64,000 nt of DNA, from assembly GCA_965644315.1 (NCBI GenBank), contig CBFFRQ010000002.1:1-64000 (forward strand), in the 5' to 3' direction. Source of the stretch: Caecitellus pseudoparvulus. Lineage: Eukaryota; Protista; Bigyra: Bicosoecida. Positions 1 to 64,000 of this stretch are shown here, piece by piece. How positions within the stretch are numbered: position 1 is the first letter of the stretch; every line of letters begins with the position of its first letter. A program made the translations under genes and the position numbers. The notes beneath the pieces were generated by a model that saw only the letters and a program-made list of their open reading frames with translations, was not told where the DNA came from and ran no database searches.

Positions 1-198
1 GTCGTGGCCCCAGTCACCGCCCGCAAGGCGCCCAAGGCCATCGCTGCCGCCGCCTCCGCTGGCGCCTCCGTGGCTGTGTTGGTGGGACAGGCCGAGGCGG
101 CAGTGGGGAGTGTCGCCTTGCGGCACTTGCATTCCAGACAGCAGGTGACAGTGCCAGTGCATGAAGCAGAGCAGTCGCTGCAGCGCCTGCTGCGGTAG
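1..198 (+). CDS. 3' end of a class IIa aminoacyl-tRNA synthetase (HGTP anticodon-binding domain), most likely histidyl-tRNA synthetase; 5'-truncated by the window edge
   Basis: Frame +1 reads KAIAAAASAGASVAVLVGQAEAAVGSVALRHLHSRQQVTVPVHEAEQSLQRLLR*. This fits the HisRS C-terminal pattern (K..A...GA..av.vG..E...g.V.l+.L....Q..v.......l). Stop TAG at 196-198. Confidence 0.55.
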   Translation, partial: VVAPVTARKAPKAIAAAASAGASVAVLVGQAEAAVGSVALRHLHSRQQVTVPVHEAEQSLQRLLR

Positions 199-218
199 TG
201 GGCCGGCAGCAGCTCCCG

Positions 219-1684
219 TCAGCTGTCTGCAGCGGGCGGCGTCGCTGGTGGCGCGGGGGGGGGCGGCGCCCACAGCGCCACGGAGCTGTCTGCAGACGCG
301 ATGAGGGCGCAGGAGGGGTGCATGGCCACCGCTGTGACGGGGCCGCTGTGCTTGGCCAGTTCGCTGATGGTGAGCTTGGGGTCCACGCTGACGCCTGCGG
401 GGGGAGAGATGGCCGACGCCTCCGCCCCCAGCGGGTACGCCGTGGGGGTCCACTTCTTGAGCTCTTGCCTGTACTCCACGTTGGCGAAGGTTTGGGCGGC
501 CAACTCGTCGGCAGTCGGCGCCTGGGGCATCTCGTGCATGTCGTACGCCCACACCCGCCCCTGTTCATTCCCCGTGACCAGGAAGCGGCTGTCGGGCGTC
601 ATGACGCAGCCGCTGCCCGCCAGGCCGTGCGTGGAGGCGACGGTGACCTCGGGCAGGGCGTCCTTCGGGTCCTCGCACGGCGACGCGTCCAGCACAATGC
701 AGCCGTGTTGCTCACAGGCGGCGACGAGGAAGCGGTTGTCGGCGGAGAAGGCCAGCCCCTGGAAGTGCAGGGGGCGGTGGGGGGAGGAGGCCACGCGGCT
801 GCCGCCCTCCCGTGTGGCGATGCGGCGCGAGGCGAAGGGCGCGTGGGCGTTGCGTGCGTCGAACAAGGACACAGTGTGGTCGGGGCTGGCCACGGCGAAC
901 ACTTGCCCGGAAGGGTCCACCCCCACGCTGCCACGCCCCAGCACGCCACTGGTGACCTTCTTGCCGCGCGCCGCCTCCACGTACTTGTTCAGGCTGCCAT
1001 CAGGCAGGGTGGGGGAGGGGTACGCCAGCATGCCGGTGTGGGCGCAGTTGGGGCTGCGCACGTCCACAGGCGGAAGGTGCCGTCCAGGCTGGAGGTGAGG
1101 AGGGTGTCGCTGCCAGGTCGCATGGCGATGTCCGTCACCGTCGCGACGTGCCCCTTGAAGATGCGCACGACCTTGTTCTCGTACAGGCTGTGGTACATGA
1201 GCATGCCTGCCCAGCAGCGGTGCGAGGAGGGCGTGTGAAGCATAGCAGGTGCTTGGAGCGGCCAGTGCTTTGCACGCACCTTGCGCACGAGCGCTGTTGG
1301 TGCCGTCGTACCGCCCCGCAAAGAGGACGAACTGGGAGTGGTGTGTAAACGTCACTGCCTGGCAGCCTGATGCCTTGAAACTGTACACTGCTTCCGGCTT
1401 GCCTGTGCGTTGGCGTGGGATGAGTGCTTGGCCTGGCCGAATTTCCGCACGCTGCCCCGCCTTCCCACGCACCGTCAGAGCTGCGAATGACCTGCACGGT
1501 GCGATCGTTGAAAGAGCCGGCCAAGTACATGCCATCGTCGCTGAAGCTGAGCTTGTTGCAGCGCCGGTCCTGCGCCTGCTCCGCCTTCCAGCTTGCCATT
1601 GCCGGCGTTGTGCAGGACAGCCGACGGCAGGAAGCTGCCCAGCAGCGCAGGGGTCAGGGTGACCGGCCCGCTGGACGCCGCCAT
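219..1684 (-). CDS. WDR82: WD40 protein WDR82/Swd2 (COMPASS / PP1-PNUTS subunit); multi-exon, with apparent frameshifts
   Basis: Segments in different frames are collinear with WDR82: VTLTPALLGSF, NKLSFSDDGMYL..SFND, GKPEAVYSFKASGC..VTFTH, YHSLYENKVVRIFKGH..V..IAM.P..DT.L.SSLDGT.RLW, DVRSPNC, VDPSGQVFAVA, GLAFSADNRF, TPDSRFLVTGNEQGRVWAY, KHSGPVTAVAMHP...ASADSSVALWAP. Two GT-AG introns lie near 1407-1470 and 1215-1280. Frame breaks occur near 1570-1600 and 1065. Confidence 0.85.
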
Positions 1685-1781
1685 GCCTGCCGTGGAGCGT
1701 GAAGTGTGCGGCACGGGGCGGAGTGGCGCCGGCGGCAGGCTCGCTTGGGCGGTGCATTTGGAAGGGGGCAGTGGCAGTGTC

Positions 1782-3972
1782 TCATTTCTTGCTCGCGGCA
1801 GCAGCGGCAGCCGCGTCTAGGACAGAGTTCACCTTTGCGATGAGGGTGGCGACGACGTCGCTGTCTGCCAGCGTCGTGATGTCGCCCAGCTGGTCCGCCT
1901 CGCGGGAGGCGATCTTGCGCAGCACCCGGCGCATGATCTTACCCGAGCGAGTCTTTGGCAGGGCCTGCGTCAGGACGATGTGGTCTGGCGTGGCGAAGGG
2001 GCCGATGCCCTTGCGCACCTGCAGGCGCAGCTCGGACAGCAGGCCTGGCGTCTCCTGCACGCCCTCCACCGGCGTCACGTAGCAGCAAATGCCCTCGCCC
2101 TTGGTGCTGTGCGGGAAGCCAATCACCGCCGCCTCAGCCACGCTGTCGTGCTCCACCAGCACAGACTCGATTTCAGCGCTGCCCAGGCGGTGCCCTGACA
2201 CGTTCAGCACGTCGTCCACCCGCCCCGTGATCCACAGGTACCCGTCCTTGTCCCTGTACCCGCCGTCCCCCGTGAAGTAGTACCCCGGGAACGGCTTCAT
2301 GTACGTGTTCAAGTACCGCTGGTGGTCGCCGTACACGGTACGCGCCATGCCTGGCCAGATGCCTTTGACACACACCATGCCAGCCACGCTGTTACCCTGC
2401 AACTCCGCGCCCTCCTTGCTCAGCAGTGCAATGTCGATGCCAAAGAAGGGCAGCGTGGCGCTGCCGGCCTTGGTGGGGGTGGCACCGGGCAGAGGCGTCA
2501 CGATAATGCCACCCGTCTCTGTCTGCCAGTACGTGTCCACGATGGCGCACTTGCCGCCGCCGACGTGGCTGTGGTACCACCTCCACGCCTCCGGGTTGAT
2601 GGGCTCCCCCACGCTGCCCAGCACACGGAGAGAGGAGAGGTCTTTGCCCTCCAGGGGCTGCGTGCCGAAACGCATGAGGGCGCGGATGGCGGTGGGCGCC
2701 GTGTAGAACTGCGTCACCTTGTACTGCTGCACGAGGTCCCAGTACCGGCTGGGGTTGGGGTACGTCGGCGTGCTCTCGAACATGAGCGTGGTGGCGCCGT
2801 TGGCCAGGGGGCCATACACGATGTAGGAGTGCCCAGTAATCCAGCCACAGTCCGCCACGCACGCATACACGTCTCCCGGGCGCACGTCGAAGACGTACTT
2901 GTGCGTGAGCATGGCGTACAGGATGTACCCCGCCTGGGTGTGGGCGACGCCCTTGGGCTTGCCAGTGGAGCCCGACGTGTACAGCAGGAACAGGGGGTCC
3001 TCCGCATCCATGGTGACGGGGGCACAGTACGGCCGCGCTTTGGGCAGCTCCTCGCTCATCTTCACGTCCTTGGCGCCGTAGGACACCAGGTGGCTGCCCG
3101 TGTGCTGGTACACAAACACCTGCTCAATGCAGGCACACGCCGCCACCGCCGCGTCACATGTCGCCTTCAGGGGGATCGTGCGCCCTCCCCGCTTGCCCTC
3201 GTCTGCCGTCATGAGCCAGCGACACTTGGCGTCCAGGATGCGGTCCCGCAAGCTGTCGGCGCTGAAGCCAGCGAACACGACCGAGTGCACTGCGCCGATG
3301 CGCGCACAGGCCAGCATGGCGAAGGCCAGGTCGGGGATCATGGGCATGTAGATGGCCACCGTGTCGCCCTTGCGCACGCCGTGCGCCAGCAGCGTGTTGG
3401 CCACCTTGCACGTCTCAGCCAGCACTTGCTTGTATGTGAAGGTGCGGCTGGTGCCGGGCTCATCCCCCTCGTGGATGATGGCCACCTGGTCCCCCCGGTC
3501 TGCCAAGTGCCGGTCGATACACTGGTGCGACACGTTCAGCTGCCCACCTACAGGAGGATGGCGAGCGTGGCATGCGCCTGGGTGCAGCGCTTGGGCGCAG
3601 CGCTGGCCGCCTCACCTTCAAACCAGCGCACGTCGCCCTCCATGAAGCTGCCGCCGCACGTGTCCGTGAAGTCACGGAACCAGAACAGGTTCTCGCGCGC
3701 CATGCGGGCCCAAAAGCTGGAGGGATCCGTCACGCTCTCGGTCCACAATGCCTTGTACTCCTCCATGCTCTGGGCGGTGGGCGAAGGTGTGTGAGACTGC
3801 TGCAGCGGCGTGGTGGCAGGCGGCGGCAGCACCTCACTTGAATGTGCGCACCCTCTTGCGCGTGGGGAGGAACGGCATACTTCACTGCACCATCACGTTC
3901 GTCAATGTCCCCGTCGTCCACCCGGGCCTTCTTGGCGGGGCTCTCCGCGGTGTCAGTCGCAATCGCTGCCAT
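1782..3972 (-). CDS. acs: Acetyl-CoA synthetase (acetate-CoA ligase); exons 3972-3838, 3769-3616, 3547-1782
   Basis: Contains LYTSGSTGKPKG (AMP-binding), LGSVGEPINPEAW, DTYWQTETGG, GRVDDVLNVSGHRLG and LPKTRSGKIMRR. GT-AG introns at 3837-3770 and 3615-3548 join the frames to give ...WFEGGQLNVSHQCIDRH. Confidence 0.97.
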
Positions 3973-4377
3973 GCTTGCTGTCCAGCGTCCAGGTGCACTG
4001 CACCTCTGCCGGCTGCTGGCCTTTCACTGGGCAGGTGAGTAAGGGGGGTGGGCTACAGTGGGCTGCGTTGAATTGAATTCAGGCCCTGACCTGCATGAAA
4101 CGGCTGCTGTGTCCCTGCCCACGCTTCCTCCCGCTCCGGGGGCGCCAGCCACCCCTGCAAGGCCAGCCAGCCCGGCTGCGTTGCGGCGGGGTGGACGGCG
4201 AGAGTTGCAGGAGCACAGAATGTGAACCTTGCCAAAGCCAAAACACCTCATAGCCACTACTGCAGCGCGCACGCAATAGGTGCAGATAGAGTCCCTTACT
4301 TTAGGCTTCCACAGCCGCCAACGCCGCGTCGTCGTGCCGTTCCAAGGCGAGGAGCATCGCTCCTCAGCAACACCAGC

Positions 4378-5146
4378 ATGCGGATTTTGAGCATTTTGCT
4401 GGGTGCCGCAGTGGTCGCCTTGCTCGCGAGCCCCACCGTGTTAGCACGGGATGACCAAACCGACCATGTACATGCTGCATGTCTGCGTGCCTGTGTCCCC
4501 CCACAGTGGCCGAGTCTCGCAAGTACCACTGCAAGAAGTTCGTGAAGGTGAGGCAGAAGTCTGCGCAGTGAAACGCGCCATGCAGCGATGTCAAGCAGCG
4601 AGCATTGCCCCACTTCGCAGACTCGGCCAACTCCAAAAGTATGTGATGCACTGGAGCTTTGCGCGCACTCAGCCCCGAGCACACTGCCCGACGTGGCGCC
4701 GCCCGGCACAGGTGTTTCGCATTTGTGACTTGGCCATGCGCAAGACATTCTCCACTGCCTGCGCCAATGCTTGCAACCGTGGCGCTGCCGCCTGTGAAGA
4801 CTACAAGTCCACCAGTGCGTACGCTGCGCTGGAGGAGACGACCTGCAAGCAGTACGAGTACGTGCTGCCGAGGCCAACTATGAAGAACGTCTGCCGTGCT
4901 GGCTTCAAGATGGGCGGCTCCCTCGGGTGTGAGACTGGTGCGCGGGCACTGGCAGACGCCATGGCGGAGGAGGACGCCGCAGCCATGGCAGCCGCGTTCG
5001 AGGAGGAGGTGGGCAGTGATGCCAGCGCTAACGCTGAGCCGCTGGAAGACGAAGAGGCCGCCCTCGCAGCAGGAGGCGTCGATGAAGGAGTCAAGATTGA
5101 AGAGGAGGCGTCCCTGGAGGGCTCTGCAGAGGAGGAACACACATGA
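4378..5146 (+). CDS. Small secreted Cys-rich protein with an acidic C-terminal tail; probably 3 exons, first junction uncertain
   Basis: Signal peptide MRILSILLGAAVVALLASP. Internal exon ~4507-4547 (AESRKYHCKKFVK) ends at a GTGAGG donor. Acceptor CAG at 4711 opens VFRICDLAMRK...CANACNRG...CKQYEYVLPRPTMKNVCRAGF...GC, followed by a Glu/Ala-rich tail. The phase of the first intron could not be resolved cleanly. Confidence 0.6.
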
Positions 5147-5396
5147 GAACAGATGAGGGCTGTCAAAGGTAATACGACAAAGAATACATGACCCGTTCTA
5201 CTACAAGTTTCTCACCACTATCGTTATTGACGATTGGATTGGCGCTTTCGTTTTTAGCGATTGCATAGCCTACCGGCGAGTAAATTACACTGAATACAGT
5301 CGCAGGGAAGTGTCCTGCGCACTCTTCAGCTCTTTGTTTGTCTTTGCGGCCCAGGCGGTGTCGCCCTTAGCTTGAGAGTGTCGTGCACAGGTGGAC

Positions 5397-6941
5397 ATGG
5401 TTGGAGCAGGCAGATTCCTGTCTGCACTGTTGTGCCTTGCGGCAGCCTCCTTGCTGTGGCGGGGAGGCTCTGCACAGTACCCAGTGCCAGACTCCCTCAT
5501 TGAGTGTCCTGCGAATTTGACGTTCCCCGACACTCGTGTGGACACGACTGCGCTGCGCTTGGCCACGTGGAATATGGAGTGGTGAGTTGCGGAAATCGGC
5601 CGCTGCACCTGGTTGCACCAGGCTCGTCATGCAGGCTGCAGGGCACGTACGGGGTGCTCCACACAGGTTTTACGACGACAAGCCCCCTACGCAAACCGGG
5701 GCCCTCCCAATGACGCAGCGCTTCAAGAGCGCATCAACAATTTCACGGAGGTCATGGGGCAGCTGCAGGCCGACGTGTGGAACCTGAACGAAATCGAAGG
5801 GTGCTTCATGCTGAACCGCCTCTTCAACGGCAGCAGTCCCGCCCTACCCCCCGTCTACTCCGTCGCTGTGGGGCGCAGCGACGACACGGGCACGGGGCAG
5901 CACTTGGGCCTGCTCAGCCGGGTCCCCTTCACGGCGCCGCTGGCCTTCTCCACCGCCCGCGCCGACATCCCCCTGAACGACTCCCGCTGCGGCTGGGTGG
6001 GCAGCAAGACGACGGGCGCCAGCAAGCACTACGTGGCTCAGGTGTCCGCACCCCCCTTCGGCACCATCATCCTGGGCGGCGTGCACTTTAAATCCGCCCC
6101 CAACGACCCCCCCTCCTGCGCCCAGCGTGAGGGCCAAGCACAGGTGTTTGTGAACGCTGTGCAAGCAGCGCTGGACGCCGTGAGCGGCCCTGCCCACGTC
6201 GTGGTCTTTGGCGACTTCAACGACTTCAGCAACGCCGTGCCTGACGTCAGCGGCAGCCAGGCCAACTCTCGTGTTCTGGAGTGGGTCACGCGGCGCCTGG
6301 ATCTGCGGGCCGTCGCACACACCGTGCCACAGGGTGACAGGCACACGTGGGGCCCCAGCTCCTCCTTCCCGGCGTCGCAGCTGGACCACATGCTGGTGTC
6401 GCCGTCCCTCTTCCGGCACCTGGCCAGCGTGGACATCTACCGCAACGCCAGCACCTTCCCCAGCCTCAGCGACCACGCCCCCATCATCGCCACCTTCACA
6501 CAGAGCGCCAACCGCACGGTCCCTGGCCTGCCCTCTGCCTGTGCCTTCCTGCCCTTCAGCCCACCCTCCTGTGGCTGTGCCCCCGCCCCAGCCTGCTCCC
6601 CCAGTGCAGCCCCCTCTCCAGCCGCCTCACCCTCACCGCCCGCCACCCCCAGCGCATCCCCCTCCACCTCCCCAGCAGCGCCCAGCGGCGGCAGCAGTGG
6701 CAAGGACCCCGACGCTGGGGGTGTGTCTCCCGGTGCGACAGGCGGCATCGCCGTGGGCACGTTCCTCGTCGGCTTGGCGGTGGGGTGGCTCGTGCACATG
6801 TTCTGCGGTCCCCGCCGCTCGGGACCACCCCGCACCAAACTGCCCGACACCTACCAAGGCATGGAGGCGGGCGGGGGGCACCAAGGGCGCTCCTCCTCCG
6901 CGGCCCGTTCCGACCGCGTGGAGCTGGCACAGCAGGCGTGA
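5397..6941 (+). CDS. Type I membrane endonuclease/exonuclease/phosphatase (EEP, DNase I-like fold) protein
   Basis: Signal peptide followed by EEP motifs LRLATWNMEW, ADVWNLNEIE, VHFKS, VVFGDFND, QLDHML and SDHAPI. Then a Pro/Ser/Ala stalk, a TM helix (GGIAVGTFLVGLAVGWLVHMF) and a short tail. Intron 5582-5666. One extra C in the run at ~5683-5687 is needed to keep the frame. Confidence 0.85.
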
Positions 6942-7038
6942 GGGGACTGTACTGCCCGGCCAATGCAAGTAAGTGTGCTGCTGCTGAGCGTGGCGGCATC
7001 GTCGCGAGCCGTGCATTGGTGCGGCGACGGCAGCCGCC

Positions 7039-8598
7039 TCACCGGACCCACCCCCATTGCCCTTCGTGATGCTCCTGAGGCTGTCCAAAGCCTCATCGTC
7101 GCCGCCTGCCATGACGGGGTTGCCCTTCAGCATGACGCGGTAAATGGTGGGGATCTGCAGCAGCACCGGCGGCAGGGTTGTCATGGCATTGCCGTTGGCC
7201 AGCACTGTCTTGAGGCGAGTGCAGGATGCCAGGCCAGCTGGCAAGGTGGTCAGCTGGTTGGCGCCGACGTTGAGGATTTCCAGCGCTGCCATGGCGCCGA
7301 TGCCTTCGGGCAGGGCGGTGAGTTTGTTCCCCTTCAAGTTCAGCGTCGTGACGGCGGTGAGCGGAGCCAGGCGCGCGTCAGGCACCTCTGCCAGCTGGCA
7401 GGAGTTCTGCAGGGGGGGGATGCAGACCGCGTTTCGTGCAGTGCGTGGGAGTTTGGCGCTACAGGGGCGCCGTAGGGCGGCGACGCACCATGTCCAACAT
7501 CGTCAGCGCAGGGGCAGCGGAGCCCAAGTCAGGCAGCTCCGTGAGGGGGTTCTGGTGCAGCTGCAGCTGCTCCAGCGTCGCGGCAGGGCCAGCAAGGGAC
7601 GGCAGCATGACCATGGTGTTCCTGCACAGGCGGTCGTCGGTGTGTGGGGCGGTGCAGGGCTGCGGCTCGGCGTGTGGTGGGTGCACCTACGCAAAGGCTG
7701 CAATGCGCGTGACTGCCGTCCACTGCGACAGGTCCGGCAGTGTCTTGAGCCGGTTGTCGGCGACGTTGAAGTCCAGCATGGCAGCGCACTTGGAAATGGA
7801 CGCTGGCAGGCGGATGAGGGAGTTGTTGAAGAAGTTTGCTTCTTGCAGGTGGGTGAGGCTGCCGATGTCCTCGGGCAGCGCCTTGAGCTCGTTTTTGAAG
7901 GCGATGAGGACGCTCAGGCTCGAGCAGCCGCAGAGGGAGTCTGGCAGACTGGTCAGGCTGTTCTCGCTGACATCCAGGCGCTCCTGCGTTGAGTTGAGGG
8001 GGTGGGCCGGGTGTCGGTATGGCGCAGCAAGTGGGAGGTGCAGTGCCGCAGCAGCAAGCCGCGGAGGCCAGCTGCCCTGCAACTAGTTGCGGACACGGCC
8101 AGCGACAGCCCGCCACGCAGCCACCTCCACAGCGACTCATTAAGGCCACAGAGCGGGCTGTCCTCAGGCTGCGCTTGCAGCCTCGCCTGTCTCGGGCCTG
8201 GACACAAAGGCACGCACCAGGAGAGGGAAAACGCTCCCCAGCTCGGCCGGCAGCTCTGTGAGGAGGTTTTCGCTGGCATCCAGCTCCGTGAGGGCGCTGA
8301 ACACAAGCAGCTCAGGGGGAAACGCCGCGACCTTCTGCCCCTTGATGCTGAGCTTGCGCACAGCGCTGACGTCGGCGCCTTGCAGTGCGCTCAAATCCTC
8401 CAAGCTCACGCCGCTGGCCGCTGACAAGTCCAGGCCCCCTCCTGCCTGCGCGGCTTCCAGCGCAGAGGCGAGCTTGGAGGCGCCTCCCGACCCACTGGCT
8501 GCAGGCTGAGCGGTGTCCTGTGCAGGGTTCTTGACAGAGGTGCCCACGCCGACAGTGCTGCTGTCTGCTGTGGCAGCCTTGGAGCTGCCACAGCCCAT
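7039..8598 (-). CDS. Leucine-rich repeat protein with N-terminal myristoylation/palmitoylation motif; multi-exon, 3' end uncertain
   Basis: Starts MGCGSSK. Typical LxxLxLxxNxLxxLP repeats are spread over ~4-5 exons (LTELDASENLLTELP, LERLDVSENSLTSLP, LEILNVGANQLTTLP). The likely stop at 7039-7041 assumes one missing G in the run at 7051-7055 (...NGGWVR*). Confidence 0.8.
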
Positions 8599-8745
8599 GG
8601 TGCTGGGAGCAAAAACCGCAGGTGGCCGCCGGCGCACTGGCGGCAGATTTGCACAATGCAAGCGATAGCGAAGACGAGCTGCTTCTCGCACATGCACACA
8701 GCTGAGTGATTTGACGTTGAGAGACCCACCCGTACCGCGGCAGCC

Positions 8746-9498
8746 ATGTACAGGGGCCGTGGAGGTGGGCGAGGCGGCCGAGGCGGAGGCCGGGGGCGTG
8801 GGCGTGGGCGTGGCGGCGGCCGCGGGGGCTTTGGTGGCCGCGGGGGCTACGACCAGGGCCCTCCTGAGTATGTTGAGGGTGCGTGTGCTCGCGCGCTGGG
8901 CGTGTGGCGCGGGCGAGCGCCGGTGGGCTGCAGCTGCTGCACGCGTTGAATTTCCGCACCCCGCAGAGGTTGGCGAGTACCAGCACGAAGCGGAGGGCGA
9001 GATGGTGTGCAACAGCACCCACGAGAAGGTGCCCTACTTTAACGCGTACATCTTCCTGGAGAACAAGACCCAGATTGGCAAGGTGGAGGAGGTCTTCGGC
9101 CCCACCACACAGGTGGTGCGTGTTCCCGCCTGCTGGTGTGCCTGCATTAGGACCTCACCCCACCCCGCTCCCACCCCTCGCCGCAGATGTTCACCGTCAA
9201 GTGCTCCAATGGCGTCGTCGCGTCCTCCTTCAAGAAGGGTGACAAGGTGTACATTGCCCCCGACAAGCTCCTGCCCATGTCTCGCTTCCTGCCCCAGCCC
9301 AAGGGCAGTGGTGGCTCCAAGGGCCGCGGTGGTGGTCGCGGTGGTCGCGGAGGTGGTCGCGGTGGAGGTCGCGGCCGTGGTGGTCGCGGTGGCGGCTTTG
9401 GTGGCCGTGGTCGCGGTGGCTTCGGCGGTGGTCGTGGTGGTGGCCGCGGACGGGGTGGTGGCTTCGGCGGCCGTGGCCGTGGTCGAGGCCGCTACTAA
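8746..9498 (+). CDS. GAR1: H/ACA snoRNP subunit GAR1; exons 8746-8878, 8967-9115, 9187-9498
   Basis: N- and C-terminal RGG/GAR domains flank [18 protein letters not shown]....[25 protein letters not shown]...F.VK...[24 protein letters not shown]. Both GT-AG introns keep the frame. Confidence 0.97.
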
Positions 9499-9692
9499 GC
9501 CCCCCCCCTCCACCCCCCAAGCACAGTGTGCCGCAGACCCTCCCGTCAGGGTGGTTGAGCACCCCAAGCCACTCGCCAGGCACACAGGAACGACGGCCAC
9601 ACAAGCCGCAGTGGCTTCCCACCCCCCCTGCGGCAAGGCCACAGGGGCCCTCTGCTTGCCCAGCTGAAGAATGCACCGCCCTCGCACCCTGC

Positions 9693-10941
9693 TCAGCCGT
9701 CGCCACTGCCACCCCCCGCCTCGTCCTCGCTGCCCGAGTCTGAGTCTGACAGGGTGATGACGCCTCCCCCTCCCCCCTCCGCCAGAGCCGCGCTGACACG
9801 CTCACCGGTGGGGTCCGAGGTCCCCCCCCCCTCCTCCTCCCCCGAGGCACAGGCGTCAGGGGGTGCTGTGTAGGTGGCACGCCCCCCCCTCGCCCTCCAC
9901 TGAGCTACAGGGGGCATGCCCACCACTGCCCGCTTGGCGTTGGATGCCAGCGCACTGCCGGCACCGGCCTGGGAGAAGGGCGTGTGCAGCACATCCAACA
10001 GACGGCGCACTTTGGCCTCTCCCAGCCCCGGGCACGCACGCAGGGCGGCAGGGCTGGCTTTGGCCATGCCTGCCACAGAGTGGAATGTGTTCAGCAGCGT
10101 CAGCGCGTCGGTTTTGTTCACGCCCCGCACCCTGCCCAAGGCGCCTTGCACCGTTGCCACGAAGCCCTTCGAGGCCTTGGGCTTGATGGTCACCATGCCT
10201 TTCTTCTCGTACGCCTTGTATGTCTCCAGGTACCTGACGCGGCGCGCGTGTGCGGCAGTGTGGTGCCACGCGCTGACTCGCAACGCTGCGCTGACCGGAG
10301 TGACTCACCGAGCTGACTCCGCCGCTGACCACGTCACTATGGCGGTGAAATCATTCAGCACTGCCTGGTGACACAGCTCTTGCAAGGGGTGAGTGCTGTC
10401 ATCCACATCAATCTGCGCACTCAGGGTGGGGGCGGTGCGGAGAGCGTGACATGTGTGTGGCCACCGCTCACCGCACCTGGATCAGCAGCACACGCAGTTG
10501 AAACTCCGAACGCAAGCTCATCATGCGTTTGAAGGCATACTGTGGGTGCAGCAAGTGGTACCTGATGGAGATGAAGAGGGCGGCAGAGGTGGGGCTCAAG
10601 ATGAAGTCGGGCTTGATGTCAGCGTACTCCCACGCCACCTGGCGAACATGGGACAAGAGGGGGTTGCCCTGCTGTCGGCGTGCGACGAGTAGATTTGCAC
10701 CAGAGCCCACGGCATGGCGGGGGAGTGGCGGGCGGGGGTCTCCGCCCGCCACGGGGGCTGGTGCTGGCACAAGTGCTGCCGCAGGTGTTGGCGCTGACGA
10801 CGGCTCAGGCAGCGGCTGCGCGACGGCGCCAAACGCCGCTGCGAAGCTGCTGGACTGAGCAGGATCCGAAGTGGGCAATGACGGCTGCACTCGTCGCTCC
10901 TCTGCAGCAGCCTCAGCCGCCTCCAGGTCTGGAATGTCCAT
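9693..10941 (-). CDS. ERCC1: DNA excision repair protein ERCC1/Rad10; exons 10941-10477, 10412-10309, 10233-9693
   Basis: RQQGNPLL..VR.V.WEY.DI.PDF.L......LFIS.RYHLLHP.Y, LRVLL.Q.DV, W S..E.ARYLETYK.YE, and tandem HhH motifs (VRGVNKTDA.TLL; CPGLGEAKVRRL). Confidence 0.95.
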
Positions 10942-11267
10942 GGTCAGGCTTCGTGCACCGGTGGCCCGAGCAATTACCGCAACGCAGCGCCACCTGCCGC
11001 CCTGCACAGCAGTCAGGGAAGTGCGAGTGGGAGTAGAGTCCGTCTGACGCAATATGGAGGGAAAGGGTCGTGTCGGGACCAGGCAACTTCCCAGGCTGCC
11101 GCAGATTGCGAGTGCGTTTGGTTTTGGTAGGCGTGCTTCTCCAGCGAGGCTGGCTTGCATCCAAGTGCCGCGGAGGACCAAATCGCCGCCGCCTCGGCAT
11201 TGCAGCCCCGAGCCCCAGCCAACACAGCGCTGTCACTGCACGCGTCAGGAACCAACCTGACGCAGGC

Positions 11268-13823
11268 ATGCAAGGCTTGCCCCAGCCGTGGAGGCCGTAC
11301 GACGCCCAGCTCGGCAGTTCCCACAGCCACTCGGCATGGGACGGGGCACTGCTGTGGCCCACGGCAGAGGTGCTGGATGCAGTGTGGTCCCATGCCCTCA
11401 GCTGCGTCTCTGCGCCGACCACCCTGGCGCGGCTGCGCATCCTGCTGGCGCTGCTGCGGGCCAAGCAGGCGCCAGACGCGGCGCTGCTGGCTCAAGCACT
11501 CGCGGCAGTTGGCGCGTTTCCAGCCCTTGCCCGTGACCTGCGAGCTGCCATCCCAGCCCAAGTACTGCACATGGTGCAGGGCGAAGAGGGGCCCGACGGT
11601 ATGCCTGGTCGGCTTGCACAGCCGCCGCTCGCAGTCGCAGGCTTGCCGGAAGCCGAGCTGGTCGCTGCGACCCCTCGCAGCGAGCCCGACAGCCAGCCCC
11701 TCCTCCCTGCGCGATTGACGGGGCCGAGCAAGGTCGGCGCAGGCACCTTGACAAGCTCCATGCCTGCTCTGCCAGGCCACAACTCCACCCTGCCCCTGCA
11801 CTCCTCCCCCAGCAGCGTGTTGGAGGGTGCGCCCACGAGGCGGCGGCGTGATCCGACGCCGTTCCCCCTCCTGCACACCCACACGGGGAGCAGAGCAGGC
11901 CTGCCAGCCCTCACACAGTCCCTGCACGCTAGCATGGGGCCAGGCAGGCGGCGGCAGCGGCGTGGCATGCGCGGTGCGCCACCCACCCATCTCGGCACCC
12001 TCGCAGCCCATGTTGCAGATGGCGGCGGCAGAGTGGAGGCGGAGTCACGGGCCCTGGCGGGGTCGCTGTCACGCCACGCCCTGCAGTGCCTGTCCCGCGG
12101 CAAGCAGGCCCATGGCATGTCGCGCCGCCGTCGCACGGGCGACGCAGCAGCCGCCCCCACCCCGGCGCCGCTCCTTGCGGCCACGCTGTACACCAACACG
12201 CACCTGCGCCTGGCAGCGGGGCTGTCACGGCGAGAGGTGCACGGGCACGCGACCACCCTGCGCCAGAGGAGGCCACACAAACAGCGCTTTGGGGCAAGCA
12301 CGGCCGCGCTGGGCAGCAGCGCCTCTGCGCCTGGGCTGCGGTGGGAAGAGCAGGTGTCAGCAGTGGCGGCGGCAGCGCACCGTCGACTCACAGCTGTGGA
12401 GGGCCCCCGCCCCCTGCCCATGGTGATGCTGCAGCAGCAACACACACGATCCTCACCGGTCTTGCACTCACCCGTGCTCAAGTCTGCCCTCGCCTCGCCC
12501 AAGCAGCGCTCCCTGAGTCCAACCGCTTCCGTTTCTTGGTTTGATGAGGGGGGCGACACCTCGGGCCGACGCCACATGTCGCCGCCCCTCTCCCCCATCA
12601 GACGCCGCAGTAGCAGTGGACAGCTGAGTCCTCTCAGTGGACGCAGTTTCAAGGCGGCAGCCGCCGATTTGGGCGCCCAGCAGCGGCGGCACTTCGCCGC
12701 GCGCGTCGTGCAGCGGAATTGGCGCCTCATGCGGCAGTGGCGACAGGAGGGCAGGATGCAGCGAGAGGAGTCAGCCTTGCCCTTCATGCGGGCCCCACAG
12801 CGCACGGCGACCAAGGGGCAGGTGCGCAAGGGCCTGGCGGGCATGAAGGCTGTCAAGACATCGCAAGACTCCTTGTTGAAGAAGCTGTCCTTCAAGTCAG
12901 GCGCAAGTGCCACAAGTGCCGACTCGCGGAAGCCCCCAAAGGCCAGAGACGCCGCAGAGGCAGAGGCAGCAGGGCCACACGGTGCCGATGCTGCACCCGA
13001 CACTGACAGTGCGAAGCCCCTTCCGCCTGTGCAGGAGAAGGGCGGCGGCGGTGGTCACGCTGGGAGGGGGGCTAGCGGAGCACCGGCACCCCCCCCTCGA
13101 CCACAGGCGCCGCCCTCCCGCACCTCCCTCTCCGGCGCACACACCCAGAAACACGCACTGGAGGGCGAGGGCGGCAGCGACGTGGCTGCACGCAGTCGCG
13201 CCTTGGCTGCTCGGCTGCGTGTGGAGACGGAGCATGCGGATGCGGAGGACAGCCAGCCGGACACGGCACGGCCCTCCACCGCTCCCGCCCGGCGGCGCAG
13301 CGTGCTGCAGGAGATGTTGCTGCACGAGGAGGCGGACGAGGGGCTGGAGGGACGCGGGGGGGACGTCGCTGTGCGACCTGCCTCTGCCAAGGCGGCCCGT
13401 GCATCCGGTCGGCGCGACAGCTTCTCCAGCGCTGTCGGACTGGCGCTGCCGGCGACTCACCACGGCGAGTCCAGCGACAGCTCCCTGGACCTGGACGCCC
13501 TGCCGTCCCTGCCACCCAGCGTGGCGCAGCGTCTGGCCAAGGCGCGGGGCGCTGGTAGCGACAGTGACAGTCTGGCACCTCTGGGCACTGTGCGTGAGGG
13601 CACGCCCACTGGCGGCGGGTCGGTGGCCCTCAGCACGCCAGGCTCGAGGGGCGGCAGCCGGCGCAAACGCTTCTCCCTGGCTGAGTACAAGGCGGGTGGC
13701 TCTGTGCTGTCCCGCCCGAAAAGGGGTGCTGGCGCCTCCAGCAGCGCCGGAGGCACTGGGAGCGCCGGCACGCCAGATACCCCGTCGCAGGGGGGCAGCG
13801 GCGCCTCACAGGCGCCTGAGTGA
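11268..13823 (+). CDS. Hypothetical, largely disordered Ser/Pro/Ala/Arg-rich protein with a possible IQ motif
   Basis: Long open frame of 11070-13823, first ATG at 11268, divergent from ERCC1. IQ-like AARVVQRNWRLMRQWR near 12696-12745. An AT-richer spacer follows the stop. Confidence 0.5.
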   Translation: MQGLPQPWRPYDAQLGSSHSHSAWDGALLWPTAEVLDAVWSHALSCVSAPTTLARLRILLALLRAKQAPDAALLAQALAAVGAFPALARDLRAAIPAQVLHMVQGEEGPDGMPGRLAQPPLAVAGLPEAELVAATPRSEPDSQPLLPARLTGPSKVGAGTLTSSMPALPGHNSTLPLHSSPSSVLEGAPTRRRRDPTPFPLLHTHTGSRAGLPALTQSLHASMGPGRRRQRRGMRGAPPTHLGTLAAHVADGGGRVEAESRALAGSLSRHALQCLSRGKQAHGMSRRRRTGDAAAAPTPAPLLAATLYTNTHLRLAAGLSRREVHGHATTLRQRRPHKQRFGASTAALGSSASAPGLRWEEQVSAVAAAAHRRLTAVEGPRPLPMVMLQQQHTRSSPVLHSPVLKSALASPKQRSLSPTASVSWFDEGGDTSGRRHMSPPLSPIRRRSSSGQLSPLSGRSFKAAAADLGAQQRRHFAARVVQRNWRLMRQWRQEGRMQREESALPFMRAPQRTATKGQVRKGLAGMKAVKTSQDSLLKKLSFKSGASATSADSRKPPKARDAAEAEAAGPHGADAAPDTDSAKPLPPVQEKGGGGGHAGRGASGAPAPPPRPQAPPSRTSLSGAHTQKHALEGEGGSDVAARSRALAARLRVETEHADAEDSQPDTARPSTAPARRRSVLQEMLLHEEADEGLEGRGGDVAVRPASAKAARASGRRDSFSSAVGLALPATHHGESSDSSLDLDALPSLPPSVAQRLAKARGAGSDSDSLAPLGTVREGTPTGGGSVALSTPGSRGGSRRKRFSLAEYKAGGSVLSRPKRGAGASSSAGGTGSAGTPDTPSQGGSGASQAPE

Positions 13824-14016
13824 CAACAGCGAGTGCAGGTGCCAGACGCAAAGTTATCACAATACAGAAAATTCCCAAACTCCAGGCCTGTAGTGTCGCG
13901 GCAATTCTTTCGTCCCGGTCAAGCGTGCCGTGTGTGCTGCAGCTCGTCGCAGCGACGCCCAGCGACCGGCACACCCTCGGCGCGCCCTGTGACCTGCCCA
14001 GCTCCTGGTGCCCACC

Positions 14017-17000
14017 ATGGATATGCACCATGCGGGCAGCCTTCGACAGGCGTATTCAGCACAGTGTGACGCCGTCGTGCAGGAGCCTGATGTCCGGGTA
14101 CGCTCTGCATGTTGCAACTTCCGCAGCCGGCGCGCCTCGCTGCACTGCGCCACCACTGCCTGCTCAGGTCCTGGCCGCCATGCAGCGGGGCGAGGAGGAG
14201 GCCCAGGCAGGCTTCCCCATCACCGTGCTGTCCCTGTCCGACGCCCAGCTGGAAGGCGCCTCCGTGGCGCCAGTGCTGCGTGCCCTGGCTGAGGGCTACC
14301 CACCAGGCCACGCGCAGGCTGGCCACGAAGACGGCAGTGCGCTGATGCTGGCGTCGCCGCGAGTGCCGCCGGCGTCGGGGCTGCTGCGTGCGCCCCTGGC
14401 AGTGGGCGGCGCCACGGTGAGCGGCATGCTTCGGGGGCTGCTGTACCTGGACCTGTCCCACCAGCCACTGGGCGACCTGTACAATGTCCGCACCCTCTCC
14501 GCCTTCCTGGCCAGTCCCCACAGCATGGTGCAGCACGTCGTGCTGCACGGCTGCAGCCTCAGCGACGCCGATGCCGCGGCACTGGTCCTGGCCCTGGCCC
14601 GCCGGTGTGGGGTGCGACTGGACCGGGCGTCAGTGCCAGGCGAGCCGGGCGAGCTGGCCAGTCGGGCCAAGCACTTCACGAGCCAGTTCGGGGGGGAACT
14701 GGCTGCGAAGGAGGCAGGGGTGGCGGCGGCCGCGGAGGCGCACCCACCCCACCTCGTGGCCAGTGACGCCACCGCAGCCCTGCAGCACATGTCCTCGCCC
14801 GGCACACGGGCTGCCACCCGTGCCGCCAGCAGGTCCGTGGAGCAGGGGCACGTGGCGACGCTGGACCTGGGCATGAACGACGTGGGGCCCAGCACCACGG
14901 CGGTGCTGTCCGCATGGCTGGCCGCAGGCTGCGAGGGGCGAGGCGGCGACCCAGGCGACGTGTGCACCCTCAGCCGGCTGTGTCTGGACGCCAATCCCCG
15001 CCTGAATGACGCCTGCGTTGAGACGCTGTCGGCAGGGCTGGCAGACAACGCAGTGCTGCGCACGCTGTGCCTGCGACGGTGCCAGGTGGGTGCGGGTGGC
15101 GCCGCTGCGCTCAAGCGCTGCCTGTTGTTCAACCACTCCCTGCTGCTGTTGAAGCTGGACTTCAACAAGTGCGGCTCCTCCGTCCTGAACACCATCACTG
15201 CGATGCTGCGGCGTAATACGGTAGCGGCTGCCGCTGGCATCCTCACCGCCCACGATTCGCTGCAGGTGCACCAAGGGGCGGCTGGAGCTGGGGGGGAGGG
15301 GTTGACGACACCCCCCCCTCGACACCCGGCACGCACCCCCCTTGTCCCCCCCGCTGTGCCCCGGCCCACGTCCCCCACCCGCGCCGAAGTGCAGGCGCTG
15401 GTGCGTTTCTGGGACTACCCCATGGACCACAGCGCATCAGCGCACTTTTTCGCCGACCCCGCCAACTGGACCGCCAAACCCAACACCCTGGGCGCGTCGA
15501 CAGGCGACGTGTCAGTGCGCCCCATGCCCGCCAACGCTGCTGCAGCAGTGCTGGCGGCTGGACGGGATGCCGCCGCGCCTGGCGCACAGGACCAAGCCGT
15601 GCCCCGGCACCTCGTCATCCCCGCCTTGCGCTCACCGCACCAGGCCCCAGGTGTGGCGTCGCCGGATGTGGTACGCCGCATGGCCCAGGAGCGCGCTGAG
15701 GGCCGTGTGGAGGCTGTTGTGGCTGGCGCGGATGTGGGGGGGGGCACCGCAGCGCGGCTGACACAGCACTCACAGCGTCTCGCTGCCGTGCAGTGTGCTG
15801 CGGCAGACATGGCCCGGCAGCGGGCAGAGGCTATGTCTGCCATGCGAGCGGCCCTGGGAGGTGGGGCGTCATGGATGGAGGGGGGGGCGGCGGGTGACGC
15901 CTCCGGCCGGGGCGCGTGGCGGGGGAGGAGCAGTCCTACACCAGCGTGGCGGGTGGGGCCGAGGACGCACACGCCACCAGCGTCGTCGATGGGCCCACAC
16001 ATGCGCCCAGCCCCCACCCCATCACGCAACCCACCACGCCAAGTGACACCATGCAGGGATACAGTGGCAGCCCCGCTGCGCTGTTTTCACCTGCCGAGGC
16101 GGTGCTGGCGGTGCAGGGGGGAGACAGGGCTGCCAGCGGCGTGAGCGCATGCACGGCCCACACCCCCTCGGCCCAGCACGCCCCCCCGTCACCACCAGTG
16201 CAGCTAGCATGCAGCGTGCTCGAGACATCGCCCAGCTGAACAGCGTGCTGGGGCCAGAGTCCAGCGCAGGGCCCACTCTGCAGGAGCACCTCCCCGCGTA
16301 CACGGCTGATGCGTTTCTGAGCCAGCCAAGCACCCAGGAGGAAGGGGAAGCCCTCCCCTCCTCCCCGCGCGGGGGGGGCAGCACTGCACCCCTCTTGCAA
16401 GACCCCCACACTGCCGCCATCGCTGCTGCCCGGGCCGAACGCATGAAGGCTTTCGCAGCGCACGAGGCTGAAATGGCGGAGTTCGCGGCGCAGAGGGGTC
16501 GTCGGCGGGGGGGGCGGCAGGCGGGCGTATTGCGCGGATCTGCACAGTACGCCAGGCAGCCCCACGTCCACCCCCCCCACCAGGGCACGACGCGGCACAG
16601 TCACCCCACCTCCACCACGCCACCTCTGGGCCTACCCACCATCACCGCCCAGTCACCTCCCCGACCCATGAGCGTTGGGGTGGCGACCACACCTCCCCTG
16701 CCCGGTGTAGACCTGCTGCCACCCGCCCGCTCAGACAGACCCACGGCACATGCAGTGTCAGACGGCCAGCTGCGGTGGGTGACTCAGCGTGCCCACAGCA
16801 AGCTGGCTGCCTGGCAGCGCACGGGGGTCGCTGACGCCCAGTCTGGTGCGGAGTACGCCGGCCCCACAGCACACGGCTCGGGGCGAGACGCTGCCTCGCA
16901 CGACACACCAGCGCCCACGGCCGCATCCCCCGCCACACTGCGCCTGGCCACACGCACCGCAGCAGCTCGGCAGTGGCGACCAGCTCCGCTCCGTGGCGTA

Positions 17001-18529
17001 CCCCCTCCCCAAGCACTGGACTGCCGCCCCCCTACTCTGTACCGCATGGAGCAAGAGACAGCGGAGTCACCCCCGCGTGGCAGAGGAGGAGGGGCGCCGC
17101 CGCCACTGCACCTGGCCACGAGTCACTCCTCCACAGCCACGAGTCACCTAGTGAGCTCGCCCCGAGCAGCGAGCGAGGACGGCAGGCCCGTGCTGCATGG
17201 GCCCGCCCCTGACTCGCCGCAGGACAGTGACGCGACGCGGTCACTCAGTGACTCCTTGCAGGCCACGCCGCCCCCAGCCACTGTGAGACAGCCGTCCACT
17301 GCCACCCTCCCACCCCCGCCCCTGCGGGCAGGCACACCCCCACTCTGCACCAGCAGCATCCCCCCCCTCTCCCCAGGCAGAAGAGGCACACACCCCACCC
17401 CCACCTCCCCATACCTGGACCGCTTCCACCTCCCCCACATGCAGCACGTGCCACAGCCCGCGCCCGAGGTGGCTGAGCTGCTGCCGCCCCCTCCCTGCCG
17501 TGACGACAGCGACACGCCAGCGCATGACCAAGCAGGGCAGTCCGTACACCACCCATGGACCCCCCCCACCACCCCCCACTGCACCTGCGGCACCCGCCTG
17601 GCGGTGACCCAGCACCACACACGTCCCACACGCCCATCGCGTTCAACGTGCCACCCGGAACAGCACCCGCCTGGGGTGGACACGGCACCATTGTCTTCGT
17701 GCCTGCCGCTTCTGGGCCGCCAGCGGGGAGCCCCTTCATGGCCAGTCCGCCCGCTGTTACGTGGGGAGGGGGCGGCCTGACACCGGCGCCACACATGCCC
17801 CACCACACCACCCCATCCACCCTCCTCGCCAGCCACCCCGCCCCGGACGCCGCAGCACACGCCCCCCACCCCCTTCACGCCAGCCGACTGCCGGCAGAAA
17901 CCAGCATAGTGCCACACGTGCAACCCTCTGTCACGCCCCCCCCCGACACAACAGTGCACAGGGGCCAGAGCAAGCCGCGCCGGCCACAGAGAGGCGTGCG
18001 GGCCTCGGAGACCAGTGCGGTGGGGGGCACGGGGCAGGGGTCTCATGGGGCGCATGCTGCAGCGGGTGGAGCGTCGCGCACACCCCGAGTTCGGACCACG
18101 CACCAGCCGGGGGCAGCCGATTCCCAGCCTGCGTCAGCTGTGGGGGCCGCCACACCCGGAAGCGGGGATGCACTCCCACCCCCCACGCCGGGCTCTGCAA
18201 GGCACGTGGCAGGTGCGGGCTGGCTGCAGGCAGAATCTAGCACCAGGGTACCTGCTCCTGCTTCGGCCCTGCCCGATGCGGCGTCGACGGGTGACTCGCC
18301 GACCGCCGCCACTCAGCGGCAGGCGGCGGCCGATGGCGTTGCCGCGGCTGCCGCAGCGACGGCTGCTGTGCGCTCTGCGCTCGGGGCCTCTGAATCCTCC
18401 CAGCAGAATCTGCAACGGCGCAACTTCCTAGCCTCCTGCCGAGGGGTGGCCCCCACGCCACGGCTGGATGCCATGTCTCCGCGGCGCGTCAGCACGGTGC
18501 CCCGTCGCCGCCCAACCCAGGCGCCCTGA
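14017..18529 (+). CDS. RNI-like leucine-rich repeat protein with a long Pro/Ala/Thr-rich disordered C-terminus; several apparent frameshifts
   Basis: ATG in CCACCATGG at 14017. Exon 1 (MDMHHAGSLRQAYSAQCDAVVQEPDVR) is spliced through intron 14098-14167 in frame to VLAAMQ. RI-type LRRs follow (LLYLDLSHQPLG, LDLGMNDVG, LCLDANPRL, LADNAVLRTLCLRRCQVG, NHSLLLLKLDFNKCG). The tail continues across ORFs 15916, 16149 and 17555 with frame shifts near G/C runs. Confidence 0.6.
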
Positions 18530-18696
18530 AGGCATGCTGCAGCGGCAGCAAAATGTACGCAACACACAGCATGCCCGCCATTGGTGCCGCACTTTGTTGA
18601 AAAGCCCAGTTGGTGTGTGCGTGGCGGAGCATGGCCTGCTTGGCGCAAGGCCGACCGTGCTCGAGCACACGGGTCAGACAATGGCAACGCCAGAGC

Positions 18697-20464
18697 ATGC
18701 TGTTTGCCACAGCAGCGCTGGCTCTGTGCGCAGCTGCACAACTGGCCGACGTGCATGGTATCGAGACACCAATGTGGAGGTACGGAGCGGGGAAATCTGT
18801 ACGAAGCGGGCAAGGTGAGTTGTATTTCGTGGCCTAGCAAGCTCTCCTGCAAACTGCGGAAATTGCTTCAACCCCCAGCACGCCCCCCCCCCCCTTTGCG
18901 AGACAGAAACAGCAGGAGATGCGTTGAACTCTCAGGTATGTCGAAACCGCATGTGAAGAATGGAGCCCAGTTGCTCAGGCAAGATTGCGATGGCTGTTGT
19001 GTCACACCCCGCGAACCCATCCGCAGAGCCTGGCACTGACCTACGCTGCAGCAGCTGGCCAAGCTACATTGGAGCGAGCAGTCCAGGACTTGCCCATCCA
19101 TGTGCGCGAAGCCCTTGCGGACCACTTGCAAGGCTTCGATACCCCAACACGCGGCCCCAGGCTTGCCTGGTCCAGCCTTGACAGTCCAGATTCTAGAGGA
19201 AAGAGGGTTGTTGAGATCCCCGGTGCCGAGCTACCCTCCCTTTCCCGCCTCGCCCCCGCTGATGTGCACGCCCGCGCTGCAGAGCTGTTTGACCGGGGCT
19301 ACCGACAACGTGCAGTGCAGGAGCTGTGCACGCCTGGCAGTGTCCGCGTAGCTGCCGAGGCAGGCGCCGCAACAGCAGGGCTGCCGCCACGGCGAGTGCG
19401 ACAAGCCGCCACTGTGCTGCAAGTGTGTGGCTTTGTGGTTCTACAGGGCGCCATGCCGGAGAACTTGATCCGCGCTTTGAAGGAGGATAACGAGGAGCAA
19501 TTCTGGGCGTTCTACAACTCCTCCATCGCCCCTGACGCCAGTCTACGCAGTGCAGCCTCCCACGAAAGTGACTCCTTCGCAATTCGCTCCAGGGGGCGGT
19601 TCGAGTACAAACTGCACCGCGCAGGCGCTTTTGCAGCCCCAGAACTACTGGAGAACCACGCTGTACTGCCTGTGCTTGCGGCAGGCATGCGTTCACTGGA
19701 TTTTCAGCTGGACACGTTTTCTTGCGTCACAAGCCTACCAGGCTCTCCCTCCCAGCACTGGCACTCGGATGCAGGGACGCTGTTTCAGACACACAGCACG
19801 AACGGACTCCCGAGTCGGCTGCGGGCGGCTCGCCTGGCGGCTGCTCAGCGTCTAGGGGTGCTGGACAATCCCAATGACCACGCAATAGCCAACACGCACC
19901 CGACCTTTGGCTACTTCGATGCCTCGCCGCACCTCCCGCCACATGGCATTGTGGCGTTCACGCCCCTCATAAATGTCACACAGGCGCACGGGCCGACCGT
20001 ATTCCGCGCGGGCACACACTTGGCTTGCCCCGATGACCACTTGCGCGACCTTGAGGTGGACGGGGTGGTGCTGGACACCTGCCCGGAACACGCCACACAC
20101 ACGCTGCACGCGACAGCTCAGCCAGGAGACGTGATCCTCTTCGACTTCCGCGTCTCGCACAGGGGCGGGGCGAACACCCACCCCCACGACATCCGACCGA
20201 TGCTCTACCAAACATTCCTCATGGTGCGTGCCTGAAGTTTGCGCTCTGAGTAGAAAGACCAGTGTCTGTGCATTAGCACACCCCTCTCGCTTCCTGCACC
20301 CATCCGCGCAGCCATGGTACCACGACAAGGTGAACTTTCACCAGCGACAAACCTCGTCATTCGACGGGCATCCTCCGTTCCTACGCAAGCTCCTGACACG
20401 CCTTGACGCAGACGCCTTTTCAAGTTGGGTGCACGACACCGCCGCAGGCATGGGAGGTGCTTGA
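18697..20464 (+). CDS. Secreted PhyH-family Fe(II)/2-oxoglutarate dioxygenase; exons 18697-18814, 18916-18935, 19027-20223, 20312-20464
   Basis: Signal peptide MLFATAALALCAAAQLA. Contains GFVVL.GA, the HxD motif in QHWHSD, GPT.F..GTH, and GDVILFD.RVSHRGGAN...RP with the distal His. All four exons join in frame with GT-AG introns. Confidence 0.8.
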
Positions 20465-20563
20465 TCGCAAGCAGGTTGCCATTCGTGCGGCCGCCCCTGT
20501 TCAGCCAGACCAGCCCAATCTGTGCATCGAGTGCATTAAGAAGCTACACACTCCGCACAACAG

Positions 20564-23500
20564 CTACAAAGCTACACACAGCACCCCGCGGACATCCTCC
20601 ACGACACAGGAGGCGTCCTGTGCTGCATCACACAGGGCTCGGGCGCCATCCGACGTGATCCAGCCGCCCCACGTCCCAGCTCCGTTCTGGGCCCGCACGC
20701 TCACGAAGAGCGTGCCGCCAGACGGCCACGTGAAGCCATCTTCATCTTGGTCTGGCCCAGTCAGCAGCGCACTGGCTTCGAGGGAGTCGCCCACGAGCCT
20801 GCAAGGCATGAGGTCGTCCCGCCCGGCGTCAGAGCCGGTGCTGCCAATGCACCACTCGTACTGCACGATGCCTGACTCTGCATCAGCTGCTGGGGTCCAT
20901 GAGGCTTGGAACACTGCCCCAGGACTGCCCAGGATGCAGTCCGCGTCCACGTTGCCGCCGTCACGCACTTCCACTTCGTCGCTCCAGGCCGGCGCCGTGC
21001 CGTCCAACAACACGGGCTGCCCCAGCACGAGCTGCTGCGAGCCCGCACCATTGGCCACCTGGGCAACAGGGAAAAGACGGTCGCCATGGCCCCATGGCAC
21101 AGGCGGCACGGCGAGTGTGAGCGCGTTGGGGCTGGGGGCCAAGGCAAGCGCTGCGGGGGCGCTCAGTGGGTGGCCCGGGGCGCTGGGTGTGCAGGAGCAC
21201 AGGCCACCCTGCAGGGCGAGCACGGCGCCTGAGTCAACTGCTGCGCTTGACGCTTGGGATACGGCAGACAGAGTGCAGGACTCGTCCACCAGCCCTGAGC
21301 CAATGCGCAGCGGGTCCGAGCTCAGCTGCACTGGGCCTGAGCCGTTCCACTGGCCAGGCACAACGAGCACGGACAGGGCGGCGCTGGCCAGTCCTGACTG
21401 GGCATCTCCCAGACCCTCCACGCGCAGCACCAACCCCGCCTGCACAGACTCCACAGTCGTGAAGGATGCAGGCTTCAGATCAGGCATGGTCTGCACCGCG
21501 CAGGCGGCCGCCGCGGCCTCCGCCTGTGAGGAGCCGGGAGTTGGCAGCAGTGCGTGGCCGCCTCGTGGCATGACGATGCGTGGTGTTAAGGCAGGCGGTG
21601 TCACATCCAGCACGCCCAGAGGGGCAATGACTGCCGTGGACAGGCCTGCGAAGTTCGTGGCGACAGCTGTGAGCCACAGCGTGTCGCCGCCCTCCAGTGC
21701 GCTGGAGTTCAGGGTCACTTGGGCCAGGCGGCCGCTCTCCACCAGGTTTAGGTCTGTCCACGAGGCACTGGACCCCACAGCATCCCAGCTGCCCACTTCT
21801 CGCATGTGCGGCATGGCTTGAGACCCCAGAGCCGTGGCACCCACTGTGAGGGTGAGGGAGCTGAGGCCGGCACCAGCATCCGCCCAGTTCGCCAGGGACA
21901 GCTCCACGCGGCTCATGGGCACGATGGATGGCGGGTCACTGCCAGCCTGCGCCACCGCCTCTGCAAGCTGGCCAGCTGTGATATGGGCTGCACTGCCAGC
22001 AGGCAAAGCCGAGGCCTGCAGCGTGCGGGGCGCACAGGCGCTCGCGGCGAGAGCAGGCATGCGGAAGGTGCGGGTCCACGGCAAAGCTTCCTGCAGTACG
22101 GCGGCTGGTATGGAGGCGGCAGTGTTGGTGCTGCATGCTTCCGCATCTGGGAGCAGGGCCAGTATACCGGGCCGTGGGTGTGAGCGCACGAGGCGGACAG
22201 TGGGGGAGGACAGCTGCAGGAGCCTGCCGCCTGCCTTGCTCACCGCGACTTGAACTCGGAAGCCTTGTGCAGCTGCGAAGGCGGCATCCAGAGGCACGCT
22301 CTGCAGGAGTCCCTCCGAGGCGGAAGCCACCTGTAGCAGTTCGTGTGATGCCACGGATCCTTGGGCCGCCACTTCTTCTCCCGCGGGTGACACAGCGAGC
22401 AGCGTCCACGCCATGCCTTGCAGCGGCACAGACACAGCCGCAACCAGTGGCAGGCGGAAGGCAATGTCCCGTGAGCCACCCTGCACCCAGCGTTGCACTG
22501 GAGGGGCCCAGGTGGCACTGACGACCGGCACTGGGATGGACGGCGCGCCAGGCTGTGGGGTTTGGTCTCGCACACGTGCATCATCGCCGTCCACGACGAG
22601 CAGGGGCGACGTGTACACTGACTGCTGCCCGGCGCCGTTCGCTGCTCGCATGAGCAACACAGCCACGCGCCCAGCCAAGGCTGAGGCAGGCAGCGTCAAG
22701 AAGGTGGCATCCGCGCTGAGCTGCACGAAGTCAGCCTCGCCAGCAGCGAGCCATTGCGGGGAGGAGAAGCTTCCACCGGTGCACGAGCCATCCGAAAATG
22801 GGCCGTGGATGAGCGCAACTTCGTGCACGGCGATGCCACTGATGTCGTCCGTGGGCACTGGCAGGCGCAAGGACACTCCTGTGCTTGAATCCCCAACCAG
22901 GAGGTGACTCTGCAGCTGTGCTCCACACGACACGTTCGAGTCTTTGCTGGCCAGGTCAGGCGACAGCGCAGCAGCCACAACGTGGTCCATCCCACCCACT
23001 GCAGCCTCCGCAAGTGCCACAGCCTCGGTCGCCGAGCCCGCATGCAGCGAAGCCTTGCCGAACCAGGCACCATCCAGCATCGCCACAGCGCCGGACCAGG
23101 CTGGCGGAGACCACGGCGCATCCATGAACAGAGGCAGGGAAGCGCCCACAGCACGGCGGCCATCCTCAGTCTGCGCCTGCACGCTCACCACCACAGCCAT
23201 GCCGTGTTGCAGCTCCAGGCCTGCAAACGCAGCGGTGCCACGAGTCACGTACACGCCTGGACTGGGGTTGGAGGTGTTCCAAGTTGCTGCGTCCAGGGCA
23301 ATGCCTTCACCAAGTGACTCTGATGTGGCGCCTGCAATGTGGCCCAGCGTGGCGAATGCTGACTGCAGAGGCGAGCTGGAGGTGACAGTCCAAGTGAATC
23401 GCACGTGCGTCGCTTCAGCGCTGAAGCGCATGCTCTGCTGTGCAGCGTCCACAGCCTCCACGACAACCTCAGCTTCCTCCGCTGCCACCTGCACGACGCC

Positions 23501-26500
23501 GCTGCGGCCTTCCGACACACTGCCAGCCGCATTGGCGCTGTGGACCACAACTTCGTATCTTGTGCCTGGCGCAAGCGGATTGCTGAGGCATAGCTCGTCG
23601 CCTGAACAGACCAAGCTCCACTGGGCACTCGTGGCAGAGCCCACACTGTGCAGCGGCGCCAGCCACTGCGACGCCTGCACGTCCCACAAGCCCACAGAGT
23701 GGCTCAGGGCAGTGGACGCCGTCGCGGCCTCAGCGTCGTACACCAGCCAGCAGCCCCACACTGTCTGAGTGCCAGCGTTCCAGGCTTCGCTGGGCAAGCC
23801 AGCCACACCGCCCAGTCGAGCGGCACATTGTGCTCCCGTGCGAACAGCAATGTTGGCCGGCCCAGCACCTGCCACGACGAAGCCGCTTGATGCCGTGTCT
23901 GTCACCAGTCCCGCACTGCTCACCAGTCGCAGCAAGCCGTACACCCATCCAGACGTGCCGCTGGGCAGTGGCGCCGAGCAGTTCCCGGCACTGGCCCCCA
24001 CCTCCACGTTCGCGTCAGATAGGGGCACAATGTCAGCTGCGCCAGGCGTGCTGCCCCAGCCACACTGCACTTGGACAATGTCGCTCTCGGCGTCTCGTGC
24101 CCGCAGCCAAGCCATGGTCGCGGTGGCGCCAGCCACGAGCTGCGCATCTGCCGTGGCAGACACACGCTGTGCAAGTGCACCTGGCGCGAGCCCCGCCACA
24201 TCCCACACCGCCTGCACCTTGGGTGGAGTGGCGTCAACAGCCGGAGCAATCACGGCAATGCTGGACACGCGACCAGCAGAGTTGCCCAGTGCAACTCCAG
24301 AGTAGCCACGCTGGCCGTGCTGCAGGGCTCCAAGCCCAGGCACAAGGAGGGGAATGCTGCTCACGTCTGCGCCAGGGGCCAAGATCACCGCGGAGCCGTC
24401 TGCCCGCAGCACCTGCTGCCCGCCAAGACTGGAGCCCATGGCGTGCAGCATGGTCGCAAGGGCCGCTTGGCTATCGGAAGCAGCTGTCACGTTCAGTGCC
24501 AGGGCTGGACTGACGCCTCGCCCAGGCACAGAGCAGGGCAAACAGAGACTGAGAGAGTCCCCTGTACCGGCCTTGAAGGTGCCTGCTGGACAAGGCGTGC
24601 AGCTACCGCTGTGGCTGAAGGTGCCTGGAGCACACGTCCCAGGGGCAGTGGGCGGAGGTGGCACGCTTGGGCCAGCACTGCAAGCACCAGCACACGGCTC
24701 GCAAGCACCCGTCACGGCGTTCAGCTCGTACCCTGCCCCACACACGCACATGCCGCCACCTGCGGTGAAGTCGGGGACAAACACGGCATGCTCCTGAACA
24801 CATCCGCACGTTGTGCGATCAGAGCTGACAGGGACGATGCCGAGCAGCGCACTCTGCAGGCGAATGTCGTGAGCCACGTCAGGCGCACTGTCGTCACAGA
24901 CGATGCCATCAGACGACACCTCCGTCACGAGGCCAGCCGCGTTTGTGGCCCACACTGTGGCGTACACAGCCTGGCCTGGCTGCAGTGCCAGCTTGCGAGC
25001 TTGTGCGAAGGTGCGGCGCCCGACCGAGCTGCGAGGCACGATGCCACACTGCCCAGGGGCGTCCCCCGCACACCACTCGTACTTGCTCACGCCTGCCGCG
25101 TCAAAGAAGTCGCCCCACGATGCCTGCACAAGGGAGCAGTCAGGTGTGAACGCATCGTCCACTCCTGGGTGCGGTGAGTCCCACACCGAGCCGCCTGTGG
25201 GTCCACTCGTGATGACAGCGGCGCCGTTTGAGTACACCGTGGTGCTCAGCCCCGCAGCGTTCACAGCCGTCACAGAGCACGTGTAGCGCTGCTGATTGAG
25301 CAGTTCACTGCCTGGGGGGAAGGTGAAGGTGTGTGTGGTGGGGCTGGAGACTGGGACCAGCGCTGGCCCAGCGGCAGCTGCCCCCTCGCTGGAGCCCAGC
25401 TTCAGCACGATGGAGTAGTGCGCGATGGGGGACACGTCGTCTCGGAAGCCGCTCCAGGAGCAGGCATATGCAGTATCGGTGCTGGTGAATGTCAAGTCAC
25501 TGCTCTCGCCGTCCCAGACACTGCCTGGGAGAGGTGGCGTGACGTCAGGGATGACGATCCTGGACACCGTCGTGCTGGCGTGTCCAGCTGCGTTCAGCCC
25601 CACGAGGGAGAGGTGGTACTCCTGCCCTTGCACCAGCTCCAAGTCTGAGAAGGTCACATTGCGCGAGTGTTTCTGGTCTTCAAACACCCGCACTTGCTGG
25701 CCATACGGCCGCGTCCCAAGCGCAGCAGTGTAGGTTGTCAAGGCTGCGTCTGATTCAGCATCTTCAAAGGCGCCCCACGTCGCGGCCACGGTGTTCAGTG
25801 ACGCCACGTACAAGACTTCAGGCAACCCTAAAGCAGCCAAGTTGATGGCGTGGGAGATGGAAACGTTGGAGGGGGCAGATGCCGTCACGTCAGGCGTGAA
25901 GTGCGCGTGGTGCACACGAGTGGCCGTGCCAGCGCGAGCAACCACGGTTGCAGTGTACTGCATCCCAGGCGTGAGGGTCAGGCCGTACACGCTGGCATGT
26001 GTGGCTGTGCCCACATCAGTCAGCGCCTTCACGTCCCCAACCCCAGCAGCAGTGCCCAGGGCCCACTGGAAGGTGAAGTGCGGCACAGCTGTGCCGTTCT
26101 CAGTGTCCCCCGTGCTGGTCCAGGTCTCCCCAGGTGGCGCCAGGGTGTTTGACAGCACACTCCACTCAACTTCCAGGTGCTTGTCCGAGCTGGTGTATGT
26201 GGCCAGGACAGGGGAAGGCTCCGGCTCCACGAGCACGCCCCGTCCATCCACCTGCACTGCGCCGGTGCTGTCAACGACCACACCTGCCGCAGGGGCCACA
26301 GAGCTCAGCCCCGCACGGTTTGTCATGCGCACCCTGACGTAGTACTTCTCCCCGTTCACGAGCGCAGCAGGGACAGAGCAGGAGGTCGCGAGGCCGACGC
26401 TGCTGAATGGTGCCACATCACAAGTGTCCGCACTGGTCCCAACACAGCAGGCAAAGGAGTCCAGCTCTGACTCCTCATCCACCCACGCGCTGAAGGCCGG

Positions 26501-29500
26501 CGCCGCCGTCCACTGCCAGCTGGCGCTGACGTTGTCCTTGTGGCTTTGGTACGGCGCATCCACGAACGTAGTGAGGGTGTTCCACACTGGGCCTGCCACT
26601 GGCAGGCTCGTGTCTACCATCACACCATCCGACTCCAGCAGGGCAGATGGGTTGCCGACGTTGTTCACGGCCCGGATCTGCAAGCAGTAGCGAAGGCCGC
26701 TGGTGAGGCCTAGGCCAGTCGCATGCAAGGTGGTCACTGTCGCCCCTGGCACATCGGTCCAGTCTCGCACGTCGCGGCTACCCACGTCGCCGTTGTCGCA
26801 CCAACGCACAGCATACTGGTACTTCGCCACGGCCCCCACATCTTCCACAAAGGCATCCCAGTTCCCGCGCATCTCGCTCGCTGAGGCAGTGAAGGCAGCC
26901 TCACCCGTCACGCCAGGCACGGCGTCTTGAACAGCCCCACCTGGAGCAGGCTCCGGAGCAGTGCCGTCAAACACCACGCCATCTGAGGCGACATCCACAA
27001 ACAGGCCATTGGACGCCACAGCACGGACCACGACGTAGTACGTCGTGCCATGGGCTGGCACGATGGCAGCGGGGTTCGTCTTGGCCGTCGTGTTGGAGCT
27101 CACGTACGTCAGCGGCAGCACATCCAGCGGATGGGCCGACAGATCAGGACCTGGTCCAGGCGCTGAGCTGGAGATGCCCCACAGGTATGACACAATGGAG
27201 GCCTGGCCTGCGTCGAAGCCGCCCCAGACAGCCTCCAGAACAGGCTGAGCATGCCCATCTTGGTCCGCGTCCAGGTCGCGTGTGGCGTCCACGTCGTTCA
27301 CGTACGCGGCGGCAGCTGATGGGCGGCTGGTCTCGATGTCAAGCGGCACGGGCTCAGACAGACCTGCGTTTCCTGCACGGTCCAAGCACCTGGCACGCAT
27401 GTGCACCTTGGTGGCATCGGGGAGTGGCGAGGCGAAGGTCACCGTGAACGTTTGGCGCAGCACCAGCAGGCCATGCAGGCTGAACCTGCTCACCTCTGAC
27501 TGCGCCACGGTGAAGGATGAGTGAGCAGTGGGGGACTCCTCAGTCCCAGCGGCCACTCGGCAGGCAGAGAAGCCCGCATCCGTGTCGGCGAAAGTGATAG
27601 CGACTCGCATGGATGTCATACTCGCCACGGACTGCACAGCGTGCTGGGTGGCGTTGAAGCTGTCTGGCTTGCCTAGCAAGGCGGGAATGCCATAGCCAGC
27701 CCAAGCGGACCCTGGCGCTGCCAGAACAAAGAGGGACACATCCGGCAAGGCTGTGTCCACGAGAATGCCATCAGACAGCACAGTCGTTTTCAGCCCAGCC
27801 GCATTCGTGGCTGTCACAGAAGCGTACACATACGTGCCACTGCGGACAGCGACGGGCACTGTGAACGTGTGTTCCCGCGCCAGGCCCACACTGATCGTGG
27901 CTGCGATGTTGTCCACCGGCCGCCCAAGCACCGAACCAAGGCCAACTTCGTACTTCACCAGCGGCGACACGTCTTCTGTGAACTCTGGCCAGTGCACTGT
28001 GAAGGTGGTCGTGCTGGAGGTGAAGTCCAGGTCGTTCGTGGCGCCGTCTCCTCCGATGTCAGCGGGTGTCAGCGAGCCAGCTTGTGGCCCGTCGCGAGGC
28101 TTCTGCAGCGTGGGCGGCGTGGCGTCAAAGATGACGCCATCTGAGCTCGAGACGCGGAACAACCCCGCTTTGTTTGTGGCCTTCATGTGCACGAAGTACT
28201 GCTGGCCGTGGGTCATGGTGTCCTGCGGCAGGCTGTGCACACCAAACGGCTCCACATCCCGCCATTGCCCCAGCGGCACGCCTGTGTCCAGAGGGTTGCA
28301 CGTGCTGGCGTCTGGCGTGGCGACTGTGCGGCAGAACTGGTACGCAAGGAGGCCACCTTCGGTGCTTTCGGCGTCCTGGAAGCCGTTCCACTGCCAGGAC
28401 GGCACGTTCACGCCGGTGTAGTCGATGTCTGCTGTGTCGTCCTGGATGTTGAACTGGTACGTTGCGATGTCCACCTCGCGCACACCGCCTCGAGGGCTCG
28501 CGGTGGGGGCGTCAGGAAGCAGCACGGGGGGCGTCACATCCACAGTGAAGGGCTGTGAGCACACCGCTGCTGCGTTGCCTTCCACTGTGCGTGTGTCCAG
28601 CACCCACTTGTACTGCACGCCCTGCGTCAGTGCCAGGGACCGAGGCATCTGCATGATGAGCGGATTGGGCTGGCCCAGGCGCTCAAAGCCCAGCGTTGGA
28701 GCCCGCTTGGCAACTTCAGTGCGCGCCCTCTGCACCACCAGCGGCGCCAGCTGCGTCACCCACACACTGCGAGGATTGGCTCGAGCTGGCAGCGTGTCTT
28801 GCAGCGCAGCACTGGCTGCCGTGACGGCGTGGACACAGGAGTACGTCGGCATGCGCACACCTGCCGCGGCAAGGCTGGTGTCCAGAGCCCACGTCACGCT
28901 GACGTAGTGTCCTGGAGGGCATTGCTGAGGCGGACGAGTGCACACAGCCCGTCGAGGTGTGGAGCAGTCCATGGCAGTCAGGCGAGGCGCAGCGGTGGCG
29001 CTGGCCTGCATGGCAGCACAGTCCAGATCGAGCACCGCGTTCGGGTCTGTCATCCAAGGCCAGCGTGAAGCTGCTTGGGCGGCGGTGCCGAGCTGGTGCG
29101 GGCTGAACTTGCTCACCCAAGTGCCCCGCTCCACGCGATCTGACAGCCCTGTCCAGCAAGGTGAGATGTCAGTTGGGCACAGCGCCGCGAGGGCATGCAG
29201 CACAGCCTGAGATGGCACGGGGAGCGCGACGCCTCCCCCGAGCGCACACTGCACGTCGGCGACGTCTCCTTCGGTCGTGGCAGCGCTGGTGAAGGCACAG
29301 GCCATCTCACCTGCGCTGAGAGTGACCAAGATGTGCCCAGCTGGACACCCGAACACAGGGGCCTCACACATGGCTGGGAAGCTTGCACTGACAGACGACT
29401 GGAAGTCCACAACGCCATCGACTGCGTGCAGCGTCATGCCTGCTGTGCTGGCTGAGTTGGCTGCGTTGGAGGCAGCAGTGGCGTCTCGCCATCGCACCAG

Positions 29501-32500
29501 CCAAGCTCCAGCCGGGGTATCCAGCGGAGCAAGGGGACCGATCGGGAACTGATGCAAAGCATGCCCGCCAGTGTCAGCCAGCCACGAAGAAGCTCCTGCA
29601 GGTTCAGACACCTGCCGTTGCAGCCCCAGCCAGCACTGTGCCCCTGCCTCTCCACATGCACGGGATGCGGCTGCCGTCTCCAGTGTGCTCAGCCCGATGC
29701 CAGCGAACGGCAGTCCGCCCACGCTCTCGCACCCTGCACGGGCGCCAGACAGGCTGACAGGTGAGGTAGTTGTTCCCAGGCACCTAGGCATGCCGTCTGC
29801 TCCAGGCATCAGGTGGAAGCCAGGGGGGCAGCTGCGCACGCCAGTTTCACACAGGAACGGCAAGGAGTCTCCACTTGGATGCACTTGCACGCCGACGTTC
29901 AGACTCGCCGTGTCAAAGCCCTCCATGCCTGACGCCAGGCCGAAGGAAGTCCCCGGTACGGCACTAGTCAAGTCAGCAGCATTTTGGAGCGGCAGCATGC
30001 TTGCCGTGTCACCAGGGCTCTGCGGCGTCAGCTGGCTGGCGCTCCACGTGCTCGGCGCCTGCACGCTCATGCCAAGCCAGCACGACATATCAGCGGCGAA
30101 ACAGCGCGAACTAACTGTCTCCCGCTTGACGTCATCGTGCAGCGCTGTGCTGGCCAACCAGCCCCCCTCTGCGGCACACGAAGCTTGAGCCGCTGCCCAA
30201 GACGCTGGACTGCTCACGTACTTGATGCAGGAAGGAAGCGTGCCATTCGCGCCGAGGACCAACTCATACCCGCTTGGGCACTGCAGCATCGTGCCAGTGG
30301 CATCTCCGTCAGTGTAGAAGCCGCTGCAGCTGGCAATGTCTGACGCGGTGGAGATGCGCTGCAGGCCCAGGCGGGCCGTCAAGCTGTCACAGCGCACATC
30401 GAAGTCTGCGATTTTCACCGCCATACCAGCATGCACTGTTGACGCGCCTCGCAGCTGAGTGGACAGCGCAGAATACGTCTTCTGTGGGTCGTGGGTCGTG
30501 TACAGGGAGGACACTGCGCCGAAGGCTACATAGGGGAACTGCAGCGGCTGTGCAGCCGAGTACCCTGGGCACGTTGCACGAGTCCCGTCACAAGTGGGTG
30601 CCAGGCGACACTCGGACACGCGCCCTTGGTTGCAGTGGTGGTCATCCTCCGGCTGATACCGCACCTCGTCACAGCCGCCGTCCCCATTGCAAGTGTACGA
30701 AACGTGGCAGTCCTGGGCGTCACACGTGTACGGCGTGCCTGTGCAAATGCCTGACACACACTGATCATCGTAGCTGCAGGCATCAGTGTCATCACATGCC
30801 AGGTCGTTGGGGCGGTTGCTCCAGCCAGCTGGGTCCTTGATCACGTCGCAGTACTGGCACTCGGGCTGGGCGGGGTTCACTTCCCCATGCGCGTACAGCG
30901 TGCCGCCAATGTCGCAGGCACACGTTTTCCCTCCACCTGGCAGCGACTTCACACCTCCTGTGTAGCCTGGCGCTAAGTTGCAGCCTCCCAGGCCGTCACA
31001 CACCTCGCAGTCTTGTGCTGGGTCGTCGGTCCACTCCTCCATGAGGCAGGTCTTGTACAGCTGGCCCTGGCACAGTCCGTTGGAAGTGCAGTTGTCCCGG
31101 AAGGTGCAGGCGAGATCGTCATTGCAGGCGGTGCCGACGCCCTTCTGGCTCCACATCATGAAGGCGCCAGGGCCTGCGGGGTCGCACCAGTAACACGAGG
31201 AGTGCACGTCTTCTGGGAACTCCCGCGGCTTGTCAGACAGGTACGGGTAGCACTGGCGCTCGCCGTAGAAGTCCAGGATGGAACAGCTGTCCTCCTCCAC
31301 ACACCGAGTGCAGCGGAAGCTGACATCCACTGCGCCTGCGATGCCAGGGGCACCAGCGTACGTGTCAGGCTGGGGCGTGGACACGGTCTGACCCATCTGC
31401 TCCAGCACAGGCGTGGGGTGGCCGTCCTCGGTCAGCATCCAGTCTGTCAGGTAGAAACCCGCGCCACCTCCTCCGCCTGTCATGGCTGTGGAGGTGCGGG
31501 CAGCGCCAGTGCCGCCGCCATAGAAGCCGTCCCCACCGCTAGGGACGTAGGAGGCGCATGTGGCGCCATTGCAATCTGTGCCATCATACGCCCCGCCTGC
31601 AATGCGGTCGCCGTCTTCGCCTTGGCCCAAGTTGCCTGTTGTGGGAGTGGTGGCAACTCCACCAATGCCTGGTCCGCCGCCCCAAGCACCTTCGCCGCCC
31701 GTCACAGCTGTGGCACCTGAGCCAATGGAAGGCGCAGTGCCGCCGAGAATACCGCCTCCTGATCCACCTGCAGAGCACTCTGCAGTGCCGTATGCGCCGC
31801 CTCCACCTCCACCAACGACTGCAATCTCATCCCTGCGCGTGGGATCCCACAGCGCCGTGCGGCCGCCTCCAGCTCGATTGATGCGACTTGCGCCTCCAGG
31901 AGCAATGGGGAAGCCGATCGTGTGACCCTTCGTGCCATTAGCTGAGAAGTACGAGTCTCCCAGTGGGTTTGGCGACACGCCATACCCCAGATTCACACCA
32001 CTCAGCGTCGTGGAGCTGGCGAACAGTGCTCCAGGCTTGCCGACTTCAAACGCCAGCTTGGTTGCCGGAAGAGTTTCCATGCGACCGTAGAAGAAGCCAC
32101 CTGGTCCACCCAAGCAGGTGCCAGGCGATGTAGGGGAGGGCAGTCCCACGTCCAGCGCTCCAGGCGAGCCACCTGCTCCATACAGGCGCACATCTGCCGC
32201 CAGGGCGCCTACAGGCGAGGTGACGGTGTGCACGCCTGGCTGGGCGATGCGATAGCGGGCCCCGAATGGGCACTGGAGCGCTTGTTGGGAGATGGTTTGG
32301 ATCATGACGTGTCCCCGCAGCAGCTTGGCACGGCCGCCTGTGGCGCTGCGGTGCACCTCTGTAGGGAAGGCGGGAATGTCTTCCCACCCGCCCAGCAGCT
32401 GTGCGAACTGGACTTGGGCGTCAGAGGCGAAGCTCGTGCCGCCTCCACCACCTCCGACAACGCTAGCCAGACCTTCCGCCCGAAAGCCCCCTTCTCCGCC

Positions 32501-35500
32501 AGCTGATCCAGCTCCGCCGCCCATGTGCCCGCCACCGCCCTGCCCTCCGCTGGTGCGCACGCGGAACTCCGTGCAACCTGGCACACCAGCTCGATTCCGA
32601 CCACCGCCCACCCCCCATGGGCACTTGTCCGCTGTGCGCTGGTCAGTGCCACGATAAATGCCGCCCGCACCAAAGCCAGCGTCTTGCAGGGAACCTGCGA
32701 GGTTCGACGTGGCCAGCGTGCCTCCCTGTCCACCATAGGCCACCAAGAAGTGCGAACTCGACTTGGACTGCAGGCCTGCCTCTCCGTCCCCTCCATCATG
32801 GGCACCGCCTGCTCCTCCCTTGCCTGTTCCACCACCTCCGCCTCCGCCTGCCACGAGCAGCTCAGACGTGTAAGAAATAGCCACGTCAGAACGCAGTCTA
32901 CGGCCATCAAGGACACCAGAGCGCTGTCCGCCCAAGCCAGATCCCTGCAGGTTTGTGTACGTGAACGCGCTGGACGTCTCCACCGCGAGAACAGCCTCGT
33001 TGGCGTGGTTCCATCCCATGCGGTGCCCACCCACTTCCACGACGAACTCGTCCCCGCCCTTGACGGCAATGTAGCCGGAGGCATATGCGCCTGCTCCGCC
33101 TGGCTGGGTGTGGATGAGGTGCGATCCACCTCCAGCACCTCGTGCCTTGATGAGGATAAAGTGCACTCCAGCCGGCACTGTGAAGACACAGGTGCTGGAA
33201 GGGGCGTGGAAGTTGTGCAGGGTTGGGTTGGTGCCGACCGTTTGTGCCGTTTGAAGATCACAGGGCGGGATATACTCGCAGATGAATGCCCGCCCAGTGT
33301 TCGCGTTGGACGTGGTGCGCAGGAACAGCCCAGCCGCGTCCATGAAAGCGTACCGTCCGCCGCTAAAGCCGGCCAGCGGCACGCCAGTGGTGGAGTCCAC
33401 AGCCCACAAGCTGCCTTCGCCATACCGCCCTCCATCGCTTGCCAGAGCGGCCGTGTTCACCCACAGTCCAGCTGCATCTGCCCCGTCCTCCCACTCGAAC
33501 TCCCCACTGCGCAGGTTGGCACGCACTCCCACCCATGCGCCGCTTCCAATACCGCTGACGCCAAAGACATGATGTGCCAGGGTCAGCTCCACTGGGTCGT
33601 GCGCGCTCCACAGCTGGGCACGGGGGTGCACAGCCTTGCAAGCAGAGCGGGAAGCGGAGAGGGAAGATGGCCCTGCCAAAAGTTGGAGACACGTGCCCGT
33701 GATGGGGGAGCGATACCAGCCTGGCGGACAGGTGCCCAGCATCTCACAGGCAGTGAAAGCCGGCGTGCTGCACGAGAGCCTTGACAGGGAGTTGGAAGTG
33801 TGGTCTGTGGTCCCGATGCAGCCGTCCCCGCTGCCTGAGATGTCTCCTAAGCCGAGGGAGTTGGAGTTGGACACACCCACAGAGAATGCTGCCACGGCAC
33901 CTGCTCCATCTCGCCAGTGCAACGTGCCGGCGCTGATGTAGCCACCTGTCCACACAGGGCCGCCCAGCCCCATGACGTGGTCTATGTGGGCGTTCCACCA
34001 CCTGCTCTCCAGATCGCTCCACACACGAGCAGGGGCTGCTTGGCGTGTGCTGCCAGCCGGCACAGCAGCTGCACAAGCGGCATCGATGTCTGCATGGTTG
34101 GCGACCGTGGTTGTGATCACCTTGATGCACTGTCCAGTGATGGGGCTGACCGTGTCGCCATCTGGGCAGTGCGGCGGTGGAGCGACACAAGCAAAGCCGC
34201 CATTTGCAAACAGCCCCTTCTCTGTGCAGTCCACTGAGTACAGCTTGCCGTTCTGGTACTTTGCACAGCTGCCAATGCCGAGGTCCGGGTGCGATGGCGC
34301 CCAAAGTACAGCCGGCACAGGTGTTCCAGCATCATCCAGCCACTCCCATCGAGTGCTCTGCACGTTGTACGCAGCTCCCACAGCAACACCTTGCCCAGCG
34401 CGAGGTGCCCCTGGCTTGAAGTCCTGCAGCACCACGTGCTCCAACCACGGCCAGCCCACTGTGCCGCCCCTCCAGTCTGCTGTGGGGTGGGCCAGCTCCC
34501 CGCCATCGCCCTGGCACTGGGAACGCAGGGATGCCCAGGAATCCAAGGACTTGGCGGGGGGCAGGACATCCAGGTGAATCCAGCACGTCAGCGTCGTGCC
34601 GTGTGGAGTCCAGCGAGCAGGACAACCGATTGGGCGATAGGCACAGGCTGTCGCAGTGCCAGGGGTGCTGCAGTAGGCAGAGTGCAGGTCAGATGATGGC
34701 TCCGTGCGGAGGCAAGGGTGGTCAGAAAACTTTCCATAGGTCCACCTGCCGCTCCCTGCATCTAGCATGTCATCCACATCGCCAGTTGCAGAGCCAGACA
34801 CCCACACCTGCTTGTTGCCCTGGGTCGCATCCTGCTCGGCGTTGAGCCAGAAGTGCCACTGGTTGTAGGGAGCTGGCATGCGGGGCTGCAGGAACTGGGT
34901 CTTGAACCACTGCAGCTCAGCGTACGAGTTGGGTGCAAACAGGGTGGCGCCAGGGTAGTGCTGGGCGCACTCCCGGGCCGACTCGTCCTTGGACTTGAAC
35001 TCGATCTTGTGTCCGATGTGGAAGCAAGCGCCAGAGTAGGGGGACTGGGCCTTGAATCCAGGCGGACAGTGGGCGGCGCCGTGGGCATCTTGGGCTGGCT
35101 GGGTGAAGGGCCGGGGTGTTACGGTGGGTGTTGGTGTCCGAGAAGGAGACGGGGTGCGACTTGGTGTCCGCGATGGCGTCGGAGTTCCTGTGAAGAGACA
35201 AGTGTCAGGTCCGTCGAGAAGGGTGTACGGGCGACTTCTTGCCAACTGCACGTACGAGTGGGGGTTGCAGACGGAACTGGCTTCATGCAGATGCCTTCAA
35301 AGGAGCTTGCACACCCAAAATCTGTGAGCTTCTCATTCCAGCTCGAGCCTGGGTTGCCTGATGCATAAGCAATGCACTTTGCTTCATCGCCAAAGGAGAA
35401 CGTCGTGTCAGCGGCCGAATCACAAAACATCCACCGGACCTTGCCAGGGCAACCATCCAAATCACTTGACAAGCCAAAGGGACCGTACCATTGCCTGTGG

Positions 35501-36065
35501 GGAAAGGACGCGGGCGAAGTGAAATACTGCTTCGCCGGCGATTCACGAGCATTGCATACCAATTTGTGGTGCCCTCAGAAGGATATGAGGTCCTAAACAC
35601 AGTCCAAGCAGGACTGGATATAGGAAGGGCTGAAATGACGCTTCGCATGTCTGTATGAGAAAGTGGGAATGTATCAGTTCGACATGGTGATCCCTCGAAG
35701 TGGTGACAGCTCTTGGGCGCCTGTCGGGCGCGGCACCACTCACCTGCTTCGTTCATCCAAACGGCCAAATCGGCATTGTAATTATTCCTACAGGTACTTT
35801 GAGCACCATCCCAGCTGTACCCAAGATCAGTACGCCTGAAGCAGAGGTCCTTGCCGTAGCCAGGCTGGTATACCTTGACAAACCCATCCCCACAGGGCGT
35901 GGAAGCAGCAACAAGAGCGGACAGTGCAAGGGATACTATAGCAAATCCACGTAGCAGGGTCTTGGCATTCAAAGCCTTGAGACGGGGAGCGCTGAGCCAA
36001 GCGGAACTTGCGAGGCGCTGCTTCTTTGGCCCCGTGAGGCATCCCTTCCCAGTGCCTGGCGGCAT
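20564..36065 (-). CDS. Giant (~5,091 aa) secreted mosaic protein: ~8 C-type lectin-like domains, 2 Gly-rich domains, Cys-rich repeats, >=14 FN3-like repeats; exons 36065-35744, 35650-35560, 35494-35256, 35187-20564
   Basis: The four exons sum to 15,276 nt (5,092 codons) with GT-AG introns in consistent phase. N-terminal hydrophobic segment LLRGFAIVSLALSALVAAS. CTLD pattern CP.G........C......W..A...C....LA...W.G....C....F.CE. FN3-like units end in D.TPP and carry W.GF.D.ES. No C-terminal TM helix. Confidence 0.88.
24870..28550 (-). repeat. Tandem array of ~10 FN3-like coding repeats (~120 aa each)
   Basis: Recurrent V.D......D..Y......W..F.D.ES....Y...G..PG..D......G....T...L..G..YY..V.A.N.AGL....SDG...D.T.P. 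Boundary motifs DVTPP, DATPP, DTALP, ETSRP, DGTAP, DTSLP, DSTGA, DVTAS, DVTPP, TSGP and DDSAP are spaced ~320-420 nt apart. Confidence 0.8.
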
Positions 36066-37019
36066 GTTCCCTTTCACGCGCAGAAAGCAGGCAAAAGCGT
36101 CAATGAATGACATAGAAAATTAAAGCTTGAAGTCGATTTCCCTAGGGAGTCTCTGACGGCCCGTTCGTGCGGGTACGGTTCGCTTGGAGATGCAAGCAGC
36201 GATGGTGCGAACCCACCCCTCCGAGGGCCCGGTGCACGCTTCGCGCCGACGTTCCAAGGGAATGAAAGGGAATGCAATCTGTAGGAGGGAGCAGGGCTGG
36301 AGCATGCCTCCCGTGGGGGACTCGGTTGCGGAGCTGTCGCCCGTCAAGTTGGCCGAGCCAGTGGGGGTGATGAAACGCGGGTTGCCATGTACTCACAGTT
36401 GCAGCTCGTTTCGCGCCGGTGACTTACTGCCGCGTAAAGGTTGGAAGGACATCATTTTCATAGTGTTTCGAGTCTCAATTTGGAAGAGTTTGCTCTGCGG
36501 CAGCAGTGTTTGGCGGGAGGGGCCTGAGCCCGGCTTCGAAGGGCGCGTACCAACGGGGCGGAGGCAGCTCGACGGTGTGCCAGGCCTAGAGGCGCTTGCT
36601 GCGGCTCAGGAGCGGGGTGGTAGGAGAAATGAAGACTGCTTGCTCATCTCTGGCCATGTTTGGATGCCCATAGGGTCCGAATTCACCCGCGTCGCGCCGC
36701 TGATGTTTCGTGATGTCGGCTTCAACTTCACCGTCTGCCAAGCACGGCTCTTGGCCGTGAGGGGGCCTCAGCCATGCCACAGCCTTTTCCACTCGACCGC
36801 GGCGGGACTCATCAATTGGCGACGCACACCACTAATCTCGCAACCACGAACTGCTCTCATGCACGTCCTGCGTGCGTGCTACTGCTTGGTTTCCTCTCCC
36901 ACGTCTTTCATGTGGGAGTGGAGGAACTCCATCCCTTGCTTCTTTCTGGGCCTCAGCTTTCCGGCATATCAGCTCGCTTCAGCGTTCAGTCTTGCCACAC
37001 CCTGTCAAGGCCAGGTGTC
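36066..37019. promoter_or_regulatory. Putative bidirectional promoter and 5' UTRs between the two divergent giant genes
   Basis: 954 bp between divergent ATGs (36065 on minus, 37020 on plus), less GC-rich than the coding DNA. A possible minus-strand 5'-UTR intron lies at 36396-36279 (GTGAGT...TACAG). Confidence 0.5.
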
Positions 37020-40000
37020 ATGGCGCTGAAGGCGTTTGACAAACCGGCTCTTGGGCTTGTCCTGCTCTGCCTGGCGGCTGTCTACGGTGCGTGAGGCAAA
37101 GGGATGAAACGCCGGCTCATTCCGCATCTGCGCCGCCCTCCGCTGCCCCCATTTCAGGCTGTGCTGCTGCCCAGGATAATGCTTCTGAGCTGTCACCTCC
37201 ATCTTGTGTGTCAGGTGGCGTCGGTTCGCCCACTCGAGTGTACCAGATCTCGTCTGGAGGTGCCTCAGGTCGCGTTGCCACCACCTGCACCGTGTCTGTT
37301 TCTGAGACGTGTGACAGCCTGAGCTCAGCCTCTGAGGGCTCCGTCACCCTGTTGACAGCACATGCATGTGCTGGTGCCCACCGTGATGCAAGCCGGCGGT
37401 GGCAGTTCCTGCCGCCCGATGCCGACGTCATGTCAGGGCTCGGCCTGCGTCCAGGACACACCATCGCTTCCCGCCATCACGCCAACGGCACGCTGGCCGT
37501 CGTCTTCCAGAGTCCTGATACAGTAGATGCCAAGGGAAACAACTAGTGAGTTTCCAACGCCGCCTTGTCTTCACAGGCATGCTCCCTGTGCACGTGCGTC
37601 ATGCGGCATTTCCGAACCTCGCCAAACCTCGCAGCTTGAAGAACGTGGCACAGCTCCTTGTGCCCGTCGTGCACCCAACTCAGCGGCGCCAGCTTTCCTC
37701 CTGTGGAACCTTCGAGGCTCATTCATCTGGGCTGGAGTTCGACGGCATGGGCGTGGCGGAGTGGGAATACTCTGTTACCTCGGCCAGCGCGGAGGAGTGT
37801 GCGCCTGTTGTTCTGAGCAAGAGCACGCACACGGCACGGTATTTGAGCGGATTTGACCCCAAGCGCCACCCCGAGACCTCGAAGTTTGTTGACCACGTCT
37901 TTGCGCCACGGTCGGCGGCTCCCGCGCGTGTTGGCGGCTCGTTCCACCTGCGTGCCCAGCCCGCCGCAGACGAAGAAGACATCACCATGGCGCCTGCCGT
38001 GGAGAAGCCACACCTCAAGTCCCAAGCCGCCTTTGCCGGGCAAAACGCTGCTTCGACTGATCCTGTCTTCAAGTCTCATCACATCACCTTCCACGCGCTG
38101 CTGACACACGTGGTTTCCGGTGACGGCGTGGTGGAGCAGGTTGATGCTGAGGACGCTTGCACTGTGGCCTTGCCTGACGGGCGCCATGCCGACGACTTGC
38201 TCTGCTCCCCCCAATTCCTTGCTCGTGGCTCCACACGAGAGTTGCCGGTAGAACTGCAGTCTGCCGCTGTTGCCCTCGCCGGGACAGTCCTGCAGGTGCA
38301 CCCTCGTTCGCTTTCCCGCCGCCTGTTGCACGCCCCGGCACACGAGGCGCACGGCAGCACGCTGCTCGAGGGCTCCTTCCTGGACCTGCCCGTGGACTCA
38401 GATGAAGGTATGCGGGAGTCCACACAGACTGTGCTGGAGCGTGTCGGGTCTGCAGGTCTGTTGGCCGCGATGCTGCGCTGCTTCGAGCTGTCTCCACGGG
38501 GCGGCGGTGAGGACGTGAACACCGCCAAGGAGGCGTTTGGAGTGGACCCAGCCGCGTGTCCCCACGTCCTCGCTGACGCCATGCAGCACGATCAGCACGT
38601 GCGGGGCGAAGTGTTTGCGCTCATCACGTCTCGGGAGGAGCTGGGCCTGCTGTCCAATGAGGTCGTCTCGCGCTTGCTGTCCTCAGTTGCCCTGTTCGGC
38701 GACGACGAGGCACAGGCTGCGCTGCTGCACCTCATGACCTCCCAGCATGTGGATGAGCGGGGGGATGACTTTCTGAACCACATCACCGGTGCGTTCATGA
38801 TGATGCCCTCCCCCAGCGAAGGCACCGTGGACTCCATGCTCCGCGAGCTGCGGGGCGAGACGCTGGACTGGTTCCACCGTGCCCGCGTGCTGCTGGCGCT
38901 GGCCTCCATGGGCAACACGTTTGACGCTGACCACCCTGCCCGGGCTCGCATTCTGTCTGCCCTGGATGAGGAGTGGACAGTGGCATCTGCTCTCCACGAG
39001 GCAGCCGACCGCGTGTGGGCGCATTACCTTGCCGAGGCGCAGCGGCACCTGGAAGACATGTCAGACATGGATCAGCACAGGTGGTTGCTGGCCGTGCGTG
39101 CGTGGGACACCCCACAGGCGTCACAGGAAGCCTGGGACCACGCAGACGAGCGCGAGCGGGCCGAGTGGAAGGAGGACCTGCTGCACGCCTTCGCCGGCGA
39201 GATCAAGGCTGCTGAGGACGACAAGCGAGCAGCGGAGGCTGCTCGGCAACACGCCGCTGAGGTGTGCCGCCAGCCTGAATCGCTGGCTCGCCATCTGCGC
39301 ACGATTGAAGCCGCCTTTGCTCCCGACGGGGGCAGGAGTGCCCTGCCCCGTGAGCTGCGAGACGGGGAAGCCGACGAACTGTCCCCTGCGGCGCATCGCC
39401 TGCTGGCGCAGCGACTGTGCGAGGGGGTGGAGGCTGAGGCCGCCCATGCCTCAGGCTCCGTGCCTTCTTTCGCCTGGAACTCTACGTCTGCTTACGATGA
39501 CATCACTGCCGGGATTCCAGAGGAGGAGGTGGGGGATTTCGTGCACATTTCGTCCCGTGGCCCGACACACGGTCGCCGCGGCCTGTCCCAGCACGAGCAG
39601 TTGTTGGAAGCGCTGCCCTCGCTGGGGAACGCCATGTCTGGTCTGGCCACGCTCATCCACGCCTATGCCAATATGCGGGAGGAGGGGCGCCTTACGCGCC
39701 TGACGCCTTTCCTGCAGCACAAGTCTCGCCACTTGCGTCAGCACGCTATTTCCGCCCTTGAGCACTGGCCCTCTGCTCTGGAAGGTCTGCAAGATGTTCT
39801 GGCAGAGGCGCTGGACTCCCCCACCGAGGACAACGTTATGCGTGCCACTGCGCTGAGCAGCTTGGCCAACCTGCCCCGTGGCACGTTGCGTCCTCGTGCT
39901 CTGCGGGCAGTTACGCACATCGTGGATGTTGGGCACGCCCGCCAGTGGCGCCGCTGCTCTGCTGCGTGCACTGAGAAGTGTGTGCGCCGCGACCAGGGCC

Positions 40001-43000
40001 GTTGTCAGAAGCGCTGCGACAAGCAGTGCAGCTTTGACTTCTCCATGATGCAGGCGGCTGCCCAAGTCCTGGCCAGCCACATCCCCGTGCCAGGCTCGGA
40101 CGCTGGCATCCCCGAGGACTCCTTCGGGCGCCAGTACTACCAGCCCTTCCAGACCAGCGAAGCCCAGCGAGCTGCTGCAGCAGAGGACATCGCGAAGGCT
40201 GTTGGGTTCCCTTCCTCAGGCCGCGCTCTTGGCGCTGCCGCCCCTCGCCGCCGCGAGCTGAAGGAGTGGTGGGAGACCATTGCGGAGATCTTGAACCCGT
40301 CCTGGACCAAGATCTACTTCCGCCTGGGCAGCAAGGAGGGCTGGGAGAAGTGGCTGGGCAACACCGAGTTTGGCCTGTACGCTGGCATCCGCCTGGAGAA
40401 CAGCCTGGAGCTGAGCCTGGGCTTGTTCGGCGGATTCTTCGAAGTGGACGTGTTCAACACGGCCCGCCTGTCTGCGTTCATCCTCGGTTTCGAGATCAAG
40501 CTCATCGACGCGAAGGCCGCGGTGAACTTTGGCTTTGAGTTTGTGGGGCTGATCCCTCGTGACCTGCTGGAGAAGTTCAACAACGCGTTCGACTCCTTCG
40601 TGACAGCTGTTAAGTCCATCATCGAGCGCATCATCGGCATTGCGCAAAAGGTGGAAGATACTCTGAGACTGGCAGTCACTTACTTTGACAGGGTGGACAA
40701 CGAAGTGGCCATGTGGACCGACCGTGTCAACAACTTCATTCTCATCCTGAAGGACGCTCGCGAGTTCACGCGGCAGGTGGACCGTTTCATGGACCAGGCG
40801 GAAGAGTTCCTGAAGGTGGCAGATGTCATCCAGCAGATCTCAGACCAGTTCGACAAGGTTGAGGAACTCATCGACAGCATTACGGCTGACGACATCATCG
40901 ACTTCGTCGAGGAGCACTTCGAGAAGGTCAACGAGTGGTACGAGGTTGTGCGCAACTACTCCTCCAAGGCGCTGGGCGTGCTGAACACCGTGGATGGCCT
41001 CATTGGCAAGGGTGCTGGCATTGTGGACAAGGTTGCAGATGGTGCCGTTCAGGTGAACGAGACTGTGCACATCATCACCAGCGCCATTCGCTCCTCCAAG
41101 GACACGCTCCTCATGGTGGCAGACGCCGCCGACAACTCCCTCGGGGACCTGACTGGCAACGTCGTGGGCGTGCTGGACAAGGCTCTCGGCTCTGACATTG
41201 CGGAGCTGACGAAACCCTTTGCCAACATCTCCAGTTTCATGGACGCCTCTACAAACGTCATCAAACGCTTTGTGGAGCAGCTGGATGTGTCCACGCTGGA
41301 GGACCTGGCAGCTGACCCGCTCAGTGCGCTGGCATCTGCTGCCGGCGCCGCTTTCGACACGCTGCTTGGTAAGGCGCTGCAGGAGCTGCTGGCTGGGGCG
41401 AAGGGCTTCATGAAGTCAGCTATCGGTGTAGGCCTTCCCGATGGCCTCCCGTTTGGCTCTGCGCCTGTGAAGGCCCTGGAGGGGCTTCTCGATGGCGCGT
41501 TCAGTCCGGCAGGGCTAGCGGACCTCGTCTCTGACCTGCTGAGTTCTGTGGGAGACATCGTGGGGGAGGGAGCCGGTAAGATTGCTGACCTGGTGAACGA
41601 GTTCCTGCAGGAGGGCCTGCAGGTCATCAACATGGAGGGGGCGCGCTCCGCTGTCGTCAACGCCGCAAAGCGCGTGGTGCAGGCTCTGAGTGCTGACCCC
41701 TTTGACGGCTCTGGTGCCAGCTCTGGTGGTGGTGTCCTGAGCACGCTCAGTAGCATCGCTTCGGCCAGCGGCGGTCCCGTCGCCGATGGCTCAGGCTTGG
41801 ACCTGGACAGCATCGCTTCCGCCCTGGAGGCTGTGCGTGGAGACATTGGCGGGAGCCTCTCCGACGCCGCAAGCCAAGCCTGGACTGAAGCAGTGCTGCC
41901 AGCGGTGCAGCCACTGCTGGCCAACATTACGGGCGTCGCAGGCAGCTCGGTGACCGAGGCCCTGCAGGGCTTGCTCGGTGACTGCGACATTACCGCTCTG
42001 ACCTGTGACACTGCCGGCCCTGCTGCAAAGGCGTTTTCCTCTGCGGTGCTGGAGCAGATTTCCGGCCACCCAGCTTTGCCAGCCCTGGAGCCCTCTGCAC
42101 TCGTTAACAGCTTGATCGAGCGCATTAAGGCCTCGTTGGGACAGGAAGCCACCGGGCTCTTGAGCCTGGCCTTGCCAGCCGGTAGCGAGGCTGCCGGGTT
42201 GCTGGCCAGCGCCAAGGACATGTGGGAACAGCAATCGTCGGTCGCCTTGCGGCACTTGAAGGCTGTTCCGAATGCCCTGCCGAAGCTGGAAAGCACCCTG
42301 GCTGAGCTCATTGATGAGGCCTCTGACAAGATTGGGAGTCTCACTTCTGAGCTTGATGGATACACTGATGCCCTGCGCTCCGAGGTGACAGACCTCTTGG
42401 CGCAGCAATCCTCCACTCTGCCTGCATATGCAGAAGCTCAGGCGGTGGCTGTTGCTCTGACGAACGTCTCGCAGGCACTTGTGCTGGCTGTGGAGAGCAG
42501 CTCGTTTTCAGGACCTGACGGGGAGCTCGGCGGCACAGTGGACCTGCTGGTGCAAGTGTCTCAGGACTGCCTTGCTGTCCCTGGTGCTGGCGTGCTGCGA
42601 AAGCCATGCTCGACTGCGTTGACCGCCGCCCGCGTCCTGCGACCCTCTGTACAGGCGATGCACGCCATCGTCACGGCGGCGTCTGGGTCGAACAATGTCT
42701 TGACGTCCCAGGACAACCTGAAAGCTGTGTTGAACGCGGCTATGGACGCCTGGGGTGATGCCGTGGAGGACTGGCTGACGCAGTGGCAGGCGCGCGCGTC
42801 GTTTTCGACCTCCTTTATCCCGGCAGCTATTGAGTTGGCGGCAGAGGTGCAGGCTGCAGTTGTGGAATCTCCAGAGGCCCAGGCAGCAGCATGCCTTGCC
42901 GATACATTCTCTGCTGAGCAACGCCAGGGGCTTGCCAAGTCCGCAGGCTTGTGTGCCAGTGTGATTCGGGGGGTGCCTGACCTTACTCTGTCTGACGCTT

Positions 43001-46000
43001 TGACTGCTATTCCAGAGGCCATCTTGGCCTGCGCAGGGACGGTCCAGGCGCTAGAAGCTTCCTCTTGTGGCCTTGTCTCCCTGGACGCCTTTACAGAGGA
43101 AGCCGCTGCGCTTAGTCTCCCCGTGGGCGCATCTGAGGTCGAGTCAGGGGTCCTCACCGCCGTGGCTTGGTTGGCCCGGCTCCGCGCAGGCGCCAACCTG
43201 GTCACCGGCTCGGTCGACGCTGTGAAGAGTGCTGCACAGTTGCGCCTGCTGTCCCCCGAGGCCTTGCTCGCCATTGTATCGTCTGAGGATGGTGGCAGTT
43301 TGATGGCCACCTTGGATGAGCTGCAAGTGGCAGCAGCTCCCATCGCACAAGCCGCAAATTCGCTCAAGGCTCAGGGCGCCGCCTTGGCTTCGTGGAAGCT
43401 TGTGCGCAGCGTGTCAGCCGGAAGCGGCTTCACCGCACCACCGTCTGTGCCATTGGAGGAGCTCTTGTCTTTTGACCTTGACGTCGCTGGATTGCTCAAG
43501 TCAATGAAGGCCGTCCGGGAGGGTGCCCGGGCCATCGGTTCTTTTGCCATGGCCACGAAAGCCGCAGGTGACTGGCTTCGCGGGATGGCGTCCGACCCAT
43601 CTGCTGCTCAGGCAAGCAAGCTGAACGCGACAGTTTGGACCCTCGTCGACGCTGCCTCTGCCGCCGCGGGCGCGCTGGCGGTGATCGATGGCGGAAGTGC
43701 TGCGTCTGGACTGCATGAGGCACGCATGGCTCTCCTGTCACTGCAAGTCGAGGCTATGTCGCTGGCTGACGAATTGGAGGGCCAAGTGGCGGGTTCTGTG
43801 CAAGTGCTTCGTCGCTTGAATGAGACGGTGCTTGGCGTCGCACTGGATGTTGAGATGATTTCGGACCTCGCGGCGCTGTCTGCCGCTGTAGAGGAGGCCG
43901 CAGAAGATGCGGCCTTGCGAGGCGCTCCGGTGCCTCAGGTGGTGTCTCGCACTACACAGCTGCTGGCTGACCTCGGTGTCGGTGGGGCTCTTCCTGCCCT
44001 GGCACGCCTCAGCAAGTATGTGACCGCCTTCAGCGATGTGATGCAGTTGCTTCCCCCTGTTGTCGAAGCGTGGCTTGAGGTGGACGCTTCGCTTCCTGTT
44101 GCAGTCTCTGCCGTTGCCTCTCTTGAGTTCAGTGCCAACCCGATGGAGTGGCAAGTGAACGGGGCTGTGAGTGCAGGTGCTGACGCTGCCCGCTCCGTGC
44201 ACGGCGTGGTTGTCGCGGTCGAGGCAGTCCTTGTGGCGCTTCCCGACGTTCCCTTGCCTCAAGCTGCCCTCGCTCGTGTCGGTGCTGTGGCTAGCGAAGC
44301 TGTGCCGGGTGCCGCGACCCTCGCCAAGTTGCAGCGCGCGGCTGATGTGCTTGTTGCAACTGCCGAGGTTGTGCAGCACGTACCTGCGATTGTCGACGCC
44401 GTTCGGAGTGTGGTCAGCGCAGTGAGCGGGGATCCTGCTGCCTTGCTCGATGCAGGCGCTCACGTGCTTGCCAATGAGCTTGAAGTGATGGCAAACGCCA
44501 CAGACGCACTGGTCGAGTCCGTGCTGCAGCACTCAGCACTCGTGTCCCTGCCAGGGTTCACAGTGTCCCGTGGGCAGTCCCTGTCTAAAGCTGTGCGATC
44601 CGTCGTCATCTTGGCTGAGGTGTGGGCTGCCACCACAGAAGTCGTGCAAGCAGTGCCGCCCGTAGTGTCTGCTGTGGCTGGCGCCTCTTCACCGGCTGAC
44701 CCTGTCCCCGCCATTCAGGCGCTGGGGGAGGAGTTGCAGGCGTGGGTGGTGCTTGTGGACCGCCACGCCTCCAACGCGGGGCTAGATACATCTGGCATCC
44801 AAGCAGCCGCCGTTTCTGCCGCACAAAAGGCAGAGGCTGCCGCCGCTCGTGCCGTGCAGAAGTTCTTGGCGCCCATCCACAAACTGCTCCCGTCTGCCCG
44901 TGCTGTGGCCTCTTTGATTTCAGCTGTCGAGACTGGGGAAGGTGCCTTCACTGCTGCAGTTTCCATCACGTCACTTTCTCTCGACGAAGCCGGCGATGCG
45001 CTGCTGGACGGCACGGTCGTCATGGCCGCGGCCCAGGCCGCAGATGCCATGGCGACCACCGTCGAGGTGCTGCACGGCTCCGGGCTGCCCAAGATCGCTG
45101 CGCGACTTCCTGACCCATCCAAGCTCACCGCAATCTCCCAAAAGCTGCGCCACGCCCAGGCCCTTGGCTCGTGGCTGGTTCAGTCTGGGCGTGCCGCAGT
45201 GTCGGCAGTTGAAGCCCTTGCGTCCTCGTCGGCAGCTCGGAAGGATGTGGCTGGCGTCCTTGAGCGTACATTCAAGGCGGCGAGCGTAGCCTGCGGCACA
45301 AACTGCTCCCTGGCCATCTCTGCCCTGCCTGTAAATGTGTCGGTCAAGGTGGAAGGAGTCCGCAGCCTGCTTGTTGTGGGGGCGGAGGTCGCTGGCATCG
45401 CCGCCTCTGGAGTGCAAGCCGTGACTGGACTGGTTGAGGCCATCGGGGATGGCGAAATCCGCGAGGCCATTTCTGTCGTACGCAAGGATGTGCTGCCCCT
45501 GGTTGACCGTGTGGCTAGTTTGGGTGACCTGCCCCTGGTGAACCTTCGGCCCTTGCTTGGCTTGGCTCCAGTTGACACGCTCACGCGCGTCGCGACGGCT
45601 GCAGGAAACGCCCGAGACTCTGTTGTGAACGCCATCGCTGACGCCACTGGTCTCAAACCTGAGCACATCTGGCCATTGCCGCTTGACAGCCTGCTTTCGG
45701 CTGCGGACACGGCTGAGCGGGTCGTGGATGAGCTGAAGGGCGCCCTGAACTCAATGGGGCCTGCCATGGTGGAGGACGCAGCCGCCTCGCTGAACGCATT
45801 TGCCCAGGATGGCCCAGATGGCTACAGCTTGCTGCAACGACTGACAGATGCAGTGCAAGATTCGTTGGGCGCATCTCTGGACGCACTGGAGTCTGGCGTG
45901 CTCCGTCGGGCCCCGGACGGCTCTGGGGCTCAGCTGGCCCAGTTGGAGTCTATGCTTGAGGCATTGAACGCGACAAGCCTGACCACCAGTGAAGGTGCGT

Positions 46001-49000
46001 CCGGCGAGTTCGGCTCCTCTGCCGGCTCCATCATCGCAGCCCTCCTTCAAGGTGGCTACAACTCCAGCACCTTCGTGCCCTCGGTGTCGGGCATTGCGTC
46101 AGCTGCTCTTGCCGCTGGTCAGGATCTTGCCATGAAAGAAGTGCATTCCGCAAAGCACAAGCTGGAGCCCTGGCTGGACGAGCTTGTGGGTGTGCTGCCA
46201 GCGGGTGTGTCCAGTTCAGGGACAGGTTCCTTGCTGCAGACTGGAGCGGGCGTGTTGACTGGACGGCTCCCAGCTCAAGCCATCATGGATGAAGCAATTT
46301 CGTTTGCCTCACAGCAGGCGCTCGCGGTGTGGCAGGCAAACAAGAACTCCATAATCGAAGTCGTGGGCGCAGCACTGCAGCACGCACGCCCAGTGCAAGC
46401 TGCTTTAGAGGCAATTTCTGCCGAGCTCAAGGCTGCCAGGCCCGCAGTCATCTTGAAAGACGCCGTTAAGCTGGTGGCGAGCATTTCAAATGCTCTTGCA
46501 GACAGGTACGAGTTTGCAGAGGAGGGCACGCAGCCGCTCTCGTATGCGCCCGCCGCTGCCGCGATCGAGGAGCTCAACGCAGCCTTGGCAGAGGTGCAGC
46601 TGCAGCTGCAACTCGCCATCCCTTGTCTGGAGAGCTGCGATGACGGCATCGATGTCCAGGCTGCCTTGGAAGCCTCATTCACCTCGGTTAACAACCTCGC
46701 AGCACAGGTCATGCGCACCGCTCGTGCCTTGGCAGCTGCAAAGAAGGCCCTGCACCCGCAGCTGCACCCCGAGCTGTATGCAGACTTGACACCCGGCGGA
46801 GAGGCAGCACTGTTTGACGCACGTGCACTGTTCGCCCGTCGCTCAGATGCTGGGGACCTTGCTGAGATTGCGATCAACGCCACGCTCGTCTTGGATCTTC
46901 CCTTGGATGCCACTCTGCGGACCATCACCTCTGTCACTGCTGCGCTGCAGCTGCCAGTGTCCATCGCTGGAATCTTCAAGGACGCGTCAGTGGCTGCGAG
47001 CCAAGGACAGCCCCCATTGGACGTCTTCATGGATGCCGTTCGATCCCTGGACGTGGCTGCTTTGACGCCTCATGCGTGGGTGCTGCAGGCCATTCTGCCT
47101 GTCGAGCCTGAGACAGCAATCGCTGAGGTTGTTGCTGCTGTCGGGGCCGCCCGCAGTGCAGTTAGCAAGGTGCAGGGCGTCGCCTCTGCATCTGCCCGCA
47201 CTGTCAAGACCCTGGCTTCGGCTTTGCGCTCCGCCGAGGTGTCTGCATCTGGCTTGAGTCGCGCCTTGTCCGCTGGAGAAAGCCCACTGGCATTGCAGCC
47301 ACAAACCCAGGCACTGCTGCGCTCTACGTGCGACATCGTGCAGACTGCAGCACAGCTGCCAGAGAAGGACCCGGTCGCTCAAGCAGTTGCCCCAGCGGCC
47401 AAGGTGATTCTGAATGTCCTCCCGGCCCCGACAACTTCTGAGACTAGCTGCGCGGAGATGGAGGGGTCCGTGTCCAAGGCCATGGCAGTGCTGAACCTCG
47501 TGCAGACCCTGGATGGCCTGCCACTCAATGAGGTGCAGGATATCGGCAGTTTTGTATCCCTACTTGGCACTGCAGCAGTGCCTCTGGCGCACGGCAAGCC
47601 CACTGGCCCATTCAAGGATATTCTCCAGCTTGCCCTGCAGGGCACCCTGAACGATATGCGCGCTGCATTGAGCAGCGAGCTGTCGACCAGTGACGAGGAG
47701 ACGCTGCTGGCTGCTGTTGACGGTCTGAGCTCGTTGGTTGAGGCCATTCAAGCCCGTCCTTTTTCGCTACAGGCTCTTGTTCAGGCTGCAACCAAGGCTG
47801 TGAATGTCACGGCGCCGCTTGCTGAGCTGAAGGCACCTGAGGGGCTGGCGGATCAGGTATGCACCACGACGGCCATTCCTTCCAACGTAACAGCCACACT
47901 GCAGGTGGGTGTCCCGGGGTACGAAGCAGTGATTGTTGCAGACGTTGACGTGCGGTCTGAGTGCCGAGAGGTCGTGGCTCTTCTCGATGCTGCCGGCTCC
48001 GCCACAGTGAATGCTGCCGTGGGGCTTGCAAAGTCGTCGGGCATCATTTCCCGTCTCGCACAGCTGCAGCAAGCTGTGGAGGCTGCGGCGTGGCTTAAGC
48101 CGATGCTGAGCCTCTTGGCTGACGGCGCGAAGGATGCGCTGCTGCCAGTTCTCAAGCAGGCAGTATCCCAGGTGATTGGGTCTGCTGCAGGCGGGATTTC
48201 AGATTCATCCCCTGAAGCTGCAACAGCCATGGACACGCTGCGAACGCTCGTTGGCATGTTCAAGGACGTTTTTGTCGACGGCCTCAGCGTTGAAGGCGTG
48301 GTCGACCAGATCACGTCTTCTGCAGAAAAGGCAGCGCAGGGATGTGTTGATGGTAGCATCACAGATGATGTTGCGTCCTTGTGCTTTGCGACTGCGACGC
48401 GATTCGAGCTGTCCACTGAGTGTGTGGCCACGATTGTGGACACCTGCGCGGCGGTGCAGCGCGTCAAGGATTCCGACGGTGCAGCTGCCGTTGTGGGCGG
48501 TGTGAAGTTGCTGCACAGCCTCGCACACCTGCAGGCTATTGCCCCTGGCGCTCTGGAAGCTGCCGAGGAGTGGAAAGACGTACAGGCGCTCGCAAGTGTT
48601 GTGCAGGACTCATGGCCCCAGCTCGATCTGCTCGGCAGCGTGCCTGGCTTGAGCAATGTGCTTGCCAAGTCTGGCGACATTTTCCTAGCCGTCGAGACGG
48701 TTCTGTCCTTCGCAGAGGTTCTCCGCAAGCTGCCCGACGTTGCATCGCACGCCGCTGCATCTCAATCTGCTGTAACTGCGCTGTCCCCCGGCGACGATGC
48801 TGCGTCTGTAGTCCTGAGTGCCCTAAGCAACTTGGCAAAGGACCCCGTAATGGAGTCTAGCGCGCAAATCGCCCAAGTTGGCAAGATCCTGGAGCGCAGC
48901 AAAGCGGCTGTCTCTGACCTCATTGCCACGACCCCAGGCCTTTCTGCCACTGAGCGAGATGCGCTTCGAAGCGTCGTCTCGGGCGCCGTGTCTGTGCAGG

Positions 49001-52000
49001 ATACGCTGACTTTGCACCCCAGCTTGCAGCGCCACGTGCTTTGGGCATCTGTCAAGGCAACTGCGGACAGTGCGGCTGTCAAGGCGGTCAGCGTTCTCGG
49101 AAAGGCTTTCCGACTCTTGACGCTGGCTTCTGACGGCGTGCGCCTGGTGCAGGGCGTCGCCCAACGCGTGGCCGAGGCAGAGTTCGGCTCCGTCACAGCC
49201 ATTGCAGATTTGGCTGAGGGGCTCTCTGTTGACCTCGCGGCTGGAGCAGAGTTCATGCAGGCAGCTGATGCAGAAGAGTTCAGCTCCACGTTCAGCTGGG
49301 CTTCCGCTTGGCTCGCGACAGCAGCTACAACTGCACGGTCAGCTGATAGCCTCACGTCAGAGCTGCTTGCGCTGGACGTGACGGACGCTGACTCAGTCTT
49401 TCGTCTTGCTTGTTCAGCTGTGTCCCTGACTTCAGCTGCTTCCCCCATTGGTATCCCCAGCATCACCCTCGATGCCACCGGTTTCGTGAAGGCGCCTTTG
49501 AGTGCTCTCACGGCCGCCGGCATCGTGCAGGTGTCTGTGGGTACCGTTCCGTCGCCAGAGGAGGCGCCTGCTGGCTCCATTGCGCTGCAGAGCTCTGCTG
49601 CTGGCGCACAGCCCTGGAGGAAACTCTCCATTGGGGATGCCTTTGCTGTGAGTGTGAATAAGGCAGGGAACGCGACGCTCCCTCTTGTGGGAGACGATGG
49701 TCTCTGCATTTGGCAAAGAACCTTTGCGGAGATACTCTCCGAGGTTGCTGCTGCGGCACCTGAGTCGAGCCCCCTCGAGGCGGCTGCGTCCGCCCTGTCG
49801 AACACCATGGCGACCCAGGCCCCCATTCACACGATCCACTGCACAGACTGCGGCTCTGCAGACGAGGCGTGGCATGTGACAACTATATCTGTGAACTGGC
49901 CAGACCTTACCCTGTGGAAGGCACTGGGCGCTGCATCTGCCTGGATCTCCACCACCGAAACTCTGCAGCCTCCTCCAGCAAGTGTTGTGGCTCCCCTGGC
50001 TGCCGGTCTGGAGCAATCTGTTGCGGCAAGCAAGGTTCAAGTGCTTGCAGCCAACTTGAAGGAAGGCATGGCCAAGGCTCAGGCATTCCTCCGCGGCACA
50101 GTGGGCAAGGTGCTCGACATTGCTGCCCGTCTCATGCTGGCCCGTGACATGCTGGAGCGGGTCATTTCCCCCGAAGCCTGTGAGGCAGGCTGCTCTCTCC
50201 TGTGGCAGGTGGTGTTCGGTGCCGACGCCGCGCTTGATGTCGCAATGTTCGCAGGCTTGCCAAAGGAGCCGGCCTTCGTGCTGCGTGCCCTGCTTCGCGC
50301 CTTTGCAGATCTTGCAGGGCCCGCTTCAGAAGGTCTCCCGCTTGCAGACCGCGCGCGGGCTGCGGTCGCCACACTGCGTGACGGGTTGGAGGCGAGCGGA
50401 TTGCTGGACTCAGCCTTCTCAACGTTCGAGGATGTCTTGTCTGACATTCAGATTGAGGCCACCTCGCAGTTTGACATTGCTGGCATGACGCAGGCTGGTC
50501 GGGCTGCATCCGAAGTGATGACCCTTGCCTTTGAAATCGGCGAGTCGGCATCCACTTGCGTCGTTTGCGTGAGCACAAGCAAGTTTACGCAGTTCCTTGA
50601 CACAACTTCCAAGCTCTCTGCTGCTTTGGACACCATCCCCCCCGAGAGCCGCCCAGTGGAGTGGCGGGACGCGGTTGGGCGCATGCGAGTGGTGGGCATG
50701 GCAGCCACAGCTTACAAGACAGCAGTGACCGTGCAAGTTGGCCTCGCTGGTGCAAAAGCGGCTGTTGATGGCGTCATCGCGGCAGTGGAGGATGTGGAGT
50801 ACCTCTGGGAGGATGTTCGCCAAGGCCGTGCCACGATTCAACAGGTCATCACAGTGGCCCGGGGTGTTGGCGAGAGCATCTGGTCTGCACTGCTTGCGCC
50901 TGCTGCCGAGTGGGTTGACATGGTTGCTGGGCCTGAGTGGTTGGATTCTCTTCCAGCTTTACTGGATGAGGTTGCGTTGGCTGCCTCACCACTGGCAGTT
51001 CTCGACGCAAGCTCGGCTCAAGAGGGTGTCCAGCTCCTCGTCTCTGTGTCCAACTTGTGCACGCAGTTGGCCAAGGCTGCACGTGGTGGTGGCTTGGCAG
51101 CCGTCTTGTCTGGTAGCCAAGGCAAGCACACGAGCAGCATTTTGTCACACCTGCTGGTGCAAGTGTCACTCCTGCAGAAGCAAGGCCCTGATGCCCTTGC
51201 AGATCAACTTGTCTCTGCGGGTGTGGATGAGAATGCCGTTGGGTCGCTGGTGGATTTCGTAGAGGCCATTCCGTTGCCCCCCGCAGTCGCCTCAGCCGCT
51301 GCCGATCTGCTGGCCGTTGTCGCCTCTCTCGAGTCTGCAAGCGCCGTAGCTACTTTAGTGTCTGACATGAAGGCCGCCGTGGAGTCTGCGTCGTTTGACA
51401 TCTCAACGCTCACGACTGCGCTGGACACCGTGCAGTACATCCAGACCTGGAGCATGACAGACGAGTTTGCCGCAGGTCACATGCTCCGGCTTGCGCTGGG
51501 GAACTCCAGCCTTCCAGTGTTTATCTCTTCCCTCCCTGCGAACGAGTCTGAGGCGTTGGTGCACGCTGCTTCCGACGTGGCTGCTGTTGCAGCACGCAGT
51601 GGCGCCATGGGCTTGGCTTCCGAGGCTCAAGCTCGTGCACCCCAACTTGCAGCCTCTGTGTTCAGTGTCTTCTCCAAGCATCAGCGCATCCTGAGCCAGC
51701 TTGCATCCGTCATGGATGTTGCGGAGAACATTGTCGATGTGGCGGGGGAGCTTGTGTCAACGGCATCGTCTGCAGGGGACCGACTCAGCGTGGTTGGCGC
51801 TGCCGGTTTCGGGCCCGAGCTGTTCAGCATCATCGTGGACCTGCTCCGCCCGCTTCGCACGACAGTGGGCACCATCACCGCATCTGTCATAAACCCGTTC
51901 ATTGGATCTGCTGCCGGCCTGGACTTGTCAGTGGAGCCTGCTGCTGCTTCCAATGGTACAAGCAGCTTGCTGGCTGAGATCGTCTCCGCTGGTCGTAAGC

Positions 52001-55000
52001 TTGCGGATGCGACCAAGGCTCGCCTGGTTGCAGACCTTAAAGCCGGTGCCACTGAGCGCCTTGGTGAAATTGCTGCCACCTTCAGTCCAGAGGCTGTATT
52101 CAACGTGTCGCGCTCTGAGCTAACCGATGCCGGCGTGGATGTGCTCGTGGAGGTGATCCTTTCTGGTGCTGTTAACGAGACGGCCCTCGCAGTGGCTGGT
52201 CTGACTTTGCCTGAAGGGCTGGTTCGTGTGTCCAGGGCCGCTCAGGGCATCTCCACCGCCCAAGCTGCAGTGGGCAGTGTCATTGCCGCGGTGCAAGGCG
52301 CCATGCAGGCTGCCCGAGCCGAGCTTGATGGCGGTATCGTGCCTGTGGCTCTGACGCCGCCTAGCGAGCTGCTTCAAACTGTGTTGGAAGATGAAGTAGT
52401 GTTGCGGGAAGCCCAGGCTGCGGCCATTGGCTTCGTCTCTGCCTTCAACGACTTGAAGGAAGCAAGTGAGGGCCTCCCAGTTGACTTCCTGTCGAACCTC
52501 ATGCCCACTGCCTCTCCAGCACAAGTTGCTGCCGCGAACAAGGCCTGGTCATCGCTCATGTCTGCCGCGCGGTATTTGCCAGGCGACCGTACTGTCGTTG
52601 CTGTCGCCAACGCGGCCGGTGCTTTGCACCAGCTACTTGGCGCCATTGAAGATGTGGCGGATGCAGCTGGGGATGTCATGGACGCTCTCCCCACTGGAGA
52701 GGGAGACTTGGCAGACCCCGCCGCCGTCGCCATCTCGTTGGCAAGCGCATTGGGCGCATTTGTTCGTGTGACTGGCTCCCGAGTGCAGGAGGTAGCAGGT
52801 ACTGCGCTGTCCATGTCAGGTACGTCTGACTTGGAGATCGAGTTGCAGATGTGCGTGCCTGGGCTGGAAGCTAGTAGTTTTGTGTCGAGCTCCACAGACT
52901 GTGACAACCTGGCAGGCCTCTGGCAGGAGGAAGTCATGCCAGCGCTGGCAGCTTTGGGCACCGCACCCAAGGATGCTCACGTTGCCACGCTGTCCAAGTT
53001 GGAGGGAATGCTGAATGTCACCAAGCGATACGTTGCTGCATCGAAGGCGGCATTGGGCAGCACGAAGCCACCATCACCGACTGCTGGGGACCTCATCCTC
53101 ATGAAACGTGCTGATGTTGCGGGGAAAGTTTCTGGCGTTATGCGGGTGATCATCATCCTGCAACGCATGAACCAGGGCCTGCCCATCGTGCGCATGGTTG
53201 GAACAGCGGCAGAAATCTTGTCTGAGCCGTTCAACCTGGGCGACTTCCAAGACCTCCTTTCCAAGCTGAACAGGCTGCTGGCCTCTGCCTCCCTCGGCTC
53301 TGAGGACGCCCTGGGGGCGCTGTCGGCATCCCAGATGGGCTGGGTACTTCGCCCTGTGGCTGCATTGAAGGCAAAGGCTGATGCCGCTGTCGCTGAGTTG
53401 CTTGCCGAGAGCGAAGAACTCTCAGCCTACTTCCCGGACGGCATTCAGCGCGGGTCTCTCGCCGAGTCCCTGCCAGTGTCTCTGCCCGAGGGTCTGGCCC
53501 TGTTGGTGGAGATGCGCGACGCTGCAGCTGCATTGGACTCCATCCTGAAGTCCATCGCTTCTGCCGCGCCGACATCTGTTCCTCTCAACTCGGCATGGAA
53601 TGTCTCAGAACTGGCATCGAACCTGGCAGCGAATGATGTTGCCAGTGTTTTCGGTGAGTTCCAAGACACCATCCCGTCGTTTGTGCTGGAGCAGCCTGTG
53701 CTGGGCGTTTGGTGGTTTGCAGTCAGCCTATCCAAGACCATCAGCAACGTTGAAGCTCTGGAGGCCATTCGTGACTCGTACGAGCCAGTTGGCGCAGTCC
53801 TGCTTGCCGTGGAAGACGTTGCAGCTCCGCTCACCAACCTTGGCATCCCTTCGCTGGACGGCATCACGTCAGCTGTGAAGGCCATCAGTCTTGGTGTGGA
53901 CGTCGCTGTCGCAGTGCGTGACACAGGTCTGGCTGTGTTCAGGCTCGCTTCAGACGTTGCGTCATTCGGCGCCGATGCACCCATGGCTCGCCTCTTCGGT
54001 GAAGCCGTGGACTCCATCAAAGTCACCATTGAGAAGATCCAAGTTGCTGCAAAGGCCATGTCTCTCAGCGCTCCAGCTGACGTGCTCACTGCCGTAGATG
54101 TGCCAGCTGAAGTGCAGGGCGTCGTGACCGACCTGCAAGCTGTGCTGTCTGGCACCACTTTCTCCGCCTCGAACCGACAGAAAGTGCAGCAAGTGGCAAC
54201 GGCTGCATCCACACTCATCACGACTCTGCGCACAGTGGCTGGACGCCCCCTTCACGATCTGACTGTGGCCAACTTGGACCAAGTTGCGAAGGATGCGACT
54301 GCCTTGCGCAAGGCCATAACATCTCTTGGGGACTTGCAGGTGCAGCTCCCTGGCGCACTGCCTGCAGCGCTCTCTCAGGTGCGCTCGGTGTCTCGAGTGC
54401 TGGCCAAGGCAGCGTCTGCACAGAGCACTGCGCTGTCTTTGATGAACACTCGAGCAGTGTCTGAGCTGATTTCTCAGGGTGGTGCCCTCTTCTCAATGTT
54501 CACGACGCTCACAGACAACTCCTTGACTGTCTCAGCTCGTATCAAGGCCGTCGTGGAGCAGCTCGGGGACATTGTCTTCTCTGTGTCGTCGGTGCACCAG
54601 GCGGCCTTGCTGCCTATGCTGCGCCCACTGCTCAAGGATGCTGATTCCTTGGCGGCCACCTTCAACCAGGTCACAGATGTTGCTGCTGTCCTTGTGGACA
54701 CCAACCTACCAAGCAGCGCCTTGGCTGCTGGGGGCTCTGAGGCCACGGCTGCGTGGGATGATGCCGCCAAGGCCGCGACTGCTCTCGAGGAGGATTTGTC
54801 CCAGTGGTTGGATTTCGACACCGGTCTGCCATCCATCCAGCTTGCGCAGGACAGCCTTGCTGACACTGGCCTGAGCGTGGTCCTGCACGCAGGCCGGCTC
54901 CGCGCAGCCCTTCTCAAGTTGCCCGAGCCAGCGCTCACGGCTTTGCAGGCGCACGGCCAGTCCATCAAGAAGCTTGCCCGTGAGAGCTTGATGGGCATCC

Positions 55001-58000
55001 TGCCAGGCGTTCCCGACAGCCTTGGTGTGCAGGTCGTGTCAGTCTTGTCCGATGTCTTCCGCGTCGTGAACGTGATGGATGAGTTGCTCACCATGGCGTC
55101 AGAGGGAGCTTCCCCAGTCGAGCTGGTGGTGCATGCGCTGCCCACCATGGAGTGGGCGCTGGAGCAAGCTGGGTTTAACATTGAAGAGCTGAAGGACAAG
55201 ATCAATCAAGCCGTCACAGACATGATCAACGGCATCATTCCGTACATTCCTAAGCCGGACCCGCTGGTGGCAGTCATGGACACCGTACTGAAGGTGGAGC
55301 CAAAGATGATCGCTGTCGCTGACACAATTGAGGGCGTTCTGGCCCCGGCAGAGACGTTCATGACAGGGCTTGTTGTGAAGATTGACGCCATTGACGCGAA
55401 GGTCACTACTGCCGTGCAGGAGGTGAACGCAACGATGTCCAAGTATGTGGGCATGGCTCGTCAGGTCATTGACTTCATGAAAAACTCTGACGAGCTTGTG
55501 CTGCTCATCCAGGAGGAGGTGCAGACTCGCTTGGCGAACGTCATTGATAAGGTTCAAGAGTTGGTGGAGGGCTACATTGAGGATCTGCGAGTTTTCCTGC
55601 GTGACATCGTTGACACCGGTGTGGAGGAGCTGAACCGACTGGTTGAGGCGGGCCTGGTGGTGCTGCGTGCTGCTGGCTCTCGGGCCATTCGCTACGTAAG
55701 CAACTTCACAATTGGTGCTGAGAACATGGAGAAGGCGAACGAAGTCATCAACGCCTACGCCAGCCTGAACGACGAGCTGTTCAATGATGCTGACCACGTG
55801 ATCGACACCGTCTTTGACTTGGGCAAGCTGGTTGTGTCCATCTCCAACGCAATTCCCGACGAAACGGGCGACCGCATGCGCACTGCAGGGCGTGCAGTTG
55901 TGTGGGTGGCTGAGCGGGCGTACGAAATCAACGACTTTGCCTTCCGCGCGAAGAAGAGCGCAGAAAAGATCAGGGATGCTGGAGGGGTGGTGGCGTTCCT
56001 GGAGGGTATCATGGATCAGCTGATCCAAAAGGCAGGGGATATTGCCAAGGGCTGGTCAGAGATGCTCCGCAAGGAGGGATACAAGTGGATGGATTACATT
56101 CCCGACCGACTGCTCAAGATTGTGGCAGCTGCCCGGAAGATGCTGGACCAGTTCATCGACGACCTCATGGCCAAGGCGCTGGAGTTTGTGCGTGAGCAAC
56201 TGAAGAAGGTGGAGTTTGTTGGCGAAGAAGCTGAGCGTCTGCTTGGGTATGTGGACTATGTGTACGCGTTCTTGGACAACCGGAAAGTCGTCTCGCAGCT
56301 CATGTCTGATGTGTCTGGCGAGCTCAACAATGCCCTCGCGGTGCCCCAGGCAATCCGCGGGGCCGTAGATGTTGGCAAGGGCCTGTTCAGGCAGGTGCGC
56401 GCAGCTCGGGATATGTTTGCCAACTTTAATCCTGCTACAGTCAAGATCGCCAAGCTTGACATTGGACTTGAGGACCTCGTGAGTCTCTTTGACAAGCAGA
56501 CGTGCACGTCTGTGGCTGTGTGCTTGAAGGATGTGTTGCAGCAGCGTGTCAGCGAGATCCTGCTGGAGGTGTTGCCGATTGGCGACGGCCTGCGCGCCGT
56601 GGCTGCGTTCCCAAGCCAGGTGAAGCAAGCGGGGGATGCGCTGGTTGCCTCCTCCAAGGCTGCTGTTGACGCCATGTCACGCACCCTGGACAGCTTGACA
56701 GCCACGATCAAGACCGTGCTGCCTGGGCGTCGACGTGCTCTGGCTGGCCCGCGCCGCCTTGGCACGATGCGCGACATCTTGGAGGCGCTCCCTCTGGACG
56801 AAGCGGAGGACTTCTCCAACACGCTCGTTACCTACACCGAGTTCGCCCGCAGCACGATTCGCACCATCCGGGAGAAGGCAAACCCCATTATCCAAGGCGC
56901 CCGCTCCGTTCTGACGACCATTCGGGACATGAACCCGTCCAAGGAGGCCGCCCGCCGCATCTTCGAGATGACCAGGGACCTGTTCGACCCCATCGGCTTC
57001 GTCAAGGAGCAGTTTGCGTACGTGCGTCGCGAAGTCTTCGAGCGCATCTACGCTGCGAAGAAGTGGGCTCGCGACCAGGGCCAGGCAGTGGCAGCCATTG
57101 CACGCGACGATTTTGTGGCGGCTGCTGAGTTCGCTCTGTCAGTTCTGGGAGAAGTGCGATGGATCATCGAGCAAGTGCGGCCCTACCGCGACCTGGCTGA
57201 ACATGTGGCTGATGAAATTCGGTACTACATCAACCTGGTGGGGCAGTACATCGGTCGCGGGACCACTCGACCCGACCAGCTGCGCCCCTACTGCGATCCC
57301 GAGGAGCAGCCTTGCCTGCACGTTGAGAGCCGGCGTGGGCCGATTTACGAAGGCATTCTGATCGGCTCCATGACGCACTTCTGGTACGAGAACTTCCCTC
57401 CTGCCTTTGGCTCTTGTCAAGCGTTTGGATTCCCTTGCCGCCATGATAAGTGGCGATTCACGGTCCCTGGCCTGTTTAACGATTGGCAGCCACGCGGAGT
57501 GGAGGCCATTGACTACCGCAACACCATCATCACCTACGTTGGTACGGGCGATAACGAGGGCAAAGCATCCTTGTTTGTTGTTATCGACGATCGCAACCGT
57601 GTCAAGCGCATCTTCCAGCTGGAGGAGGCGGATGGCACCCCATATGACGGCGGAGTGGGAGATGTGGCCATCGCAACGTACAGCCTGAACAAGGACAAGA
57701 TCATCTGGACGTGCAGCGACAAGGCAGACTGGGAAGCAGCAGATAAGGAAAAGCGCATCGTCCCAGCCGAAGCCCGTGACGGGCACATCATTGCCTTTGA
57801 CTACAATAATTTCATGCGCCAGCTGAACAGCGGGCCCACCGTGCAAACCCTGCGAGCGAAGCCGGGGTACAAGTTCTACGTTGACGTCAAGGCCAGCTCC
57901 CTTTTCATGGATGAGCGAGCCACCAGCGAGGACAGCCGCATTCTGTGGGTTGGTGAGACCTATGAGCCTGGTGACCCCGCGACACGCCCCAAGACGAAGA

Positions 58001-61000
58001 CCAAGGGTAAGCGAACTCGCGGCCGAGGCAACTCTCGCTCCGGCAAGCGCCCCCGCAAATCGCGCAAGACCAAGTCCAAGAAGACTGCCTTGACGCGCAC
58101 CAGTGACGAAGATGACACCAACCGTTTCACTTACACTCTGGATGTTTCCCCGCACCACAAGGTCTCGGGCCAGTACAGCTCCAGCTTCTGTCGCAAGGGA
58201 GCTCACGGCCAGTACTCCTTCGGCGCAAATGGCCCAACATCGGCCAGCCCAGATGAAGTTAACAACGCTTTCAAGAAGTGTCAGAAGGGCTGGGTGGCTG
58301 GATACTCCATCGACTCGTCCAACGGCAAGCCCCGAGCTGAGGTTTCAGGGTACAGGTACAAGCCAGATGGGGCACCATCATCCATGCCCCCTGGTGAGGA
58401 AGTGCTCATCCCGAACTTTGTAGTGCAAGCTGGCGCACGCATGAGGGGCTGGTTCACATTCAAGCGCCTTGGATTCCTGACTGGAGCTGTCAGCAGGTGC
58501 TCGTACGCACGAGGCTACCCCAACTGTCGCATCGAGTGGCACACACTGGAAGCCTCCGGCTATGGTGCAAACCTGCTTGGAACTCTTGACGGCCACGAAC
58601 TTTCAGCCGCCATCAATGCCTGGCAAGATAAGGGCAAGTGGGTGTTGGTTGAGGGCAAGGCTCCAGCTGCAACAAGTGCTGCAAACAAGGGCAGCGGGTC
58701 TCCGAAGAAGGGCTCTGGTGGCCGCAAGCCCAAGTCGAGCTCGAGCTCCAAGGCCGCGACCAAGTCAACCGGGCAGAATGACCAGAGCACGGGGACGCAA
58801 GCATACGTTATGCGGGCACCAGCTGGTATTGAGTCGATGACGCTGTACCAGGACGATCGCGTGACGTTCTGGATGGTGCTGTCCAGCGCCGGGACAAACT
58901 CTGTGAACGAGCAGCTGGCACGCATTTCGGGGTGGGTGGATGACTCCCTTTACAAGCTCACCCTTCCGGCAGTCAGGACGGTGAAGCCGCAAGTCGTGGA
59001 CAATGTGCTGTACTTTAAGGTGCGCAAGCATAAACCCCCCGTCATGCAGTACGTCGTGCGGCAGCGCTGCTTGATTCCCGGCCTGACCAAGAAGTTGTGT
59101 GACGAGCACAAGAAGGTCCCCAAGTACTCCCTGAACCGCCGCCTCTCTCAGCGTGGCTTGGCTCACGCTCGTGACGCAGATGTGGTTCTGCATCTGAACG
59201 CAGAAGGGCAACTTAAAGATGGCATCGACTTGCACACTTTGCAGGGTGTGGGAACAGCCGCGGCAACGTCAGCCCACCGCATGTTGATGCCCAGCAGCAC
59301 ATATGCAGATGCGCGGCACGCTTCGTCGGCTCATGGAGTGGTGCTGCAGGCAGCTGATGGCACTTTCATTCGAGTGCTACCTGCCCACCTGAATGACCCT
59401 GCGCTTGAGGAGCGCCTGTGGGAGGTGTCCCGTGACCTCCCCCACATTCACCATGTGGCGCATAAGTCTGCGCTGCAGAGGCTGGCCCGACCTGCCGCTG
59501 ACAAAGTGCCTTTTGGCGGTGTGCTGCATGGTGGTCAGTCATGGGCACCCTCAGCCGACGGCCACTTTGGCCATCATGACTCTGCTCTGCAGGTTCGGGG
59601 CGGTCGTGCTCTGCAGCAGGCCAAGGCAGACGACGAAGAGGAGTACAAGAACTGTCTGCAAGGCAGCTTCAAGTTGGGGACGTTCGACATTCCCTTTTAC
59701 CAGCTGAAGTTCCGCGTAGACGGTGTGCCGGACATTGGTCTGCGCATCGAACTGTTCGCTGGCATTCGTGTGGACATCTTCTTCGATGTGGCTTTTTGCC
59801 TGAAGGAACAGCTGATTGTCGCGACTCTTTCTCCCGAGCTGTACCCCGCAGTGGAGGCGAAGGGTGAGGTCAACGCTGGCATTCTCAGAGCTGGCGGGCG
59901 GTTGCTTGGTGTCCCCGCAAAGACTCGCCTCGTTCCGACCCTGCTGCTGGGCCTCACACCGGGTGGTGCCTTCCGCATTGGGCTGCGCATGGATGTCGGC
60001 ATCCAAGGCCCGTCCATCGAGGCCAGCGCCTTCTTTGATATCCGCATTTGCATAAAGATCAGAATAGACTGCGGCAAGTGGATCTGCTGGCCAGTCATCA
60101 ACATTATATGGTGTGGAGAGGTCGGCTTTACGTTCTTCAGGTACACTTCTCGCTGGCATGACAAGCACCTGTTCACCATCTCCAACAGGAGCCCCGACAC
60201 GTCTCCCCCAGAGACGGCAGGCGCCTTTGTGGACGCACTGCAGACTGATGCGCAGACAGTGCGTGTCACGTGGGGCGGATTCTACGACCCTGAGGCCTAT
60301 GTGCGCTTCTACTCTGTGGCGCTTGGAACACGGCCAGGGTCCGCTGACATTGGTTCGTGGTACAGAGATCGTGAACTGAGTGAACACGAGTTCCCAGATG
60401 TGCTATGCCCACCCGAAGGCACTCGTACATATGCCACGGTCGTGGCGGAGAACTCCGAAGGCTTGACCTCCACTGTGTACGAGCGCTTTGTGTGTGACTC
60501 CACTGGCCCTGAGGTGCTGGACCTGCAGATCTTCGACAACTACAAGCAGCGATGGGTGCTGTCTTCGGACTTTCAAATCCTCAACAACACCAGGAACTTG
60601 GACGCCCGCTTCAAGATCCGCGAGCCCTCAGCACACGCGAACATATCGCTGGTGAAGTTCAGCGTCGGCAGCGAGCCTGGCGACGAGGACGTGATGGACT
60701 TGGTGGACCTGGGTCAAGCCGACAAGCTGCGCGCCAAGTTTGGCGGGTACTACTACGCCGAGGCCGAGCGCATCGAGCTGAATCACGGCAACTACTACTA
60801 CTTCAACGTGGAAACCTTTAACACGTTGGGTCTGCGTGCCGTGTTCTCCTCCCACGCCATCTTCATTGACCACACTGGCAGCTATGCAACCCACATTCAC
60901 GAAGCTGGTGGGAAGAATGGATTTGCATACCGCAATGACGACGTCGTGTACTTTGGATCCAACCAGAACATGGCTGTGAAGTTTGACGCTTTCGAGGATG

Positions 61001-64000
61001 ATAACGGCATCGAAACTGATGTGTACTGGGTGAACCTAGTTGATGTGCGCACGAACAGGCGCCTGCTACCCCCTCGTCACCCAACCCGGCCCACCTTCCC
61101 GTCCCACATGTTCATTGGCGCAGCAAGGGAGTTCGGCATTCTCATGCCACTTGACCAGCTGTTAGTGGAGGGTAGGGAGTACCAGTGGAGCATCATTTCC
61201 CGCAACTCTGCGGGGACGCACCGGGAGTCGCGTTCAGACGGCTTCATCTGCGACCCAACGCGTGCCAGCGTCTTCAACATCCGTGAGATGAAGGTTGACC
61301 CCGACGTTGACTACAAAGAGATCGAAGCAAACCCCACTCGCACGGACGACAAGACCGCGCAGCCGATTCTGCTGCCTTCTTCGTACCGAGATGACGAGCT
61401 TGACTTTGTCTCTGAGTTGCCACTGCTCCACTTGCAGTGGCAGGCGTGGGATACCCTGTCTGGTCTGAGGCGCGTGCTTGTGGGGGTTGGGCCCACGCCG
61501 GGCAGCGACCTGTACATGAACTGGCAAGAGCTGCCGCATGCGAACCAACAGGAGGCTGTCTTCTACGACATCCCCCTGCTGCCTCACATGCCCGCCTTCA
61601 CGACGCTGCGCATCATGAACGAGGCCCGCGATGATCGTTGGGAGATCTCAGACGGGCTGGCTGTGGACATCACGCCACCGTACATTGACAGGCCATACCG
61701 CTTCTTCGACTGCGACACTGACACCTCAATTTGCTACATTTGGGGGGACATCATCGCCCAAGCTGACAACACAAGCATGATCTCGACGTGGATGAACGGC
61801 TTCTTTGACCCACACTCCTTTGTTGGCTTCTACGACGTCTTCCTGGGCACCAAGCCCTTCTCTGACGCTGATCAGCCAGGTTGTGCAGACTATGTCGGTT
61901 TCAAGCGTAATGACATTCCTCAGGACGTGTTGGATAAGGACAAGGTGCGCAACATCACCGTGAGGCTGCCCGGCACTGCAGCAGAATGCGCGACGGCTGA
62001 AGGAGCGCCGAGCTTCTACGACCTTATTGGCCCCATTCGCCTCTCACGCTTTACGTTCCGCTACAAGTGGCAGAACCTGAGCTTCCCCTTGGAGCACAAC
62101 ACGGAGTACTTCACCACCATTCGTGCCACGAACCTGGCAGGCTTGGAGTCATTCGCCAGCACGTCTGGCGTGAAGATTGACATTACGCCACCCTTGCCCA
62201 CGACGGTAGTGGACGGCAACCGCCAAGCTCCCAACTTCCCAAACCTGAACCCTGCTGTTGCGGACAACTTTGGTGACATGCAGTATCAACGTGGGGATGA
62301 AATTGTGTTTGCGTCTTGGATCCCTGTCGTGGACCTGGAGACGAAGGTCGTGCGAACACGGGTGTGGGCGGAAGACGCCAACGGCACGCGTGTCAGTGAT
62401 GTTGGACTGCTGGCGCCCAGTGGCATCCCTGAAGAGGGCCTGGCGTACGCTACCCTTGGAACACTGTCTGGCACGAAGCTGCAGCACGGCCACACATACT
62501 ACATGGTCGTGGAAGGCGAGAACCAAGCCAAGCTACGCAGCAGCAGCGTGTCAGATGGCGTGTTTGTAGACACGACGCCTGTGGACATCCCTTGGGTGGT
62601 GCTGGCCACGAACGACTCTGTTGCCAGCGCCATCACATCGAACGAAGTCACCCTCGGCTTGCAGTGGCGTGCCCTGGAGCCAGACTCCGAGCTGTTCACG
62701 TGCAGGTACACGCTGGGCACTTTCCCGCGAGGCGATGACATTGTGGACGAGACCCTGGTGTTCCCGTGGCAGTCTTTGGCGCCTGCCTCTGTCGAGTCCC
62801 GCGTGTCTGGGCCGCAATACCGCACACCTCCCGCAACACGAGATGGCGGCCTTGGCGACCAGGCCGGGCAGACAGTTGGCGACGCGATGAACTCTTACGA
62901 CTGGAACCGACCCGTGGAGCAGGCAGTTTCGCACTGGATCACGATGCCTGCCAGCGACATCGTGGACAGTGCAACTGTGTATGGGCGTGTGCGCTGTGAC
63001 AACCGCGCTGGTGCAATTACGTTCAAGTCTGCCGAGAACACGGTGGTCGTTGATAAGACCGACCCTATTGCAGGGCTGGTGTGGGACGGCATTCCTGGCT
63101 CGCTCGACATGCAGTTCCAGTCCATCCGCAAGATCATTTTCGCCACGTGGCTGCACTGGGCTGACTATGGCACTGGGATTCAAGACTTCGTCGGTTGCGT
63201 GAAGAGCACGCGGGACGGCCCCTGCGACATGTCGGCGGAGATTTCCTTCGGCACAGCTACAAGCGGCGTGTTCTCCTTCCAAGACAACCCTCTTCCAGGT
63301 CACGAGGACTACTTCGTGCAGATCACGGCTGTTGACGGTGTTGGTCACACCGCGACTGTGGTGTCGGACGGCATTTACATCGACCACACGGGGCCTTCCG
63401 ACGGCTTCGGCACGTACACAGCCCATGGTTTGGTGGGTGAGTACCCTGAAGGCTTCGAAGCACGCTTCACAGGACGCCAGGGCCGCATGACGTTCAACTG
63501 GGGTGGATTTGCCGACAACCAGACTGGCATCTTGCGGTACGATGTGGGCGTGGGCACTGCTCCGAACGAGACAGATGTCATGCAATTCCAGAGGGGTGCT
63601 CTGGCCACGCAAGGTGCAGCCCAAGGTGTTGCTCTGACGCACGGCCAAGCATACTACGGCATCATTCGTGCGGTGAACACCATTGGCCTGCATCACGTTG
63701 TCGCCACCGACCCCATCGTGTACGATGAAACGGCGCCGCTGTGCGAGGTTTGGGACGGGCCCATCCGCGGGGTTGATGCAGACGTGACACCTCAGTTCGT
63801 GCCCACCATCCAGTGGAAAGTATCGGACCCCGAGTCGGGCGTCACAGCCATCCGATGGGGTGTCGGGCGGGTGAAGGGCTCGGACGACCGGATTCCATGG
63901 CAGACAGTGCCCGCAGCTGACTTGCAGGCGCTCTCTGATGCCTTCTTCCTGTACACGCAGGACGCTTGGCCAACCGGGGAGACGTTCTACTTGACTGTGC
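37020..64000 (+). CDS. Giant (>8,900 aa, runs off the window) secreted protein: lipovitellin/large-lipid-transfer-like N-terminus, very long amphipathic helical region, propeller-like and beta-sheet regions, FN3-like repeats; exons 37020-37086, 37158-37545, 37635->64000
   Basis: Signal peptide MALKAFDKPALGLVLLCLAAVY|GCAAA. Introns 37087-37157 and 37546-37634 are GT-AG and phase-consistent. Frame +1 reads as coding wherever sampled from 37636 to 64000. The ORF track lists no closed frame +1 ORF anywhere in this 26 kb, as expected for one unterminated ORF. Confidence 0.88.
60190..64000 (+). repeat. Array of >=10 FN3-like coding repeats, same family as in the divergent minus-strand giant
   Basis: Boundary motifs DTSPP (~60196), DSTGP, DHTG, DPTR, DITPP, DITPP, DTTP, DKTDP, DHTGP and DETAP (~63724). 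Internal motifs WGGFYDPE, WGGFADNQTGILRYDVGVGT.P...DV and L.HG..YY...A.N.AGL. Confidence 0.8.

Follow-up and report, generated by a model that had tools for sequence, protein, structure and literature searches.

A head-to-head pair of giant FN3-repeat genes in Caecitellus pseudoparvulus that may encode components of an outer cell coat

Two giant genes, hereafter gene A and gene B, diverge from a short spacer in the window (i.e., the whole stretch of 64,000 nucleotides that was analysed), and the interpretation that we favor, tentatively and with a probability of about 45%, is that their products are co-regulated components of an outer adhesive or recognition coat in which B would be tethered to the membrane and A would be soluble. 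Both giant frames are genuine, maintained and expressed; indeed, they are open throughout and the RNA variants fall mostly at third codon positions (in gene B, 20 of the 28 found between positions 37.7 and 40 kb), and marine metatranscriptomes from four studies document transcripts and splicing at the 5' ends of the two genes, with RNA of gene A and of gene B occurring together in run X1.

Gene models and the intervening promoter region

On the minus strand the stop-free frame extends over positions 20567-35296 and comprises 4,910 codons; its plus-strand counterpart covers 37519-63999, with 8,827 codons, and is cut by the end of the window. Taking as start codon, for each gene, the first ATG that precedes a hydrophobic signal-like segment, the two ATGs are located at 36065 (minus) and 37020 (plus), leaving between them a spacer (36066-37019) of exactly 954 bp; the divergence of two giant genes from a spacer of this length, claimed in a preliminary description of this DNA, is thus in full agreement with the open frames and the ATG positions. 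The elements of the two gene models are the following:

20564..35296, minus: giant exon of gene A, open for 4,910 codons and closed by a stop at 20564-20566
35297..36065, minus: 5' coding exons of gene A, starting with ATG 36065 and encoding a hydrophobic signal-like segment plus the first lectin-like domain, the latter divided between at least two frames
36279..36396, minus: intron in the 5' UTR of gene A, 118 nt, GT..AG, its joint 36278/36397 present in run X1
36452..36922, no strand: shared divergent promoter region, lying between the outermost RNA 5' ends of the two genes, at most ~470 bp
36923..37085, plus: exon 1 of gene B, with 5' UTR, ATG 37020 and signal peptide; RNA in X1, X3 and X4
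37086-37156 (71 nt) and 37546-37634 (89 nt), plus: introns of gene B, GT..AG
37157..37545, plus: exon 2 of gene B; X1 contains both joints and X3 the first one
37635..64000, plus: giant exon of gene B, extending past the window to C2:78042

Exon 1 of gene B contains just one ATG and the joined reading frame is open across both introns. The gene continues for 14 kb beyond the window, so that the giant exon comprises 13,507 codons and the full coding sequence 13,620 aa; the original size estimate of more than 8,900 aa is corrected to this figure by the extended contig. The encoded protein has the features of a type I membrane protein, combining a hydrophobic N-terminus, located on the RNA-supported exon 1, with one C-terminal transmembrane (TM) helix that corresponds to the single hydrophobic segment at exon aa 13389-13418 (mean hydropathy 2.65) and is followed by a short acidic cytoplasmic tail.

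Gene A, as judged from its sequence, is predicted to yield a secreted protein of ~5,100 aa with a signal-like N-terminus and no membrane anchor, no TM-like segment being detected along its giant exon. Accordingly, the notion that both proteins are secreted fits A and has to be abandoned for B, given the TM helix and tail of the latter. The stop codon and the C-terminal end of A, which carries a conserved three-cysteine motif, are conserved in five paralogs (C44, C37, C140, C86 and C34). The true acceptor of the giant exon is probably near 35160, and the similarity to near-identical paralogs begins at 35125-35159. Between 36065 and ~35160 one lectin-like domain is divided into two halves that belong to different frames, which implies the existence of coding introns in the 5' part of the gene; one RNA contig spans 36031-36278 in this region, and an enumeration of GT..AG introns produced thousands of open models and no unique one. 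Upstream of the UTR intron, the exon can be followed to 36451 at least, the short side of the joint being 55 letters long in run X1. Hence the layout previously ascribed to both genes, small 5' exons followed by one giant exon, is proven by RNA for gene B, whereas for gene A the RNA yields the UTR intron and the coding introns are implied by the frames.

The outermost 5' ends supported by assembled metatranscriptome contigs are at ~36451 for gene A and at 36923/36935 for gene B; being contig ends, these positions represent limits and not mapped start sites. Judged by these contig ends, the two genes lie on opposite strands with their RNA 5' ends less than 1 kb apart, the distance used to recognize bidirectional promoters, and in this respect they resemble known bidirectional-promoter pairs; they differ from the latter in that no conserved promoter element was found among the three paralogous pairs presented below. 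From the short shared region (RNA ends at most ~470 bp apart) and from the retention of this layout at the paralogous loci we infer that the two genes may be co-regulated, as had been suggested at the outset on the basis of their arrangement.

Domain composition of the two products

Gene A encodes two clusters with a total of eight degenerate lectin-like domains, a pair of glycine-rich domains, a cysteine-rich module, some 17-19 FN3 domains and a C-terminal part, interleaved in the order given by these coordinates:

33227..35089, minus: first cluster, four degenerate C-type lectin-like domains, aa 70-690
31307..33229, minus: two glycine-rich ALK/LTK-like domains, aa 690-1330
30497..31309, minus: cysteine-rich module, aa 1330-1600, showing the strongest conservation within the A family
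28922..30304, minus: second cluster, three lectin-like domains, aa 1665-2125
20636..28918, minus: FN3 array, 17 significant copies and two weak ones
~24497-24889, minus: ephrin-receptor/TNFR-like cysteine module interrupting the FN3 array

The Lectin_C family (PF00059) scores 57.3 bits over the whole of gene A (cut-off 22.6) and 16-21 bits over single domains, the best stretch being aa 2013-2120. With the glycine-rich ALK_LTK_GRD family (PF12810) the whole protein scores 22.5 bits and a single domain 20.7, so that of the C-type lectin and glycine-rich assignments made earlier the former is upheld and the ALK/LTK match of the latter lies just under the cut-off of 24.5; the Ephrin_rec_like match (21.7 bits) is likewise beneath its cut-off. 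Iterative profiles started from one lectin-like and from one glycine-rich domain did not recruit the diverged sister copies. None of the lectin-like domains contains the sugar-binding motifs EPN/QPD or WND, the sole QPD of the protein being located in the second glycine-rich domain, and this result speaks against the suggestion that A recognizes glycans.

The order of elements in gene B is signal peptide, HEAT solenoid, six-cysteine element with sheet, spacer, propeller, long-strand sheet, FN3 array, PKD domains, TM helix and tail, the part contained in the window being the following:

38398..40080, plus: HEAT-repeat alpha-solenoid head, exon aa 294-854, AF2 pLDDT ~85-95
40081..40548, plus: six-cysteine helical element and five-strand beta-sheet, with invariant positions in the alignment
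40549..57330, plus: spacer of ~5,600 aa, non-repetitive, rich in Ala, Leu, Val and Ser
57331..58983, plus: beta-propeller with long disordered basic loops
59656..60078, plus: long-strand sheet, formed by very long amphipathic strands and immediately preceding the FN3 array, conserved in relatives
60232..64000, plus: start of the FN3 array, ~30 copies to C2:~74,680

All searches with gene B employed single exons or pieces of them. A profile of the head matches alphaRep/HEAT proteins of the PDB with E 6e-33, and both the structure atlas and Foldseek return HEAT/ARM proteins. The five-strand sheet (model strands 892-969) is modelled with a pLDDT of ~60-75 and the long-strand sheet (model strands 841-980) with a pLDDT of ~80-89; these two amphipathic sheets flank the spacer and are 6,400 residues apart. 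The spacer, whose two ends are covered by models, is probably helical; it contains one proline per ~25 aa and cysteines in close pairs, no internal repeats were detected in it, and a structure-atlas search with a segment of its core gave no usable match. In the relatives P0028, P0030 and P0031 the spacer is just ~900 aa long. The propeller aligns with five-bladed GH43 propellers and with phage receptor-binding proteins (VIA-align Z 16.4, rmsd 3.9-4.1 over 265-272 residues).

Beyond the window the FN3 array gives way to PKD domains, the TM helix and the tail. The PKD assignment rests on matches above the cut-off to K319L-like_PKD (66.6 bits) and PKD_4 (60.9 bits; PF18911 / PF22352). A short motif resembling a GPS cleavage site is found near aa 12,555, and the 261-aa piece bearing it has no Pfam match to GPS/GAIN or REJ even at E <= 0.1. 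The relatives of gene B number 42, all unnamed and nearly all metagenomic, and their architecture is absent from Pfam. A search among giant candidates yielded no homolog of either the A head or the B head, within the reach set by its length window and word index, and we found no description in the literature of proteins like A or B.

What the two proteins have in common is the FN3 repeat. A single 92-position profile, derived from one of the copies, detects 17 significant (and two weak) repeats in A and ~30 in B, matches FN3 domains of titin, contactin and fibronectin in the PDB (E 4e-21 to 1e-5), and is accompanied by a Pfam fn3 match in gene A (PF00041, 38.3 bits, cut-off 25). The existence of one repeat family common to both genes, described earlier as FN3-like, is therefore confirmed and the repeats can be regarded as true FN3. 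In a tree, the copies of A fall among those of B; the branches are long and nothing points to exchange, and the same repeat is present in more than 20 other giant frames of the genome. The copies of the two genes are thus no closer to each other than to those of many other loci, a finding that the preliminary description had itself listed as speaking against its proposal, and the postulated co-assembly of A and B through their shared repeats is not supported.

Giant FN3-array membrane proteins of animals, such as usherin, consist of a signal peptide, a distinct head, an FN3 stalk, one TM helix and a short tail. Gene B resembles this type in all of these features, its own stalk comprising tens of FN3 domains, but differs from it by its HEAT solenoid, ~5,600-aa spacer, propeller and long-strand sheet, by the lack of a laminin/EGF head and by its length of 13,620 aa; with usherin compared on the strength of its generally known architecture, no sequence relationship was found outside the FN3 domains. 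Polycystin-1 and sea-urchin REJ-type proteins combine lectin-like and PKD domains with a GPS and a membrane anchor, and have eleven TM helices. Lectin-like domains, PKD domains, membrane anchorage and a GPS-like motif are also encountered here, but the lectin-like domains are on A and the PKD domains on B, there is one TM helix and Pfam detects neither GPS/GAIN nor REJ. On present evidence, all parts of the two proteins belong to known domain types and the pair does not represent a new kind of system.

Paralogous pairs and related loci

Head-to-head pairs with A on the minus and B on the plus strand are also found at C66 (~356-357 kb) and C34 (~176-179 kb), so that three of the ~12 A-like loci and three of the seven B-like loci are paired. 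Protein identity between the three pairs is down to 25-43% and their intergenic DNA shares no conserved DNA, peptide or promoter element, from which it follows that the pairs are old. In the B tree the three paired genes group together with 99/99 support, the unpaired C36, C57 and C31 lying outside this clade, and the A tree displays three lineages matching the three pairs. Duplications of single genes have also occurred: A-only duplicates (C86, C27 and C56) branch off the pair lineages, and a recent inverted duplicate of B alone is present on C34.

Over the glycine-rich and cysteine-rich regions, the proteins of six A copies are 98-100% identical; close to the 5' end of the giant exon their DNA is ~92% identical, and upstream of ~35160 they diverge. 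Five A copies whose glycine-rich region matches that of gene A with 98-99% amino acid identity are located on contigs having no B-like N-terminal module, and the upstream neighbors read for three of these five (C37, C44 and C140) differ. The copy on C86 has 48% identity in the glycine-rich region, yet its C-terminus is nearly identical to that of gene A. In diverged A paralogs the identity of the glycine-rich region is 38-48%, and the cysteine-rich module retains 56-60% identity in ancient paralogs; within the genome, all matches to this module are in A-like frames, with the exception of two weak partial ones on C64.

Outside this genome, a metagenome contig from another organism (L007) carries a B-like gene facing a giant gene that contains the cysteine-rich module of A (37% identity over 216 aa); its B-like gene belongs to a B clade other than that of the paired genes. 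On the other hand, no A-like neighbor was seen within 7-10 kb of the short-rod B relatives from AT-richer organisms, some of whose contigs end without upstream sequence. The expectation that a divergent pair would be conserved elsewhere is thus partly borne out by L007, and the short-rod relatives speak against it. A second metagenome contig, L006, considered as an independent distant pair, proved by trees and blastn to be the C66 locus of the same species (97-98.5% DNA identity, 91% over the intergenic part).

A surface coat and the competing readings

Starting from the gene structures, domains, transcripts, splice joints and paralogous pairs, all of which are direct observations, we infer that A and B may function jointly and may come into physical contact as partners. 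According to the model outlined at the beginning, transcription of the two genes would proceed outward from one short promoter region, the product of B would serve as stalk and arm, very long and tethered to the membrane, and the product of A would be a soluble multivalent binding protein released beside it.

The main competitor, which is a serious possibility although it is more probably wrong than right, holds that A and B are neighbors by descent, that is, members of two expanded families whose layout was copied by ancient segmental duplication, with no partnership beyond a possibly shared promoter. Such an origin would be in keeping with the size of the families, most members of which are unpaired, with the duplicates of A alone that branch off each pair lineage and the recent inverted duplicate of B alone, and with the occurrence of the FN3 repeat in more than 20 giant frames; furthermore, duplication of whole segments can account for the three pairs with no selection on linkage. 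Against it, the layout is kept in all three pairs despite the 25-43% protein identity and the wholly diverged intergenic DNA, and the L007 contig shows this arrangement again, in a different organism and with a B-like gene of the other clade.

The remaining explanations concern primarily the nature of gene B. Its head had been described as a lipovitellin-like module, and B could accordingly be a lipid carrier of the vitellogenin/apoB/MTP kind, with A as a glycan-recognizing partner in a lipid-scavenging or prey-capture particle. Lipid transfer proteins of large size do share with B the succession of an alpha-solenoid and an amphipathic sheet, and such sheets are present on both sides of the spacer; 16 of the 33 relatives of the B head touch Vitellogenin_N (PF01347), and MTP is among the fold matches of both the head and the long-strand sheet, being the best Foldseek match of the latter (6i7s, E 2.5e-3). 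However, gene B itself has no Vitellogenin_N match at E <= 0.01, and the matches of its relatives are confined to profile positions ~479-564 of 590, i.e., to the HEAT-like helical end, a cross-match that is also given by bacterial HEAT clusters; bacterial HEAT proteins are, moreover, what the atlas returns for the B head. For this head MTP ranks 17th in Foldseek and its alignment (Z 13.6, rmsd 5.0, 279 residues) is tied with those of designed armadillo proteins (13.3-13.6), so that the head is indistinguishable from that of generic HEAT/ARM proteins. An N-terminal beta-barrel is not predicted, residues 1-254 being modelled as disordered (pLDDT ~30), a weak result in view of the shallow alignment. 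B further differs from the large lipid transfer proteins in being membrane-tethered, ten times larger and devoid of a Pfam match to them, and the lectin-like domains of A lack EPN/QPD and WND. The features of a lipid carrier are therefore not recovered on present evidence, and this explanation must be considered very improbable.

A somewhat more elaborate proposal, in which the B family would comprise new membrane-tethered extracellular machines with a HEAT solenoid and amphipathic sheets related to lipid transfer proteins and split by a helical insertion of 0.9-5.6 thousand residues, with a cognate A docking via its cysteine-rich module and the three pairs constituting co-evolving specificities for prey or particles, has a slim chance of being correct. 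Least credible of all is the idea that B is a fold-back fibre, its spacer forming an antiparallel hairpin that joins both sheets as part of an ejectile or tethering filament. The mirror-like order of sheet, charged proline-poor segments and alanine-rich core would suit a hairpin, as would the variation of the spacer between ~0.9 and 5.6 thousand residues among relatives in which both flanking modules are kept; but the core has a proline every ~25 residues, and neither heptad nor sequence repeats were found.

Returning to the membrane-tethered B and soluble A of the coat model, the presence of their transcripts in several marine metatranscriptome studies would place these proteins on the exterior of a planktonic protist that is apparently widespread and probably heterotrophic, and for which the surface is the site of contact with prey, particles or viruses. 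Light-harvesting proteins were looked for in its genome and gave no match, nor did the controls of that search. A two-gene unit retained across ancient duplications offers a tractable case for the study of cognate pairs of giant surface proteins in protists and, with its 13,620 residues, the product of gene B appears to be, to our knowledge, among the largest proteins reported for a protist.

Transcribed structure of the divergent pair

The window covers the initial 64 kb of the 101.8-kb contig C2, part of a 30.6-Mb assembly in 215 contigs. The minus-strand gene A occupies a stop-free frame at 20567–35296 (4,910 codons), and the plus-strand gene B an open frame from 37519 that leaves the window and, with the contig remainder, comprises 13,507 codons, to C2:78042. 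The G+C content of the giant genes (window 20000–64000) is 58–65% and that of the ordinary upstream genes 66–71%, with 70–71% at 12000–18000. The ordinary neighbours are the following:

222–1781, minus strand, WD40 protein
1785–3611, minus strand, AMP-binding enzyme
8669–9664, plus strand, Gar1-like protein
18928–20232, plus strand, PhyH-like dioxygenase

Three long open frames at 11037–17777 gave no family match. Another open frame (5586–6938, plus strand) matches the endonuclease/exonuclease/phosphatase family and, weakly, the endonuclease-reverse-transcriptase type, and could be what is left of a retroelement.

Of the sampled words of 34001–40000, 44% are present in one public run, and small shares occur in five marine metatranscriptomes from five studies, which marks the organism as marine. 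In its genome no light-harvesting proteins came up in a search whose controls were likewise blank. Transcript structure was obtained by placing contigs assembled from four RNA runs on the 5′ region of both genes; such contigs prove splicing and presence, expression level and exact start sites being outside their reach. They define the following elements:

36923 or earlier to 37085, plus strand, exon 1 of gene B
directly after 37085, plus strand, intron 1 of gene B (71 nt, GT..AG; joint in two runs)
37157–37545, plus strand, exon 2 of gene B
after 37545, plus strand, intron 2 of gene B (89 nt, GT..AG)
from 37635, plus strand, giant exon of gene B
36279–36396, minus strand, intron of gene A upstream of its ATG (118 nt, GT..AG)

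Exon 1 of gene B contains a single ATG, at 37020, and the joined exons keep a frame open for 13,620 codons, its N-terminus being a typical hydrophobic signal segment; 20 of the 28 RNA variants listed for 37.7–40 kb fall at third codon positions, which fits purifying selection. Gene A has its ATG at 36065 and its transcript extends to at least 36451, so that, given the extent of the gene B contigs, no more than about 470 bp separate the transcript starts; from ATG to ATG the distance is exactly 954 bp, the spacer length that had been proposed from the sequence. The splitting of a lectin-like domain across two frames implies coding introns in gene A between 36065 and about 35160, where thousands of GT..AG models keep the frame open; in DNA comparison, near-identical copies on contigs C37, C44 and C140 of the same genome resemble gene A only downstream of about 35125–35159, which is probably the start of its giant exon. 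Database searches were made with single exons or pieces as queries.

Domain architecture of the two proteins

Pfam detects Lectin_C (57.3 bits, summed) and fn3 (38.3 bits) in gene A, ALK_LTK_GRD scoring slightly below the cut-off, and a piece-by-piece scan resolves degenerate lectin-like domains in two clusters, a glycine-rich domain and, within the FN3 array, an ephrin-receptor/TNFR-like cysteine module. The EPN/QPD and WND motifs are absent from every lectin-like domain, so that sugar binding, and with it the glycan recognition formerly attributed to this protein, is not implied. Gene A has no TM-like segment, and its last 30 residues (three cysteines, final C-[VF]-A-L) are kept in paralogs together with the stop codon, even in one that is 42% identical elsewhere; gene A thus terminates there, without an anchor. 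The family tail (window 20567–20660; paralog ends in pieces L035–L040) resembles a CaaX box, though the protein is apparently secreted.

The head of gene B had been regarded as a lipovitellin-like module, and the protein as a candidate lipid carrier. An exhaustive HMMER search with this head found 42 relatives, all unnamed and nearly all metagenomic, several being 4,000–6,600 aa long, and AlphaFold2, run on an alignment of 33 relatives, yielded a confident HEAT-type solenoid (model residues 255–815), with a disordered stretch (1–254) before it and, after it, a six-cysteine helical element, then a five-strand sheet and finally a long helix. What speaks for lipid transfer is that some relatives match Vitellogenin_N and that MTP appears among the structural matches. 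The Vitellogenin_N matches of the relatives, however, are confined to the HEAT-like end of that model, and gene B itself has none; the ESM atlas gives bacterial HEAT proteins, and some of their clusters bear the Vitellogenin_N label too; the family profile reaches E 6e-33 with designed alphaRep/HEAT proteins, compared with just 2e-3 for MTP; Foldseek places SF3B1, importins and CAND1 on top and MTP at rank 17; and the VIA-align score of MTP (Z 13.6, rmsd 5.0, 279 residues) is on a par with that of designed armadillo proteins. From this we take the head to be a HEAT solenoid and the lipid-transfer label a cross-hit; the lipid-carrier reading fails its tests and is very improbable.

The spacer that follows (about 5,600 aa) is acidic, rich in Ala, Leu, Val and Ser, devoid of internal repeats and unrecognised by a protein language model; it has 33 cysteines, mostly closely paired, and a proline every 25 residues or so, which argues against one continuous coiled coil, the designation "helical rod" being an inference from composition. 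Relatives of about 4,000 aa have the same head and distal modules with only some 900 residues between them, so that spacer length varies within the family. A second model of gene B (aa 6540–7600; 13-row alignment, mean pLDDT 55) contains a beta-propeller matching five-bladed GH43 enzymes and a phage receptor-binding protein (VIA-align Z 16.4, rmsd about 4, 265–272 residues) and, immediately upstream of the first FN3 domain, a sheet of 22–24-residue strands (pLDDT 80–89) whose top Foldseek match is again MTP, at only E 2.5e-3. After this sheet come about 30 FN3 domains, a 600-aa region, a GPS-like motif, PKD domains exceeding the Pfam cut-offs, a single TM-like segment and an acidic terminal tail. 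The 600-residue region (aa 11,480–12,050; C2:71716–73908, i.e., L004:1716–3908 in the contig piece beyond the window) is rich in Ala, Ser, Gly and Thr and has no family match. Between FN3 and PKD domains, near aa 12,555, the motif C-H-L-T-Q-F-S-V-F resembles a GPS autoproteolysis site; the region that holds it (C2:74656–75438, i.e., L004:4656–5438, likewise beyond the window) has no Pfam GPS/GAIN match.

With a single 92-position profile, which matches solved FN3 domains, gene A yields 17 significant copies and gene B about 30; this bears out the earlier view that both genes carry one FN3-like repeat family. In a tree of 42 copies those of the two genes are intermixed on long branches, and the arrays are old, with no recent exchange between A and B. 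The same profile recovers at least 150 copies genome-wide, spread over more than 20 further giant open frames, a situation that the preliminary description had itself named as counting against its model; the shared repeats are therefore no argument for the co-assembly that the preliminary description had built upon them.

Paralogous pairs and the meaning of the linkage

A search with the head of gene B found seven loci, and one with the glycine-rich region of gene A found 12, five at 98–99% protein identity to gene A and the others at 38–48%. On contigs C66 and C34 an A-like gene (minus) faces a B-like gene (plus) as in the window, but the intergenic DNA of neither locus resembles the window's. 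In a maximum-likelihood tree the paired B genes of C2, C34 and C66 group together in one clade (99/99), separate from the unpaired ones of C36, C57 and C31, while the A tree resolves three lineages (C2+C86, C34+C27, C66+C56), in each of which a paired gene is joined by an unpaired offshoot. The simplest history starts from an ancestral pair that was duplicated as a unit on two occasions, single-gene copies arising later; other members of the families adjoin either ordinary genes or, in tandem, different giant genes.

Beyond this genome, the metagenome contig L007 (51% G+C), a member of the other B clade, has a B-like gene facing a giant minus-strand gene with 37% identity over 216 aa to the cysteine-rich module of gene A. 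No part of the A family is better conserved than this module (56–60% identity between ancient paralogs), and within the genome all its matches are A-like frames except two weak partial ones on C64. L007 thus lends partial, single-contig support to an old linkage. No A-like neighbour was seen within 7–10 kb of the short-rod B relatives on AT-richer contigs. Another metagenome contig, L006, considered as a distant relative carrying both genes, was rejected, being 97–98.5% identical in DNA to the C66 locus over most of its length and hence of the same species.

The build of both proteins is that of giant extracellular adhesion or recognition proteins. That their transcription diverges from a single short region, and that the layout persists in three paralogous pairs of old standing, makes co-regulation likely and a functional link plausible, and we tentatively favor, at a probability of 0.45, the reading of A and B as co-regulated, perhaps functionally linked giant surface adhesion or recognition components. 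The plain alternative, that they are neighbours by descent, is a somewhat less probable but serious possibility, as duplication of a whole segment could by itself account for the three pairs. If the organism is close to Cafeteria, a relevant comparison is the reported stationary-phase rise of cell-adhesion and lectin-domain genes in Cafeteria burkhardae (PMC7852580).

Further intact copies of gene A, 98–100% identical in protein over the glycine-rich and cysteine-rich parts, lie on C174, C37, C140, C146 and C44, and one with broken frames on C45; in the three copies read (C37, C44 and C140) the upstream neighbours are unlike those of C2. The C86 gene (pieces L038 and L050) shares only 48% identity with gene A across the glycine-rich region yet is nearly identical to it in the final 137 residues, a mosaic that points to gene conversion. 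Contig C34 carries two near-identical, inverted B-like genes (112–141 kb, minus; 179–215 kb, plus) with the A-like gene between them, which is faced by the plus-strand copy alone. On C64, a short stretch resembling part of the cysteine-rich module occurs in each of two frames some 3,945 aa long (208569–208775 and 221290–221496; 41% over 70 aa).
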